In this document: positions 1 to 64,000 of the stretch, in pieces
Layout of the letters: each line of letters begins with the position of its first letter
How positions within the stretch are numbered: the stretch's first letter is position 1
Assembly (NCBI GenBank): GCA_965178125.1
Contig: OZ237750.1
Coordinates: 186,001-250,000 of the forward strand
DNA length: 64,000 nt
Source: Bilabrum cf. latius
Lineage: Eukaryota
Direction of reading: 5' to 3'
The notes under the pieces: generated by a model
The model's input: only the letters and a program-made list of their open reading frames with translations
What the model was told of the DNA's origin: nothing
Databases searched by the model: none
Program-made: the position numbers and the translations under genes

Positions 1-1946
1 CACAGCGGCAGAGGCGCTCCCCACGGGCAGCAGAACCGACGGGTCCTGCGACCCCGATTGCGGAACCGATTGCGCGGCGCCGGTGGCCGGCAGGAGGCTC
101 CGTCGGTTGTAGACTGCAACCCCATACCTGTGCTGCTCCACGGGTGGAAGCGCGGGGCCCGACCCATCCATTTCTTTGGAAGCATTGCCCTTGCCCTTAT
201 CCTTGCCCTCTCCCCCTGATGATGCCCCTGATGCTGCCGCCTGCTCCTGCCCTGTGGACCCGGAGCCCGAAGCAGCCGCGGCGGCAGATGCACCGGACAG
301 CTCAGCCGCCGGGCACAGGAGGAGGGATGCGTCAGGGGAGAAGGACAGCCGCCGCACGAAGGAGCGGAGGGTGTCGTCGCAGAACAAACGGCGGGTAGCG
401 GCTGGCTGCGACGATGATGAGGCTGATGATGATGAGGCTGATGATGACGATGGCCTGGTGCCCCCTGCTGGTGCGCCCCCGTGCGCCGCACCCGCGCCAA
501 CCCCGATGGTGGACAGGCTGGCGATCTCACGCAGGATCCCCCGTCCCGAGTTGCCGGCCTCCGCGGCGCCTGCGGAACCATCCGGAGCCAAAAGTCGGCG
601 GGAGGCCGCGGCAGCCGTGGCGGCGTGACTCGCCGCGGAGCTCGCGGGGGTATTCCCCCGGGTGGCACCCCCCGCGTAGGGGTCATTCACCTGGTACACC
701 TTGACGGATCGATCGGCCCCCGCAGTGGCCAGCTGCCCCCCGCACGCCGAGAAGGTGACCCCCTGAAAGAACCCGCGGGACTCCCCGTGGCCCAGTTCCT
801 TGATGAGGCCGTTGAGGGGCTGCTTCGGCTGCCGCCCCGGCTTGCGCGGCGCCTGGGCGGCCTGCCCCTGGCTCGCATCGAAAAGTGCACGCAACCCCTC
901 TGCAGCTTTCGCGTCCGACGGAAGCTCTGCGGAACCCGGCGGCGCCGCGCGCACGAGCGCCTCAGCTGAGGTGGTTCCGGGTTGGGGCAGCGGAACCGGC
1001 CCCCAAACCGTTGCGCGGCGGTCGAGGCCGCACGCGGCGAGCAGGATGTGCTGGCTGGGCAGCGGGGGCACAGAGGAGATAGCTGAAGACGAAGAGGGTG
1101 CCGACGACCCCGCCCCCGCACTAGCGGCAGCCGCAGCCGCCGCGGCTGCAGCTGTCGCTTGCTAACCCGACCCTGACTAGTGCGCACCGCCCTCGTGTTC
1201 CCTGGTGCTCCGGATGGGCCCCCAGGCCAGGTCCACGAGCTCGTGACCCAGGGCTGCGGAACCTCCCCGGGCGCCGCGCACTCCCCCCACCCGGGGGCCC
1301 GCGGGCGCCTCTGGCTGCAGCCTCATGGTCAGGAGGCTCTCTGTGCCCTGCACGAACCTCCACCCGAAAGAATGGCCTCCGCCCCCGAGCCAGCCCAGCG
1401 CACCAGCCTAGCCGGCCTCTGACGATTTCTGCGCCTGGGCTGCCGAGGCGGCCGCGGCTCGCTCTCGCTGCTCGAGGGCGCGTCCCGGAGCGAGCACGCA
1501 CACGAAGCCGTCGTCGCCGGCAGAGGCGAGGTACCGGCCACATGGGCTCCACCTGCGAGAGCAACAACACATGCAGGCAAGAGGGTTGCGATTTGTTGTT
1601 GGTTGTGGTAGTCTTCGTGCAGCGAAGGTCGTGTCAGGTGGGCTCACCTGACTGCGTTGATTGCTGGCGGCCGTTGCCCCAATGTCAAATGAACTTTGCT
1701 AAGCTCGCAATGAAACCGAAGTCTGAGTGGAAACTGCTCTGGAGTCGCTGTCTTGAACGTGCCATCGGTCAATCTGGCGGCTGCCGCGCTATCCGTCGCC
1801 TCAGATTCTGCCTTCGTGGTACTGGCTACTCTCCACAGCAATATGCTGCTGTTGTCGCCGACCGTCGCTAACAATGGTATCCTAGGGTGAAAATCGAGGC
1901 CTCTGATAGGACCATTCGCTGCGTGAAATTGGTAAAACAAGCTCAT
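1..1946 (-). CDS. CHAF1B: WD40 protein, chromatin assembly factor 1 subunit B (p60/Cac2)-like; 3' end outside window
   Basis: MSLFYQFH..PIRGLDFHP..LATVGD..ILLWRV; AINAVR|WSPCGRYLASAGDDG across a GT-AG intron at 1553-1647; later GFFQGVTFSACGGQLATAGADRSVKVY resembles CAF1B repeats. Frame stays open through in-frame TAGs (e.g. 1408-1410). Confidence 0.65.
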
Positions 1947-2214
1947 CGGAACACGGATTGCACCGATCTATCGTTGAGTAGATGAATCCTTGTAGACTGT
2001 GGATCTCACGCGACTCATCGGTAGAATGCATAGCTATTTGAGGGACAAACGCCTGCATTTTGATAAAAAATACGGCGCACGATGCGAATAGAAGGATTTC
2101 ATTTGAAACGTAAATGAGGTATATTAAAAAGACCGGAGCTGCATCAGGGCTATCGTCACGCCGCCTTCGGGCAGCTCTCCGTACATTCCGACATAGAATA
2201 TAATACATATCTAT

Positions 2215-3216
2215 ATGATGGTCGTATTGGTTCATAAAGTATCGATTGGAGTGTTTCTGGCTCAATACTTCGGATACGTTGCTTTCTCGGCGTTCTTGCA
2301 ATTCTTCTTCTACCGGCGGGGCAACGCTTACAAGCCAAATGGGGGCAACAATCCTGCTACATCCTGGAAAACACAGCCTGAGCCCGGTCGGTGTGGCAGC
2401 CTTGGGGCAAAGGGTGGCCGCGCCGGCGCGAGGTGGTGGCCCATCCTTCCGGGCTCCCAAAGGAAATACGGGAGGCACCGGTGGCAATGGCTGTTCGCGT
2501 CTTATAATTTATTGCAGGCATCCATTATGGCTGGGCTGGTGGCGGAGGCGACGCAGCGACGGTGGAACGGCTTGGCCCTCTCGTGGAGAGAAGTAGGAAT
2601 CGATCCGGCCGCGACTGCTGAGCAAGTGGTCCACATTATTTGGTGCATGGTTCTATCCATTGCTTGGTAGTCCGTCTTAGAGTACATTTGGCACGTTACG
2701 CTGCACCTGGAGCCTCTCTATTCGTGGGCCCATCGGATCCACCACTATCCGAGGAGCCCCGAGCCGTTCGACGATTTGCTCATACACCCGCTGGAGGCGT
2801 TCGGCTACAACTGCATTCTGTTCTCTCCCTCGATGTTCTCCCAGCACTGGACCGCCTTCTTGGCGTACATGGTCGTGTTGGGGACGTGCGGGGTGCTGGA
2901 TCACTCGGGCGTCAGGGCGGTGGCGTCTGTGCCGCTGCTCTGGCTGGTTCGCGAAGGTTCCTCCCCTGAGGAGAAGGCGGGATCTGGCCGGCGGTGGGGC
3001 TTGGTGTGGGTGCCACTGTACGATGCCAGGGAACACGATCTCCATCACGAGCTCGTGAACGTGAACTTTGGATTTCCAACCATGCTGCTCGACCGCCTGT
3101 GCGGGACATACGCACCCCCCGAATCGAGGCTACGATCCAGGGAACAAGGAGATATTGGAGAGCAACAGAAGCAGCTGGTAGTTCGGGATGTGGCTGAAGC
3201 ACCGTGCGACGACTGA
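2215..3216 (+). CDS. Fatty acid hydroxylase / sterol desaturase family protein (~333 aa)
   Basis: Reading TAG 2668-2670 as Gln joins two ORFs and restores the His boxes HVTLH, HRIHH and HDLHH plus IHPLE; ends TGA. Confidence 0.85.
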
Positions 3217-3751
3217 TGCACCTCCACAGTGATCTAGGTACCGGATGGGATAGGCAGGTGAACAGCAACTCGAGGTTGAAAGGCGACACACAAGGCGACC
3301 GGAAGCAACTTCTAGAATAGACCTAGACCCTATAGAATACTAGGCCGCTATCCGGGTGGACAAGCCTCCCAGGTCCCAGCTCTCGACTCTGATGAGCAAC
3401 TCTGAGGAGCGGCAGGTAGACACCATCGATCCGGAGCATGCTGTGCTAAAAGCATCCATTTTGCACGCACACAGAAGCAGGCGCATGCATACGCATAGGA
3501 TGATGCACAAACGCATCAATTTGGCCCAGACAGCAGCCTGCTTCTACGGACGGGCCATGCACGGGCTGGGCTGTCTCTGCCTGTCGGCGGAGTCCTTCCG
3601 AGACGAAGCCAGCATGATGCAGCTTGCCGATTGCAGCAGTGTTGAATAAACATGTAGGAACTTTCTCTTTCTGGTTTGTTCTGAGCGCGCGCCTTTCCAG
3701 ATAGGCATATCCGGATCTAGCGACGCCTCCAGCGAACCCTGTCGAAATTTG

Positions 3752-6700
3752 ATGAATCGCCGATTGAACAATCCAATATTTGATTTGAACACAATCCAGG
3801 TCATGTGAGTGATGCAGGCGATCCCTACCTTCCGCTATTCACATTTGGTATTTTATCATATTTGTCTGTATCCAATCCTGTCGGTTCCTGTGCTGATTGC
3901 AGGCCTGTTCGAAAAAGGAAGCGGAAGGGAGCCGCGGCCAAAGCAAGGTCTGGCGCTGGCGGTGCTTCAAGCGGGGCAGCCGGAGGCGATGTGGAAGAGG
4001 GGTATGTTGGCGTGACATCTTCATCTGCGCTGCGCGCAGGGAAAGGTCCAGCAAGATCCAGGCTGGAACAGTTTCGAACGTGGCACATAAATGCCGTCTG
4101 GCAGTTTCCATCGCGTCGCTCGACAAGCGGAGGGGCCAGGCTCGATCGTGCGCGGGAGAGTATGGAAGCTCTTATTGAAAACCTATCTTGGGCGGTCTAC
4201 ATGGCCCGCGTTGCCGGCGAGCGTCTGCCAGACGACCCGTACGCGCCGCCAGTAGTTGCCGGCACCCCGAAAGCCATCTCGGACAGGCTCGCCCGCTAGG
4301 GAGACCCTTCCGGCAGTTATCGCGGACTTGGCATGATCAGCCAGATGGAGAAAGGCAGCAAGTGCTATGTCGCTGCCGTTGGCCTGATGAAGGCCGCCGC
4401 ATCGGAGCTGCAGGCCGAGGATGGAGGCGAGCGGAACCTCACCCCCGCGAGCGGCGCCGCAACCGCGGAGGCCTTCCGGAACCTCGCGCAGTACGCCCGC
4501 ACCCTCACGGGAAACGTGGACGGGACGGAGTGGGGCAACGGACCCGAGGAGGTGGGGGGCACCCACGCCAAGGGCATGCTCATGATCGGCAAGCTGAACG
4601 AGGCCGAGATACCAGCCGCCGCCCGGGACGCAGCCGCATCTAGCGCGGGTTCTACAGCCGCCGCCGGAGCGAAGGGCCGGGGAGCTGACGCCCCCGGGAC
4701 GGTGCGCTTTGACCCTCTGTACGCGTGGACTCGGTGTGCCGTGTCCCGGCTGCAGGACTCCACCATGAAGATGATCCGGTACTACCTTCCCCCCGAAGAT
4801 GAGGCCAACTCGGCGTCTCTTCTCGGCTTTGGGTTCGGCGGGGGAGGAGGAGAGGCCGATGACGGGCGCATGGAGACGCTTTACCCTGCCACGCTCGCCC
4901 GCGAAGCCGGAACTGCGGGAGTGCAGTGCATCTAGTGGTGCGACGGCGCGATCCGGTGCCTGGTTGACGCCGGGTACAGGGGTTCAAGGGGCGGCATGCG
5001 GGGTTTTTACGCGGCGCTCGGGTCCTTACAGCCGATCAACGCGTTGAAGGAGAGCAGTCCCCTTTGGGAGGGCGATGCTCGCGGGGCGGCCACCGTCGGC
5101 GAGGCCTTGGGCATAGACACTGTGGCTCAGATCGCGGCGGCCTCGGCGATGGCCGCGGCTCTCTGGCTCGGAGACAGGCCCTAGTGCATGAAGGCCCGTG
5201 CCCCGGCGGCCATGTCGCGGACGTATCCGGGAGAGTGCGGGGAAACGTACCCGGGTGGGTGGGAAGAGCACGACGTGGTGCACGAGAAGAACCTAGCGAG
5301 CATCGTACAAGCATCCGTGTCGGTGGCAAGGCAGTTGCTCGGCTGCCTGGGCGTGAGTCCCGGCCACGCGCTGCAGAAGGGGGCGATGAGGGAACTGGAT
5401 CCGCCGAGGGCCACGGAGCGCAACATCCGGATCCTCAAGTGCGTGCAAGAGCTCCTGGAGGCTGCCTGCATCTCGGCTCAGGAGCTGGCGGAGTTCGCCA
5501 ACCGGCCGGGCGCGATCGCACTCATGAGCGGGCTGAGCGGCGGCTTGACCAAGGTACTGGGGGGGCTCATCGAGGCGGCGGCGACGTTCGAGATGCTGTG
5601 CCTTCCCCTGCTCCTCAAGAGACCAGGGAGGGCGCTGGGGCACAGGTACGGGCAGTTCAACGACGCCGTGCAGGCTGCCTGTCCCTGGGTCAGCGAGGAC
5701 TACGGCACGGCGGCCCCCCTCACGTGCGCTGCACAGACCATCATGGCTGTGCGGCTGCTGGTTGGGGGGCACTCAGACGCGGCCCGGTGGTCATCGAAGG
5801 CGCTCCCTTCGCAGGCAAAACCGTGGGTGCCGAACTGGGTGGAGCTGTTTTAGCTGCAGATTGCCGTGGCTACGTGCCATCCCAACCTGCTGACCGCGGG
5901 TGCAGCTGCGCGCGGCGCCGCCCTGGTGCTGCAGCACGTTCCGCAGGATGTGTTGAAGGGGCCGCCCCAGCTGGGGTTCGACCCGTCGACAGGCGCGGAG
6001 AGTGACATCAGCGGGGAGCTTGAAGCCCTCATGAAGATGCTCGGCAAGCAGGCCGGCATGCCTGCGCAGCAGCAGTCATGGGAGAAAGGCATGAAGACGG
6101 TTCTGGATCGGCTGTGGAGGGCCGTGCTGCAGAGAGACGACGTTGTGACGACGGTCGCGGCAAGAGCGGCGGGAGGGGGCGAGAGCGAGAGCAAATGCAG
6201 CTCGGGCGGCAAGGCACAGGGCACTAGGGGCAGGCGGGGCCGCAGGGGCAAGTCCAAGGCTTCGAGCAAATCTGGCCGAGCCGCGGTCGATCCGTTCGCG
6301 GGAGCGATGCCCCAGGGATGCTACAGTTCGGCAGAAGCGCTGGGGCAGGGCTTGCTCATGTGCATGAGCCGCCCCGTGGTGGCTAGGGAGTCCTTCCTAT
6401 GGGTGGGGGCGGTCGAGCTGAGCATCGCTGCGTGTCTCCGGGGGCTGGGCATCTCTCAGTCGGACGATGTCCGCCTCCCGAAAGTGCTAGACGTGATCTG
6501 CCAGCGGTTTGAGGCTGATAAAGAAGGGGACTACACTGGCCTTGCAAAGTACGACTCCGCGGAGATGGAGGTGAGGCCCACAGAGGGGCCCACCAGGTGG
6601 CACGACGGGCCGATCATGTGGCACAAGGGGCCCAGGCCCGGCCAGATGGTGGGGCCGCAAGAAACCACCGGGCGGGCAGTGTGGCTGCTATCGAAGGTGA

Positions 6701-6774
6701 GGAGCGGGCAGCGGAGAGCCATGCTCGTGCAGATGCGTGAGGCTGCGATTCGCACCAAACTCGCGCACGGCTGA
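3752..6774 (+). CDS. Hypothetical protein (~970 aa) with N-terminal basic NLS-like stretch
   Basis: Five ORF fragments (3805, 4333, 4996, 5188, 5866) share one frame and are separated only by TAG; ends TGA. Probable intron 3805-3902 (GTGAGT..GCAG). Start uncertain (3752, or a split ATG at 3803). Confidence 0.65.
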
Positions 6775-7250
6775 GCAATTGGCTTGCTGAACGAGCGCTA
6801 CGCGCGCGAGAGTGAGTTGAGTTGTGGGAAACCGCGCTAGCCACTTCGCCTGCCACTGTCGATCGTCCGACGAGCGCTCTGGCGGCCCGGATGGCGGCAG
6901 CGTCGGAGCATTGAGAGAAGGAGAGTGGGGAAGGGCAGCAAGTTCTAGCGTGGCCTGTGTCATTTAGATTCGGGGTAGATCAAAAAAGAAGCAGTCATCC
7001 CGAGGTGCGAAATCCCACCGCAACGGCAGCACGTCGAGAAGCAGACCGACTGCTGCGGCCGTGCGCGGCGCCGCGCTTGACGTGTTCCGCAAGGAAGCGG
7101 AGGAGCAGGCGCTCCCAAGCCTGGGTGGGGCCGCCGCCCACTCATGCCTGAGAGCAGTACGAGATGTAGGCTAGATCCAGGATATGTGCAGACTGCATGG
7201 TTAACCTGTCTCCTTGCTTCCCAAAACGCGAGTGAGAATCCAGCTAGGCT

Positions 7251-10200
7251 TCAAGTCGGCTCGGCGGATTTGGCCGCCTTGCCTCCCCCCTTGCCCTTCG
7301 ACTTGGCCTTGCCCTTGCCCTTCCCCTTGCCCTTGCTCCCTTTCTTCTTGAGGAGGTTCTTGAAGAACGCCTGAGCGTCCTCTTCCTGGCCTGCACCGGC
7401 TGCACCGCCCCGCGCCTGGCCCCTTTGGCCACCTTCGCTGTCCCCCGCGTCGGACTCGGCCCCGCTCTCAGCCCCCGCGGCCCCTTCCTCCTTGGCCTTC
7501 CTGGACCTGGACCGAGTGCTCCTGCCCCCGCCACTTGTTCCCCGAGTTGTTCTCCGAGAGAGCCGCTCCGGTGCGGTGTCGGACCGCTCGATCGCAGCAG
7601 CCGAGCCGCGGGTGCCGGAGTCTGCTGCTGCGGCTGCTGCGGCTCGTCGGGTCCTTGCCGCCCGAGGAGGTCTCCCAGCCGCCCCTGAGGTTGCAACCGA
7701 TGCCGATGCCGACTCCGACTCCTTGCCTGACCTCTTCGAAGAGGCGCTAGAGCCACTAGATGCGGCGGCCTTCTAGTCCTCTAGAGCCTTTCGCCTTCTG
7801 TCAGCCAGCGCCTGCGACGGGTGCAGCAAGGAAGCCAGGAATCGCGCCTCGCCCACCATCCCTTGTTCCCTGGATAGCAGCGCAAGGACCTGATCCGATC
7901 CTGATCCAGAGCTGCCACGCTCCGAGTCTCTCTCCGCCTGGATCTGGAGCCCGTGGGCGAGCGAACCACTCGTCAAACCACTGGCACCGCCGCCGCTACC
8001 ACTAGCCCCTGCACCTGCCCCTGCCCCAGCCCCGCCGCCGCCACGCACCGAGGCTCCCTCCGCCACGGCCTGCAGCACCTCCGATGCCAGATCCGCGCGG
8101 CGCTCCCACGCGCCATCCGCACTCATCACACCTCTCCCAGAGGGACCGTCGTCCGCGCCGTCGAAGGACCACGCGGGCGGCTGTTCCCTGGACCACCGCG
8201 CCACCGCCTGGGCAGCGGCACCCGCCCCCGTGCCCGAGGGGAGGGCCCCCTCCTCCTCGTCCTCCACGGCCCGAAGGATCGGATCGTCGGCCCACAGCGC
8301 GGACGCGAGGGCGCGGCCCAGCTCTGCGCGGCGCCGATCCGGTTCCGCAGCCGTCATGTGGCCGGGTGCCTGCGCGGTGTCTGGCACGTCCAGGCTTGGC
8401 TCGCCGGGCGGAGCCAGGGGCAGAGACAGCAGCCCGTCGCTCGTCACACGGGCCCCAAGCGACGCCGTTGACCTGCCACCGCCGCCAGCAAAGGCGACTC
8501 GCAACGCGCTCGTCACACCGTCCCGGTTCCTCACGAGGCGTCGGTAGTGCTCCCTGAGCGTGCTCAAAATGGTCGCAACCGGCTTCCCCTTGCTCTTGCT
8601 CTTGCCCCCGCTACCTTTTGCCACCTCGGACCCGCCTGTTGTTCCCTCGGACGAGTCGATGCTCCCCCCTAGACCCAGGCTGCAGTTGAGTCCGGGCAGC
8701 AGCGCCACCCACCCCGGCCCCTGAAGCCCGGAGGTTGCAACCGCTGGACCCGCCGCTTCCAGCGGGTGTCTGGCGAGGCGAGCGGCGCCCCCGGCGTTTG
8801 CGGATCCACCTCCACCAGCGCCCGCAGCCACGGCAGAGGCCACCAAGGGGCCCCATCCGACGGTTGTGCCCCCAGCACCTCCAGGGGAAATCCCCTGAGC
8901 CCCCAGCACGGGGTCGCCCAGCACGGCGTCCAGCACTGCCCGCAGGCCAGGCGCACCAGCCGTCAGGATGGCCCGGCCAGAGTGCGCGGCGCCGGTCTGC
9001 GGAACCAACGACCCGTCCTCGCCCTCACCGGCGAGCGGCGGCGGCACCGCCAGGGGCCAGCCGCACTCGTCACACGGCAGGCAGGGCCGAAGCACGAGAA
9101 GGCGAGCGACGGCCCTCCGCACCGCCTCCGCGGCTGCCTCGTCGACTGCATTGTTCCCTGGCGAACCTTCGCTGCCGGTAGCCACGTCCCCGCCTTCTTC
9201 GAGCTTGGACTCCTGGCCCGACGACCCGCCACTCTGTGACGTCACCGCTGACGTGGCGCGACGCAGCTGCTCCGCAGCGGCCCGCAGCGCGTCGTCGATT
9301 GCCTCAGCCTCCGCCGCCGCCCCGGCCGACCCGTCCTCCGACGATCCAACTCCCCCGCCGCCGCCGCCGCCCTGCTGCTGCTGCTGCGCTGCCCCCACGG
9401 CAGCTTGCAGCGCCGACTCGGCCTGTGCTGCCTGGGCTGGGAGAACCACGCCAGTGTCCGAGGGCACAAAGCAGGCGGGCAGACAGGTGGCGGGCAGGGC
9501 GCCGAGGGGTGGCAGCCCGGGGAGGCCGCAGAGACCTGGGTCGATCGCACCACCGTGCAATCCACCCGCAGAATCCGTAGATCCGCCGTCGGTGCCTGCG
9601 CTGCTCCCCGCGCCTGCGCCTGCGCTGCTGGCAGCCGCTGCCGACGCGGCATCTGCAAGCAGACCCGGGCCGTCTGCACCCGCGGGGAGGCAGAGAGAAC
9701 AACGGGGCCCCCACCGTGGGGCGAACGGCAGCGCCTCCGGTCCAGCGGCGCGCGCGGCGCCGGTTCCGCTAGGAGGGGTTGCGGGGCGGCGGGCCCCTGG
9801 AGAGGCGAATTCGGGCACACCACCCGCACCCCGTCTCCTCGCCGAAGCCGCCGCTAAGCCGCCCGGCGACTGGAACTAAGCCGCGTGTCCAGCAAGCGGG
9901 GTGGCAACGCCCCCGGACGGCCCGCTCGAATTCGAAGATGAAGACAGAGGCGGGGCCCAGCCGGAGCCGGGCGCAGCGGCCGCGCTCGCGGTGGCGAGCA
10001 GCGCAGACACGCAACGCGCGGCGCCGGTTCCGCTGCTCGTCACGCACGCCAGGGACAGTCCAGCCGCCACCGCCGCTCGCCTGGCGTGCGCCAGCACCGT
10101 GTCTGCTGCGGAACCATGGAGGCGCCGCGCAAACCAGCGCGTGGTGGTGGAGAGCGACCGAGAAGACGCGGGGGACACGATGGCCGTCGCGCTTGCGGAA

Positions 10201-11537
10201 CCTCCTGCGGGCAGCGCGTGCGCGGCGCCCACCAGCGCCAGCCTCGCCGCCGCGAGTGGCTCCTCGTAGTCCTCTTCTGCTCCGATCGGTGCGTCTCGTG
10301 AGGCATCTGCATCGCCGGCGGTACCCGGCCCGGCCTTTGCCACCTCCAAGGCCTCCGTGGCAGCTGCTCCGAATCCAGCGGGATCCAGGTCCTCCGCGTG
10401 CTGCAGCGCAATGCACCCCGGCATGCAGGGACAGACTGCCTCGTGACACACGCAGGCTGGCAGTGAGCTGGAGCCGGGGGTGCCCAGCCCGGCCGCGACA
10501 CCGCGGTGGTTCCGCACGGGTGTGCGCGGTGGGCCACCGCTTGTTCCCTGCCTATTGTTCCCCGAGCCCCCCCCCTCCTCCTCCTCCTCCTCGTCGGAAG
10601 AGGACGTGTCCCCGGCCTGTGCGAACCCGGCGTTGGCACCGCCCCCACTACCGCGGGAGGCCCTGGAGGCCCTGCCCCCGTGTGACGAGCTATTCGCGCG
10701 GGGAAGCTTTCGGACTGGGGCGGAGCCCGGGCGAAAGCCCGCCCACCACCTCCTCAGCGTCACCCTTCGTCGCCTGAGCTCCGATTTCGACTCCGAGTCG
10801 GGCGCATGGGCCTCGAAGTCCGCGGTGGTGCCGCGAAGGGCTACTTCAGCCGGCGTCCCGTCCTGCGGTGCTCTGTTCCTGGATGCCGCCGCGGCCGCGC
10901 TCGCCTCTCCTAGCACCCGAGCAGCTGCCAGCAGACGAGCAAGAGTTCGATCCAGCTCGAAGAACCTTCGGCAAGAGGCGAGCAGCACCACGGTTGCCCG
11001 TTCCAGGTGCTCTTTCGGCACCGCTGATGGGAATAAGATGGCAGCGTCCTCAGGGCTCTCTACTCCGTACACGTGAAGCTCTCCAATGCCCCCTGCTGCT
11101 GATGCTACGCTGTGACTGCTCGATCCTTTGGTATCCTGGCCCTTGTAGACTCTCAGGCAATCCTGCGGATCGCGAATGCATTCATATCGAATCTGACTAA
11201 ATTTTCCGGCGCCCCAGTGCCCTCTAGCTGCTCTTGCCCGTCTTGCAAGCAATCGGTCGGGTGCAAGACGGTCGCCTGCGCATGCGCCCAGCTGTCCCAT
11301 GAACAAGTCGACATCACACCCTGGAGACCCTGCGGTGGATCATAGTTCTCTAGTCAAATAGTAGAACGTGATTGGATGAATGCATGTGCGTGGCTTGCTT
11401 TGACTAGTAGTATCGATCCCCTCACCAACTACAAGCAAGCAGCCGGTGTCATGAGCTTGCCGTTCGCTAGGACCCGCCGGGAGATCTCCGAGCAGGATAT
11501 TCATGGCGTACTACTCTTGCCTTGTACGGGCTGCCAT
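7251..11537 (-). CDS. Large low-complexity protein resembling cytoplasmic dynein light intermediate chain
   Basis: One frame through TAGs at 9876 and 7773 to TGA at 7251; probable intron ~11330-11426. Degenerate P-loop (CLLVVGSPGCDVDL), LERATVVLLAS, RRAAVAAGLSLACVTS and C-terminal QAFFKNLLKKK resemble DLIC motifs. Confidence 0.45.
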
Positions 11538-11643
11538 GGCCCCCACAACCTGCAGTGCAGCTTGTGCGCTCGTCCACAAACTTAAAATACGAGTTAGAAC
11601 CGCCGGAACTGCAACCGCACGAATCTCATTGAATAAGGTAAAA

Positions 11644-12521
11644 ATGGCTGCAATGAAGCGCCTAGACAATCCAATGCGAAGATACAAACGAGTTAGGCCA
11701 GTCCCTGGATGGGAGCAGGTTGTAGCATCTCACTCAAACGGGGTCTCGCTTGTGCTCCTTGGCGCTGGGCATCCATTACTATCTTTGCGAGAGAGTGGAG
11801 ATTCTATCGAACGGATAGATTGGGATCTATCTAAACTACGGGTGGACCCTTGGGAAGGATCCCCGCGGTACCCTCACGAGTGGCGTCGAAAAGCTAGATC
11901 AGACGGGGCCGACTAGTTGGATGCCCGACCGAGCAAGCGGGCAAGGACAGAAATCTCGTCTGGAAAGGGAACTAGCACGGGCGAAGATTCACATGCCCAC
12001 GTAATGACCAGCTCAGGTCCACCCACGCCTGGATCTGCTCCACCAAGCCAGGCGTCTGCAGCACCAGCCGAGCCGGGCCCGCGCCCGAACCTTCCCAGGC
12101 TGGCGGGGCGCTGCAAAGGGCACAACCTGGCAGACCTTGCATCGTCAGTGAAGGGAAAGAAGAAAAGGGGAGCGGCGTACGCGCACGAGCTGACCCCGCT
12201 CTGCCGGATCGTGTGCAGGAGCGGGGCAGTGTACATGCCCAGAGCGTGCACGGCGGGGCGCCTCGTGGAGCGCAACACGAGGCTGGACAAGGATCCGGAA
12301 TTGATAATCAAGGACCCCGAAGGGCTTGGGTGGCTGGTGCTTGTGGTCAGACGCGCTACCGGCGGGGACGGCAACATCGGTGCGGCGGGCAATGGGGCAA
12401 TGTCAGGTGCTGGTGCGGGTGCAGGTGCTGGTGGCAGGGTTGTGATGGGGATCGGGGGGGCTGCTTCTGCAGCGGTAGCATCTGGCTCGCAATCGGCAGG
12501 CGTAGCCTCCTCAGAATCACT

Positions 12522-12577
<56 letters not shown>

Positions 12578-12852
12578 ACTCAACAGGTGAAGCAGGGGCG
12601 GGGGCAAGGGCAGGGCAGCGATCGCTCGTCGGCCTGTCGGTGGCAGAGGTGGGCGCAGCCGAAGCGCTTGCCCAGCCCGGAGTGAGCATCGTCGCGGAGT
12701 ACCACCGGCCGGAATCGAAGCATGGATGCTCCAAATCGGGCGAAATGCCGTCTTCTGCTGCCAGCGCGGGCGGACATGGTAGTACTACCAGCCTGAGTAC
12801 TAGTAGCCAGGGAGCAGATGCAGGTGCCCTGCCTGCAGGGGGCAGGGGGTGA
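11644..12852 (+). CDS. ABITRAM: Abitram / FAM206A (Simiate)-like protein with Ser/Gly-rich tail
   Basis: HSNGVSLVLLGAGHPLL ... VKGKKKRGAAY..ELTPLCRIVC..G..Y..RAC..GRLVE.N.RL...PELI..DPEGLGWL. The two halves are joined through TAG 11914-11916. Confidence 0.75.
12525..12577 (+). repeat. (TCGTCC)n microsatellite encoding poly-Ser
   Basis: Tandem hexamer repeat inside the CDS. Confidence 0.9.
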
Positions 12853-13018
12853 CACGTCCACGGGACAGGCGACAGGGCGAGAGGACTTGAGCGGTGAATC
12901 AGGTGGTCATGGGGTTGCTTCGGATGTGACGTAAGTAACTTGCACTGGCTTAAGCGGCAAACTGAATGTGGCCGACTCGATTTCTAGGACGAGGATATTG
13001 ACCTGTAGTATGCCTCAG

Positions 13019-13436
13019 TCACGAACCGCCTGCCCCTCCTGCTGCAGCGCCATCACCCTCCCCAACTGATCCAAACGGCGTAATTTCTGGCTTCTCGCCC
13101 GATAAGGTAAAGTAGACGACCGAATCGTCCTCTATTTCGTGGTCTGCGATGGTGGCAGCATCCGGAAGTTCAGTTTCCTTGTCCTCTTTTGTTAATGTTA
13201 TCTCGTCTGCCTTGTGGTCAGTAAGCTCAGCAACCTGTGGTGCAAGCATGACAAGCAACGCAACGGGGCTGCAGACACAGTAACTAGCAGCGAGAATTGG
13301 GCTTCTTGGTCCTGCTTGCGGCTTGGCTTCTCACTTTGGCACGGATTTTCCCAAAACTGTCAGAATCCTACACTAGCAAGAATATTGTTTCATCCTATCG
13401 TTTGAGCCTAATTGACTTGACTACATTCAGCGCCAT
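13019..13436 (-). CDS. Ubiquitin-like (Elongin-B-like) small protein
   Basis: MALNVVKSIRLKRQDETIFLLVQDSDSFGKIRAK (two TAG=Q), phase-0 GT-AG intron, then VAELTDHKADEITL...LPDAATIADHEIEDDSVVYF; ends TGA. Confidence 0.65.
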
Positions 13437-13552
13437 GGAAACAGAGCTACTTTGTTAAATTAAATCTGTTGCACTTGCGCAATTAAACCTTACTTTCAAG
13501 GGAAATCTGATTTTATTGTTTGGCCGATAGCCATATCTTTCTTGCCAATACC

Positions 13553-15657
13553 ATGCTGGCAACGCTCGCAGTTTTGGTGGCATTAAGTGCCAGTGCATAT
13601 GGTGAAGTCTCTCGAGCGGCTGAGATCCGCAGACTGAGAGACATGGTAGCACAGGCCAAATCCAGCGGGGCGCAACCGATGGATGCCGTGAAGGCTGCCC
13701 TTGCCTCCAGGCTTCCTCACCCGAAGACACTGATCGGGGATGGGTCCACCACTGCTTCCACAAAGTACGGAACAATGGTTGGCTCCCTGTCCGACAAGAA
13801 CAAGACCAAGAACTTCTTGGGTGTGCCTTTTGCGAAGCCGCCCACCGGTCCACTAAGGTGGCGTTCGCCCCAGAACATCACAGCGTTCCCTCAGTCGCCG
13901 TACGAGGCAACCTGGTTCAAAGATCCTTGCCCATAGAACTCGAATGCATTCGTGTTCGCGGCAACCCCGAGCGAGGACTGCCTGTACATGAACGTGAGAC
14001 CCAGTGCGAACAACTTCACATCGTCCCAGAGTTTCTACCACAGAAATTGATGACCGTGCTAAGAGTTCGCGGCTTATCTATATCAACAGGTTGATGTTTC
14101 GATTGTCTGTATCATCGCAGATCTTTGCCCCCAACAAGTCCCCGCCGCCAGGTGGATTCCCTGTCATGATTTTCTTCTATGGGGGCTCATGGGACACTGG
14201 CGCAGCGTCCTTCCCTCTCTACTGGGGAGACGACGATGAGAGCCTGGTCGATGACGTCATCATCGCGTGAGTACGCATGAATGCATCGCTTGCGATCCGC
14301 CTACACGAGACCCCGATGCTTGCTGCCAAGTCGTTCGAGAAGCTCCGATCGCCCCCTGCACCGCTCCCTGACGAAGAGCTCTTTGTTCTGATACTCATCA
14401 CACCGCTCCCCGAAAATCTGATCACACCACAGCACCGCCAACTACCGCCTCAACGAGTTCGGCTTCTTGGGCTCGGCCCAGCTGCAGAGCGAGTCTCCCG
14501 ACGGCTCCACGGGCAACTTCGGGCTGCAGGACCAGAGGGAGGCCATGAGGGTGCTCCGGGAAATCGCCCCTGCCATCGGCGGGGACGTGTCTCGCTTCAC
14601 GATCTTTGGGGAGAGTGCGGGGGCGGGGAGCGTGTCGAACCACCTGATCAACAAGCGGTCCTGGGGCCTGTACAACCGGGCCATCGCGGAGAGCGGGCCA
14701 GAGGCGCAGTGGATCGCGCAGCCGTTCGAGTACGCGCAGGCCAAGTTCGACCACATGGCGCACAACCTGGGCTGCAACAAGTCGGATTCGTCCGAAGATG
14801 GGGCGGGACACGTGGAGTCCACCCCAGCCGAGGTGATCGCGTGCATGCGCAGCAAGAACATGTCCGAGATCCAGGCAGCGGAGCATGGGCTCGTGGGCGG
14901 CCTCGTGCAGTGGTCCCCCGTGGTGGACGGCGTGGAGCTGGACGACCTGCCATTCCGGATCGCCCAGCGCGGCGGCATGAACCCGGACGCGGACGTGCTG
15001 TTCGGATCCAACGCCGACGAGGGGACTCTCTTCGTGCGGCACATCAGCCACGACATCACTGATGCGGAGTACAAGACCTACCTGAACCAGCAGCTGGGCG
15101 ATGAGGTCGGCAAGCTGACGTACGTCAAGTACCCCCCTTCCGATTACAAGGATCCATGGTGGGCAGCGACCCACGTACTCGGCGATGGGCAGATGTCCTG
15201 CGCCGCTCGCAGGTCGGTTCGCTGGGCCAACGTAGCGTACCAGAACGCGGGCACGAGCTCCAAGAGCTTCTTGTATTTCTTCCAGCACCCGTGGCTGGTG
15301 ATCGACCTGGTGCAGGCCGTGGACCCCAACGAGAGGCTGGGCGTGTGCCACGGGAGCGAGCTGCTGGGCGTGTTTGACCTGACCATCGGCATGTGGGATG
15401 ACGCGGAGAAGGAGCTGGGCAAGAGCTTCGTGAGGTACTGGACGAATTTTGCGACCAACGGGGTGCCATCTTCGGAGGGTGATCCGGCGTGGCCGGCTTA
15501 CACGAACGCGACCGACGTGGCGATGCAGCTGGACGTTGGCGCCAACCTGACCACTGTGACTGGGCTGAAGAAGGACAAGTGCGACTTCTGGGACCAGCAC
15601 ATGTTCGTGCCGTGGCCCGCCGTGTTTGGCAACCTGACGACCGCGCCGTACAACTGA
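13553..15657 (+). CDS. Type-B carboxylesterase/cholinesterase family, secreted (paralogue 1)
   Basis: Signal peptide; FLGVPFAKPP.GPLRW; CP(TAG=Q); SEDCLYMN|IFAP; GESAG, NADEG and CHGSEL catalytic motifs; introns 13994-14120 and 14267-14432. Confidence 0.93.
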
Positions 15658-16330
15658 TCGGAATCGATGAAAGATCGGATCTAACAAAATGGAGCGTTCG
15701 TGTTCGGTTCTTCAAGGAGGGCGCCTCTGCAAGGCCGGGGCGACATCTTGGGGATCAGACTAACGCAGTTGCGAAATGCAGGTATTATTTGAGTCCATTG
15801 AACAATTGTTCTCGTTGTCGTATCAAGCGAATTATCTTGAAGCATATGATCAGGATGCACACAGAATCCGGACCCTGTAAGTTTGGGTATTGACCTGAAT
15901 TTGATGCTATGAATCTGAGATGTAGGTATACCCGCATTGTTCTAGAGTGCTTATCAAGCCCGAGCTCAACCATCCACCGGGTCAGCAGCCCGAGCAGCTT
16001 CGCACCCAGACAATTTAGGCGCCATGCCCAGATCTATCTACTTTCGACCTAAGCTGGTTAGCATTAATCGTATTACTTGGATCAGTATGTCTCGATGATC
16101 GACGTATCCGGATGGTCATCTCTACCGTCCGAAATGCGCTGTCCCGGATTTCTCAACTTTTCACCCCCGGGGCCCCTGTCCCGGATCGAGGCGGTCGCAC
16201 CTTGAGGTCGCCGGGGAGCACCTTTCCCTGAGCCTACGTCAGGCCCCGGTGCAAAGTTGTGTTGAAATATCGCAACAGCTTTAGGTGGCCTAATTTCAGT
16301 TACCAAGTGTAGTTCTCCTCTACATCTCAA

Positions 16331-19300
16331 ATGGCACGCTGCTCCCTTCATGAAGTCTGCGGCAGCAGTGTATCGTGCGATGGCGCGAGAACCTGGTCTC
16401 GAACTTCAGCCCATTCAGCAAAAGATTCTCGAAGCAGGTATTAGCTACAGTATGAACTGCCCATTATTGCTACATTAAATGTCGTTCTCGTGCTTTCGGT
16501 CGAGCTAGGTGCAGCTCAAAGGCATTCAACGCCAGCAGTCACAAACTTGATGAGTGAGAAATGCTGTGGCACACCATTTTCCACCCAAGCAAGGCAGTGC
16601 TCTAGTATCGTTGCGACCCGCGATCGAGTCCCCTAATCCATTAGTATCCATACAAATGTGATCATTCCGCAGCAGTGGCAGATCCAGCCATGGGGGCGCA
16701 GCTGTCCAGCGGCGCGCCCAATCCACAGCAACGCAATCAGGATGATGCGACTAAATACGTTGGCGGACAACAATCAGCCAGGCGACTTTCATCAGGGTAG
16801 TGGCCTGATCCAGACGTGGAAAGTGCCACCAACGCCGACTACTTCGTCGATCCCGCCCAAGTCTCCAGCGGCTGGGAGCTCGGCACAGAGTCGTACACCG
16901 TTGGTGGCACAGTGTACGACAGCGCAGAAGCCGCGTCGGTGGGTTCAAATCGAACAATCTAGCTCGAGCAGCTGCAGTGCGCCTCCTCCTGGGCCCGGCT
17001 CCCCATGGGCTACCTCGAAGGAAACGTCATGGCGGTGCTCTCGTACAACGCCAGCACAGCGCCCTCCTCACAGGAAGCTGAGGAATTGCACATGATGATC
17101 ATTGCTGGCAACAATGTATCGGCGAGTGCACAGGCGATCATTCCGAGCCATAACCGCCAGGTGGTCCTTGCAGCGACCGGTCTGGACGGCTCCGTCAAGG
17201 TTGACTTGCTGGTGCGGTTCTATCCACGCAACGCGAACGTGTACGGGTGCTCCGGGTTTGCTCCCCACCAGCTGCTGGGGGCACGACAGACGCCTGGTGT
17301 GTCATGCGGCGGCTTGAGCGAGTCGCGATGCGCGCTGGCATCGAGTGGCCACACGAGGGCTTCCGTACGGGTGGCTAGCATCGCTGGAGTGGTGGAGAGT
17401 CCAGCCCAGCTCAAGTCCGTTACCCTTGCAAAAGATCAATGGGACCAGCTCGTGTACCATTTGGATGGAGGCAACTGCCCCGATCCTGTGCAGTGCGTCG
17501 TGGGGGCAGAGGTATACGGAGCCCCATGCACCGAGATCTTCGCTGCGCCTGGGGGCATGGTCGGCTGTCGCGTGACCGGACCGGACCTTTCGCTTGTTGG
17601 ATCAAAGACAGGAGCGATGCTCACAAGGCGACGAGGAACAGGGCCGCACCAGACTGCCACGCTGGGAGGATCGGACACTGCACCCCGTGGTGAGTTCAGA
17701 GTGGAATCGAGCAACAAAGTGTCCTCGGCTAGCGGCAGCTTCGCTGGCCGTGTGCATACCGGTGATTGGTTTGGGTTCGACGTCGCGTTCCTGGGGGACT
17801 TGGCTGGTGACGGAACGACGGCAATCGCAGTTGGAGCCAGGGGAGACAACGAAGGCGGTAGTTTACTAGGGTCTGTTTGGATCCTCTTCCTGAGTGCGAC
17901 TTCGGGCGAGGTGGTAAGGCATCAGCACATTTCGAAGACGAGCGGGGGGTTTAACTTCAACTTGAGACTTTGGGAGTTCTTTGGATCCACTGTTTCAGCG
18001 CTTGGTGACTGGGACGGGGATGGGGTTGTGGACATTGCGATCGGGCACTCGGGAGATGACACCGGGCCGGGCGCCGACGTAGGATCGGTATGGATCACGC
18101 GCCTGAAGAGAGACGGGAGCGTCAAAGCAGCCACAAAGATCCACTCCGGCACATCAGGGTTCTCTGGAAATGGTCTTGGAGACGCGAATGGCTTTGGATT
18201 CTCTTCGAGTTTCATACGGGCGTCACGAGGCGGCGGCGAGGAGGAGGCGCTGCTGGCAGTTGGCGCTTTCAGATACAGGGTTGGAGCCTGGGTCGGCGCC
18301 GTGTTTGTGCTGTCCGTCAACTCTGATTGCACGGTGAAGCAGTACACGAGGATCACGTCGAACTCTGGGGGGTTCGTAGGGTCTTTGCCTACCAATGGTG
18401 AGTTTGGCACCTCGGTGACGTGGGTTGGTGACCTTGACTAGGACGGCACGGTTGATCTTGCAGTCGGGCAGGCGAAGGCAAGCGGCGGAGGTAGGATATG
18501 GGTTCTTCTGCTGAATGATGATGGCACTGTTAGATCACAGCAGCCGATATCTGGCACGCAAGGAGGGCTAGGCGCGACTTTCGACCCGGTGAGCTTTGGG
18601 TCATGGCTTGGGGCCTCCGTGGCGCCACTTGGTGACTGGGACGGCGATGGCGTCCCAGATCTGGCTGTGGGGCTTCGCGGATACAAGAACACGAACGGTG
18701 ACTAGAACGCAGGTGCAGTTGCCGCTCTCTTACTTCGCAATGACGGGACTGCCAAATCATTCCAGATCGTTTCCGAATCCGAAGGTGGGGGGATCGGCGG
18801 TTCGCTCAGCAGCGGTGACAATTTCGGATATGCAATGGAGTCTGCGATTGATCCAGAATCCAATCGGGCCTCCCAGCTTCTGGTCTCAGCTTCCCATGAT
18901 GATGATGGCTGCACAGACTGCGGGGCTGCTTGGGTGCTGAATCTTGTGGGTAGTACCAGCTCGAGCTCAAGCACGATCGAGGTGCCAATCGAGGTGCGGA
19001 CCACGTCAGCGGTGCCACTTCCAACCAACGCGTCGATTAATGCGACCCAGCCATCATCGTTGGCAGTACTTGGTCAAATGTTTGTGTATGTAGCGAATGC
19101 ATCTGCTCGGCACATGCAGTCTCCCACCAGAGGAGGCGACAATGCCACCGGGGCTTTCGAGTGGATGGCACGAGGCACGTTCACCGCGATGAGAGGCGAG
19201 CACTTGATGCCCTCGGCCTAGCATACCCCAGCCATGCAGGCTCCCGCAGACTTCCATATTGTTGGAAGCTCTATGTGCTCCCTCGGCTCCCAAGGTGCAG

Positions 19301-22300
19301 CTGATGGCGCCATCGAGCTGCTGGTGGGAGATGCGCTGGACGGCAAACTGCATGTCCTAACGGTAGCGACGATGGTGGATCGAACCCCATTCGACAAACC
19401 CAAGGAGGCATTGCCTGTGTCAGTCCGAGTCAACAGTACTGTGGCATCTGGGATAGCATCCATCGGGGCTGACGTTTCGTATCTTGGCCGCGGTCTGCTC
19501 GGGCGCGGTGTTCTGCACGACCCGGTCATTGCGGCCGGGGCCCCTCTGCTCGGTGAGGTGATCATCATGGAGCTGTCCAAGGACAAGCAGTCGGGCGCAT
19601 GGACAAGTCGGGCGATCGTATCGATTCAGTCACCTTCTGAGTCTATGCGAGGCCATGCAGACAGCTTCGGGGCAGCGTGCGAGTATCTCGGTCCGCTGAA
19701 CGCACAGACGGAATCGACGGCCAGTGCCCAGCACGAGGTGTCTATGGTGGTCGGAGCTCCTGACTGGTCCGATAGTAGGCAAGGCGGTCGCAGGTATGGC
19801 GCCATTGTGCTCGTGCACCTTGCAGCTCGACAGCAAGGCGAGCACGAGCCTCGGGTGCTGCTGCGTGTGACCGACCAGGTGCTGATATCTCCTGCTCGAA
19901 TGCCGCTGAGATTGAACGGCCATTGGCCCGCACAATTCAAGGAATCCCACTTTGGGGCGTCACTGGAGCTGCTCGGCTTCCGCGCCAATCGCACGGTGGA
20001 GCTATACGTGGGAGCACCTGGATTCAACGGCACGGCCGGGGCAGTCGTGCTTCTATAGCTCGACCTAGATGGCTCCGCTGGGCCCAACGCCAACGCGTCA
20101 GCAAGTGCATCGCACATTATACGGCATGGAACTATCATAGATGCCAGCTAGGACGCAGAGCGGGGTGCGCCCTTTTCATCAGGCGTGGGGCCTGGTTGCC
20201 GCCTCGGTGCGGCATTGGTGTCTACCTCCAGCACAACGAGGATGCTAGCGGACCAACGGGTGCACCTGCTCGCAGCAGCACCAGGATGCAGTGGGCCGGG
20301 GCTAGTGCGGCTTCAGACGTCCACTGAAGGCCTGTTTGCAAGGCCTCCATGGAAACTTGATCCGTATGACGAGCAGGTCGGTGCAAATGAATGCAACACG
20401 ACTGCCCAGATCTGCTCAAACTTGATTGACAGCATTTACGGCCAAGATGCGTCATCTCTATCATCGGAGAATGCGTCGATTCTCGGCACTACAGAGAGTT
20501 ATCAGGCGTCCGATCGCATCGCGGATCAGACGTGGAACGGTGAGGCGCTGATCAGGCATGCCTCCATTGCGGGCTGCTTGCTGTCGCAGGGCCAGTACGG
20601 AGCACAGGCCCCGGCTCTTCAAACGGGCCAGGATGCAAGGAACGCAACAGTCCTCTGGACAGGACCTGCCGATAGGTGCGCTGCAGTGGTCACCGGATCG
20701 AGAGACTCTGGCATAGCAGTGGAGCTGCACGGCATGCTGCCTGGCCCTCGCCCTTCAGAGCTGGGCAGGGCACAGGAGACAGGGCACGTCTGGGTGAGTG
20801 GCGTGAGGTGTCCCACTGCGGCCATCCACCGATCGCAGAACAGAACCACACTTGTCTGTACGCCCGAGCGGCCGCTGTTGCCTGGGTTGGCGAGTGTTGT
20901 TGTGCAGATGCACAACACGTCTGAGGTGCAGTCGCCGTCCTCGCCATCTGCATGCGAGGAGACTCTTCGCAGAGCTGCCTTGGAGTCACGCCAGGGCAGC
21001 AATGCTTCATCCAAAGTAGTGAACAATGCCACCTTGTGCATCGCAGTGGGACTGCAGGGTCCACTGCAGCTTGTGGCCAGTCAGCGATGGGAGCAGCGCA
21101 TCGGTGCGGGCGGGTAGCTCACTGCAGTCGCATCGGGCGAGGGTTGGTATGATGGCCTGCCCGGGCCGGACTCTGCCATTTTCTGGGAGCATTCCAGATA
21201 TGCTGGGCAAGACGCGGACCATGGATCTACATGGGATGCAGTGGAGATCAACTCGACCGCAAGCGAACCTTGGGGTCAGCAGCTGTGGGGGCGCATCGGT
21301 CCGTACCCCTGCTCGGGTGGGCTTCAGGTGCAGACACAAGGCAGCGAGTTGGTGTGTAGGGCTCCACAAGAAGCTGTAGCAGGCCCGTTGGCTATGAGCG
21401 TGGGCCTGCCAGGTCTCCAATGGCTCGAGTCGTCTTGGGTTGCTGTTATGGATGCGTCCTCAGCCAATGCTACTGCAGCTGTAGTAGACCCTGCATGGGT
21501 CACGCTGCCGGCTCCAGAGCTGCAGTAGGTGACGCCAGCGCAGGTGAACATTGCAGATATGATTCAGAGCTATGACAGCGGCTTGCGAACACATGTATCA
21601 TTGTTGAAGGGAGACAGGATCGTGACGCCAAGCATGCAGCTCAACGTTGAGCAAGTCTGGCTTGGCGGGCAGCTGTGTGACCCACTCGAGGTATTCTCTC
21701 GCACTGAGCTGCGATGCTTCGTGCAGGCGCACCGCATGGTCACTAGTGAAGTGGCTGTGGTGCCCAGAAGGCATGGACTAGTCCATGACGCGCTTGAGGA
21801 CAGCGCGATGGCTCGAGCCAGTGAAGCTGGGCAGGAGTGGCGGCAACTTGCAGGAGCTTCGATGGAGCAGCTCGGGCCACGTGTCAGGGTGGCAAGGGTA
21901 AACGCAACTGCACCGCTGCCATGGTCGTCAACAGACATCATGATGCTGATAGATCCCACGGTCATTGGGGCCACACCAGCGGTTGTAGAGCCTGGTGGGG
22001 GCAGGCCAGTGCAGCTGATCGGGAGACAGCTGGGTGCTGCAGGTGGCCGTCACATCGCGAGCATAGATGTGGACGGCTACAACTGCACGATGGTAGCGCC
22101 ACTTTCTGATTTCGTTGTTCGCTGCACCTTGCCGGCCACCATGGGTAGCCTTGGTGTCGTAAGGCTGCATACCCGTTGGGGGAGGACATACTCTAGCGCA
22201 CCCGGCATTCTACAGTTTGTCGCCCCGGAGGTCGTCAGTGTGCGCGTATATCCGGTGCAAGTGACCAACATGCTTGGGATGCAGTACAACATGAGCATCC

Positions 22301-25300
22301 ATGGAAAGAACTTTGGCATCGCCCGCAACGAGAACGGTACCGATATCCAGGTGACCGCCTCTGGATCTGCTTGCCCTCGGGTGCGAGTGTTGAACGACAC
22401 CTTCATGGAATGCATTGGATTGGAGCCTCCATGGACGCCTGGAGACAACAGCGTCCGCCTGATGCTGGACGGCAGGGCAACCGTCGCACCCGACGCATTC
22501 CAGTTCCAGCAGAGGGTCGAAGTTTCGGCAATCAGCCCGGCCATCGTCACAGGGCAGGGTGGCTGGATAGAGATCGAAGGTCAGGGCCTGGGCATGCATG
22601 GCGATGACATTCAGCAGGTGCTGGCTGGTCCGTACGAGTGCATGCAGGTCACAGTGGTTGTACCGTCTACAAAGCTCCGCTGCCAGCTCTCCCCCGGTGT
22701 GGGCAGGGGCCACAAAGTCCAAGTAATCACGGCCCGAAACGGCAAGAACACCGTCCAATCGGCACCGCAGCTGAGCTATGCTGCACCATCGATCGTCTCG
22801 ACTTCGTTGCTGCGGGCTCACAGCAACTACAGCGGGCGGTGGTACAACCAGAGCTTCCCGCGTGCAGTGGCCTACTTGGGAGAGACGCAGCTTCAGCTGG
22901 AGCTGCAAGTGTCGAATGCCGGCTGGGACGTCGGCCAGCTTGACACTATCTCTGACCCCAACGACACAGTGAGCAATGGGCAAGTTAGGCTCGTCGGTCC
23001 GGGGTGGGTCGAGTGGTGCCGGAATGTGACCATTAGTCTGGCTCAAGTGGCTGCAGGAAATGCGAGCGCTTCCATGACAAGCCGGATCCAATGCACCATT
23101 CCCAGTGTTGACGCCGCATGTGCAGCCATGAAGTCGAATGCAGCTGTACTGCAGGTAGCAGACATATCCTTTAGCGTGGCTGGGCAGCCGGTGTCGAGGA
23201 GTGTACAGATCGCCAGACCGCAGGAGCTTCTGGTCTCTCCTGCAGTTGCCGGTGGAGCAATCGTTCTGTCGGGATTTCCAACGGTCGATCTCGTGACCCC
23301 CCAAGTGTTTCACACGAACGGAACCGCAGGCGCAGTGAACGGGAGGGCAGCCCTGCGAGCACAGGCAGCTCTCTAGTCTGATCAGTCCCCGGCCAAAGAG
23401 CTCGAGCAACTGTTGCAGATCACCGGTGCTAGCAATAGCGTGACTGTACAGCCACGAGACAGATCGATCGTGGTGGCTCGCGGCAATGTCCAGTCAGTTG
23501 CTCCGACCCTGATGGGTGCGCCTGCTGCAGCCGGGCTCCTGCAGATTCGCGGCGAGGGCTTCGGCGCAGGTCCTTGGGCAATCCATCGAGTGGAGGTCGG
23601 TGAGGCGGTATCCAGGCTGGTGATCTGGGTGTCTGACACTCAGTTGCTCGTGTACTGCGAGCCGGGGATAGGCGTTGATGTGAGTGTCAACGTTGTCACG
23701 TTGGGTGGTGCGTTGCATGATTGGGTCACAGCTGCTGACTAGAGCTCTGGGTCGGCCACCGGTGCCGTGTTGGTGGGCTTCAAGCGACCCACAATCAGCT
23801 ACGAGCGCCCGGTGGTGGACTGGATCTATCCAGAGTACAGCCTCACTGGACCTGCAGTGCAGGCTCAATTCTCCATCCACGGCTCGCACTTTGGCACCAA
23901 ACAAGAAGATATAGACGGTGTTCGAGTCGGCGGATAGCCTTGCCAAGAGGTGACACTAGTGTCTAGCACTGAGATCCGCTGCTCTGGAGTCAGCGGGGCC
24001 CGCTGGCCTGAGGGCAGACTGGTTGAAGTGCAGGTGGCTGACCAGCTGAGTCCGGTGAACCGGCTCTTCGCACCCATGGACGCTCCGGTGGTACTGACGG
24101 TGTCACCCCTGGTCGCCGCAAGTGGAGAGCGTCTGGCAATCACGGGACAGAGCTTTGGGTAGAAGACATCGGACGTAGCACGAGTGCAGCTTGGACAGTA
24201 CGAGTGCCTCAACGTGGTCTTGCGTGGCACGGCCTTGCTGGAGTGCACTGTCCCGCAACTACCAGTGGACAGGGCTGATGGCCTGCGAGTGGTCGTGCAT
24301 CAAGCCGGTGGGCTGTCCAGCGATCCACGCGACGCCCCCGAATTCACCTATGGGCTTATCGGAGACGTTTGGCCGGATGCACCTGGCAGGATACAGGCAT
24401 GGCGGGAGCGGAACGATCGCATTGAGGTGCGGTGGGTATTCCCAGACCCTACCCTGGTGGCGCAAGCACGGATCATGGGCGTGGAACCTCTCGATGGTTT
24501 CGAGATATAGACCGCCAGAGTCGTTGACGTCATGGGTGCTGGGTAGGGCTTGACACAAGGAAGTAGTGATAGCCAAAATGGTTTGAACGCCTCAGAGGTG
24601 TAGGCGCAGGCCTCAGACTCGCAGACGGCGATATTCGGCGTGAACTTGCCTGACGTCACCGTGCATTCCGCTGCCGATTCCACATTGGCCGTCATGCGGG
24701 CCAATGTCCCCGCACTTGACTCGCGACCAGTCCGCATCCGAATTCGATCCGTGAATGCTGCTGGTCAAGGCCCATTCTCAGAGTGGACCTAGGGCATACC
24801 GTCAGCGTGCTCAAAAAGCGAGTTCCTTACGACGCACCTGTAGGAGGGCGAGTGGGACTGCAGGGCATGCGATCCAGAGACTACCATGTGTGATGGTGCC
24901 TCGACCTTCACGATTGCTGCAGCACCAGGGTTCCAGAGGTTGCCTTGGGTCCCAGGTCGCGCCGCCTTCGCCAGGTGCATGCGTCCCGAGTCATGCCTCT
25001 CTCTGGGTCACACGCTGCAGCATACCCACGAGATGCCTGCAATAACTGGGACTGGGATGGTGCAGGGCAACCGTAGGCTTGGCACGGTGGACTCTGGGAC
25101 TATCGAGAGTATTTATGCGAACGATAAGCCCCCGCAGTCGGTTGCGATTCAGCAGGCAAACATGATTCGAGGTGCGGCATCGGAGCTCGCCACCAACCTC
25201 AGTATCGTGGAAGTCATCAACCACGGTGCGCCCACTTGGATCGGTGAAATATGCTCGGAAGGCTATACTGGGCTACTTTGCACGCGATGCAAGCCCGGGT

Positions 25301-27402
25301 TCACGCAGTGGGGTGCATTTGAGTGCAGAAAATGCCGCTCAGGCGGAAGCAACGTTGCCATCGCGGTGTCTCTGACGGTCCTGCTGCTGACCATCACGGT
25401 GGGCCTCGTGCTGTCGGGGTTGCGAAAAGGGGCACTGGCTGCGGAAAGAGCCAAGCAGCAAGAAATCAGCCAGAATTCGCCTGCGTCCACATCTCAGATA
25501 GATGCTCCGAGCTTAGTGCGGCACAACCCAATGATGGTGTAGGGCGCAGCTATCAAGACATCGAAGTCTGGTTCACAGCTGGGCGTGCGACCTGTAACAT
25601 CTAATGTGCAATAGACGCGCAAAGAAGGTAATCGCGATGTCACAATGGCGGCCATTAAGATCCTGTTCTCGCACGCACAGGTCATCTCAATCGCGGCGTC
25701 ATTCCGGCTCAGCTGGCCAGCAGCAGTGCTTCAATTCTTCGGTGCTTTGAGCTCTGTATCCACCGTAAGCTCTGATGTGCTCAGCCTCGACTGCATGCTG
25801 CAGGGTGAATCCCATGATTTCGGTGACATTGGAAATGGCAGCTTACCAGCAACTCGGCAAGTCGGAGTCGACGAAACGGCATGGGGTGATATCGCGATGG
25901 CTCGTTCCAGCAACGGAACGCAGATCATGGGGCAGTACAGCAGTTGGCCAGTGCCACAGCAATCTGACATCGAAGTCCTCGCAGACTCACTCGCTATCCA
26001 CGAAGGTTTCGTGGTGGAGAACCAAGAGAGACCACCAGGGATGGCTGGCTCGATGCCTCATGGGTCGTCGTTTCTGCTGCGAACCATTATCGTGCTATTC
26101 AGTCCTTTGGTTCTAGCTGCTGGTGTGATGTGCTTTTGGGTAATCGTAGATGCCTTGGACGGGTGCCTATTTGAACCGGAAGATGGTGAAGCAAGACCGG
26201 CCGCCGGGACAGGGCCTCCCCGACAAGCAGCAACGAAAGGACAATCTAGCGTTCAGGTAAGGTTCGATTCAGGAGCCGGCGCGAAATCAAACATCACCGT
26301 TGTCATCAATGGAAAGCGAGGCAAGTCGAGCGAGGGTCGTAGCAGCAGCAGCATATCAGAGCTTGGCCGACCAAGCGGCCGCCGCCGCAGGCTTAGCCAG
26401 TTCAAGCGAATGGGAGGATTCCTTGAATCCGGATCGAAGCAGCCTCCCGCGGCAAAGAGCACAGCTCCCGCTCTTTGTTAGGATGATGAGGTAGCGGAAG
26501 GACCAGTCGACACGTTCTGGCTAGCAGGCAGTGCCCGCACTGGCAGCGTGCTTCAGTGGATCGGCACTCCGTTGCAGGTCCTGCGACTGGGCCTGTGGAT
26601 GCGTATCATGTCTGGCCTCTACATCATCTCGTTTCTCATCCATCTCACCCTCACCGAGGCATCGTTTAGTCTCATCACGTGCATGGATGTGACACCCGAC
26701 GTAGACTTGGCCTCTCAGGACGACATGAGTGCCACGGGATCTTCGCTCGCGACAAGTCCAACCAGATCTGACGAGTGCCCGGCGGGCACAGAGCATCGGC
26801 GGCTGGCCCTAGATATCAATGTGTGCTGCCACAACCCCGCTGCCCTGGGCATCATGTACGGGGTGGGAATCCCGGCCATTTTGCTGTTTGCGGTAGGAAT
26901 CCCGCTCTTTGCCGGCATCCGGCTGTGGCAAGTGCGGAACCACCTAAGCAGCCCAGAAGTAATGTCAACGGTAGGGTTCCTGACTGCTGGGTTTCGCTCC
27001 CATGCGTTCTTCTGGGAAGTTGTCATCATGATTCGAAAGCTGGCTGTAGTTGCCATCACGGTGCTGGTGGAGCCGTGGGGAGTGCGCGTGCAGACATACA
27101 CCGCGATTGCCGTCATCTTCGCGGCCAGCGTCTTGCACGCGCTCATGCAGCCGTACTCTGCACCTAGCCTGAACACGCTGGAGCTCGTGGCACTGGTTGG
27201 CGCATTCACCACATTCGAGGCGGGTCTGTTCCTGCATGACCCCAACTCTGGCCAGGCCACCTTGCTATTGGCAACCTTTGTGGTGTTTGTGGCCAACCTG
27301 GGCGTGCTGCTGTGGGGTGGGTTTATTCTTCGATCACATATTGTAAAACGGGTGCAGCGGATGTTTGGCTCATGTGCAAAGCGGTGTGGCGGTGCGACTT
27401 GA
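16331..27402 (+). CDS. Giant (~3650 aa) surface/membrane protein: FG-GAP (integrin-alpha-like) repeats, multiple IPT/TIG domains, FN3-like, Cys-rich segment, C-terminal multi-TM region
   Basis: Twelve ORF-track fragments (17005 to 26548) are all in one frame and all but the last end in TAG. Motifs include GDWDGDGVVDIAIG, CTLPA..G, I.G.NFG, C..GYTGLLCTRC..GF and FFWEVVIMIRKL. Probable intron 16554-16672; start tentative. Confidence 0.8.
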
Positions 27403-27919
27403 TGAGCAGCAGGCTAGTCTCCAGGAAACAGCCGAAATAGTACATTGCGCAGCAACGCATCAGCGTCGGCAACGGGTGTGCCCTGATTGGACCAGTAGGA
27501 CACTATGAAACACAAAACAAGATAGACTCTACAGACAGTCGTAATCCTAGCGCCGTAAATGGGTTTGGGGTTTGATGTCAGAGTAGGAGCGCTGGAACGA
27601 CTCGGTGGGTTCCGTGGGCGGTTGCCACTGGGAAGGTGTGACCAAGCCAACGGATTGCTTTGCGATGACGCGCGCAGGCCCTCTTTGTGTTCAGGAGAGG
27701 GGCGGAGATCGGGCAATTTCTTTGCCCGACCTCCTGACCCCCTCCTTCTCGGCGGAGTAGTGCACGTGCTCTTCCCAGTCCCGATTAGACCGGTCAAGGG
27801 CCGCGCACATATACAGCTTTGTCAGGCCTTGCCACATCTGATTGATTTGGAGACACGGTTACGCGTTTATGTCTACTGGCATCAAGCAATACCATTTTGG
27901 TTACCACAAGCGCAATGCA

Positions 27920-29955
27920 TCAAGAAGCAGCCTCAGCAGCCAGGTCTCCGAAGAGGTAGGACCACGGCACGAACATGTGCTGGTCCCAGAAGTCGCACTT
28001 GTCCTTCTTCAGCCCAGTCACAGTGGTCAGATTGGCGCCAACGTCCAGCTGCATCGCCACGTCGGTCGCATTCGTGTAGGCCGGCCACGCCGGGTCACCC
28101 TCCGAGGACGGCACCCCGTTGGTCGCGAAATTCGTCCAGTACCTCACGAAGCTCTTGCCCAGCTCCTTCTCCGCGTCATCCCACATGCCGATGGTCAGGT
28201 CAAACACGCCCAGCAGCTCGCTCCCGTGGCACACGCCCAGCCTCTCGTCGGGGTCCACGGCCTGCACCAGGTCGATCACCAGCCAGGGGTGCTGGAAGAA
28301 ATACAAGAAGCTCTTGGAGCTCGTGCCCGCGTTCTGGTACGCGACATTGGCCCAGCGAGCTGTTCGTCGGGCGACGCAGGACATCTGCACATCGCTGAAC
28401 ACGTGGTTTGCCGCCCACCAGTTGTCTACATAGTCGGAAGGGGGATACACGTTATAGGCCAGCTTGCCGACCTCATCGCCCAGCTGCTGGTTCAGGTAGG
28501 CCCTGTACTCCGCATCGCTCGCGTTGTGCTTCAGGGACCCAAGGAAAAGTGTCCCCTCGTCGGCGTTGGATCCGAACAGCACGTCCGCGTTCGGGTTCAT
28601 GCCGCCGCGCTGGGCGATCCGGAATGGCAGGTCGTCCAGCTCCACGCCGTCCACCACGGGTGCCCACGTGAGCAGTCCACCGACAAATCCGTGCCCCGCT
28701 GCCTGGATCTCGGACATGTTCTTGCTGCGCATGCACGCGATCACCTCGGCTGGGGTGGAATCCACGTGTCCCGCCCCATCTTCGGACGAATCCGACTTGT
28801 TGCAGCCCAGGTTGTGCGCCAGGTGGTCGAACTTGGTCTGCGCGTACTCGAACGGCTGCGCGATCCACTGCGCCTCTGGCCCGCTCTCCGCGATGGCCCG
28901 GTTGTACAGGCCCCAGGACCGCTTGTTGATCAGGTGGTTCGACACGCTCCCCGCCCCCGCACTCTCCCCAAAGATCGTGAAGCGAGACACGTCCCCACCG
29001 ATGGCAGGGGCGATTTCCCGGAGCACCCTCATGGCCTCCCTCTGGTCCTGCAGCCCGAAGTTGCCCGTGGAGCCGTCGGGAGACTCGCTCTGCAGCTGGG
29101 CCGAGCCCAAGAAGCCGAACTCGTTGAGGCGGTAGTTGGCGGTGCTGCGGTGTAATGAGCGAAGTAAGGTTGAACAATGGCAACGAGCTGCGAAATCCCG
29201 CTGCCCATCGACGTCAGCACCCTCGCCTGTCTTGAAAGTCATTGCGCGCGATAGAGCCAATCGAACTACTAGCTTACACAATAATTACATCATCGACAAG
29301 ACTTTCGTCCTCGTATCCCCAGTACAGCGGAAACGATGCGGATCCTGTTTCCCACGAGCCTCCGTAGAAGAAAAGCATGATTGGGAACCCACCAGGTGGT
29401 ATTGGCTTGTTTGGAGCGTACACCTGCGGTCAATAAATTCATTTGTTGCACGAGCCATTCATGAACTGCTCCCAAGCCAGAGCGCAACGAATGCCAACAG
29501 TTGCAGTTGCTCACGTTCATATATAGGCAATCCTCGCTTGGCGTCGAACCAATGGTAAAGGTGTTGGAAGCCTATGGGCAGGGATCTTTGAATTGCTAAG
29601 CATTGTACGGCTGGCTTGGGAACCGTGATAAGTTCTAGGGGGCTTGCCAGCGAAGATCTCCAACTGGAGGTCGAGCAAAAGGAAGTCCGAGAAATGTCCG
29701 AGTCAAGCCGCCATTTGCCAGTGAACCTACCATAGTACCCAGCTTGGTAGCCACTGAAGTTGTGTTCGTGCTGATTAAGGAGCTTGGAGGGGGCATTCGA
29801 GCTCCGATAGCTGCATTGATGGCACCAACTGAGCTTGCTCCCTTGCGCTTCGCTTCTGCCATTGCACTTTGGAGCTATTGAATCACCTCATTCTTATGTG
29901 ATTCTACACAATTCACTAGCGCTACCGTGAAAACGACGAGAAGTCTGATCAGCAT
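27920..29955 (-). CDS. Type-B carboxylesterase (paralogue 2, inverted)
   Basis: Same exon structure as paralogue 1; last exon largely near-identical to 14433-15620; TAG at 29875, 29635 and 29572 read as Gln; ends TGA. Confidence 0.92.
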
Positions 29956-30656
29956 GGTTGTGAAGGTGTATACTGGAGGAACGACTCGGACTTGATCCTG
30001 CAAGGATTGTGACAATAGGAACAATCCGTCTGGGTCGTGAGGGAGGCGGAGGACGGCGAGGGGTGAGAGCAGGATCAGACCAGGTGGAGCTGCACATGGT
30101 GGCCCCACTGGCAAGGTGTGACGAGAGAGCATAACAGGCAGTGGGACCTTGTGGCACTCAAGTGGCCGCGGATGATCCTGCGATTCCTGGGGAACACTCT
30201 TTAATTTCTTGATGCAAGGTTGGAGAACCCCCTTTCGGAATCACAGGGTCTAATCTCCACTGCTTGTATTGAGTCGTTCAATTCGTTCAATTCGTTTACT
30301 ATGAGACAAATCCACTGTATGAGCCTGTCTCAGGTGGTAGGGATTTCACCCTTTCAAAATGAAATTCCTCATGAGGCTACACTGGCTTCGTGCAGGTCTT
30401 GCAGTGCGGCACCCGAACAGGCAGGCTGACTGCTGGGCCAACTGTGGATGGAACCTAGTGGCACGGCGCTCATTCTGTACTGGTTTGATATCTACCAGCC
30501 AGCACTAAGACCCGCAATATTTCGTTCCCGAACAGGTGGATATCTAGGTCAACCTGAAGCACTGGATAAAGGACGACCCACTGGCATTGGCATCCTGGAT
30601 ATGTGCATGCATTCGCAAGGCGCGCTTCAAAGCAGCTGGCGGATCACACGACCATA

Positions 30657-32059
30657 TCAGGTTCTCCCCGCCGCAGCCATGGCATATCCTTTCGCTATCC
30701 TGCACATGCGAGCCAGCAGCCCGTGGATCTGGAGCCTGGACCCGCACCCGTCAAGCACCCTCATCTGCGTGTACCCCACCTCGCGCAGGAAGTCCAAGAG
30801 AACGTTCTCTGGAAGGTTCACCGACGCCGGGTTGGCACGGATGACTCGAAACAGCGTCCCCACGATGTCGATGGCCGCGTAGCCCTTCATATAAAGCGCG
30901 GTCATGCCCTTGAATGCGCGGTCAAAATCGCAGTCTCTCGCGGCGCACACTACGTCCTCCACTGCCCTCGGGTGCGGCTGGTCGCACACCTTGTACACGT
31001 TCTCCTCAGAAACCATCCCGAATCCCGCCACGGTGCTCTGCAAGTTGTTCAAGGCGTGCCTCATGTCACCCTCGGCCGTGAACAGGATCGCCTCGAGCCC
31101 CTTGTCGCCTTGGTCCCTGACCACCTTTTCCATCTCGCACACCTCCACCAGTCTCCTGAGGATCTAGGCGTTGGAAAGGCGGGAATAACGGAGAACGGCG
31201 CACCTGCTCTGTATGGGCTCGATGATCTTGGTGCTGTTGTTGCAGGCCAGCGCGAACCTTGTTGTGTGGGAGTAGATCTCCATAGTGCGACGGAGGGCCT
31301 GCTGCGCTGCTGACGTCATGGAGTCTGCCTCGTCCAAGATGACGAGCTTGTGCCTTCCCGGGGGAAGGGTGACTCTTCTCTAAGCGAATGACTTGATCTT
31401 CCCCCGGATCACGTCGATGCCACGGTCGTCCGACGCGTTGAGCTCCAGGACAGCGTCCCTCATCGCTGGGCCGAGGAGTGCCCTGGCCAGGCACAGCACG
31501 CTCGTGGTCTTGCCTGTGCCTGGGGGTCCCTGCAATACGCGGTTAATCTTCTTCTCAATGCAATTTAAAGGTGCCATGTTGAAGCAAAAAGGGTCTCGTT
31601 GTGGGCAGGCTTGTCCCTATCGGAAATACTCACGGCAAGAATAACGTTGTTCATATTGCCCTGAGCAGCAATCACCTTCAATCGCTCCACGATAGCTTCA
31701 TTGCCGACTATATCTTTCAACTGCATACGGATAGACATCGGCAAATTTCTCATTTGTACGGTCTGATACGCTAGTGGATGCTAGCGAGCACATTGTAATC
31801 TGCGAGTGCTCCTCACTTCCAGTGGACGATATTTTTCGACCCAAGGAGCCTCTAAATCACCCGATATTGTAGACTTAGATCCCGCTGCTGACGAGGACGA
31901 GCTTGATGCAGACTTTCCAGCGCCGGAGCTCGGAGCAGGCTTTCCTTCGGCTTCGGGAAGGCTAGGTGCAGCAACACTTTTTGATGGCTCATCTGACTCC
32001 ATTGCTGCTGCTCCCGATCCTGTCTTGGCTTTACTTTCGGCGACTCCCACCGAAGCCAT
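30657..32059 (-). CDS. RFC2: Replication factor C small subunit (human RFC2 / yeast Rfc4)
   Basis: [32 protein letters not shown](TAG)[34 protein letters not shown]; two introns; two in-frame TAGs at conserved Gln. Confidence 0.95.
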
Positions 32060-32182
32060 CTTAAGGGCTCCTGCTAACGTGTTTTACTAGTTTTTGATGG
32101 TCTAGTTGCTTTTGAAAATGTGAGGCACCTAATGTTTCGATCGGAGCTGCAAACTTGGGCTGCTTACAAAACAGGCTACAAG

Positions 32183-33008
32183 ATGGGTGTATATGCAGTT
32201 TACTGCACATTGTGCGTTGTATTTGCGGCACTGGCGTTTGGATAGCCGAGAATACCAGCACGATTCTCTGCAAACGTGACCATTGAGTCCCACTTGCTCG
32301 ATAAGGTGAGACGGTGAAAACACATTGCCTCTGATTAGCACTCGCAGTAATATGCTTCATGATATACAATGTGTCATGTTAGCACTATAAAAGATGAATC
32401 CCTTGCAGTCATTGAAGTATCCTCCTTGGAAGTCAACAATGGAGTTGCTTTACGATGGCCAGAACCGCAGGGCCAGACTGCAGGTTTTCTCGGGCTTAAA
32501 CGAAGGCAAGACATATTACAGACTGTTTGACCGCAAGAAAGAATACATGATTACAGGGGGTTCAATGCCCGACTGCGTGCGAGAATACCTCGCGGAGAAG
32601 ATGCCGGTACCCAAGCTTCCTGACGGATTGGCGCAGCTGGATAGTTCGCAGGATCTGGACATTGGTGGGGTGTCGTGCAGCGCATGGGAAGTATCTCTCG
32701 AAGATGGACTCGAAATTGTCCGTGTTTGGGCAGACAAGCAGTCCGGCGTTGTCCTCAGGCTCACGGACTTTGGTGAGGTGGATGCAACAGGCACCATGGG
32801 GCCTCTCATGACCTACACTCTAACCAATGTGAGGCTGTTCCCTGACGCCAGCAGCAGTGATGCCGAGAGTGCAGATGCCTCGGCACCTGGGGGCGGGCTG
32901 GCGCCCCTCCGATTTGACCTGCCTGACCCCTGGACGCACAACACGTGCGACAGGCAGGTGGGCGGGCAGCCGTGGCTGCACCTGCTGCACCACTACTTGA
33001 TGATTTGA
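32183..33008 (+). CDS. Secreted protein, possibly ependymin-related fold
   Basis: Signal peptide MGVYAVYCTLCVVFAALAFG(TAG)PRIPARFSANV; intron ~32306-32408; LYDGQNRRAR, IGGVSCSAW; ends TGA. Confidence 0.5.
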
Positions 33009-33203
33009 GACGATTTTTGAACTGAGGAAAATACAGGGAACTATGATTTGGTGAAGCTTTGGTTTGATAGAGCATCACCGGTGTCGTACGTCGAAAAGGC
33101 ACTCGCGGTTAGGTACGGATCATGCACTCGAATGCCACACAGACACGAACTCAGCTCAACTTTATGCACCACGACTCTTTGCTCATCCCATCAGGTCAGT
33201 ATT

Positions 33204-35618
33204 TTAGAAGTACGGAAACTGCTTCACGGGCTAACTCGATGACGCGTCCCCCGCGGCCCCACCTGCCGCGGTCCTCGATGTCCCTGGCCCTGCCTTTGCC
33301 CCGCCGCCTGACTTGAGCATAGATACGTCAACGCCGTCGTTAGGGAGCTGCACGGTGCGCGGCGCCAGCTTCCGAATGGCGTTGATCGCGCTAGGCTGGC
33401 CTCTGCTGGCGGCTACTTGCTCCCCGGGCTTAACCGGCTTCCCGTCTTTGCCCACCCTCTGTGCCCTGACCAGGGTATCATCGGGCCCGCTGACCCCGAC
33501 CTCTTCGACGACCGCGGGGCTAGAGCCCCCCTTGTCCTAGTTCTTCTCCTTCTCCGAGGAATCCTCGCCTGTGTCCCCGTCACCGCCTCCTGAGCCGCTG
33601 TTCCCTGCACCCTCGCCGGACTCACCCGCCCTCTTGCGGTGCGCTGCTCCGAGGAAGGCGCCAACCAGCTCGTCCTCATCGGCCCTGTTCCTCGCCTCTG
33701 CAGCCTACTTCCCGTCCTGAGCAGCCTGCAGCGAACGTTCGTCGTCAAGAGGGTCATCGTCCGAGTGGCTTCTCCTCCTAATGTCCCGGCCCGCGGTGGC
33801 GGTCCCCCCTGCCGCGCTGCTCCCAAAGCGGTTGTTCCCTGGGCCCGTCCCCTTCACGTCAGCCCCCGGCCGAGTGCTGGTGGTTGACCCCAAACCCTTG
33901 AGGGGTGGCAGGGACCCGCCTCCCCTGCCCCCCGCTAGGGGTCCGCCCGTCCCCAAACCAGCCCCACTGCCCCCTTGGCCCGCGTAGGTTCCCGGGGCTA
34001 CATAGGGCGGCTGGCCAAACCCGCCCCCCCCACCGTATCCTCCACCATAGCCCCCACCGTACCCCCCAGGGGCCGCCCCCGGCGCGGGGTAGAAGTTCCC
34101 CTGCGCGTCCTGACTGCTTCCGTCCGGATACCAGTAGTTCCCCTGAGTGTCGGTGCACCCCCCCTGCTCGTCCCAGTAGTTCCCCTGGGCGTCGTACCCA
34201 ACGGAAGAGGCGGCGCTTGCACCTGCATACGATGCACCCTGGGGAACACCGTAGGACTGGGCCTGCGGCGGCTGCGGCTGTAGGTACGACGGCGTGACGG
34301 AAGGGGTGTTGGCGCGGCTTCCCAGCTGCTGAGAGCTGGCAGCGGAACCGCCCCGCTGCGGAAGGCCCCCACTTTGCTTAGATTCCATGTCCTTTTTTGC
34401 GGCTGCGAGTCGGAGGGCCATGGCAGCTGCCAGATCCCCTTCTTCCTGCGCAGCCGTGATGCTGGCCCTCCTGCCCTTGCCATTGCCGCCGTTCTCGCTC
34501 TCTTCCTCGTCTTCGTCCTCGCTGTCGGTGGCGTCAAGCCACTGCGCCGCGGCGTCGGTGCGCTTCTTCTTGTACCTTCCCTTTTCATCTTCATCTTCGC
34601 TCCCTCCCTCTCCCTCCCCGTCCTCACCCGCCGCCTCGCCCTCGGCGCCCCCCTCGTCGAGCCCTGCTGCCCTCCGCTGCTCCATCCTCTCCATCTCAAG
34701 GAGAACCTCCGAGTGCAGGTCCAGGACGTGTGCCTTGGCAAACAAAAAGAAAGACGCGTTCGATGTCAGTGACCTGAGAGCGATGGCTAGCCGGGTCCAT
34801 CCAAGGGCGGCAACAAACGCGTGCGCGAGATAGGCCGCCGTGAGTCCCCCGCTGAACCTGGCCTGCAGGTGCTCTGCAAGCCCTAAAGCGAGCACGTGAG
34901 CGAACACAGCAGCAGCGACCAGCGTCGCCCACCACCCGGAGAAGCTGACGATGCTCCGGTTCTTGTTGAGCAGCCCGCAGGTCATGACCGGCAGGAGCAG
35001 TAGTGCGAGCACCAGCTCGATCACAGGGAGGGCGAGGGCGGCTTCGAATGCGCCGGCCTCCTCCACGCTCGAGGTCGACGCGAGCGAGGTGATCGAGTTC
35101 GAATCCTCCTGCGCCGCCGCGGCGTCCAGCGAACCGTCGACGGCCGTGAGGTCCTCGCCGCTATCGATCGCTTTCGCAATCGCAGAATCGTCTGCGCCTG
35201 CCGGGTTCTCATTCGACACCGGATCAGGGCGACCCATGGAGCCCTCCACGGCGATGAGAATGATAGAAGTGATCAGCAGTGCAGCCGTGCTGAGCAGCGC
35301 ATCGTAAAAGACGCGACGGACCTGCTATTCTTCCTTCTCATCTGCCACTGGTATCAAACCACAGGCCAGGATTACCGGGTCTCCGCTGGACGGATGGATT
35401 CCGATCGAGCCAACCGTAGTTTCACGGGGATCGTTGTCAGGCGTCACCCCTTCAAAGGGAGCGAGCGCAACGTACGGCTGCATAGATTCTTGTTTTGCTG
35501 CGCGCTTTCCTCCGCTGGCACCCCTGTTTGCTCGGCTGTCAGTGGCTGATGCAGCACCATCGCCATCGCCCTCGCTTCTGCCTGATCTGGCGCTATCACC
35601 GCCTTTGCGACCCGACAT
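33204..35618 (-). CDS. Hypothetical membrane protein (~804 aa; several TM segments, acidic and Gly/Tyr/Gln-rich low-complexity tail)
   Basis: One frame through TAGs at 35325, 33705, ~33537 and 33231, ending at TAA 33204-33206. Confidence 0.7.
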
Positions 35619-36108
35619 GGTGGACCAAACAGATTAACAGATATATAAGTATGGGGCTACGTGGTGTGGTTATTTACGTTGGGGTCCACAGATGCAGCAA
35701 TCAACGGACAAAAGCCGTCAAACAAACGAACGAATGCTGGTGAGCGTTCGGTGCTGGCGTGCGGTCGCAACCGTTCACACACCCCTGGCTGAACTTTTCA
35801 ATGGTCGCTGTGGCAGATAAGAGAGAGATTCTTCATGTTTTGCATCAGCATCGGGCTCGACGCCTCGTGTGCGATGCGACAAACGCACGCGAGTGTTGCA
35901 AGAAGGTAATCGCACTTCGATTCAGTTCGCACTGCAAGAGCCAACCCCACCCGTCCGAGAGCGCGTTCAGGATTCTGTATGCCCTGACGCTACCCCTCCA
36001 ATGTATCATACTGCAGGCTTTCATGCAGCCTCGGTGATGATCCCCAAATACCCGTACTTTGCTAGCTGATGCGACACCTTCCACCGAATCAACGTCAAGC
36101 CGTGCTGC

Positions 36109-36848
36109 TTACTGGATGGAACCAGCAGCAGAGGCGATACGCGGCCAGATGTCGGCGCACTCCTTCGCCACGGGGCCAGTGATAGCAGATCCCTTCATGT
36201 CACCCTTGGGGCTGACAATCACGCCGGCGTTGTCCTCGAACCCGATGAACACACCGTCGGGACGGCGCCACATCTTGCGCTGGCGCACGATAACAGCGGG
36301 GTGCACCTTCTTCCTAAGCTCAGGCTTACCCTTCTTCACGGTCGCCAACACGTAGTCACCGACAGCTGCGAACGAGCGGGGGCAGATGCAGCACAAGGGC
36401 AAGTGCAGTAAGAATGTCTCTTTTCAACTGCATAACAAATCCAAAACGCTATGCCAGCTAGCAACTATGAGGAGTGGTATGTCAAAAACAAACTTGTCAT
36501 CGAAATCTCCTCACAGGCGGCGGGCAGACGGTTCAACCTAGCTCCGATGCCAGATACGGCAATGATGTACAGGTTCTTGGCCCCGGTGTTGTCCGCGCAG
36601 TTCAGCACGGCACCGTTGGGGAGACCGAGAGTCATACGGATCTTGGCGCCTGCGATAACTTTACGGAGAGCTAAAAATTCGCTTGGAAGAGGTGAATTGC
36701 ATGTCTCTCTACGATTCGACCATCGTCAAGGCCAGCTGCACTGCAGCCTACGAAGTTCTCCTGCGTATTGTCCGGACTAAATGATTTTCATATGTGCATA
36801 TTCTCTATACTAACCTGTAGCCCCTCCGCGTCCACGCTTGGAAGCCAT
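36109..36848 (-). CDS. RPL23: 60S ribosomal protein L23 (uL14)
   Basis: MASKRGRGG ... [21 protein letters not shown] ... [26 protein letters not shown]...[32 protein letters not shown]; two introns; ends TAA. Confidence 0.97.
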
Positions 36849-37216
36849 ATTACCAGAAAATAGTTTCTGTTGACGATTGCTGGTTGTATCTGGTAATTTG
36901 GATCGGATCAAGTGTAACCCTATCAAATGCGCGGCGCCGGCGGCGGATCCGAAGCGGAACCATCTTGAAGCAACCATTTCGATTCGTACATGGTATGCGA
37001 TACAAATGTGCAGGACGATTTTTTCGTAAGTCAATGGAGCATTTACGAACTAGAATCGGCTGCATTTGATTCCTGTTGCGAAGTACTCGCAAGAATGCAG
37101 AGATATGCAGATTGGGGCTGACGTGGACATTGTGACAGCCTTGTGTACAACATCTTGTGTTCGCAGCACCGTTTGGAGTTCTTTACTGCTTTCATTAGTC
37201 CGACAGATCACTAAAA

Positions 37217-40200
37217 ATGTCTAGTATATGCGAAAAAGGCGGAGGATTCGAAGCTAGAGAGGCAGACCATGTCTAGCACTTCTCAACCCTCATGGTTGGG
37301 GCCGGTGCAGCAGCAAGGTCAACTCTTTCCACTATGGATGAGAATGGTTTTCGCAGCCCACTGTTGTTAGTGGCCCGCGACGTGCCACCTTTGCGTTCTG
37401 ACGCGGACGAACCATCTCCGCATGACGAGGCAGCGCTGCAAGTGGCAGGCGTAGGTGCTCGCCCACCTAGGAAAGGCTCCCTTCAGGAGGCCCTCGTGCG
37501 AGCCACTCGGGAATGGATGCACAGGAAAAATCACGTTCGCGAGCTCCGCAGCCGGCTGGAGCAGGAGAGCGCCGGCGATGGAGCAGCCCGAGCAGTTGCT
37601 CCGGAGCACGCCTCGCTCGTTCGCTGCTTCGACGTCACGACGCGGAGCGGAGATGCTGCTGCTGATGGACAATCTAGCTATGGAAAACCTGAACAAGAGA
37701 AGAAAACCGCGTGTTTCGCGCTGGGGGCAACGGTCGTGCAGCTGGATGCGAGGGGCAGGACGGCCGGCCTCGACGACGGCGAGCGAGTGAGGTATGACGA
37801 GTGCCTGCTCGCCACGGGCAGTGTCGACATGTCGGCTGGCCTGCGGGAGCACGTGGCTGACGAACGTTCCATGAGGTTCGTTGGCGGGATCCGCACGTGG
37901 GAAGACCGGAAGAAGCTTCGCGGGCTGCTGGAGAGAGGCGGGGCTCACATCACGGTCGTGGGCGGGGGATGGGAAGGCGTGGCTCTAGCAAGCGCGGCGG
38001 TGGCCGACCGATTTTCAGCCAAGTCTCTAAAGCAGCAGAGGAGCCGAGCGCAGGGGGGTGCCTCAACTCGGAATCAAAACGGAGGCCCGGAGCAGGCGCG
38101 GGCCAAGGCGCAGGCAGGGGCGCGGGTCACGCTCGCATTCCCCGAGAGCTCCCCGCTGCGGCGCTCGTTGCCGCGCTACCTCTCTGCTCAGCTGGCGAAA
38201 GCACTCAAATCTTCGGGCGTGCACATATAGCCGTTCAGTTCCGTGTCCAAGGTGGAGGGATACCCGCCCCTCTACGTGCCCGGTCAGGGCGCGGCAACCC
38301 AGGTCAGGCGCAGGCGCAGGGGCAGGGGCAGGGCATAGGCAGGGGGCCAGTCGATGCACGCAGAGACGAGCACGGAGGCAGGCGGGTCACCATCGGAACG
38401 ATCGCATCCCAAGGCGGCCCAGGTGACCCTGCGACGAACGTTCGATGCGGCCCGCAGCGTGCGTGTGGTCACGGACCGGCTGGTTTTGGCGCCGTCGAGG
38501 TCCCCAGCTGACGTGTCGCTGGCCGCGGCAGGCAGGCCCGGCGACATTGGGAGCGTGGGCGGCCGCGTATCCCTGCCACGGCTGCAGCTTGAGCTAGATC
38601 CCCACTGCGGTGGGTTCGTGTGCAACCACGAGCTGTCTGTGTCGGGTGGGCTGTCGGTGGCAGGGGATGCTGCCTCCCTCTTCGTCCCTATCTTAGGGAG
38701 GAGGCGGCCGCAGGTGCTCGAAACCGCGGTGCTCACGGGCAGGCAGGCCGCTCTCAGGATTGCAGGGGAGGCTAGGGAACAAGCTGTTTCCAGGGAACAC
38801 GAGGAGCTGTCCAGAGGCCTGCCCTGCCGCCGAGTGATCCTGCCGTCGCTCGGACTGCGAGTGCACGAGGTGGGCGACTGCGACTCGTCGCTCGAGACGT
38901 GGGGGTTCTTCCTACCCGGGCCCGCAGGGAACAACGGTGGTTCGAAGGCGTGTGAGAAGCGGCAGGGGGCTGCATCAGGCACGCCGGTCCCGTCGACCGA
39001 GGCTGGCGATTCGGACCTGAGATAGTCTGCAGACAGCCGAGGTCCGCTGGAGCGAGCCATGATGCGGAGGAGTGGCAACCGTGTAGCGTCATCATCCAGC
39101 TGGTAGTCGCATTCGCCCGATGTGCAGGAGCAGGATCTCATGCCTCAGTACGCAGGGGAGAGCGGCGTGCGGAGCGTGCGGTTCGGCGACGATGCTAATA
39201 GCGACCCTTTCGGGACTGGCGGACGCAGCGAGAGGAAGCCTGGTGCGCGACGGGGTAGCAGGGGTGGCTCTATTTCAACCCGTTAGGGTGGGTCTAGTTC
39301 TCCCCTCGAGGGAAACGGGGTGTCGAACGGGGGTCAGGGGTCCGGGGGCCCCGCGATGCGAGACGGGGTCGTGTTTTACGTCAGGCACGGTAGCGTGGTG
39401 GGGAGCATGCTGTGGCGTAGGACCAGAAAGACTGGCGTTGAGGAGTGGTTGGCAGCGGAAAAGAGGCATGCTGTTGCCCTCGGGGTGGAGGAGAATGACG
39501 GCGATGGAAGTGCAGGTGGGAGCGGACGGGCCGGATCGGCATCGGTTGACAGCGGCGGGAGGACTTCATCATAGTCAGGAGACCACGAAACGGCGGCCAC
39601 CACGGCCCCGAACCCCACTTCGGATCCCGGGCTTGACCCCGAGATGGGGGCAGAGCCCGCTGTGTCGGTGATCCGATCCCTAATTGAGCGGACGTGCGCC
39701 GACCCGGTGCTGGTGAACGACGGCGACGACGCTGTTGCCGGCGAATGGGCACTCAGGGCACTGCTCGAGGGGGCCTCCGCGCGGGTGCTGGAGGAGGACG
39801 GGGCCATCGAGAGAGGGAGGGCCACCGGTGGATTGGTTCCGCTGCGGAGGGACGGCGCGGCGCCGCTGTGGTCGGCGCGAGATGGCAGGGTGTGCCAAAT
39901 GATGGGGCTGCCACCTGGCCCTGACGTGCAATACAGGCATCCCCACTCGGGTACGAACGTAGATGAAGCTGGTGCCGCCATTCGCGAGGCTAGCGATGCT
40001 CCAGTCAGGGGCATTGCGCCCTCGAACGGACTGGAGGCCTCGAAGACGATCTACTCTGCAGCCGCCATGGAGGCGAGGGGGGCGGTCGCACGGCGCTGGG
40101 GGCTACTAGAAGGAGCATTCAGATCTGACACGAGCTCATCTGAAGTCGCCCGAACGGAGGTTGGCGGCCGCGAGACGGAAGGTCCCTGCCCCGCATCCAC

Positions 40201-40450
40201 TTTGATTGCCCGGGGGCAAGCCTCCCCGCTGCGGCTGGTCAGTCGCTGGGAGCCAGCCGTGGAAATGCGGACGCAGAGTGGTAGGCGCAGGAAGATGGGC
40301 ATGGCCTCCAAACGAGGTGCAAGTGCTAGAGACGGGACCAGCGCGCTACAGTCTGCGGCCCGATGGGCAGGTGCAGAGGAGCTGATCCCAGCCCCGTCGA
40401 GCGTGGGCACGGTAAGACAGGTAGACGAGCAAGGCCAGATTCGGGTCTGA
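37217..40450 (+). CDS. Apoptosis-inducing factor (AIF)-like FAD-dependent oxidoreductase with long insertions
   Basis: VGAGAAA, YDECLLATGS, ITVVGGG, LPRYLS, LELDPHCGGFVCNHEL...VAGDAA....LGRRR and GVVFYVRHGSVVGSMLW match AIFM1-type motifs. Single frame through TAGs; 5' exon uncertain. Confidence 0.75.
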
Positions 40451-40601
40451 AAGGAAGGATCGGGCCAATCCTGGATAAGTCAGGCGATACCGATGACGGG
40501 CGTCACCTGGCAATTCTTGTTCACAGATACGTTATTCCTCGATCAGACGCAACAACACAGACAGCTCATCACGTCAATCGCCACACACGCCACAGCCTTC
40601 C

Positions 40602-43600
40602 TCACCAACACAAGCAGCCGCACCAGCTCAAGATTGCAGCGCCGGCAGACCCAATGACGCACACCAAAGACAGAAGTGCCGGCATACCGACAGTTGCCAA
40701 CCGCTGGGACGCGTACAGCACGGGATTTGTCAGCAAGAACAGCTGATGGTCCCCAAGCACATCCAGGGAACAGTGCGAGTGCCCCAGCGAACCAGCAGTA
40801 CAGCTCATGCCCCACACACAGCACCCCAGCACGATGACGTCCTCAAGCAGTCGCATCGGCGCCGACCACCTCCGCACGTGCGCGCTCAGCCTTGCTGCCA
40901 TGGCACGTGCTTCCGACTCCTCGAACCCCTCCATTGGGTCGCTTCCACTGGAGCACCTGGACCATGCCAGCGCCTGGGAATCCCATGCTAGCAGCTGCAG
41001 AAGCCGGATACCTACGATGGTTGCTGGGCTCTGAATTAGTTTGCGACGAAGCATACCCACGTCTCTGTGGAGCACCTCCCAATGCCATTCGGCCCTGCCT
41101 GTGTCGACCTGGTGGCAGCTCGTCCCGCAGGAGTCGCCACAGCAGCCACGCTACTATCCATCACACACAGCTGTCGACCGTAGTCGATTAGCTCTACTGG
41201 TGCCAGCCTGTCCACGGCTACCAGGTCTAGAGACTGGCAGTCCAGGCTACTCCCCTGTTTGATTTGGTAGCTCTTCGAGAACTGAGGCTGCGGATTGGCA
41301 CGATGGTCCTGTCGGCACCTGCTGCCTCAAAATTTGGCTGCCAGAGGATGAGTCCTCCCCTATCTGCAGGTGCCCTAGCCTCACGCTGTTGCTGGATTCC
41401 AGTGCAAAATGCTGGAGCCTGCTGTCGCCCGCACATGGTTCACCTGTCGTGTGCGCTTGGCTGTCGATGCTGTCGTCAAGACTGTCCACAAAGATCTATC
41501 CGGCATGAAGCGGAGATGCTGACCTTGCAAGCCTATTATTAGTCGTTGCTGCTGGGTCGGAACCGACCTGAATCTAGCCGTTCGGCTGCCATGGTACAGC
41601 TCGCCCGTCTTGTTGCAGCCGATGCTGGTGGCGAACTGATCCAGGTGCTCGGGCCCGTCTCAGCACCAACGATAAGACATCGCCGCCTGGCACAACCTGC
41701 ACCAAAGACGCGTCGTGGCTGCAATCGCCGCACAATGTGCCTCGGGAGATATTGGACAGGGCAAGCCTGAGCACAACACCACCTACCAAGCCGACGGCCA
41801 GGCAAGCTGCCACCAGCTGCAGCCGACCAACAGCAAGAGCCGACAAGAGAAGCCAGTACAACAAGTATCTGTACACTGATAAGATGGATGCTGCTGCGTC
41901 CCACAGGCTCGAGCTGCAGCCGCACAGCTTTCCGGGCTTGCCACTTCCTAAAGTTGGTTGATTCAGTTCTACTACAGCTGCTAGTACACCAGTCTGATTT
42001 GCTTCAGTGTCGTTTAAGACCCTACCATTGAAACGTTGGTCGACGTGTTCCAACAGCAGGCTTTGCACCTGTGCCTGCGCCTGCGCCTCTGCAAGCTAGC
42101 TCACGACTGCTCTAGCGTGAAGCTATTGGCCAATACCAATGGCACAGACGCTGGCTGCGGCAAGCATGGTTAGGACATACGTAGCTAAGGCAATTGGCCC
42201 ACTGGCAGCGCTTGCCCACGTCGCACCGCAGGAAGCAGCACTCACCCCCAGCCCGCCCTACATGCACGGCAAGGATACAGCACTGCGTACTGTCGACAGC
42301 TACGCTGCAGGCAGCCACGCGCCGCCCTCTGCTCCCGGCCTCTCCCGTCGTAGCACAGACACCAGCTGCCGCGACAGAGCACCAGCCGACCGACCACGCT
42401 GCGCCAGCATTTCACCAGCGGATCCGGGGCTTCGAAAGATCACCGATGGGAGCGGATCGATGCGAACTGACACGTCCACCTCCATGGGCAGATACGGTGG
42501 GTCCTGGGGGATGCTTGGAGTCAGAGGCGCGGCTTGGTCTAGCGCAGGCTGCACTCGCTAGGGCGGGACTGGCGCTCTGATGTCCAGCACCTGGACGACA
42601 ATGTCACGGACAGTGGCCACGGATATGTTGTTTGGATTGCCCCCAACCGTTTCCTTCTTTGATGGGTCCCACTCCCCCAGCACGTCCATGACATCTGCAT
42701 TGATTTCAGCTTCAAGCCGGCGGCGCTGCAGCTCCGATGGGACGGGATACCGCAGACCCGGCCCGGCATCGCCTTCAATCTGCGCGGGATGGGCAGGCGG
42801 CCACGTGCTACGATCGAACAGCAAAGTGAACGTCACCGTGGCATGAGACGTCGGCTCCCGCTGAACCCATGCGGCATCCCACTACAAGCTACTGCCTGCA
42901 TCCGGTCTGCATTCCAGGGCAGTGTTTGCTGGTCCATCGCCATCGATGTCGTACACTGGGGCACGCACCTCACCCCAGCTGCTCCATCCTCGAAATGACC
43001 CTTTCAGCCCGGCTGGCTGCGCATCTGCCCTCGGGACAACTCCGCCCGACTGAAGCAGTGCTGGGTATCCTCCCCATCGCGTCAGCCATGGACGTGCAAG
43101 GGAAGCGATGCCATTCCACCCCCCAGACCTGTCTTTGGCGTTCGCTTCCAGCCCTACATCAACGGCCAAGTGCGCTGGATCGTCACATCGCATCCTACAC
43201 ACCGGTCGCATGAAGTACGCACCGAGTGGGCTCGTTTGCCCGCACTCCCAATTGCCGCCTCTGATGGAAGGCAGTGAGGTCTGTGGGCTGGGCGCGGTCA
43301 CTCGCCACAGTGCAGCGCCCCTATACCTGGCTTTGGGGCCCTGCGCCGGCACAGGCGCGAGGACCTCCCAGGGCCTGCCTGGAGTAGGCGGAGTATTCTT
43401 GGGACCGTCCCAGGGTGGGCCCTAACCCTGCGGGCGCAGCTTCGTGGCATCCACTGTCGTGTTTGGGTACTGGCCTGCCGTGCTGGATTGGGCGCACTGG
43501 CACATCTACCCGCCCACAGCAACGGCGCGCGTGGAGGCGGCGGCAGGGTAGTCAGAGTGCACGACATCGATCGTCCAGTTGACCAACTGCGGTGCCGTGC

Positions 43601-45589
43601 CAGGCACATGGCGCGCTGTGGAGAACCTGCTATCATTCCGAGCGGTAGTAGCACCATGCTATGCCCGGCTATTGCCAATCGATTCGTCCGGCGTGCGTGT
43701 GCTTGGCCCTGCCGGGGCAGGTGGCAGCTCTGTCTGTGTGACATAGTATGCCATCGAGCACGCAAAGCGGGGTATCCGTGTCCCAAGCAGCGACCCGCGC
43801 TGCTGCTCAACGAGCCATTCAGCTACGGCAGTAAGCTGCTGCACAGATCCCGGCCCCGCGCCGCGCGGTATATCCGGGGAGCAGTTCCTGGCCGCTACAC
43901 AGGACGGGTCATCCAGCAGCACCTGCATCGGCTGCACGCTCGGATATCCATGCGGGGTGCCCTGCGGGCCGTTCTGCCCGCTGGCAATTTCAAGAGTAAA
44001 ACACTTGACCGCGCCCCCCGATCCGTCCAGCCGCTTTAGTTTGGTGCTGTTGGACCGGATTGCTGTGCTGAGCACGGCCTGCGCGATTCCAGGCACCGAC
44101 CAGATCACCTGCACCACGTGTCGTGGGTTCACCCTCCACGGATATTCGGCCTCTTCATCGGATGTCATACCCTCACGGTCACGCAACTAGTGATTGGGTG
44201 CATCTTTTGCTGTTCTATCGCGGATGGGCCCATGGCGATGGGTTGTTGCTTGGGGCGGATGCCGCCACGGCACCTGAAGAGCCATCTCGGCCACGGTGCC
44301 AGGGGGATACACCACCTTAAGAATCTGGTGCCACCGGTTGTAGAGCCCGCCACCACCATCGCCTCGTGGAAACCGCTGCGTCCCGGGAGCAGCGGGCTCT
44401 GCCAGGGGAATCCCAATCACAAGCCCGTTAGCGACGCCCTGGTTGTCCGCCTCGAAGGCGGACAGGTTGGCAAGTTCGGGCCTGTTTGGGCGCAGAGCGC
44501 ACTGTTCTGCTGTCGCTGTGCGGGGCGGTGCGTGCCAGGCGATTGCCTGCCTGCACGTGTCATTGGGCGCGATCGGCACACCGTCCGGAGTGCATGCCGG
44601 GGACAGGGTGGCAGCTGGGCATCTTGTCAAAGGTACGAGGGCCACTGCAACGCGCTGGTACGACTGAGTCAGGGGCCAGCCTACCGCTGCTTCAGTGCTG
44701 TGCCCGTTGCGTTCGAATATCCAGGCGTTCGGGCCTCTCTTGTACTGCGGTGTCCCGCCCGAAGGCACAGGCATCCACGGAACGGGGGCCTCCCCCGACC
44801 GGGCATCGCCCCAGTATCGGCCGTAGGAAGACACGAGCAACGGACCGTCCTTGCTTACTGAGAAACTCACGGGCAGGTCATGCACTAGCACCCATTCCTC
44901 CGTGGTCCACGGCTCCACAGACCTTGTCGGCGCGTGCAAGGCGCTGCTTGCTGGGGGAAGCCCTCTGGCATATGGAGCCTCCTGCTTGCTGAGCGCAATC
45001 TCAGTGTACCCACCCGAGATTGCGGATAGGGATGGGTTGATTCGGTTGGGCCATGGATACGATATATTTCCAACTGAGGGAAGACCAGCTGCTTTGGCAG
45101 CTTGTGGGCTGTCTGCCATGCCGGAAGGGGGCAGCCCGCCGGGCCCGCTTGGCCACCTCCACTAGGCAGTGTATGGACTTGTTGACCCCATGAGCTGAGG
45201 TGGGCGAGGAAACATACTCAGATTGCAACCAAACTTGTCTGCTCCATCCGGACTAGGCCTGGCTTCAGCTAGATCCCGAGAGAGAATCCGACTCGTTCGG
45301 ATGGACGACTTGGACTTGCCCACTCCTATGGCACTGGGGCCTCGCGTGGCAACCCATGTAGCTGCGCGAGGCTGACTTTAACTGACTATGAGAACGTATG
45401 ACCTTGAAAATACCCGCTACGAGATTCTTGTGATCGTGCCTTACCGTTGCATACTGGGTCGTTTAGATTATGCTTGTGTATTGTGCCGTAGTTGAGCAGT
45501 ATTTGAGGTCCTGCCCGCCGCATGCCATCGTAAACATTAACGGCTTGGCATATTGCACATAAAATGCACGCAATGATCATGCTGAGCAT
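40602..45589 (-). CDS. Large hypothetical secreted/membrane protein (~1600 aa)
   Basis: ORF fragments starting 45119, 44186, 43352, 42836, 42554, 42068, 41489 and 41075 share one frame, separated only by TAG. Signal-peptide-like first exon at 45589 with probable intron ~45363-45444; hydrophobic segments near C-terminus. Confidence 0.6.
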
Positions 45590-45688
45590 GGCTTATGCAC
45601 TGGCTTATTTGCCTGCACCGGTGGATTGCATCTTCATCTTTAACACCGGACTCCGTTCGGAACAGGTCACTGGCAGCCAGCACCATTC

Positions 45689-47821
45689 TCACAGAGCTCG
45701 TCTTGCCCTTGCACGAGCCTCATCACGCTCCGCATCCGTCTTGAGAGCGCTTTCACACGCTATCGCCTGCACAACGCGGATCCCGAGGTACCGGAACCTC
45801 TGCCCGGTTGCCAGCTCCTGCCGCCGCGCAAGGCCCAAGACCTCCCTCGTTGCATCGTCGTACTCCTTCTGCAGGACCTCTGCGCGGCGCCGAAGTTCCG
45901 TAGCCTCCGCTTCAGCCCTGATTTGCCCGTCCCGCTGCTCGAGACGGAAGGACCGGTTCGGAGAGAACAGCCCACCCAGGCCAGTACCGCTGCCAGTCAG
46001 GCCAGCCCCTGACCTGGACCTGCCCAGCCCAATCGACCCGCGGAGAGCCATCGCGCCAGGCGCCGCTGTGCGAGACCTGGACAGCGTCCCGCGGGTCGCA
46101 CTCGTCACACTGCCTCTGGTAGAGGCCACGGCCCGGGCCGAAATCCTGACCTTGACGGGCATCGCCAGCTCGCGACCCAGGGCACTCCACCTGGAGGGAG
46201 CGTCGGATGACACGTCGCCCAGCGACTCGCCACTCGCGGCGCCGGTTCCGCTCGCGGCGCCGTCGCCGAGGAGCCGATCGAGCTGGTTGCAACCGGCTGC
46301 CGCGGTGCCCTTGCCTTTTCCGTGGCTCGCCCCAAGCGGGCCTCCAGCTGGCGCACCTGACCCGCCCCCCCTCCACCGACTCGCCTCCTGCTGCAGGTCA
46401 AGCAGTTTCCGTTTGATGGCCGTCCTCTCCTCTACAGCGTCTAGCAGCTGGGTTGTCGAAGGATCCGAAAGTTGTTTCTCGAGTCGAGCCACCTCCACCG
46501 ACACCGCCGCTTTGACCGCCCCCTAACACGCCACTTTGACCGCCTCTGCGACCCGAGCTGCCACCCGCTACACTTCCTACAAGTGCGCCTCCTTCCCAGG
46601 GAACGAGCGAACCTTCCCTAAGGGTTCGTCGTCCTTCCCGCTGCCTTCTTCTTGGCCGTTGTCATCCTCACCAGCAGGGTGTTCCCAAGAGGGCAGCCCG
46701 ATCAGGGTCGTCTCAGCATCGGCCCCCGCCTATCCCGGCGCCCTCATCCGAACAGGTCCGGAGGCGGCGAGCAGCTCCTTCCCACTCGTCACACCGGATC
46801 CCGCTAGCTGCTGCCTGGCCCTCGCGGTCGGACCCCCCCGGAGGCCGATCCGCCTCCCGTGCTTCCCCGCTGCCTCTTCCGCCTTGTTCCTCAGCCCCAC
46901 CAGGAACTCTGTTCTCTGGGCGTGGGGCGTACCCGCCCTGTCCCACAGGGGAAACAGTCTTCGGAAGGTTGCAACCACCTCGTCACCGAGACCTAGGCCG
47001 CCGAGAATCTCTCGGCTGGTCCTGTTCCACCGCCGCTGGGCCTCCTGCTCCTCGTCCCATCGCCTTAGATGCCTCTCAATGGCGGCTTTGCTCGGCTCAC
47101 CGGAAGTGCCGGCTATGCTGCGGCTTCGAGATCTGCGCTTTTCAGTCGTCTTCCTGTCTCCTCTGGCAGCGGGTCTTGACCCCGAGCGGCTCACCGCACT
47201 ACCTGCCGAGCTTCCAGACAACAAGCTGGTCAGAGAACCGCGATGAACCTTCTCTACACCGAGCTGGCCTGGCACGGCTCCAAGCATGGGCGGGTGCTTG
47301 CCACGGCTGGCGATGGCCGCAGATGGGGACGCTGCTGGGTGACCCTTGCCCTTGCCCTTGCCCTTGTCCTTGTCCCCTTCATTGTCGAACGCAACTGCAT
47401 GCTCGTCACGGTGCGAGCTACTGATAACCTTACTAGATGCTCTTGCAGCCGTATTGCGGGGCAGTGCAGGCGGGATGGAGGCGGGCTGCAGCAGCCTGTC
47501 GAGCTGGGACCCAGGGCGCGGCGCCTCAACCTGGTTCCGCAAGCGTGATCGCACGACGCGGCCGGGAGGTGAGACTGGCACCCCGAGCCGCTGCAGCTAA
47601 TCAAGGTCCAGCTTGCGCTCGGGCGGATCCAGGACACCGCCGCTCCCGCCGATGCCATGCGCACGCTCTCCAAGGGGGCTGTTCTCGAGCGCCTGCTGGA
47701 TCGATTGAGCGCCGCTCTTACTTGCCCGCTATCCGTCCTCCCTCTGCTGGTTCTAGTCCTCGCCAACGGCTAGGTCCTGCAGGACGTCACGGTGCTGGGC
47801 GTCAGGGTCTGCTATTGATGA
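45689..47821 (-). CDS. Coiled-coil hypothetical host protein, 5' part cut off by the virophage insertion
   Basis: Frame open (TAG=Q) from TGA 45689 up to the GC/AT junction; no ATG near the junction and TAA follows ~30 nt into the element. Confidence 0.6.
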
Positions 47822-47923
47822 TGTTATCCGCCAAAATGTGTGTAGTTTTTATATAAGTAAACTCTATTTCTACTATATAGTAGAAATAGAGTTATCATAA
47901 CTCCACATTTTGGCGGATAACAT
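47821..47923. repeat. Terminal nested inverted repeat/hairpin
   Basis: 20-bp arms ATGTTATCCGCCAAAATGTG (47821-47840) and CACATTTTGGCGGATAACAT (47904-47923) enclose a perfect 34-bp palindrome at 47860-47893. Confidence 0.9.
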
Positions 47924-48122
47924 AAGAGGTCAATATTAACCACTTCACAACATCTTAAGCCGTAGTCCTTCATAATGTCCTTCACTTGAACATAATAATT
48001 TAATAGCTATTTATTCATATATCTACCTAATTTAATACCTTCGCGCCGTTAATGTCTATCTGTTAGACCTTTACTTTACTTAATCTGTTGAGTGAATCCC
48101 TAGCCTAAGTCTTAGGATATGC

Positions 48123-48195
48123 CCGCCCGAAATTGCGGAAATATATAGTCATTTAAGAATATATGTTCGCAATTCTGGGCGCGTAGGTGTATTGA
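48123..48195 (+). repeat. Palindromic interspersed repeat R1
   Basis: CGCCCGAAATTGCG-N30-CGCAATTCTGGGCGC-GTAGGTGTATTGA. Confidence 0.9.
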
Positions 48196-48519
48196 GTTTT
48201 ATATTATGATTTGGTTTTAAGTATCAATTGACATTTACCACTTTAGAAAATAACTAAATAAATACTTAAAGAGATTGACAGAAGTATTAAAGTCTTTTTA
48301 ATACTTCCAATGAAAAATTTAAATTAATAAATAAAACTAAACTAATATATCAACTTAATTTATCTCTTTTTTTATTACTTGTCAATCTATACTTAAATAA
48401 TTGAATATTTAAATATAACTAGAAGGAGATATTAATCACTTTATAAAGTCTTTTATATGTCATCTCTTCAAAACTTCAAATATAAGGGTATCCCCTTAAA
48501 AATACATTCTTTTATCTAT

Positions 48520-48591
48520 CGCCCGAAATTGCGGTAATATTATAGCTATTCAAGATATATTTCTGCAATTCTGGGCGCGTAGGTGTATTGA
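48520..48591 (+). repeat. Palindromic interspersed repeat R2
   Basis: Same consensus; loop type TATAGCTATTCAAG. Confidence 0.9.
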
Positions 48592-48812
48592 TTTTTATTT
48601 TTCATAATTCTTTAAATATGTTAAAGTCCTTTGTTTGAGTATATGATATAAAGGAATACAAAGCGGGATAACTTAAAAATGATAAATGTTTTGACGATGA
48701 CTTTAAAATGACTCAATGAACTGGTTTATGTCAAGTGTATTACTTTGAAATGATTAATCACTAGATTAAATGGAAAATATAGGATAATAAAATATGGTAT
48801 AGTATAATACTA

Positions 48813-48885
48813 GCGCCCGAAATTGCGGTAATATATTAGGATATTAAGATATATTGTCGCAATTCTGGGCGCGTAGGTGTATTGA
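48813..48885 (+). repeat. Palindromic interspersed repeat R3
   Basis: Same consensus; loop type TAGGATATTAAG. Confidence 0.9.
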
Positions 48886-48985
48886 GTTTTATATTTTGTT
48901 AATTTTGACATAGTTATCTTATAGAGGTGTAATTTTGTAATAAAGATATTTCTAGTATGTGCTATATTAAATGTCCAGAAATGAC

Positions 48986-49057
48986 GGCCCGAAATTGCGG
49001 AAATATATTAGGATATTAAGAGATATTGTCGCAATTCTGGGCGCGTAGGTGTCTTCA
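48986..49057 (+). repeat. Palindromic interspersed repeat R4
   Basis: Same consensus; loop type TAGGATATTAAG. Confidence 0.9.
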
Positions 49058-49223
49058 ATAATCAATAATCAACTACTTCTTTATTTTGATTAATTTTTTT
49101 GACTTACCGTTCATTTTATTGACCACTTAACGGGATATCACAAAAAGACTTAACCACTTGACGAGATATTTTAAAATAACTAATAATAAATATGACCGCC
49201 CCAAATTGTATCTCCAGATATGA

Positions 49224-49296
49224 CCGCCCCAAATTGCGGAAATATATAAGTATCAAGAAAATTATGTTTGCAATTCTGGGCGCTCACCCGTATTCA
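49224..49296 (+). repeat. Palindromic interspersed repeat R5 (with duplicated left half at ~49190-49208)
   Basis: Same consensus; loop type AAGTATCAAGAAAATTATG; variant tail. Confidence 0.88.
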
Positions 49297-49307
49297 ATTT
49301 TACATAT

Positions 49308-49517
49308 TCACTAAGTCATACCACTTGAAGTGGTCCATTTGATCTTGTGTTCATATTTAGAATGTCCTTTAACTTGTATCAATGTATTGAGTACTTCTTC
49401 TAACTAGTCCTTAACAAATGATTTTGTCTTATGATATGTCTTGGTAGTCTTCACCTATTTAATAACTAATTTACAAGTCTTACCGACAATATACTAAGTT
49501 AATAAATCTTGTATCAT
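49308..49517 (-). CDS. Viral hypothetical protein (69 aa)
   Basis: MIQDLLTQYIVGKTCKLVIKQVKTT...; ORF exists only with TAG=Q; ends TGA. Confidence 0.55.
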
Positions 49518-49525
49518 AATATATT

Positions 49526-49933
49526 ATGTATGAGATAATTATTGATGGATTCAAATATAAACCCTCTACTCGTAGAAATAAGAAATATGATGTATTCAAA
49601 AATGGTAAGTATATCACTAGCTTTGGTGATGCACGATATGCTCAATACTTTGATTTGATTGGTAAGTATGGAGATAATAACCATATTGACCCTAAAAGAC
49701 GACGCCTATACTACCGAAGACACGGGAAGACTACCGATACTAATAGCTCAAAATATCACAGTCATAAAATCTTATGGGGAAGTGATAATGCTATTAAGGA
49801 CTACTTAACAAAACTAGCCAATGGAGTATTAGATGTAAAAAGGTATGTTAAAGGGGATACTTTGGAAAAATGGTTAGATGACTATAGGTCTAAAGTGGAC
49901 GCAAGACTGAAACAATTAAAAATATTAAATTAA
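49526..49933 (+). CDS. Conserved viral hypothetical protein of a type seen in Polinton-like and giant viruses (135 aa)
   Basis: KKYDV....ITSFGD..Y..Y....H.DPKRR..YYRRH......SKY.S.KILW motif. Confidence 0.7.
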   Translation: MYEIIIDGFKYKPSTRRNKKYDVFKNGKYITSFGDARYAQYFDLIGKYGDNNHIDPKRRRLYYRRHGKTTDTNSSKYHSHKILWGSDNAIKDYLTKLANGVLDVKRYVKGDTLEKWLDDYRSKVDARLKQLKILN

Positions 49934-49937
49934 AAAG

Positions 49938-50010
49938 TCAATACGCCTACGCGCCCAGAATTGCGAAAATATATCTTGAATAGCTATAATATTACCGCAA
50001 TTTCGGGCGC
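49938..50010 (-). repeat. Palindromic interspersed repeat R6
   Basis: Reverse-oriented copy immediately after the TAA at 49933. Confidence 0.9.
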
Positions 50011-50090
50011 CCAAATTTGAATCGAGCTTAAGACATCTCGTTTAATTAGACTTAAAAATAATATATTATTATAGTATATACTATATTATA

Positions 50091-50624
50091 ATGTGCTATA
50101 AATGTCGTAACTTCATAATCAATAAGCTAAAGATTAATGACTGGAATAAGATAGCCCCTCTATTAATACCAGCTGGAGAGACTAGAGAAGAAGACGGAAA
50201 GTGTATCTGTGATCACCAAATTAAGGAAGTTCATTTCGTTGAGTATCCCCCAACTGGTGATATATTTAAATTAGGTTCTGAATGTATTAATAACACATTC
50301 GAAAAGGATCATGATGTGTATAAGGCTTGTATGTATAAGACTTGTGATGTATGCTCTTGTGTTGTTAAACGTAGTAGCTGGAAAAGTCATATTAAATCCA
50401 TTAAACACGAATTAAATAAAGACATATTAAAAGATAAGAGTAGATGCACTGATTGCGATGAGTTCATTGAAAAACATAAATATAAAAAGACTTGTCTTAG
50501 TTGTTATAATAAAAAGAGGAAATACTCACAATGTAAGAAATGTGAAAAGTATCTTATTAAACCAGGAGCCACTTTCTGGTTTTGTTATGACTGTAACTAG
50601 AAGAGAAAGAAATATAAGAAATAA
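50091..50624 (+). CDS. Cys-rich multi zinc-finger protein (177 aa)
   Basis: CICDH..GSECI, C2H2-like CDVC...H..S.KH and repeated CxxC pairs; extends through TAG 50598 to TAA. Confidence 0.75.
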
Positions 50625-50664
50625 TGTTTAATTTACGCCAACATATTATATCGTCTTTATATAT

Positions 50665-50898
50665 ATGTACGACTTGAAAATTATAATGTCTCCCAAGTTT
50701 TTAAAAGCTTGTAAAAATAATAAAGTTATTGAAAAGGCTATAAAAGCTATAGAGGACAATTTAAAAGATGAAATTAAATTATGTTTTGATGGCAATGAGT
50801 GGGATATGTCAAATGGATCATAGACTCTTTTTTATAATCTTCAAAGTAAAGAAGAACGAGAAGAAATATTAAAGAAAAATGGAACAATTACAGCATAA
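50665..50898 (+). CDS. Viral hypothetical protein (77 aa)
   Basis: ATG to TAA with one internal TAG; preceded by the CGCCAA upstream motif. Confidence 0.55.
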
Positions 50899-50984
50899 AC
50901 AACTAGAAGAAATAACAGAAGACAATATGTTAAAAAATCGTTTAATTAACGCCAAAATTTATATCTACTATATATATAGTAAAT

Positions 50985-52640
50985 ATGACTAATAAAGGCA
51001 AGACATACACTAGAGGTAAAATATCTTACACGTATGGTGATGAACCGACAAAAAATCAAAAAGATAGTGATAATTTAGAAGCCACTATTAAGGGACTACT
51101 TGATAAAGGATTTGAAGAGGTACCAACTACCAAAGCAAGTATTAAAAAAATACCTTTATATTCTTATGTATCTTATGTAAGTAATATCAAGGGAAAGCCA
51201 CTATTTAGAAGAGGTGGGGTAATTAACTCAATATAGAAGGATGGAGACTATTTCACTTTATATAACTTAGTGAGTCGTGTTCATTTTAGCGTTCAATAGT
51301 CTAACCTAGTTCGTCTTTTTTATAAGATGACTAAAGCTTAGACGAAAAAACTTAATAAACCAACCGGTAAATTAATTGAAGTAGAAGATGAGGACGACAA
51401 AGACAAATTTAATTATAAACCAATATTAAAGAAACTATATTATGAAGAAGGTAATGTAGTCAGTCGTGATGCGTTATATGACCTAGCTAGACAAAAAGAT
51501 AAACGTATTAAAAGACGACAAGTAGAAAAGTGGTTAAATAACTAGATGCTCCACCAATTGACCAAAAAACGACCTAAACAGTCAGCAGTAAGTTCTTTTG
51601 TACCTACTAAGCCTTTCTCAATTTACGCCTTGGACTTAATAGACATGCAAAAGTATTCAGACACTAATGACGGCTATAATTGGATATTAAATATAATGGA
51701 TATATTCACAAAATACCTATGGAGTATTTCATTAAAAGATAAGACATTAGTTAATATAATTCGTGAGATGAAGAAACTATTTAAGAAACCTAATTGGAGA
51801 AAACCGACTGTTATGTTAAGTGATAATGAGTTTAATAAAGAGGCATATATTAAATTTATGAATGACAATGACATAAAACCACTATTCACCATCGCAGGAA
51901 ATCCATAGTCTAATGGTGCAGTTGAAAGACTTAATAGGACTATAAAAGAATAGATTAGAAAAGACTTTGCTATTAAGAATGACAGTGATGGTGTTTGGCA
52001 TACGTCATTATAGAGACTAGTAAGAGCATATAATAAGAGAAAACACAACACTATAGGAATGTCTCCACTAGAAGCAATGAAACCCGAAAATTTAGAAGTA
52101 GTTAGATCTAGAATTGAAAATAAGAAATTATCAAATAATTTTGACGGGAATGATAAAGATCTTAATGTAGGGGATAGAGTTAGAGTATTACTTGAGAAGA
52201 ACAAGTTTAAAGGAAATTTATTTAATTGGTCTAGAGAAGTCTTCACTGTTAGATAGAAGACCAAACCAAGAAATCCTAAGTAGAGGATTAAATATAAAGT
52301 AATGGACAAAGAGGGAGAACCTCTTACTGGATTCTTTAATGCTTCACAGTTATAGAAAATAGACAATGTAGAACACGAAGATAAGGTAAATGATGACATA
52401 GACAAGGAAAGTGAAGAGCCTGAAATTGATAATGTTGAAGGTTTAGAAGTAGAACCAGACACAATAGAGAAGTTTTTAGATAAAAGACAAAATAAAGATA
52501 GACTTATTGAATACTTAGTCAAATATAAGGGATATTCTAATAAGTTTAATGAATGGATTACCCGTAAGAAATTAGAATAGGATTATGGGAAAGACCAAAT
52601 ACGACCACTTGCGAAAGACTATTCTGATAGATAGAGATAA
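50985..52640 (+). CDS. Retroviral-type (rve, DDE) integrase with C-terminal chromodomain (551 aa)
   Basis: LYY..G..SR..LY..V.KWL..Q; YALDLIDM (D), MLSDNEF (D), NP(TAG)SNGAVERLNRTIKE (E); YN.RKH.TIGMSP; VGDRVR; NWSREVF.V; EYLVKYKGYSNKFNEWI. Twelve in-frame TAGs and no internal TAA/TGA. Confidence 0.95.
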
Positions 52641-52674
52641 TTAATCTAGTAATATACTTTATGGCATAATACCA

Positions 52675-52747
52675 GCGCCCCAAATTGCGATAATATATTA
52701 GGATATTAAGATATATTTCCGCAATTCTGGGCGCGTAGGTGTATTGA
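52675..52747 (+). repeat. Palindromic interspersed repeat R7
   Basis: Downstream of the integrase stop. Confidence 0.9.
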
Positions 52748-52870
52748 TTTTTATAATTTTATCATTTTATGTTAGCCAGTGTATAGATACGACTTTTGAA
52801 ATATTAATTTTTTCTAGTATTTACCATATTAATATAAAACAAAGTCAAAGAAATTATTTATAATAAGTAT

Positions 52871-53551
52871 ATGGAATTGTTAAATATAACAAGATACAAA
52901 AATAAAGACCTTCTAAAAAGAGTAGTCAAGTTAAGTGAAAAGTACAAGTGGTCTCGTGATGACTTAAAAATGTTATGGATTAACAAGCATTATTCAAGTT
53001 TATAGGGTGAAATAGATGATGAAGGGGACGAGATAGCAACTATAAATTTAGTGAGACAACCGTCTAAAATAGAACCTATCTAGTTAAAACCTCCACAATT
53101 AGAACGACAATAGGCTATATTGGAAGATGTTGAATTAGATAGCGAAGACATAGAGGATAATAAAGAGGAAGACTATTTGAATGATACATATAGTGATACA
53201 AGTAGTGAAGTAGTGAGTGAAGTCATTGAAGAGAAACCAATTAAAGAGAAACCAAAACCAAAAATCAATATTAGTGATCTTACAGTGAGTGATAAACCTG
53301 AATATGTTTATTGTGTAGAGATTAATGATACAAAGGTATATTTTAACAAAAAGAATACATAGACTTATCCTGATGCTTTAAGAAGAGGTAAATCACACGC
53401 TGATAAAATGAGAAAGCGAGTATTAGGACATATTCATTTTGATGAGACCGATATGTATGACAGCAACTTATGGTATGCTAAAGTGTGCTGGGGTGATAGT
53501 GATAAAATTCATGATAACTTTACAAAGTTTAAAAATATCTTATTAAAATGA
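52871..53551 (+). CDS. Viral hypothetical protein with acidic central region (226 aa)
   Basis: Single frame with four TAG=Q; ends TGA. Confidence 0.7.
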
Positions 53552-53570
53552 CCACTATATATATAGGTAA

Positions 53571-54077
53571 ATGAAAAACACAATTTGGAAGTTTTTAAAT
53601 GAATACTTTGATGTCTTTAGTTTAATACTTAAAATACGAGACGAAAACCCTAGTGATGTCATAAGTACTATAATAGCAATGTATGAAGAGAGCGAAATAG
53701 AAGACCCAAAAGAGATCCATAAACATATGAGTGAAATACGTCATAACTTGGAACTTAGATTTAAAACAAAGTATGTTGAAGTATTAAGCACAGATCACGA
53801 TGACAAAGCAGAAAGTTATCTCCATCTTAATAATATATTATGTAATATTGAAGGAGAGCAATATGTGGAGGATAGCAAAATCAAGATGTCCGAGAAAAAA
53901 CAAGTATTTATAAAGACTTACGGTGATGTGGATAAATTCAACGAGACTGTCCAAGAGATGGAACAAGAAGACGAAAAGACTAAAACAGGAGTAGAAAAAG
54001 AAATAGATCAAAAGTTAAGTCTATTATGTAATACTTCTAAACAACCAGACAATATTTGTCTAGATTATAAATTGTAA
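53571..54077 (+). CDS. Viral hypothetical protein (168 aa)
   Basis: Clean ATG-TAA ORF. Confidence 0.7.
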   Translation: MKNTIWKFLNEYFDVFSLILKIRDENPSDVISTIIAMYEESEIEDPKEIHKHMSEIRHNLELRFKTKYVEVLSTDHDDKAESYLHLNNILCNIEGEQYVEDSKIKMSEKKQVFIKTYGDVDKFNETVQEMEQEDEKTKTGVEKEIDQKLSLLCNTSKQPDNICLDYKL

Positions 54078-54128
54078 TATCAGTATGTATTTTAATTATA
54101 AAAATACAAATTGACAGGTTAGATACGA

Positions 54129-54201
54129 CCGCCCCAAATTGCGGATATATTATAGCTATTCAAGATATATTTTCGCAATTCTGGGCGTCTCACCGTGTTG
54201 A
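54129..54201 (+). repeat. Palindromic interspersed repeat R8
   Basis: Between convergent genes; tail contains the stop codon of the minus-strand gene. Confidence 0.9.
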
Positions 54202-54504
54202 TTTTTCCACACGTTTTAACTCATTCATAATTTCTAAATCAAGTAAGCCATTAATAATACGAAAATCTTTGTAATCTTGCGCCATCTAAAACATTCCTTC
54301 ATATTTAGGCAACATAGCCATTTTAAGACCTAGGATAGACTTAATATCTTCGTAGGTAATAATCTAGTCTTTTTCTACTTCTTTTAGCTCTTCAACTTCA
54401 CAAATACGAAGGTCCTTTCCATCAAAAAATTGATCAAAAGCTGTCTTTACCTTTTTTAATATATTGTTCAAACTTTTTATGTTATAAATATTATTAAAGT
54501 TCAT
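54190..54504 (-). CDS. Viral hypothetical protein (104 aa)
   Basis: MNFNNIYNIKSLNNILKKVKTAFDQFFDG...; two TAG=Q; CGCCAA upstream motif. Confidence 0.65.
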
Positions 54505-54559
54505 TTCTATATATATATAGTAAATATTTTTTGGCGGAATAATTAAACTTAGGATCTAA

Positions 54560-54632
54560 CCGCCCGAAATTGCGGAAATATTATAGCTATTCAAGATATA
54601 TTTGTGCAATTCTGGGCGCGTAGGCGTATTGA
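54560..54632 (+). repeat. Palindromic interspersed repeat R9
   Basis: Same consensus. Confidence 0.9.
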
Positions 54633-54660
54633 CTTTTGTATTATTTTGTATTTATTTGTA

Positions 54661-55299
54661 TTATATTTGGTACCCTAACTAGAGGCAATTCCTCAATTTA
54701 TCGTGAAGCTATTCGTAAGTATTATAAATGTAATAGCTAGAAGGGTTCAACTCTTTGATATAAGAGTTACGGTCTTCTAACATAGACTTCTATTTATCTA
54801 CTTTCTAATTCTTTAAAGTCTTCTAGAATAGTGAATTAGATGGAAGACATACAACTATACTTTCTTTTTTAAATAACTCATTAGCTAGACTTAACTCTTT
54901 AGTAAAGAATATTACTCTCTTCTCGCTACCTTCATTCAACCAGTTATCTTTTACCCATTGAAGGGCTTCTTTACTGGCTTTTCTATTAAGTATATTATAA
55001 TTACCCCAATCACTTTTTAACTTACATTCGTCTAGTTTCATAAGTAATTCGGGCTCCTAGACATATACTCCTAGAGTACTATCTAAATCAACAAGTAAAC
55101 AGTCTTTAGAACTAGACCGTAATATTTGACAAGCGGTAGACTTACCACTACCTTCAGGCACACAGATACATATTTTTTTACGTTTATGTAAAGGTTTATC
55201 CCATAACCACTACCAACAAGACATACCACCAGAGTATGCTAGAGGTAGTAAGACACTTAAACCTCCTACAACGACACTGCTTGAACTGATTCCATCCAT
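54661..55299 (-). CDS. P-loop NTPase/kinase-like protein with hydrophobic N-terminus (212 aa)
   Basis: KKICICVPEGSGKSTAC ... LLVDLDS; several TAG=Q; ends TAA. Confidence 0.7.
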
Positions 55300-55342
55300 T
55301 TTATTATATTAATAAAAAAGATATTTCTATAATTAAACTCAA

Positions 55343-56065
55343 TTATCCTGTTAAGAAAATACAAGGTACGACTTTATATTCTACTCCATTAGCATCAGTA
55401 GAAGTACCACTTGAAAAGTCTTCATCTACTAGAGCTTTTGCTACAATAGTCTAATCAACAGAGACTGGTTGAGGATTAGGCGCGTAGACATATCCACTAT
55501 CAGAGCTATTTATTAAGTAGTCACCCGCACTTACATCTCCTCCATTTTTATTTACTTTCACAGCTCCATCACCTAAAGATGCCACAAGTACTTTACCATC
55601 ATCATGGTGTTCTCCTACATATACTCCAAAAGGTGGTGAATGTTGAGATGCTTGACTTACGACATATTCATTAGTTGTGGGTCCTTTATTAACTACACTA
55701 TCAAGAGTAACCACTGACCCAATACCAGCTGGTAAACTAGAAGCAACATCACTACAAGATGCTACATGTGTACCGGTAAATGATAAGAAGTTGGTTGCTG
55801 TCATAGTACTGGTTTGAGTGCCATCACCTGCGACATTGATTGAGATAGATGCACCTGCTGATGCTGAGTTTTTACCTATTCTCCATGTGAAAGACTTAGC
55901 ATCTTCATTAGTACCACTCATAATATAGGGTAGTGATTGACCATTGAAGTTAAGTCCAAAGTTAGCGGCTCCATCAAAGCCTTCTGCTTTAATTGATTCT
56001 ACTTCAATAGACTTACTCTTTAATTCATATTCATTTTTGTTTAAGAGATTGTATATTCCTGCCAT
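55343..56065 (-). CDS. Putative fibre/spike protein with C-terminal intramolecular-chaperone (peptidase G2/IMC-like) domain (240 aa)
   Basis: SFTGTH ... VASLGDGAVKV...GG.V.AGDYL..S..SGY ... TIVAKAL.D.DF ... VPCIF..G; the C-terminus is complete only through TAG 55451. Confidence 0.65.
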
Positions 56066-56154
56066 TACTTATATTATATTAGCTAGACTAGATATTTTTT
56101 TTTTAAATTACGAGATTTTAAAAAGTTAGTAGTATAAGATATAGTATAATACTA

Positions 56155-56227
56155 GCGCCCCAAATTGCGATAATATATTAGGATATTAAGATATATTTCC
56201 GCAATTCTGGGCGCGTAGGCGTATTGA
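56155..56227 (+). repeat. Palindromic interspersed repeat R10
   Basis: Near-identical to R7. Confidence 0.9.
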
Positions 56228-56308
56228 TTTTTATAATTTAGTCATTTTTAATATAGCCACCTCTTACAATGTAATATTTTTAAATTAAAATATTATAGTA
56301 TATACCAT

Positions 56309-57751
56309 TTAAAGACTTCTTAATCTTGAATCTAACCAAGATATTAGAGTATCAAGTCTCTTATTAAGACCTGAACCTTCACCAGTCTTACTTTCACTTG
56401 CTCCACTAGATGATTGACCTTGTGCTTCTTGTTCTTGTTCTTCCCGTTCTTGTGCTGCTCGTGCTGCTCTTGTTCTTGCTTCTTGACCTTTACCAAGATC
56501 TTCACCTGCATCGCTTGCTACAAATTCTCCATCTGGTTGTCTTTCTAATAGTGTCCCTTCTGTCTCATCATCTAAAGGTTCATTACCTCTTGCTATCTAT
56601 TCAGCAGCTTCATTCATTACATCACTTAATGCGGCTTCTCTTCGTAAGTCTGGATCTTTTTCCTTAGCTCGTCTAAGTCTTTCTTTAAGTGGAGTTCCTG
56701 ACGGTTCTGCACGACTAAATGGGTTTGTTTGTCTTTTTCTAAGTGATAATTGTCTTTCAATATCTTTCTTTGCGTCATCAAACTTGATTCTATTTAAATT
56801 TACAAATCTAGTTTTACTGTCAAGTCCCGATTGTCTTCCAGTCTTAATATCTTGAAATAAGCTCTATAAATCATAATACTACATATCATCTATTGGCACA
56901 CCATCATATTCATCACCTAATAGTGCTTTAAGTCTATCTTTTAGTACTGGTGCTTTAGATGTGGCTTTTGTTTTATAAATATCATTTATTGCTTCCATTC
57001 TTTTATTAAGTACATCTCTTTTTAGTTTAACTCGATCAGTTTGGCTTCGTAATCGTTCCAAAGCATAGCCTTTTGACTTTTTATCTCCTAATCTTTCTAA
57101 TAGAGGTACTATTTGTGTTCCTTTTGCTCTTTGTCTAACTTTTACAAGTCTTGATGCCATTGAATTAAGTTGAGCCTTAGAGAGACCATTTAAAGTTGAA
57201 TCACTTACACCTCTCTCTTTAAGAAACTTCTTCAACTAGTCTACTGTTAAGTCATTCTCTAAGTCTTTGACATCTTTAGGTAAATTGTCTATCTCTTCTG
57301 CTTCAATAAATAAGTTATTTAATGCGTCGTTAAGTTTTGACTCAGCTTTACCTTTTTGAAATAGAGTATTAGATGAGTTCATATATGGAATATTCTATAT
57401 CATCTTAGCAATAGCTTCAGCATCTTCATCAAGTAGTTCATTATCTTTAGCTAGTCTTACAACTTGATCTATATCTGCTACTTTATACTTTTTACCTTTC
57501 TTACTGTTATCTTTAACTCTTTTTAAAGTCCTTTTCATAAGATTTGCTATTCTTTTTAATTTTCTCTTTTCTTCTAATGGCATAAAGTCCTCTTCTAATT
57601 GAATTTTTTGTTTTCGTTTAGCTTCTCCTATAGCTGCTCTTATGGCTCTCTCTTCGTTTCTTACCTTTCGTCTTGCTTGACTTGTAGGGGCTCTACTTTC
57701 CACAAGTCCATCGAGTAAGTCTTCCAATACTGCTGTTCTTTTTTTAGACAT
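56309..57751 (-). CDS. Charged coiled-coil protein with SAP-like motif, possible virion core protein (480 aa)
   Basis: Two ORF-track fragments plus the downstream region join via TAG; LTVD(Q)LKKFLKERGV..LNGLSKAQL; C-terminal GEGSGL; ends TAA. Confidence 0.65.
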
Positions 57752-57790
57752 CGTATAATTATATTATGATAATAGATAATATTATTAAAT

Positions 57791-58234
57791 TTACATACCA
57801 TTTTCTTTTAATATTTTACTTGCTTCTCCTAGACTTACGCCATACTTCTTCATTACCGCACTCACTAATTTACCTCTTGCTTTAGCTTTTGGATTAGGTT
57901 TCCTCTTACGCTTAGCCTTTCCAAGTCCTACAGTCTTAAGTGCAGCATCAAGAGGGACACCAACTTCAGGGGCTACAAACTTAAGACCTGTTCGTATTGC
58001 CTTTCCTACATTACTTTTAATACCTTTTTTAATTGTTCGCCCTACTTTCTTGAATTTACGACCTACTTTTTTAAAAAAGCGTCCAACTTTTGAACCACCT
58101 TGAACACCATTCATTTGATAGTCTTCAAATAATTCAAGTAGTTTTTGCTTAAATTCGTCTTTTAAATTGTTGACTTTGGCATTAGAGGGTGATTTACCTA
58201 GTTGCTATAGTCTTTGTCTTATGAAATCGTCCAT
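57791..58234 (-). CDS. Small highly basic protein, putative DNA-condensing/core protein (147 aa)
   Basis: VQGG.KVGRFFKKVGRKFKKVGR amphipathic basic helix; GLG motif; C-terminal RGKLVSAVMKKYGVSLGEASKILKENG of the type seen in virophages. Confidence 0.7.
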
Positions 58235-58268
58235 TATAATAAAGAACTATAATATTTCTTATTAATAT

Positions 58269-59087
58269 ATGGTTAAATTAACAAAGTAGTAGCTAAAGTA
58301 TTATTCACGATTTGATAATAAGATATTCAAGTCTTTTAAAATAAATAGAAGTGATATTTATTTAAATGGTTCATATTCATTTACTCATAATATGCTTTCA
58401 CTTTGGGCTGGAGACATAGACCTATACTCTCCCGTTAAATTGTCTGATGTCAATAGTGTTATAAATGAATTAAAGACCTTAAGAGGTAGTAGATTAATAC
58501 ATATTTATAACGTTGAATATGATGATAATGGCGTCTCTTTAGATACATTTCTTGATACTAATAGACCTAAAATATTAAAATCTTTAAAATAGTAGAATAA
58601 TCCTATGATATTCGTTGAAAGTTGGGTCTATACTGGATATATTGAAGAGGTTAGTATATTATATGATATTGGAGGTAAGATATTGAAAATGAAGCCTAAA
58701 CAAGTAGCAGATAGGATGATAGATGACATAAAAGACTTACAAAAAGAACGAAAATATTTCAAGATATTAAAAAGACTAGATGTTATATATGACGAATTAG
58801 GGCAAAAGAAGAAACAGGAAGAGATTGAACAACTTATAAAGAATCCCGATGTAGGCTTTCTTTACTTGACTATTACAAGATTAAAAAGTTTATTACTTCC
58901 AACAGTTCCATTTAAATTAAAAAATAGAGTTATTGATAGACTTAAGAATGATGTACGTAAATTAGGACTTATTAAACCAGTATATCAATACTTTAATACG
59001 TTCAATAGTAAAGATGTAAGTATTATAATTAAATATTTAGAAGACTAGCTCAATAAAAGGGTCGTTAAATTAGTTTCACATAATTGA
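58269..59087 (+). CDS. Pol-beta-superfamily nucleotidyltransferase-like protein (272 aa)
   Basis: IYLNGSYSF...WAGDIDLYS (hGS...DxD); joined across TAG TAG pairs; ends TGA. Confidence 0.65.
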
Positions 59088-59157
59088 ATACACCTAAACG
59101 CCCAGAATTGCAGACATAATTTTCTTGATACTTATATATTTCCGCAATTTGGGGCGC
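59085..59157 (-). repeat. Palindromic interspersed repeat R11
   Basis: Reverse copy; its tail supplies the TGA of the upstream gene; same loop type as R5. Confidence 0.88.
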
Positions 59158-59204
59158 CCTATATTGTGAGATTTTCATTAGATTGACCCGAAAATGTAAA
59201 ACCT

Positions 59205-59276
59205 CTAACAGCCTACGCGCCCAGAATTGCAGAAATATATCTTAAATAGCTATAATATTACCGCAATTTGGGGCGG
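59205..59276 (-). repeat. Palindromic interspersed repeat R12
   Basis: Reverse copy. Confidence 0.88.
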
Positions 59277-59281
59277 TCGTC

Positions 59282-59803
59282 TCACCAGTCACTATAAAAT
59301 AGCTCGTCAATGTCTTCTTCGTTAAGTTTATTAACTTTTTCTGTCGGATGGAGGGGATTATCTGGTCGTATGTCATGTAAATAGCACTTAAGTCTGAAAA
59401 ATTTTAGATATTCATAAATTAACTACATTTGAAAAAAGTCTTTTTTAAATAACCTTTCCCACTCAACGGATTGTTTAAATTGTTCTATACATTCATTTAT
59501 TTTCATTGAATTAGCATAGTCAAAGTTGAATGTTTTTAAGTGATCAAAAGAAGACGATACATATCCGTTATCATTTAACGTAAAGTCCATATCATAATAG
59601 TACTTTTTACTGCAATTGATAATACATTCTCTATACTTACGAGCAATTAGAAGACAAGTTATATAATTAGTATAGCAATCTACTCTATCAGTTGTCATCA
59701 TATTACGCTACTCTTCTGCTTTCTTATAGTACTAATTAACTTTACATGAGTACTTATAAAATGATTTAATATATCTTTTTGAAATTAGAAGTTTGTGATC
59801 CAT
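59282..59803 (-). CDS. Viral hypothetical protein (173 aa)
   Basis: Open with three TAG=Q; ends TGA next to R12. Confidence 0.65.
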
Positions 59804-59948
59804 AATTCTATATATTTATATGATATTTTAATCATATTCTTAAGACTGTGCACTCTAAAATGAATATTTGAAATGGCTACTTCTCACAATATACCTTTTG
59901 AACCCACTAATTATTAGAAAAATAATAAATATTAACATATAGTATATA

Positions 59949-61016
59949 ATGTCATTATCATACGATGAAATACCAAATAGTCATTTAGTTGCTTTAAGAG
60001 AATACAAGCACAAGAAGAGGAACAAAAGCGTCTTTTTTAGTGAAGATGTAGGGGAAAAAGTCATAACTCCAGAAGATATAAGTGATGATTTACTTGAAGA
60101 GTATTATGGAAAGAGAGCAATTAAATATGAGAAGAATAAAAAAGCATTACGTGAAGAGATGTGTAAGCTAGTGAATGGAAATAAAAAACTAGTTAGAAAG
60201 ACTAACGAGTTAAGAATAGATGATAAGAGTTAGTTTGAAATAGTCCCATTCTTTGATGATGAGACCAAAAGACAAATACACTATTTAAGTGGTTAGGCTG
60301 GTGCTGGTAAGTCTTATATTGCTAAGTCTTTACTCAAGTATTATCATATGTTCATTCCAAAGAAGAGGGTTTTAGTCATTACACCAGTACAGGAAACAAA
60401 TCCAACTTATTTAAAATATGGTAATTTTATTGATATTGATAAATTAGTAGCAGTAGATAGAAACGATAGTTATGATGACTTAATGAGGAAATACAAAGAA
60501 GAAAAGATATTCTTTAGGTAGGAAAAGAAGTCATTAGAACCTCATGAATTAATTAAAAGAGAGATAGAGATAGAAAGAATGAAACCAACAAGTAAAGACA
60601 AGACAAAGGCATCATTTACCACTACTCCATTGTATGAAGAATGGGCAAAATAGGGTCCTTCTGTGGTGGTATTTGATGATTATGAAGCCTTAAACGGTGA
60701 TAAAAAGTAGAGAGCGTTATTCTTAATTAAGCGTATAGGTGAAGTTGGAAGACATAGCTCAACAAATATGATAGTTATAAGTCATTTAACGAATGATTAT
60801 GCGAATACTAGGTCAATAGTCATGGAAAGTCATAATATTATTTTATTTAAGAGAAATCTATGGAAATTTAGCAAATATTTAATGAAAGCATATTTAGGAT
60901 TTGATGCAAGTCTTATAAATCGTGTTTATAAATTGTTTGGAGAAGGTAATAGATGGCTATGTATTAATAAGACGTATAATTTTATCACTTGTCCTAAATA
61001 GATGTTCGTATATTAA
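59949..61016 (+). CDS. FtsK/HerA-family (A32-like) DNA packaging ATPase (355 aa)
   Basis: Walker A YLSG(TAG)AGAGKS; Walker B SVVVFDD; EVGRH; ISHLTNDYANTRSIVMESH. Confidence 0.93.
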
Positions 61017-61035
61017 TTTTCTTAGTATTAAGTAT

Positions 61036-61584
61036 ATGGATATAACCACTGCATTAAGTCCTGAAGAGGTACAAAGACTATACTTTACATTTACAAAGTA
61101 GCATATACCAGTTATAATGTATGAAGAAATAAGTGATACTAATAACATCAGACAATTTCTAGATGAAAATCCTTTATTTGTCCTTTATTATCCTAACTTA
61201 GTAGAAGGAGCAACAATGAGCGGTCATTATACTGCGGTCATATTTAATAAATCAAAGAATACTCTTTATTTTTGGGATAGTTATGGTCAATTACCTGATA
61301 CTCATATTCCAGTCGTAGGAGGAGTCATAGACCCATAGAAGCTATATGATAGAAGTAGTCTTCTAATAGATCACGTATTAGATGCTGGTATTAATGTTGA
61401 CTATTCAAATCAAAAGAATCAACTTATATCTAATAACTCTGCCACATGCGGTCGGTGGTCAGTGATGAGGATATTATTCCATCACTTGACGAATGATTAG
61501 TTTAATAGTCAATTAAAGAAGGCTTTTAAAAAGTATGGAGGAGGACTAGATAATGATGAACTTATTACTTTGATAATTAGTTAA
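61036..61584 (+). CDS. Adenain/Ulp1-like virion maturation cysteine protease (182 aa)
   Basis: SGHYTAV (H), YFWDSYG (D), NQ...SATCGRW (Q, C); three TAG=Q. Confidence 0.93.
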
Positions 61585-61665
61585 TATGACATATACCATA
61601 AATTTTTAGATATTGAAAATTGATATCTATAAGGTGGCCATATTAAAAAGACTAAAATATAAAAA

Positions 61666-61738
61666 TGAATACGGGTAAGCGCCCAGAATTGCGGAAATAT
61701 ATCTTAATATCCTAATATATTATCGCAATTTGGGGCGC
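61666..61738 (-). repeat. Palindromic interspersed repeat R13
   Basis: Reverse copy; flank matches those of R3 and R10. Confidence 0.9.
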
Positions 61739-61790
61739 TAGTATTATACTATATCTTAAGATACTAAAATAAAAATGTCTTTGAAGTCAA

Positions 61791-62456
61791 TCAAAATCCA
61801 CGGAAAGTCTGTCCAACGTATTGTCCTCCAAACACAAGAGCTGCACCAAAAGCAACTTTCATCGTCTCAAAGACAAAATTGAGTATCGATGGCTCCGCGT
61901 TTCTCATCACCATCAACCAAATGGTAGGAACACCATCCCGTAAGAGGTGCAGGAGATGGTCTAACACGAAACAAATCCCTAGGTTATCCCCGAAACGACA
62001 TCCAGCTATACGAGCAAGGTACTCGAAGAAGGTGTAAGAGGTTAGGAATACGATCACCAGTACTCCAATGAAAAATAAGACTAGAGCAATCCTCATAAGT
62101 CCTATCAGTAAGTCCCCGCCACGATACCACAACCACCAGAGATGAGCCTTGATCGTGTTGCCTTTCGTGGACTTTATCTCGTGCTCGGTCCTCCGCATCT
62201 CTTCTTTCGCCTTCTTCGCATAGCTCTGTTTAATACGATTGATCCGGTACTTCATCTCGTCCACATCGTCTGCTTGGTCAAGAATCAGTTTCTCACATTC
62301 CTCCGTCGTCAGTTCATCATCCCGTTTATCTTTAACAGGGGCATTCTGTTGATTCTCAGCAGTTCCACCAGAACCATCGTCATATGACCCAATTATTTTC
62401 CTTCTCCTAGATTGAGACGGTTGACGGGTTCGTGAATTGGACCGGCCAGAGGACAT
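61791..62456 (-). CDS. Membrane protein with coiled coil and hydrophobic segments; compositionally atypical (221 aa)
   Basis: Clean ORF, higher GC than neighbours, no TAG; flanked by R13 and R14. Confidence 0.75.
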   Translation of the reverse strand: MSSGRSNSRTRQPSQSRRRKIIGSYDDGSGGTAENQQNAPVKDKRDDELTTEECEKLILDQADDVDEMKYRINRIKQSYAKKAKEEMRRTEHEIKSTKGNTIKAHLWWLWYRGGDLLIGLMRIALVLFFIGVLVIVFLTSYTFFEYLARIAGCRFGDNLGICFVLDHLLHLLRDGVPTIWLMVMRNAEPSILNFVFETMKVAFGAALVFGGQYVGQTFRGF

Positions 62457-62532
62457 TTTGACCCTATTTTGTGTGAATGGTGGCTAATCAATCCGATCGC
62501 AATAAATAAGATTTTTTCAAATATCACATAAC

Positions 62533-62603
62533 TCAATACACCTACGCGCCCAGAATTGCGGAAATATATCTTAAATAGCTATAATATTACCGCAATTTGG
62601 GGC
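62533..62603 (-). repeat. Palindromic interspersed repeat R14
   Basis: Reverse copy between divergent genes. Confidence 0.9.
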
Positions 62604-62640
62604 ATTAGACAAGACTTATTTTCTTGATAAATGTTATAGA

Positions 62641-63567
62641 ATGGTAGAGATTCAAGAACCAGATATCTTTTATATTAACTCATAGGATACTATAACATCT
62701 ATTAATACTAATAGACCAGTATCAATACATGAACAGCGTCAAGGTAATATCTTGACAAATTCACAAAACTACTTATTATCACTTGACCGATGGACTCTTA
62801 AATGTCGTATTCCTTTATTTGTAGCAAGTAAAGAAGTAAAGAATAGCGATAATTAGTCAATTTATAAGATGTCGTTTGTGAAGAAGAGTGATGGAACTAC
62901 TTACACTCGTAATATTGTCTTAACCAAGTCGTTATATTATAGTCTTAAGACCTTATCTAATGAATTTAATAATACTCTTAGTGATTTATGTGGAGATGCT
63001 AGTATTCCAACTGATAGTATAGTATTTGAATATCACGGTAAGACTAAAACTTTTAGTTTCACCCGTTTAGCGGCTTTTACAAGTGCGTGGACTTTAAGTT
63101 TTAACTTTCCTTTATTCTCTATATTTGAGACATTTGAATATGATGATGAAGGTAAAGACATTAAAAGTGATACTTATATAAATCTTTTAGATGGATACAA
63201 TGAATAGAGTGCTTCTACCTTAGATTAGTTTCCTACTATGGAGTATATTCAAATTATTAGTCCATCTCTTCCAATACTTCCAGAATTTACACCATCATAT
63301 AAAAGTACATCTAGTACAGAGATACAAAGTGAAAATATCTTAAGTGATTTCAAGATAGACAATACAACAGGAACAAGTTTTATTAAAATAAACTTTAGTA
63401 GTGGAGGAAATCATAGATGGCAATAGTTCTATAGATCAGCATTTAATAGTTATAGTATAGTACCGTATTTTAGAGATACTTTTGGAAACTTATACGAAAT
63501 ACCCTTTACTTTTGGACAAGGACTTAATATAAAAGCTCTATTTAAAAGTAAAAAGTTAATAACTTAA
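62641..63567 (+). CDS. Virophage minor capsid protein (penton) (308 aa)
   Basis: PDIFYIN...E.R..NIL.N..NY.LSL.RW.L..RIPLF; (Q)SASTL..FP....IQIISPSLPI.PE; YFRDTFGNLYEI....G....IK.LF..K; located between protease and MCP. Confidence 0.85.
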
Positions 63568-63609
63568 AGTTAAAAATAAATAAATATCTTTAGTCTTAAT
63601 ATATTTATA

Positions 63610-64000
63610 ATGTCTGATATGGATAATGTACCTGTAGCAGCACAAAGCAAAGTCGTAGATGACGTCTCAGAACTACCAGTAACTCAAATAGCTGACGAAA
63701 AACTCAACTTTGTGGGTGATAGTCAAGCTATTACTCTCGGAACTACCCTTGGATACTCTTCCAAGTTTCAAAACCACTACGAACCAGATGGTGGTAACTC
63801 TAGCGCAACTAATGCATTTAGAAGTAATTATACTTTCGTAGTGCCATCAAATCAAGGAATGACTGACAGTAATCCCCGTCTAAGAGTTTCATTTGACGTA
63901 TACATCTATGATAGTTAGAACAATGGAGCAGTAGCTCAAACTGATATCGTCAATAAGGTAGCCCCTTCTACATTTATGGTAAATTCAATGATCACAAGTT
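63610..64000 (+). CDS. Virophage major capsid protein, N-terminal part (truncated by window)
   Basis: Follows the penton; IADEKL..., NYTFVVPSNQGMTDSNPRLRVSF..., APSTFMVNSMITS; open through TAG 63916. Confidence 0.8.

Follow-up and report, generated by a model that had tools for sequence, protein, structure and literature searches.

Evidence that UAG encodes glutamine while UAA and UGA remain stops in a protist nuclear segment and its integrated virus-like element

The analyzed stretch of DNA (64 kb, hereafter the window) comprises a GC-rich part and an AT-rich virus-like element (Table 1). The former is very probably protist nuclear DNA, in which UAG is read as Gln and termination occurs mostly at UGA, or otherwise at UAA. 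In this host part (positions 1-47821), TAG is a sense codon, TAA and TGA both still terminate, and the in-frame TAGs are unaltered in spliced transcripts. As judged from protein alignments, TAG sits at positions where homologues carry Gln. An earlier note on this DNA had proposed TAG as Gln with TAA and TGA as stops, which is supported here by the alignments, the ORF lengths and the end of uL14. The genes of the host part are taken as cellular because of uL14, RFC2 and the spliceosomal-type introns. This is a rare type of genetic-code change, and the same codon table is already known in a few lineages.

Table 1. Features of the window, with coordinates, strand and in-frame TAG content
Feature	Position	Strand	Remarks
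GC-rich eukaryotic nuclear segment	1..47821	.	GC 0.61; genes carry in-frame TAG
WD40 (CAF1B/HIR1-like) ORF	1..1572	-	runs off window; 3 in-frame TAG
Fatty-acid-hydroxylase-family ORF	2215..3216	+	1 in-frame TAG
Carboxylesterase paralogue 1	13520..15657	+	TAG at 13934, same CP-TAG motif as paralogue 2
3613-codon gene, TIG/IPT and FG-GAP domains, C-terminal membrane region	16561..27402	+	23 TAG; ends TGA
Carboxylesterase paralogue 2	27920..30132	-	intron 29421-29511
RFC2 gene	30657..32059	-	exons 32059-31817, 31720-31633, 31528-30657 (joins seen in two runs)
Candidate ependymin-like/DUF8395-like gene (lead only)	32183..33008	+	intron 32304-32406; 240 aa; TAG at 32243
804-codon ORF	33204..35618	-	4 TAG, all within contig pieces of two spliced runs; ends TAA
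uL14/RPL23, last two exons	36109..36725	-	intron 36366-36514; no TAG
1077-codon ORF, pyridine-nucleotide-disulphide oxidoreductase domain	37217..40450	+	7 TAG; ends TGA
1537-codon ORF, no Pfam family	40602..45215	-	16 in-frame TAG; ends TGA
AT-rich virus-like integrated element	47822..64000	.	cut by window end; GC 0.31; 17 ORFs
Integrase, rve core and C-terminal chromodomain	50985..52640	+	12 in-frame TAG
P-loop ATPase, then 182-aa ORF	59949..61584	+	6 TAG and 3 TAG, respectively; 182-aa ORF weakly matches a viral cysteine peptidase

Under the standard code, the longest ORF in the host part has 700 codons, whereas reading TAG as sense yields longest ORFs of 3614, 1591, 1362, 1104 and 996 codons. 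By comparison, TGA as sense gives a longest ORF of 731 codons. That host ORFs lack in-frame TAA and TGA is in part a circular result, since these codons served to delimit them; the ORF length per recoded stop and the stop counts in the other frames of the 3613-codon gene provide non-circular tests. The coding frame of this gene contains neither TAA nor TGA, whereas 4-16 TAA and 34-87 TGA occur in each of the five remaining frames. Altogether, 66 in-frame TAGs occur in 11,959 codons of 13 host ORFs or exons, and TAG accounts for 12% of the host Gln codons. The earlier description of genes broken only by TAG holds for exons, but not for whole genes, as GT..AG introns interrupt RFC2, uL14, carboxylesterase 2 and others.

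Context-dependent stops are found in Condylostoma, karyorelictids and Blastocrithidia (UAA), and TAG might similarly mean Gln within genes but stop at some gene ends. As the ORFs were built to run on through TAG, with ends defined by TAA or TGA, TAG termination at some genes would be invisible here; moreover, the second-to-last codon of the element's integrase is TAG. Nevertheless, TAG is used at none of the three gene ends fixed by homology: RFC2 stops at a TGA that coincides with the end of its relatives, the ependymin-like gene at TGA, and uL14 at TAA. In addition, TAG is about as frequent in frame as in the other frames of host ORFs (66 versus 62-94), which fits an ordinary sense codon. 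We thus consider a dual meaning of TAG improbable. The 12 tabulated host ORF ends, 11 TGA and one TAA, agree with the previous statement that genes end in TGA or TAA.

The residues opposite TAG were collected from alignments of RFC2 (120 homologues), the carboxylesterase exon (120) and the integrase (149), and proved to be enriched in Gln. The three alignments contain 17 TAG columns, 14 of which are at least half filled and form the scored set. In 7 of these 14 columns Gln outnumbers every other residue, a rate matching that of true CAA/CAG codons (9 of 18), compared to 9 of 713 columns for all other residues. The summed log-odds over the TAG columns amount to +31.8 bits for Gln, against -16.7 for the runner-up Glu, -17.1 for Arg, -17.2 for Lys and -22.6 for Ser. 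The nine columns of the element alone give +15.3 bits for Gln, and the host genes alone +16.5 bits, the latter being a small sample of five columns from two gene families. The remaining seven columns are variable or favor Leu, Pro, Lys, Ser, Glu, Asn or Thr (one each), which might be taken to mean that, as happens where UAG is reassigned elsewhere, TAG specifies an amino acid other than Gln (Glu, Lys, Tyr, Leu, Ser or Trp). Given the log-odds, the agreement with true Gln codons and the exchange of TAG with CAG both between paralogues and between orthologues, this possibility appears very unlikely.

Individual sites also point to Gln. Spliced at the joins seen in transcripts, RFC2 forms an in-frame coding sequence of 400 residues with two TAGs, both present where the earlier note had placed them. 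The TAG at 31380-31382 corresponds to Gln in 108 of 120 homologues, whereas at 31164-31166 (residue 138) Glu is nearly as common as Gln (46 versus 53 of 120). In carboxylesterase 2, the TAG of the CP-TAG motif (29572-29574) is matched by Gln in 119 of 120 homologues and that at 29635 by Gln in 92 of 120; the TAG at 29596 lies in the fairly conserved Thr-favoring column (Thr in 52 of 120), and one further TAG is located near the N-terminus. The two carboxylesterase paralogues share 93% identity over 1200 nt. Both CP-TAG sites (13934 and 29572) were found as cited previously, and so was the swap between RWQAP-TAG of paralogue 2 (at 29635) and RWRSPQ of paralogue 1, which has CAG. Three integrase TAGs in conserved columns are opposite Gln in 127 of 148, 87 of 149 and 91 of 144 homologues.

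It is also conceivable that UAA and UAG both encode Gln, with TAA being simply rare in a GC-rich genome. Indeed, TAA is scarce in the GC-rich part (284 versus 704 TAG on both strands) and closes only one of the 12 tabulated host ORFs. However, treating TAA as sense leaves the longest host ORF at 700 codons, and each of the five alternative frames of the host ORFs contains 22-28 TAA. Moreover, uL14 ends with CAG TAA at its conserved C-terminus, as claimed earlier, and this TAA lies one residue past the last aligned residue of the solved uL14 chains. The uL14 join across the intron has a depth of 4339 and 626 in two runs, and the first exon lies further upstream. In the element, TAA is the commonest stop triplet and terminates 11 of 16 ORFs, the other five ending with TGA; the codons in ORFs of length >=300 number 2082 with TAG as sense, but 695 with TAA as sense. 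A shared Gln meaning of UAA and UAG is therefore scarcely credible. The UAR = Gln code (NCBI table 6) would place in-frame TAA at Gln positions, and none was found in the window.

Six GT..AG/CT..AC introns are missing from contigs of runs X6 and X7, which join the flanking sequences, but are retained in the DNA runs X1 and X5. These intron-less joins are the sole reason why X6 and X7 are taken as transcript-derived, the assigned run type being an automatic guess that marked X6 as "probably DNA". The X6 pieces cover 12 in-frame TAGs and the X7 pieces six, all without any other letter. Pseudogene lesions, assembly errors or RNA-editing sites, which are suggested by nothing more than the in-frame stop triplets themselves, have a negligible probability and are refuted as far as the present data reach: of the three stop triplets, TAG alone is affected, the two DNA runs and two spliced runs have no alternative letter at the TAG sites covered, and Pfam matches of the host RFC2, carboxylesterase, TIG/FG-GAP, oxidoreductase and fatty-acid-hydroxylase ORFs run across the TAGs.

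The RFC2 protein shares 62-64% identity with its animal, fungal and algal counterparts. In an RFC2 tree, which sampled no ciliate sequence, the window sequence and two environmental sequences form a clade of their own (SH-aLRT 98), which joins no named group, oomycetes included. The earlier guess of a stramenopile-like flagellate thus gains no support from the tree, nor does the tree contradict it. In the public protein sets searched, the relatives are represented by partial RFC2 sequences only (263 and 269 residues), and a search of these sets returned nothing for the window's own host genes. On the basis of sequence comparison, a related environmental organism (L001) also carries an in-frame TAG, which is opposite CAG 32460-32462 in the ependymin-like gene of the window.

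The AT-rich element is multi-copy and at least 16 kb long, with one of its ends (47822) inside the window. The boundary at 47821/47822 is real: the GC content drops from 0.61 to 0.31, and loose ends occur at 47821 and 47825. The element contains 56 TAGs in 4081 codons, a higher density than in the host, and TAG accounts for 37% of the Gln codons there, compared to 12% in the host part. Its use of the same TAG code was absent from the earlier finding. The integrase matches the rve core PF00665 (E = 8.8e-08, 32.8 bits, cut-off 32.6) and the chromodomain PF00385 (E = 4e-07, 30.3 bits, cut-off 25.1). The P-loop ATPase, a candidate for the FtsK/HerA packaging type, matches AAA_10 (E = 1e-05) and AAA_22 (E = 1.3e-05) with scores that fall short of the curated cut-offs in either case, and has no relative among solved structures or in IMG/VR. 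The 182-aa ORF, a candidate Adenain/Ulp1-like cysteine protease, weakly matches the viral cysteine peptidase family Peptidase_C57 (E = 0.0045; 16.2 bits, short of the required 24.5) and has no solved relative. Neither a capsid gene nor a DNA polymerase was recognized within the visible 16 kb, and none of the visible ORFs has a Pfam match to a double jelly-roll major capsid protein or a penton protein. The 25 IMG/VR contigs with related integrases showed no match to any other ORF of the element.

Endogenous mavirus-like elements (EMALEs) and Polintons are characterized by AT-richness, multiple copies, an rve integrase, an ATPase and a cysteine protease. The present element resembles the EMALEs of Cafeteria and the Polinton/Maverick elements in its AT-richness, its multiple copies, its length of at least 16 kb and its location in the GC-rich genome of a protist. 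Like them, it encodes a chromodomain-bearing rve integrase and a P-loop ATPase, with a possible cysteine protease next in line. It differs from them in its recoded TAG and in the lack of an identified capsid or DNA polymerase in the visible 16 kb. The element is very probably translated by the host system and has adapted to the host code.

If the mechanism resembles that of Iotanema spirale and ciliates, UAG would be decoded by a cognate tRNA-Gln with the anticodon CUA, and eRF1 would be blind to UAG while still recognizing UAA and UGA. A GTS-motif change has been described in Iotanema eRF1. No tRNA gene is present within the 64-kb window, and the eRF1 gene lies outside it. We tentatively propose, with somewhat less than even confidence in the whole, that a UAG-only Gln code arose independently in a non-ciliate, non-metamonad lineage without a close sequenced relative, that at least one divergent environmental relative shares this code, and that the multi-copy virophage/Polinton-like element, in view of its TAG usage, has co-adapted to the code and now depends on it. 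We found no published report of an independent UAG-only Gln origin in a non-ciliate, non-metamonad protist.

To our knowledge, UAA and UAG nearly always change meaning together. Macronuclear genomes of ciliates are AT-rich with very short introns, and those of phyllopharyngeans are gene-sized; unlike these, the window is a 64-kb chromosome segment that carries more than 14 genes, with introns 83-149 nt long and a GC content of 61% in its host part. UAG alone is reassigned to Gln in about four lineages in the list excerpted from PMC11687900, namely Iotanema spirale, Protocruzia tuzeti and two phyllopharyngean ciliate lineages, in line with the "very few" cases of the earlier note. According to the same excerpt, Protocruzia tuzeti and the two phyllopharyngean lineages keep UAA as a stop. 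The fornicate Iotanema spirale has the same table, with UAG only as Gln and UAA and UGA as stops (excerpts of PMC11687900 and PMC9161772). However, Iotanema, known from a transcriptome, is a metamonad with an anaerobic, endobiotic way of life, whereas the window represents a GC-rich genome encoding oxygen-dependent enzyme families (a fatty acid hydroxylase and an oxidoreductase).

Endogenous viral elements of Streblomastix strix likewise share the non-standard code of their host (excerpt of PMC10120064). In that case, both TAA and TAG encode Gln, whereas in the present element only TAG does. The same single reassignment defines code 15 (TAG = Gln) of crAss-like and other phages (excerpt of PMC9523058). 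Compared to these phages, which infect bacteria and recode against the host, host and element share one code here, and the genes of the window are eukaryotic with spliceosomal-type introns.

Each lineage that splits UAA from UAG tests how eRF1 and tRNAs discriminate between the two. The present case could show the origin of the split (via eRF1 and tRNA-Gln(CUA)), its age (via relatives) and its effect on virus and host, because it combines chromosome-scale DNA, spliced transcripts, an environmental relative and a TAG-heavy element. Standard gene callers would fragment the proteins of this genome. As stated in the excerpted text of a 2026 catalogue, all isolated giant viruses come from standard-code hosts (PMC13524828). 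If our proposal is true, a single recoded codon would, in this natural pairing of host and virus, serve as a lock governing who can express whose genes, and such a code change might restrict or shape the traffic between viruses and hosts.

The window falls into two parts of distinct composition, with a G+C content of 61% in 1-47821 (the host part) versus 31% in 47822-64000, an AT-rich virus-like element. The genes of the GC-rich part are cellular and nuclear. An earlier note had proposed that this nuclear genome reads UAG as Gln and keeps UAA and UGA as stops; the observation is confirmed and the interpretation supported. Under the standard code, the GC-rich part contains only scattered ORFs of 700 codons at most, whereas reading TAG alone as sense yields ORFs of 3614, 1591, 1362, 1104 and 996 codons. 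With TAA as the sense codon in its place the maximum stays at 700 codons, and with TGA, the commonest stop triplet in this part, it reaches 731 codons at most. The 3613-codon gene carries 23 TAG but neither TAA nor TGA in its own frame, compared to 4-16 TAA and 34-87 TGA in the other five frames of its span. The 11,959 codons of 13 host ORFs or exons include 66 in-frame TAGs, a number similar to the 62-94 of the other frames, where TAA and TGA number 22-28 and 81-212, respectively. The zero in-frame TAA and TGA of these ORFs holds by construction, and the independent test is the ORF-length control.

To assign the amino acid, TAG was masked as X in three proteins (RFC2, the N-terminal exon of carboxylesterase 2 and the integrase of the element), which were aligned to their homologues, giving 14 TAG columns that are at least half filled. 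For the integrase (149 representatives), nine of the 12 TAG columns reach this filling; three conserved ones hold Gln in 127/148, 87/149 and 91/144 sequences, and in the six variable ones Leu, Pro, Lys, Ser, Glu or Asn is commonest. Tabulating the residues opposite TAG, which the earlier note had advised for the whole genome, showed an enrichment for Gln in these three proteins: Gln is the commonest residue in 7 of the 14 columns, compared to 9 of 18 columns at true CAA/CAG codons and 9 of 713 at all other residues of the same three queries. Judged by its columns, TAG behaves exactly like a Gln codon. The log-odds over the 14 columns are +31.8 bits for Gln (host genes +16.5, element +15.3), against -16.7 for Glu, -17.1 for Arg, -17.2 for Lys and -22.6 for Ser. 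The two carboxylesterase paralogues also interchange the codons directly, CAG in paralogue 1 standing opposite TAG in paralogue 2, and a second such interchange is seen with an environmental relative, L001 (below).

Features of the host part and the element, intron joins and residues opposite in-frame TAG
Feature	Position	Basis or content
Replication factor C small subunit (RFC2)		Pfam
Carboxylesterase, paralogue 1	13520-15657 (+)	Pfam
Carboxylesterase, paralogue 2	27920-30132 (-)	Pfam
TIG/FG-GAP giant protein, 3613 codons		Pfam
Pyridine-nucleotide oxidoreductase		Pfam
Fatty acid hydroxylase		Pfam
CAF1B/HIR1-like WD40 protein		Pfam
uL14/RPL23 gene, two joined exons	36109-36725 (-)	
Join	29420>29512	X6/X7 contigs
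Join	31528>31633	X6/X7 contigs
Join	31720>31817	X6/X7 contigs
Join	32303>32407	X6/X7 contigs
Join	36365>36515	X6/X7 contigs
Join	45361>45445	X6/X7 contigs
Integrase, rve and C-terminal chromodomain	50985-52640	Pfam
P-loop ATPase	element	
182-aa ORF	element	weak poxvirus-type cysteine peptidase match, E 0.0045, below cut-off
DUF5754 ORF	element	
76-140-nt repeat, example copies	49935-50010, 59082-59157, 61663-61738, 62530-62605	
RFC2 TAG	residue 66	Gln 108/120 homologues
RFC2 TAG	residue 138	Gln 53, Glu 46, Met 11, Asp 9, His 1 of 120
Carboxylesterase 2 N-terminal exon	first TAG	Gln 92/120
Carboxylesterase 2 N-terminal exon	second TAG	Thr 52/120
Carboxylesterase 2 N-terminal exon	third TAG, C-x-Q motif	Gln 119/120

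The retention of TAA and TGA as stops is upheld at gene ends fixed by homology. For uL14, the alignment to solved uL14 chains reaches query residue 83 of 84 (chain residue 128 of 129), and the gene ends one residue later, in ATC CAG TAA; RFC2 ends in TGA at the same place as its relatives end. Among the tabulated ORF ends, 11 of 12 in the host are TGA and one is TAA, and the 16 in the element comprise 11 TAA and five TGA; that TAG also still terminates some genes seems quite improbable. The data thus show decoding of UAG as Gln in both host and element, with termination at UAA and UGA.

Confirmation of the in-frame TAGs in transcripts, another check proposed in the earlier note, came from contigs of two public sequencing runs (X6 and X7), which skip six short GT..AG introns (CT..AC when minus-strand) that are all retained in the DNA runs X1 and X5. 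The RNA nature of X6 and X7 is a guess of the tool, which marked X6 'probably DNA', and none of the runs containing the stretch is recorded as RNA; we relied on the intron-less joins rather than on the label. The depth at the uL14 join is 4339 and 626, compared to 5-47 in neighbouring genes, as expected of transcripts. Spliced at the observed joins, RFC2 gives a 400-aa CDS that stays in frame through the canonical RFC motifs, with both TAGs retained. The listed contig pieces, which lie in RFC2, carboxylesterase 2, an 804-codon ORF and a 1537-codon ORF, cover 12 (X6) and 6 (X7) in-frame TAGs with no other letter, and the TAG of the ependymin-like gene at 32243 likewise lies inside pieces from both runs. 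As no other letter was reported at any host site compared across X1, X5, X6 and X7, and the spliced RFC2 keeps its TAGs, editing, assembly error and pseudogenes are out as sources of the in-frame TAGs.

Several further features of the host part were recorded. The N-terminal exon of uL14 (MASKRGRGG...) lies within 36729-37289 (-), one further intron upstream of the two joined exons, and the gene thus has at least three exons. The carboxylesterase paralogues are 93% identical over 1200 nt and flank, in inverted orientation, the 10.8-kb TIG/FG-GAP gene, which looks like an inverted duplication bracketing it. The 3613-aa protein itself matched 12 proteins via FG-GAP repeats only (6-21% of the query covered), and is therefore unusable for TAG columns or taxonomy. 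For the ORF at 32409-33005, the atlas gave DUF8395/ependymin-like as a high-scoring lead, the recognition falling under the threshold of the tool. PDB searches with the fatty acid hydroxylase and with an imprecisely cut carboxylesterase exon returned nothing usable. Inside the oxidoreductase ORF, the depth in X1 is 612 over 38305-38333, compared to 16 otherwise, and from this short stretch contigs jump to four further places (31526, 33846, 36952 and 46272), which probably marks a dispersed repeat of simple or low-complexity sequence. At 39835-39868, contigs from X1, X6 and X7 match these 34 bases only, with one letter missing at 39849/39850 and a long loose end to either side; their probable origin is another, highly expressed locus sharing this short stretch, not a variant of this gene.

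The element runs from 47822 to the window end and, with TAG as a sense codon, contains 17 ORFs of 90 codons or more. Its 4081 codons include 56 TAG, 8 CAG and 89 CAA, so that TAG makes up 37% of Gln codons, compared to 12% in the host. Contig depth over 47822-49100 is 548-1132 versus 16 for the host in X1, and 27-31 versus ~2.5 in X5, and the loose ends (47821 and 47825) run on into other DNA; it follows that the element is multi-copy or replicating. The ratio of element to host depth differs between runs, and X6 and X7 give no cover of the element beyond 48455. Capsid genes and a polymerase were not identified in the part inside the window, one end of the element lying outside, and 'Virophage/Polinton-like' is used here as a working label, not as membership. 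PDB searches with the ATPase and the protease-like ORF gave nothing usable, and IMG/VR held no relative of the ATPase. The integrase aligned to 25 viral contigs of IMG/VR at 26-33% identity, none of which was matched by the other 16 ORFs. A public protein collection already lists the integrase, encoded on a 48,603-base ENA contig, as a 551-aa protein with its 12 TAGs read through, an entry that some pipeline called with a TAG-recoded table. In addition, a 76-140-nt repeat occupies nearly every intergenic gap between 48095 and 62628, with 7-9 copies per family and a GC-clamped hairpin (GCGCCCAGAATTGCGG ... CCGCAATTTGGGGCGC) as its core. The folding energies of four copies range from -17.6 to -26.8 kcal/mol (z -3.9 to -4.3), with none of 200 shuffles as good. 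The repeat may mark where transcription of the element starts or stops; a 24-nt hairpin motif has no exact match in IMG/VR.

A metagenome contig from an environmental relative of the host (L001) carries in 1-2412 the carboxylesterase, RFC2 and ependymin-like genes in the same order as the window, with a G+C content of 54% versus 61% and an RFC2 that ends in TAA. Identity between the two RFC2 genes is 92% at the protein level and 80% at the DNA level. At the two TAGs of the window's RFC2, L001 has CAG and GAG, and its own RFC2 has no in-frame TAG in ~400 codons compared to ~2 expected at the host's rate, a difference that says nothing by itself. The ependymin-like gene of L001 has an in-frame TAG exactly opposite a CAG of the window; from this one codon, the L001 organism also appears to read TAG as sense. 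Among the matches listed, two metagenome proteins share 87-93% identity with the window's RFC2, and all others 55-68%. In an RFC2 tree of 68 rows hand-picked from 120 matches (38 named, 27 unnamed top matches, the window and two environmental relatives), the window and both relatives form their own clade (SH-aLRT 98), which has a long stem and joins none of the oomycete, fungal, animal and green-algal groups. The GC-rich, intron-bearing, chromosome-scale layout seems unlike a ciliate macronucleus, and the oxygen-dependent enzymes seem to give no hint of an anaerobic fornicate.

By analogy with Iotanema spirale, whose eRF1 has a Thr-to-Gly change in its GTS motif (PMC9161772), and with ciliates (PMC11687900), UAG would be read by a tRNA-Gln with anticodon CUA, and the N-domain of eRF1 would reject G at the third position after UA. 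The 64-kb window has no tRNA gene and no Rfam match. According to PMC11687900, nuclear codes splitting UAA from UAG include UAG = Leu in an uncultured rhizarian, UAG = Gln in Iotanema spirale, Protocruzia tuzeti and two phyllopharyngean lineages, UAG = Ser in Scotinosphaera, and UAA = Lys with UAG = Glu in one ciliate. Endogenous viral elements of Streblomastix share the UAR = Gln code of their host (PMC10120064), and isolated giant viruses all come from standard-code hosts (PMC13524828). Full-text searches of the openly available literature turned up nothing matching this organism, no nuclear UAG = Gln code beyond those of Iotanema and ciliates, and no TAG-only recoded virophage-like element. 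The runs containing the stretch are from 2025 and come from several studies; others may already be aware of the finding. The kind of genetic code is already known; the host lineage and its co-adapted element appear to be new.

Follow-up and report, generated by a model that had tools for sequence, protein, structure and literature searches.

A virophage with genes that read TAG as glutamine, adjoining in a genome assembly the DNA of a eukaryote that uses the same altered code

Gene content of the AT-rich part of the window

The window analyzed was a 64,000-nucleotide stretch of the Bilabrum cf. latius assembly (GCA_965178125.1, contig OZ237750.1, positions 186,001 to 250,000), and positions below are those of the window. 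The G+C content falls from about 60% to 30% at 47821/47822, being 0.55-0.74 in 2-kb windows up to 48000 and 0.28-0.35 thereafter, and in the sequence the switch is abrupt. With TAG read through, the AT-rich part carries 18 ATG-started open reading frames (ORFs) between 49526 and 64000 at 87% coding density, whereas under translation table 11 the same region breaks into fragments. A preliminary description had proposed that this region is an intact-looking endogenous virophage that itself uses the UAG = Gln code.

The left terminus (47822-47922) is an imperfect palindrome of about 100 nt, in which an outer stem (47822-47840) pairs with 47904-47922 and encloses a mismatched bubble and then an inner perfect palindrome centred at 47871/47872. 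It folds at -52 kcal/mol (z-score -11.1), and 0 of 200 shuffles were as good. The adjoining region (47923-49525) has no ORF above 69 aa and holds five full copies of a hairpin repeat (stems 48125-48180, 48521-48576, 48815-48870, 48987-49042, and 49226-49281) and one partial copy at 49199. It may be part of a terminal inverted repeat (TIR), although the right end of the element lies outside the window.

The first ORFs are on the forward strand. The ORF at 49526-49933 (135 aa, no TAG) is DUF5754-like, with a Pfam match (E 5.9e-6, 26.7 bits) just under the 27.4 cut-off. It is followed by a cysteine-rich, zinc-ribbon-like ORF at 50091-50624 (177 aa, 1 TAG), which had only a weak Zn_ribbon_6 hit (E 0.044), and an ORF at 50665-50898 (77 aa, 1 TAG) with no family. 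The integrase (50985-52640, 551 aa, 12 TAG) has an rve catalytic core (32.8 bits, Pfam cut-off 32.6) and a C-terminal chromodomain (30.3 bits, cut-off 25.1). In the PDB it matched the Ty1 integrase 7z0h (4e-5) and a retroviral integrase, 4pa1 (8.4e-5), and relatives with rve plus chromodomain at 31-35% identity sit on contigs of 16-29 kb. No family was identified for the next two forward ORFs, at 52871-53551 (226 aa, 4 TAG) and 53571-54077 (168 aa, no TAG).

On the reverse strand, the ORFs at 54190-54504 (104 aa, 2 TAG) and 55343-56065 (240 aa, 1 TAG, GC3 0.19) have no family. Between them, the ORF at 54661-55299 (212 aa, 7 TAG) has a P-loop (VPEGSGKST) read from the translation, with a weak AAA_18 hit (E 0.0042) below the cut-off. 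The ORF at 56309-57751 (480 aa, 5 TAG) is rich in charged residues and had a SAP hit (E 0.0038) below the cut-off, and that at 57791-58234 (147 aa, 1 TAG) is lysine-rich and basic. The forward ORF at 58269-59087 (272 aa, 5 TAG) has no family, but by inspection holds a G-S ... D-I-D motif of the kind typical of Pol-beta-type nucleotidyltransferases. The reverse ORF at 59282-59803 (173 aa, 3 TAG) has no family. No replication gene (pPolB or primase-helicase) was found among the 18 ORFs.

Structural and packaging genes

The packaging ATPase (59949-61016, forward, 355 aa, 6 TAG) has a Walker A motif, GqAGAGKS (q, glutamine encoded by TAG), and a Walker B motif, VVVFDD. Its matches to Pfam AAA_10 and AAA_22 fall below their cut-offs. 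However, its nearest ESM-Atlas clusters score 0.98, Pox_A32 is carried by 25-93% of the members of five of the six clusters shown, and some of the clusters are labelled Preplasmiviricota, which we treat as a lead. An identical protein (P0001) is in a public collection.

The candidate cysteine protease (61036-61584, forward, 182 aa, 3 TAG) is weakly assigned, as its only hit was to Peptidase_C57 (E 0.0045, 16.2 bits against a cut-off of 24.5), there was no PDB hit, and its single-sequence structural model was unusable (pLDDT 42). Its position between the ATPase and penton genes matches that in mavirus. The reverse-strand ORF at 61791-62456 (221 aa, no TAG), which has predicted membrane segments, is distinct in composition (46% G+C, GC3 0.49) and is flanked by two direct hairpin repeats. 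Its contig depth was about one fifth of that of its neighbours in three public runs (69 vs 378, 96 vs 505, and 4.5 vs 22), and we consider it variable cargo.

The penton (minor capsid) protein (62641-63567, forward, 308 aa, 5 TAG) matched mavirus 6g41 (E 4.8e-13) and Sputnik 3j26_N (E 4.7e-5). Its predicted structure (pLDDT 91.0) had as best fold matches the mavirus minor capsid protein (E 1.5e-23, TM 0.76/0.77) and the Qinghai Lake virophage penton (E 1.3e-18). Its identity is only 23-31% to any penton outside its own small clade. The major capsid protein gene (63610-64000, forward, 1 TAG) is cut by the window end and only its first 130 codons are visible. A 628-aa protein in a public collection, P0052, is identical over these 130 residues, matches the mavirus capsid entries 6g45 (E 1.2e-15) and 6g43, and passes the Pfam MCP_V20_C cut-off (30.4 bits against 27).

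These matches bear on whether the element is instead a polinton-like virus (PLV) or Polinton/Maverick transposon that needs no giant virus. An rve integrase, an A32-like ATPase, a penton and a double-jelly-roll capsid gene are a set shared with Polintons, adintovirus proteins are the third and fourth fold matches of the penton, and no giant-virus sequence was seen. However, the two best penton fold matches are virophages with far better E-values and TM-scores than the adintovirus hits, P0052 passes a Pfam model built on Sputnik V20 and among solved structures matches only the two mavirus capsid sequences at E up to 1, and no pPolB lies among the 18 ORFs. We therefore regard this alternative as very unlikely.

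Repeats and candidate signals

Nine further copies of the roughly 56-nt hairpin core are adjacent to genes (stems 49953-50008, 52677-52732, 54131-54186, 54562-54617, 56157-56212, 59100-59155, 59219-59274, 61681-61736, and 62548-62603), and eight of them follow the last stop codon of a run of co-oriented genes. An alignment of 14 copies has invariant arms, the folds give z-scores of -2.2 to -4.3, and there are no copies in the 47.8 kb of host DNA. A candidate promoter word, GTTTAATTW, occurs at 50040, 50626 and 50940 on the forward strand and at 54540 and 55330 on the reverse strand, each copy 39-51 nt upstream of an ATG on the gene's own strand. The 5 matches compare with 0.63 expected, and 0 of 100 shuffles reached 5, although the shuffles used the whole window so that the expectation is too low for the AT-rich part. 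No tRNA of any kind lies in the window.

TAG is read as glutamine in the virophage and in the host

Of the 18 ORFs, 15 contain at least one in-frame TAG, with 57 in all against 90 CAA and 8 CAG, such that 37% of the Gln codons are TAG. There is no internal TAA or TGA in 4175 codons, where about 174 and 79, respectively, would be expected from base composition in random codons, and the 17 complete ORFs end in TAA (12) or TGA (5). The integrase has 12 TAG, 8 CAA and 2 CAG, so 12 of its 22 Gln codons are TAG, and TAG encodes the Q of its NPqSNG motif. These data confirmed the observation of the preliminary description, whose details on the integrase and on the Walker A motif were all correct, with one correction: it had listed the capsid gene as full length, which cannot be said from the window.

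To determine which amino acid TAG specifies, we examined the residues that relatives carry at TAG columns. Pooled over 17 TAG columns in distant relatives, Q is 85 of 318 residues (27%) against a 3.9% background, a 6.8-fold enrichment, and no other residue is enriched more than 1.4-fold. Penton TAG-189 faces Q in 19 of 25 aligned relatives, integrase TAG-457 in 25 of 30 and integrase TAG-187 in 15 of 30, and the TAG of NPqSNG aligns with the Q of GNPQS in 4pa1. Close variants carry Q at 9 of 12 (P0056), 10 of 12 (P0057) and 4 of 5 (P0004) TAG positions. Not every position agreed, as at integrase TAG-308 only 4 of 16 aligned relatives have Q, and the ATPase relative P0002 has H, E and D at the three TAG positions it covers.

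The DNA to the left of 47821 carries cellular genes, including those for a CAF1B/HIR1-type WD40 protein, a carboxylesterase, a fatty-acid hydroxylase and RFC, and uses TAG in the same way. A 3614-codon ORF with TIG and FG-GAP domains holds 23 TAG and no TAA or TGA. An exon at 30660-31697 (reverse strand) encodes an orthologue of replication factor C subunit 2 (E 2.1e-111 to human RFC2, 6vvo_B), and the two TAG codons in its aligned part both face Q in human RFC2, while in yeast RFC4 they face Q and D. Codon usage differed between the two parts of the window, with TAG:CAG being 57:5 (outside the cargo gene) and TTG:CTG 26:1 in the virophage, compared with 34:177 and 64:182 in host ORFs.

We also considered whether the element is a dead, decaying insertion in which the TAGs are nonsense mutations, since under the standard code only 3 of 18 ORFs are unbroken. 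Decay would also have produced TAA, TGA and frameshifts, yet there are none in 4175 codons, against about 253 TAA plus TGA expected in a random frame. Together with the specificity of TAG columns for Gln, the use of TAG in host genes and the mostly synonymous differences between copies (below), this contradicts the reading, which we consider practically excluded.

Copies of the element in public sequence data

Contigs from two studies matched the window with 0-3 differences per 0.65-1.8 kb, apart from one patch. That other copies might carry CAG or CAA at the TAG positions had been named beforehand as an outcome that would count against recoding; of the 40 listed differences between copies, 0 fall on a TAG codon, and 21 of the 28 affected codons are synonymous when changes in one codon are combined. 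We take the close matches and these differences as signs of activity.

In public runs the element was about 40-100 times deeper than the flank. Contig depth, which is not a copy number, was 255-378 and 485-541 on the element in two public runs (X1 and X4, respectively), against bin means of 0.5-12 on the flank, and in a third run (X5) the flank was not covered at all. In X1 and X4 the contig over the left end carries 10 letters before 47821 that are the reverse complement of 47923-47932, such that the abundant form has a palindromic continuation there rather than host DNA. No contig bridges 47821 among the 32 pieces examined, which left out a further 427. Most copies are therefore elsewhere or free, and the term endogenous rests on the assembly alone.

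Based on these data, it is possible, although we think it the less likely explanation, that the virophage is not integrated here but is a free, abundantly replicating or episomal genome and that the join at 47821 is an assembly or library chimera. Against this, the element carries an rve-chromodomain integrase above Pfam cut-offs, and the join falls at the outer edge of a terminal palindrome; a preprint on Halocafeteria reports that its integrated virophages carry palindromes within their TIRs, adjacent to the target-site duplications (10.64898/2026.07.28.741278). In addition, many integrated copies plus one free form would give the same depths, and only part of the contig table was examined. 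The target-site duplication, like the TIR and the right end, is outside the window.

Comparison with known systems

The closest known system is mavirus (Cafeteriavirus-dependent mavirus), with the endogenous mavirus-like elements of Cafeteria. The penton is of the same length class (308 vs 303 aa) and mavirus is its best match by sequence and fold, the capsid protein matches the mavirus structures, and both have an rve integrase and the gene order ATPase, protease, penton, capsid protein; the element is also AT-rich relative to the host. It differs in reading TAG as Gln, in the sequence divergence of its penton, in having no pPolB in the 16.2 kb seen, and in its conserved hairpin repeat behind gene clusters and terminal palindrome of about 100 nt.

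The endogenous virophages of Halocafeteria seosinensis (10.64898/2026.07.28.741278) are AT-rich insertions of about 24.5 kb in a protist genome, with palindromes at the element termini next to the host junction that are linked there to rve integrases and non-pPolB replication genes, and hairpin-primed replication is proposed. That host has 47% G+C, its ORFs were called with default Prodigal, and the main text of the preprint does not contain the terms genetic code, stop codon or glutamine. Here the code is changed, and public runs give a hint of a fold-back form.

Among giant-virus metagenome genomes best annotated with alternative codes (GVMAGs V2, PMC13524828), viruses of eukaryotes also appear to use reassigned stop codons, and code 15 is among the codes listed in the legend of Extended Data Fig. 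3. Those are giant viruses without known hosts, the paper states that all confirmed giant virus isolates come from hosts using the standard code, and it does not mention virophages, whereas here a satellite virus is seen together with host DNA that shows the same code. The same decoupled reassignment, with UAG read as Gln while UAA and UGA terminate, was described in Iotanema spirale (Panek et al. 2017, PMC5304391), in work that concerns cellular genes only. In TAG-to-Gln recoded bacteriophages (code 15), a virus genome also has in-frame TAG read as Gln, but the code usually differs from that of the host and is carried by the phage's own suppressor tRNA, whereas here the virus simply follows the host's code. 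Our literature searches found no paper describing a code-variant virophage.

Discussion

We consider it likely that window positions 47822-64000 are the left 16.2 kb of a mavirus-like virophage (class Maveriviricetes), joined in this assembly to nuclear DNA of a G+C-rich eukaryote whose own genes read UAG as glutamine, with UAA and UGA as stops. The analyses established the virophage identity, the reading of TAG as Gln in both virus and host, the open frames and the mostly synonymous differences between copies. By contrast, it is by inference that we propose that the element integrates through its rve-chromodomain integrase, that it multiplies with a giant virus that infects the same host and is free to use TAG as well, that the conserved hairpin repeat behind runs of co-oriented genes ends transcription, as 3' hairpins do in Mimiviridae, and that the terminal palindrome serves replication or end resolution.

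The interpretation in the preliminary description was partly supported. The mavirus-type identity and the use of UAG = Gln held, but intactness holds only for the 16.2 kb seen, the protease call is weak, and the helper giant virus that it inferred, one tolerating or using UAG = Gln, remains an inference. Its statement that standard gene callers would fragment and miss such an element was partly wrong, as public protein collections already hold the full-length integrase, ATPase and capsid protein read with TAG as Q.

In our view, the virophage is translated by the ribosomes and tRNAs of its host, so that TAG is for it an ordinary glutamine codon, and under its strong A+T pressure it has replaced nearly all CAG by TAG, the same skew as that of TTG against CTG. 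This makes 15 of its 18 visible genes untranslatable in a standard-code cell, so the lineage would be confined to hosts with this code.

Coding Content of the AT-Rich Region

The G+C content of the window was 55–74% up to position 47821 and 28–35% from 47822 to its end, with an abrupt switch between the two. When the AT-rich part was translated with TAG read as an amino acid, it contained 18 ATG-started ORFs between 49526 and 64000, at a coding density of 87%. Fifteen of the 18 ORFs carried in-frame TAG codons, 57 in all, compared with 90 CAA and 8 CAG codons. None carried an internal TAA or TGA, and the 17 complete ORFs ended in TAA (12) or TGA (5). By comparison, a random frame of 4175 codons with this base composition would hold about 174 TAA and 79 TGA. 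Under the standard table the same region fell into fragments.

These findings confirmed the observation made in the preliminary description, which had reported virophage genes that are open only when TAG is read as Gln. Its particulars were also correct, in that the integrase has 12 TAG among 22 Gln codons, and TAG encodes the Q of NPqSNG and the Q of the Walker A motif GqAGAGKS. However, the major capsid protein gene, which had been described as full length, is cut by the window end after 130 codons. The first ORF of the region (49526–49933) has no TAG and nearly reached the Pfam cut-off for DUF5754 (26.7 against 27.4 bits).

Relationship to Mavirus-Type Virophages

The element is a virophage (class Maveriviricetes, or Lavidaviridae in the wide sense) of the mavirus type. 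The penton, or minor capsid, protein (62641–63567) matched the mavirus penton structure 6g41 at E 4.8e-13 and the Sputnik chain 3j26_N at 4.7e-5. An exhaustive HMMER search of 1.84 billion representatives found only 48 relatives at E up to 0.001. One of these is 89% identical, and all the others are at or below 31% over the matched stretches, apart from some short partial matches, indicating that the lineage is isolated. A structural model of the penton built on 35 of these sequences had a pLDDT of 91.0, and its best fold matches in BFVD were the mavirus minor capsid protein (E 1.5e-23, TM 0.76/0.77) and the Qinghai Lake virophage penton (E 1.3e-18).

The 130-residue capsid fragment gave no hit by itself. 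However, a public protein of 628 aa, P0052, is identical over those 130 residues, and the capsid assignment was therefore made on this database protein and not on window DNA. P0052 passed the Pfam model MCP_V20_C (30.4 bits, cut-off 27) and matched the mavirus capsid structures 6g45 (E 1.2e-15) and 6g43 (about 1e-15). As both the capsid protein and the penton matched virophage models and structures first, the presence of a capsid protein of the type found in polinton-like viruses (PLVs), distinct from the virophage type, was not supported.

The integrase passed the Pfam cut-offs for rve (32.8 bits, cut-off 32.6) and Chromo (30.3 bits, cut-off 25.1), and aligned with Ty1 and retroviral integrases in the PDB. 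Its nearest non-identical relatives are rve-chromodomain proteins of 31–35% identity on contigs of 16–29 kb. The candidate packaging ATPase, putatively of the FtsK/HerA-A32 type, has Walker A and B motifs, but Pfam gave only sub-threshold hits to AAA_10 and AAA_22 and no Pox_A32 hit at E up to 0.01. Its nearest ESM-Atlas clusters scored 0.98, five of the six clusters shown carry Pox_A32, in 25–93% of their members, and some of the clusters are labelled Preplasmiviricota, which we regard only as a lead. The candidate cysteine protease rests on weaker evidence: a hit to Peptidase_C57 at E 0.0045 (16.2 bits against a cut-off of 24.5), no PDB hit, and a single-sequence AlphaFold model whose pLDDT of 42 made it unusable. 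His, Asp, Gln and Cys residues occur in its translation in the order typical of the adenain/Ulp1-like fold, although this was judged by inspection alone. None of the 18 ORFs gave a polymerase or helicase hit, including any to the protein-primed family B DNA polymerase (pPolB) of mavirus-like integrating virophages (EMALE type), and if there is a replication gene it lies beyond position 64000.

Further database searches returned little. No relatives were found in IMG/VR for the ATPase or for the capsid protein P0052, or in JGI metagenomes for the capsid protein, and a tblastn search of the phage collection with the capsid protein gave no match. In contrast, Logan assemblies hold at least two further variants of this virophage, represented by proteins P0053, P0054, P0056, P0057, P0002 and P0004, with 72–89% identity in integrase, capsid protein, ATPase and penton. 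These proteins sit on contigs of 2–3 kb, about the spacing of the hairpin repeats in the present element, which suggests the same repeat-bounded architecture.

TAG Is Read as Glutamine in Both Virophage and Host

To determine the meaning of TAG, we examined the residues facing TAG codons in aligned relatives. Penton TAG-189 faces Q in 19 of 25 aligned relatives, and integrase TAG-457 and TAG-187 face Q in 25 of 30 and 15 of 30, respectively. Pooled over the 17 TAG columns of both proteins in distant relatives, Q makes up 85 of 318 residues (27%) against a 3.9% background, a 6.8-fold enrichment. No other residue exceeded 1.4-fold, and readings of TAG as Tyr, Leu or Glu were rejected because these residues showed no enrichment. 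Close variants have Q at 9 of 12, 10 of 12 and 4 of 5 TAG positions. Some positions did not conform, as the ATPase relative P0002 has H, E and D at the three TAG positions it covers, and at integrase TAG-308 only 4 of 16 aligned relatives have Q, although the same position aligns with the Q of GNPQS in a retroviral integrase, 4pa1.

The flanking DNA is cellular, as it carries genes for a CAF1B/HIR1-type WD40 protein, a carboxylesterase, a fatty-acid hydroxylase and an RFC subunit. We considered whether the flank might instead belong to a G+C-rich giant virus, but dropped this reading on account of these genes and of the RFC2 exon being preceded by unrelated sequence. The flank also uses TAG in frame. 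An uninterrupted 3614-codon ORF on the plus strand (16558–27402), with FG-GAP and IPT/TIG domains and C-terminal membrane segments, has 23 in-frame TAG and no TAA or TGA, compared with 83 and 91 (TAA plus TGA) in its two other frames. In the exon of the RFC2 orthologue (E 2e-111 to human RFC2), both aligned TAG codons face Q in human RFC2, whereas in yeast RFC4 they face Q and D. Together with the TAA and TGA codons that end the virophage ORFs, these data indicate a code in which UAG is Gln while UAA and UGA still terminate. A tRNA scan found no tRNA in the window.

Codon use in the virophage fits a fully ordinary codon under composition pressure. The TAG:CAG ratio is 57:5, like TTG:CTG at 26:1, while in host ORFs the corresponding ratios are 34:177 and 64:182.

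State of the Element in Public Sequencing Runs

To investigate the state of the element, we compared Logan contigs of four runs from two studies (designated by X numbers) with positions 45001–64000. Three runs hold the element almost unchanged, with 0–3 differences per contig of 0.65–1.8 kb. Run X7 yielded only 26–34-nt AT-rich pieces and was uninformative, and no RNA run was listed. None of the 40 differences examined, of 47 in total, falls on a TAG codon, and 21 of the 28 affected codons are synonymous when changes within a codon are combined. The copies therefore look as if they are under purifying selection. The exception to the near identity is a patch at 61423–61488, in the 3' part of the candidate protease gene, where 18 differences from the contigs of X1 and X4 cluster within 66 nt. 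When combined by codon these are mostly synonymous or conservative, which suggests a recombinant patch from a related variant.

Contig depth on the element was far above that on the flank: 255–378 on element contigs against 0.5–5 in flank bins in X1, 485–541 against 1–12 in X4, and 14–22 against 0 in X5. Such depths are not copy numbers, and parts of the flank without contig cover are not evidence of absence. Even so, the contrast means that most copies are not at this locus. Only the left end of the element lies in the window, where it forms a terminal palindrome (47822–47922; −52 kcal/mol, z −11) for which Rfam gave only a chance-level hit to an miRNA family (31 bits against a gathering score of 100). 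In X1 and X4 the contig over this end carries ten loose letters before 47821 that are the reverse complement of 47923–47932, so that in the abundant form the palindrome continues into the body instead of meeting host DNA. A fold-back (hairpin) end, or hairpin telomere, would give this result, but so would a head-to-head junction or a right-hand repeat in the opposite “flop” orientation. No contig bridged the host junction among the 32 pieces examined, which left out a further 427, and the junction is thus neither confirmed nor refuted by these data.

A 2026 preprint on Halocafeteria reports palindromes at the termini of integrated virophages, next to the target-site duplications, where they are linked to rve integrases and non-pPolB replication genes, and its authors propose hairpin-primed replication (10.64898/2026.07.28.741278). 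This makes the left end seen here look like a real element end. The same preprint lists a peptide release factor among the protein clusters shared by several virophage and PLV subtypes.

Hairpin Repeats, Candidate Promoters and a Cargo Gene

A repeat with invariant 12-nt arms, a conserved G-T wobble and an AT-rich loop of about 32 nt occurs 14 times in the element (between 48125 and 62603), with three loop subtypes shared between distant copies. It does not occur in the 47.8 kb of host DNA, and its pattern has no exact match in IMG/VR or in JGI metagenomes. Five copies lie in the 1.6-kb non-coding terminal region, in which a 28-nt tandem duplication (49187–49236) that includes the first arm of a repeat gives a partial extra copy at 49199. 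Of the nine copies among the genes, eight follow the last stop codon of a gene cluster. Ten of the 17 complete ORFs have a repeat stem 3–96 nt after the stop, and the other seven are followed by a co-oriented ORF within 19–86 nt, and thus each run of co-oriented genes ends in a hairpin.

Hairpin-forming termination motifs at 3' ends are listed as a hallmark of Mimiviridae (PMC6163669), and we therefore take the repeats as candidate terminators matched to a mimivirid-like helper, a role that is inferred only. Because the arms never vary, there is no covariation to support an RNA structure, and a protein-binding site or a spreading mobile repeat is equally possible. The word GTTTAATTW occurs five times, always 39–51 nt upstream of an ATG on the gene's strand, and is a candidate promoter for the integrase-side genes. 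Scans for bacterial promoters and terminators gave results at the level of shuffled sequence and are not relevant to this element.

Two of the hairpin repeats, in direct orientation, flank a putative cargo gene (61729–62498; ORF 61791–62456, minus strand). This gene has 46% G+C, a GC3 of 0.49 against 0.16–0.30 for its neighbors, and no TAG, and it is present at about one fifth of its neighbors' depth in three runs. It looks like a cassette gained by recombination at the repeats. In addition, contigs at about one tenth of the main depth join two hairpin repeats (59279 to 62528) and skip the ATPase, protease and cargo genes, which represents either a deletion variant or a false path through the repeats.

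A more far-reaching interpretation, which we consider unlikely on present evidence, is that this is one partner of a living three-way system of host, giant virus and virophage that runs entirely on the UAG = Gln code. In this view the virophage would be currently multiplying, at about 40–100 times the depth of the host flank, as a linear genome with fold-back telomeres of the flip-flop kind. Its intergenic hairpins would end transcription for the helper's machinery, and would also act as recombination points at which gene cassettes, such as the cargo gene carried by one copy in five, are swapped.

Comparison with Reported Variant-Code Systems

A literature search on virophages, giant viruses and genetic codes, which did not cover most subscription journals or supplementary material, found no paper describing a virophage with a reassigned stop codon. 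The nearest is a remark on an ochre-suppressor tRNA in metagenomic virophages (PMC6905037). A 2026 giant-virus catalogue reports metagenomic giant viruses best annotated with alternative codes, states that all confirmed isolates come from standard-code hosts, and never mentions virophages (PMC13524828). UAG-only reassignment to Gln is known for cellular genes of Iotanema (PMC5304391). 

The interpretation given in the preliminary description was partly supported. Its core, a virophage that uses the host's UAG = Gln code and is therefore confined to such hosts, is well supported by the sequence evidence. That the element is endogenous and intact is plausible but unproven, while the helper giant virus, dependence upon it, and the regulatory roles of the hairpins and promoter word are inferences. 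The claim that gene callers would miss the element is only partly true, since full-length, TAG-read versions of the integrase, ATPase and capsid protein are already in public protein collections. Nevertheless, surveys for endogenous virophages that call genes with the standard code would break 15 of these 18 genes.

Because virophages need a giant virus, the organism in these runs is a concrete place to look for a giant virus that works in a variant code: the finding points to a culture or sample in which one might be found, and it would also allow a test of whether such a code restricts host range. Changes of the genetic code have long been discussed as a barrier to viruses. Here a virophage and host DNA sharing the rare UAG-only reassignment are seen together, and the virophage uses TAG as freely as any codon. 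The barrier has therefore been crossed, and the virus has since become locked in.
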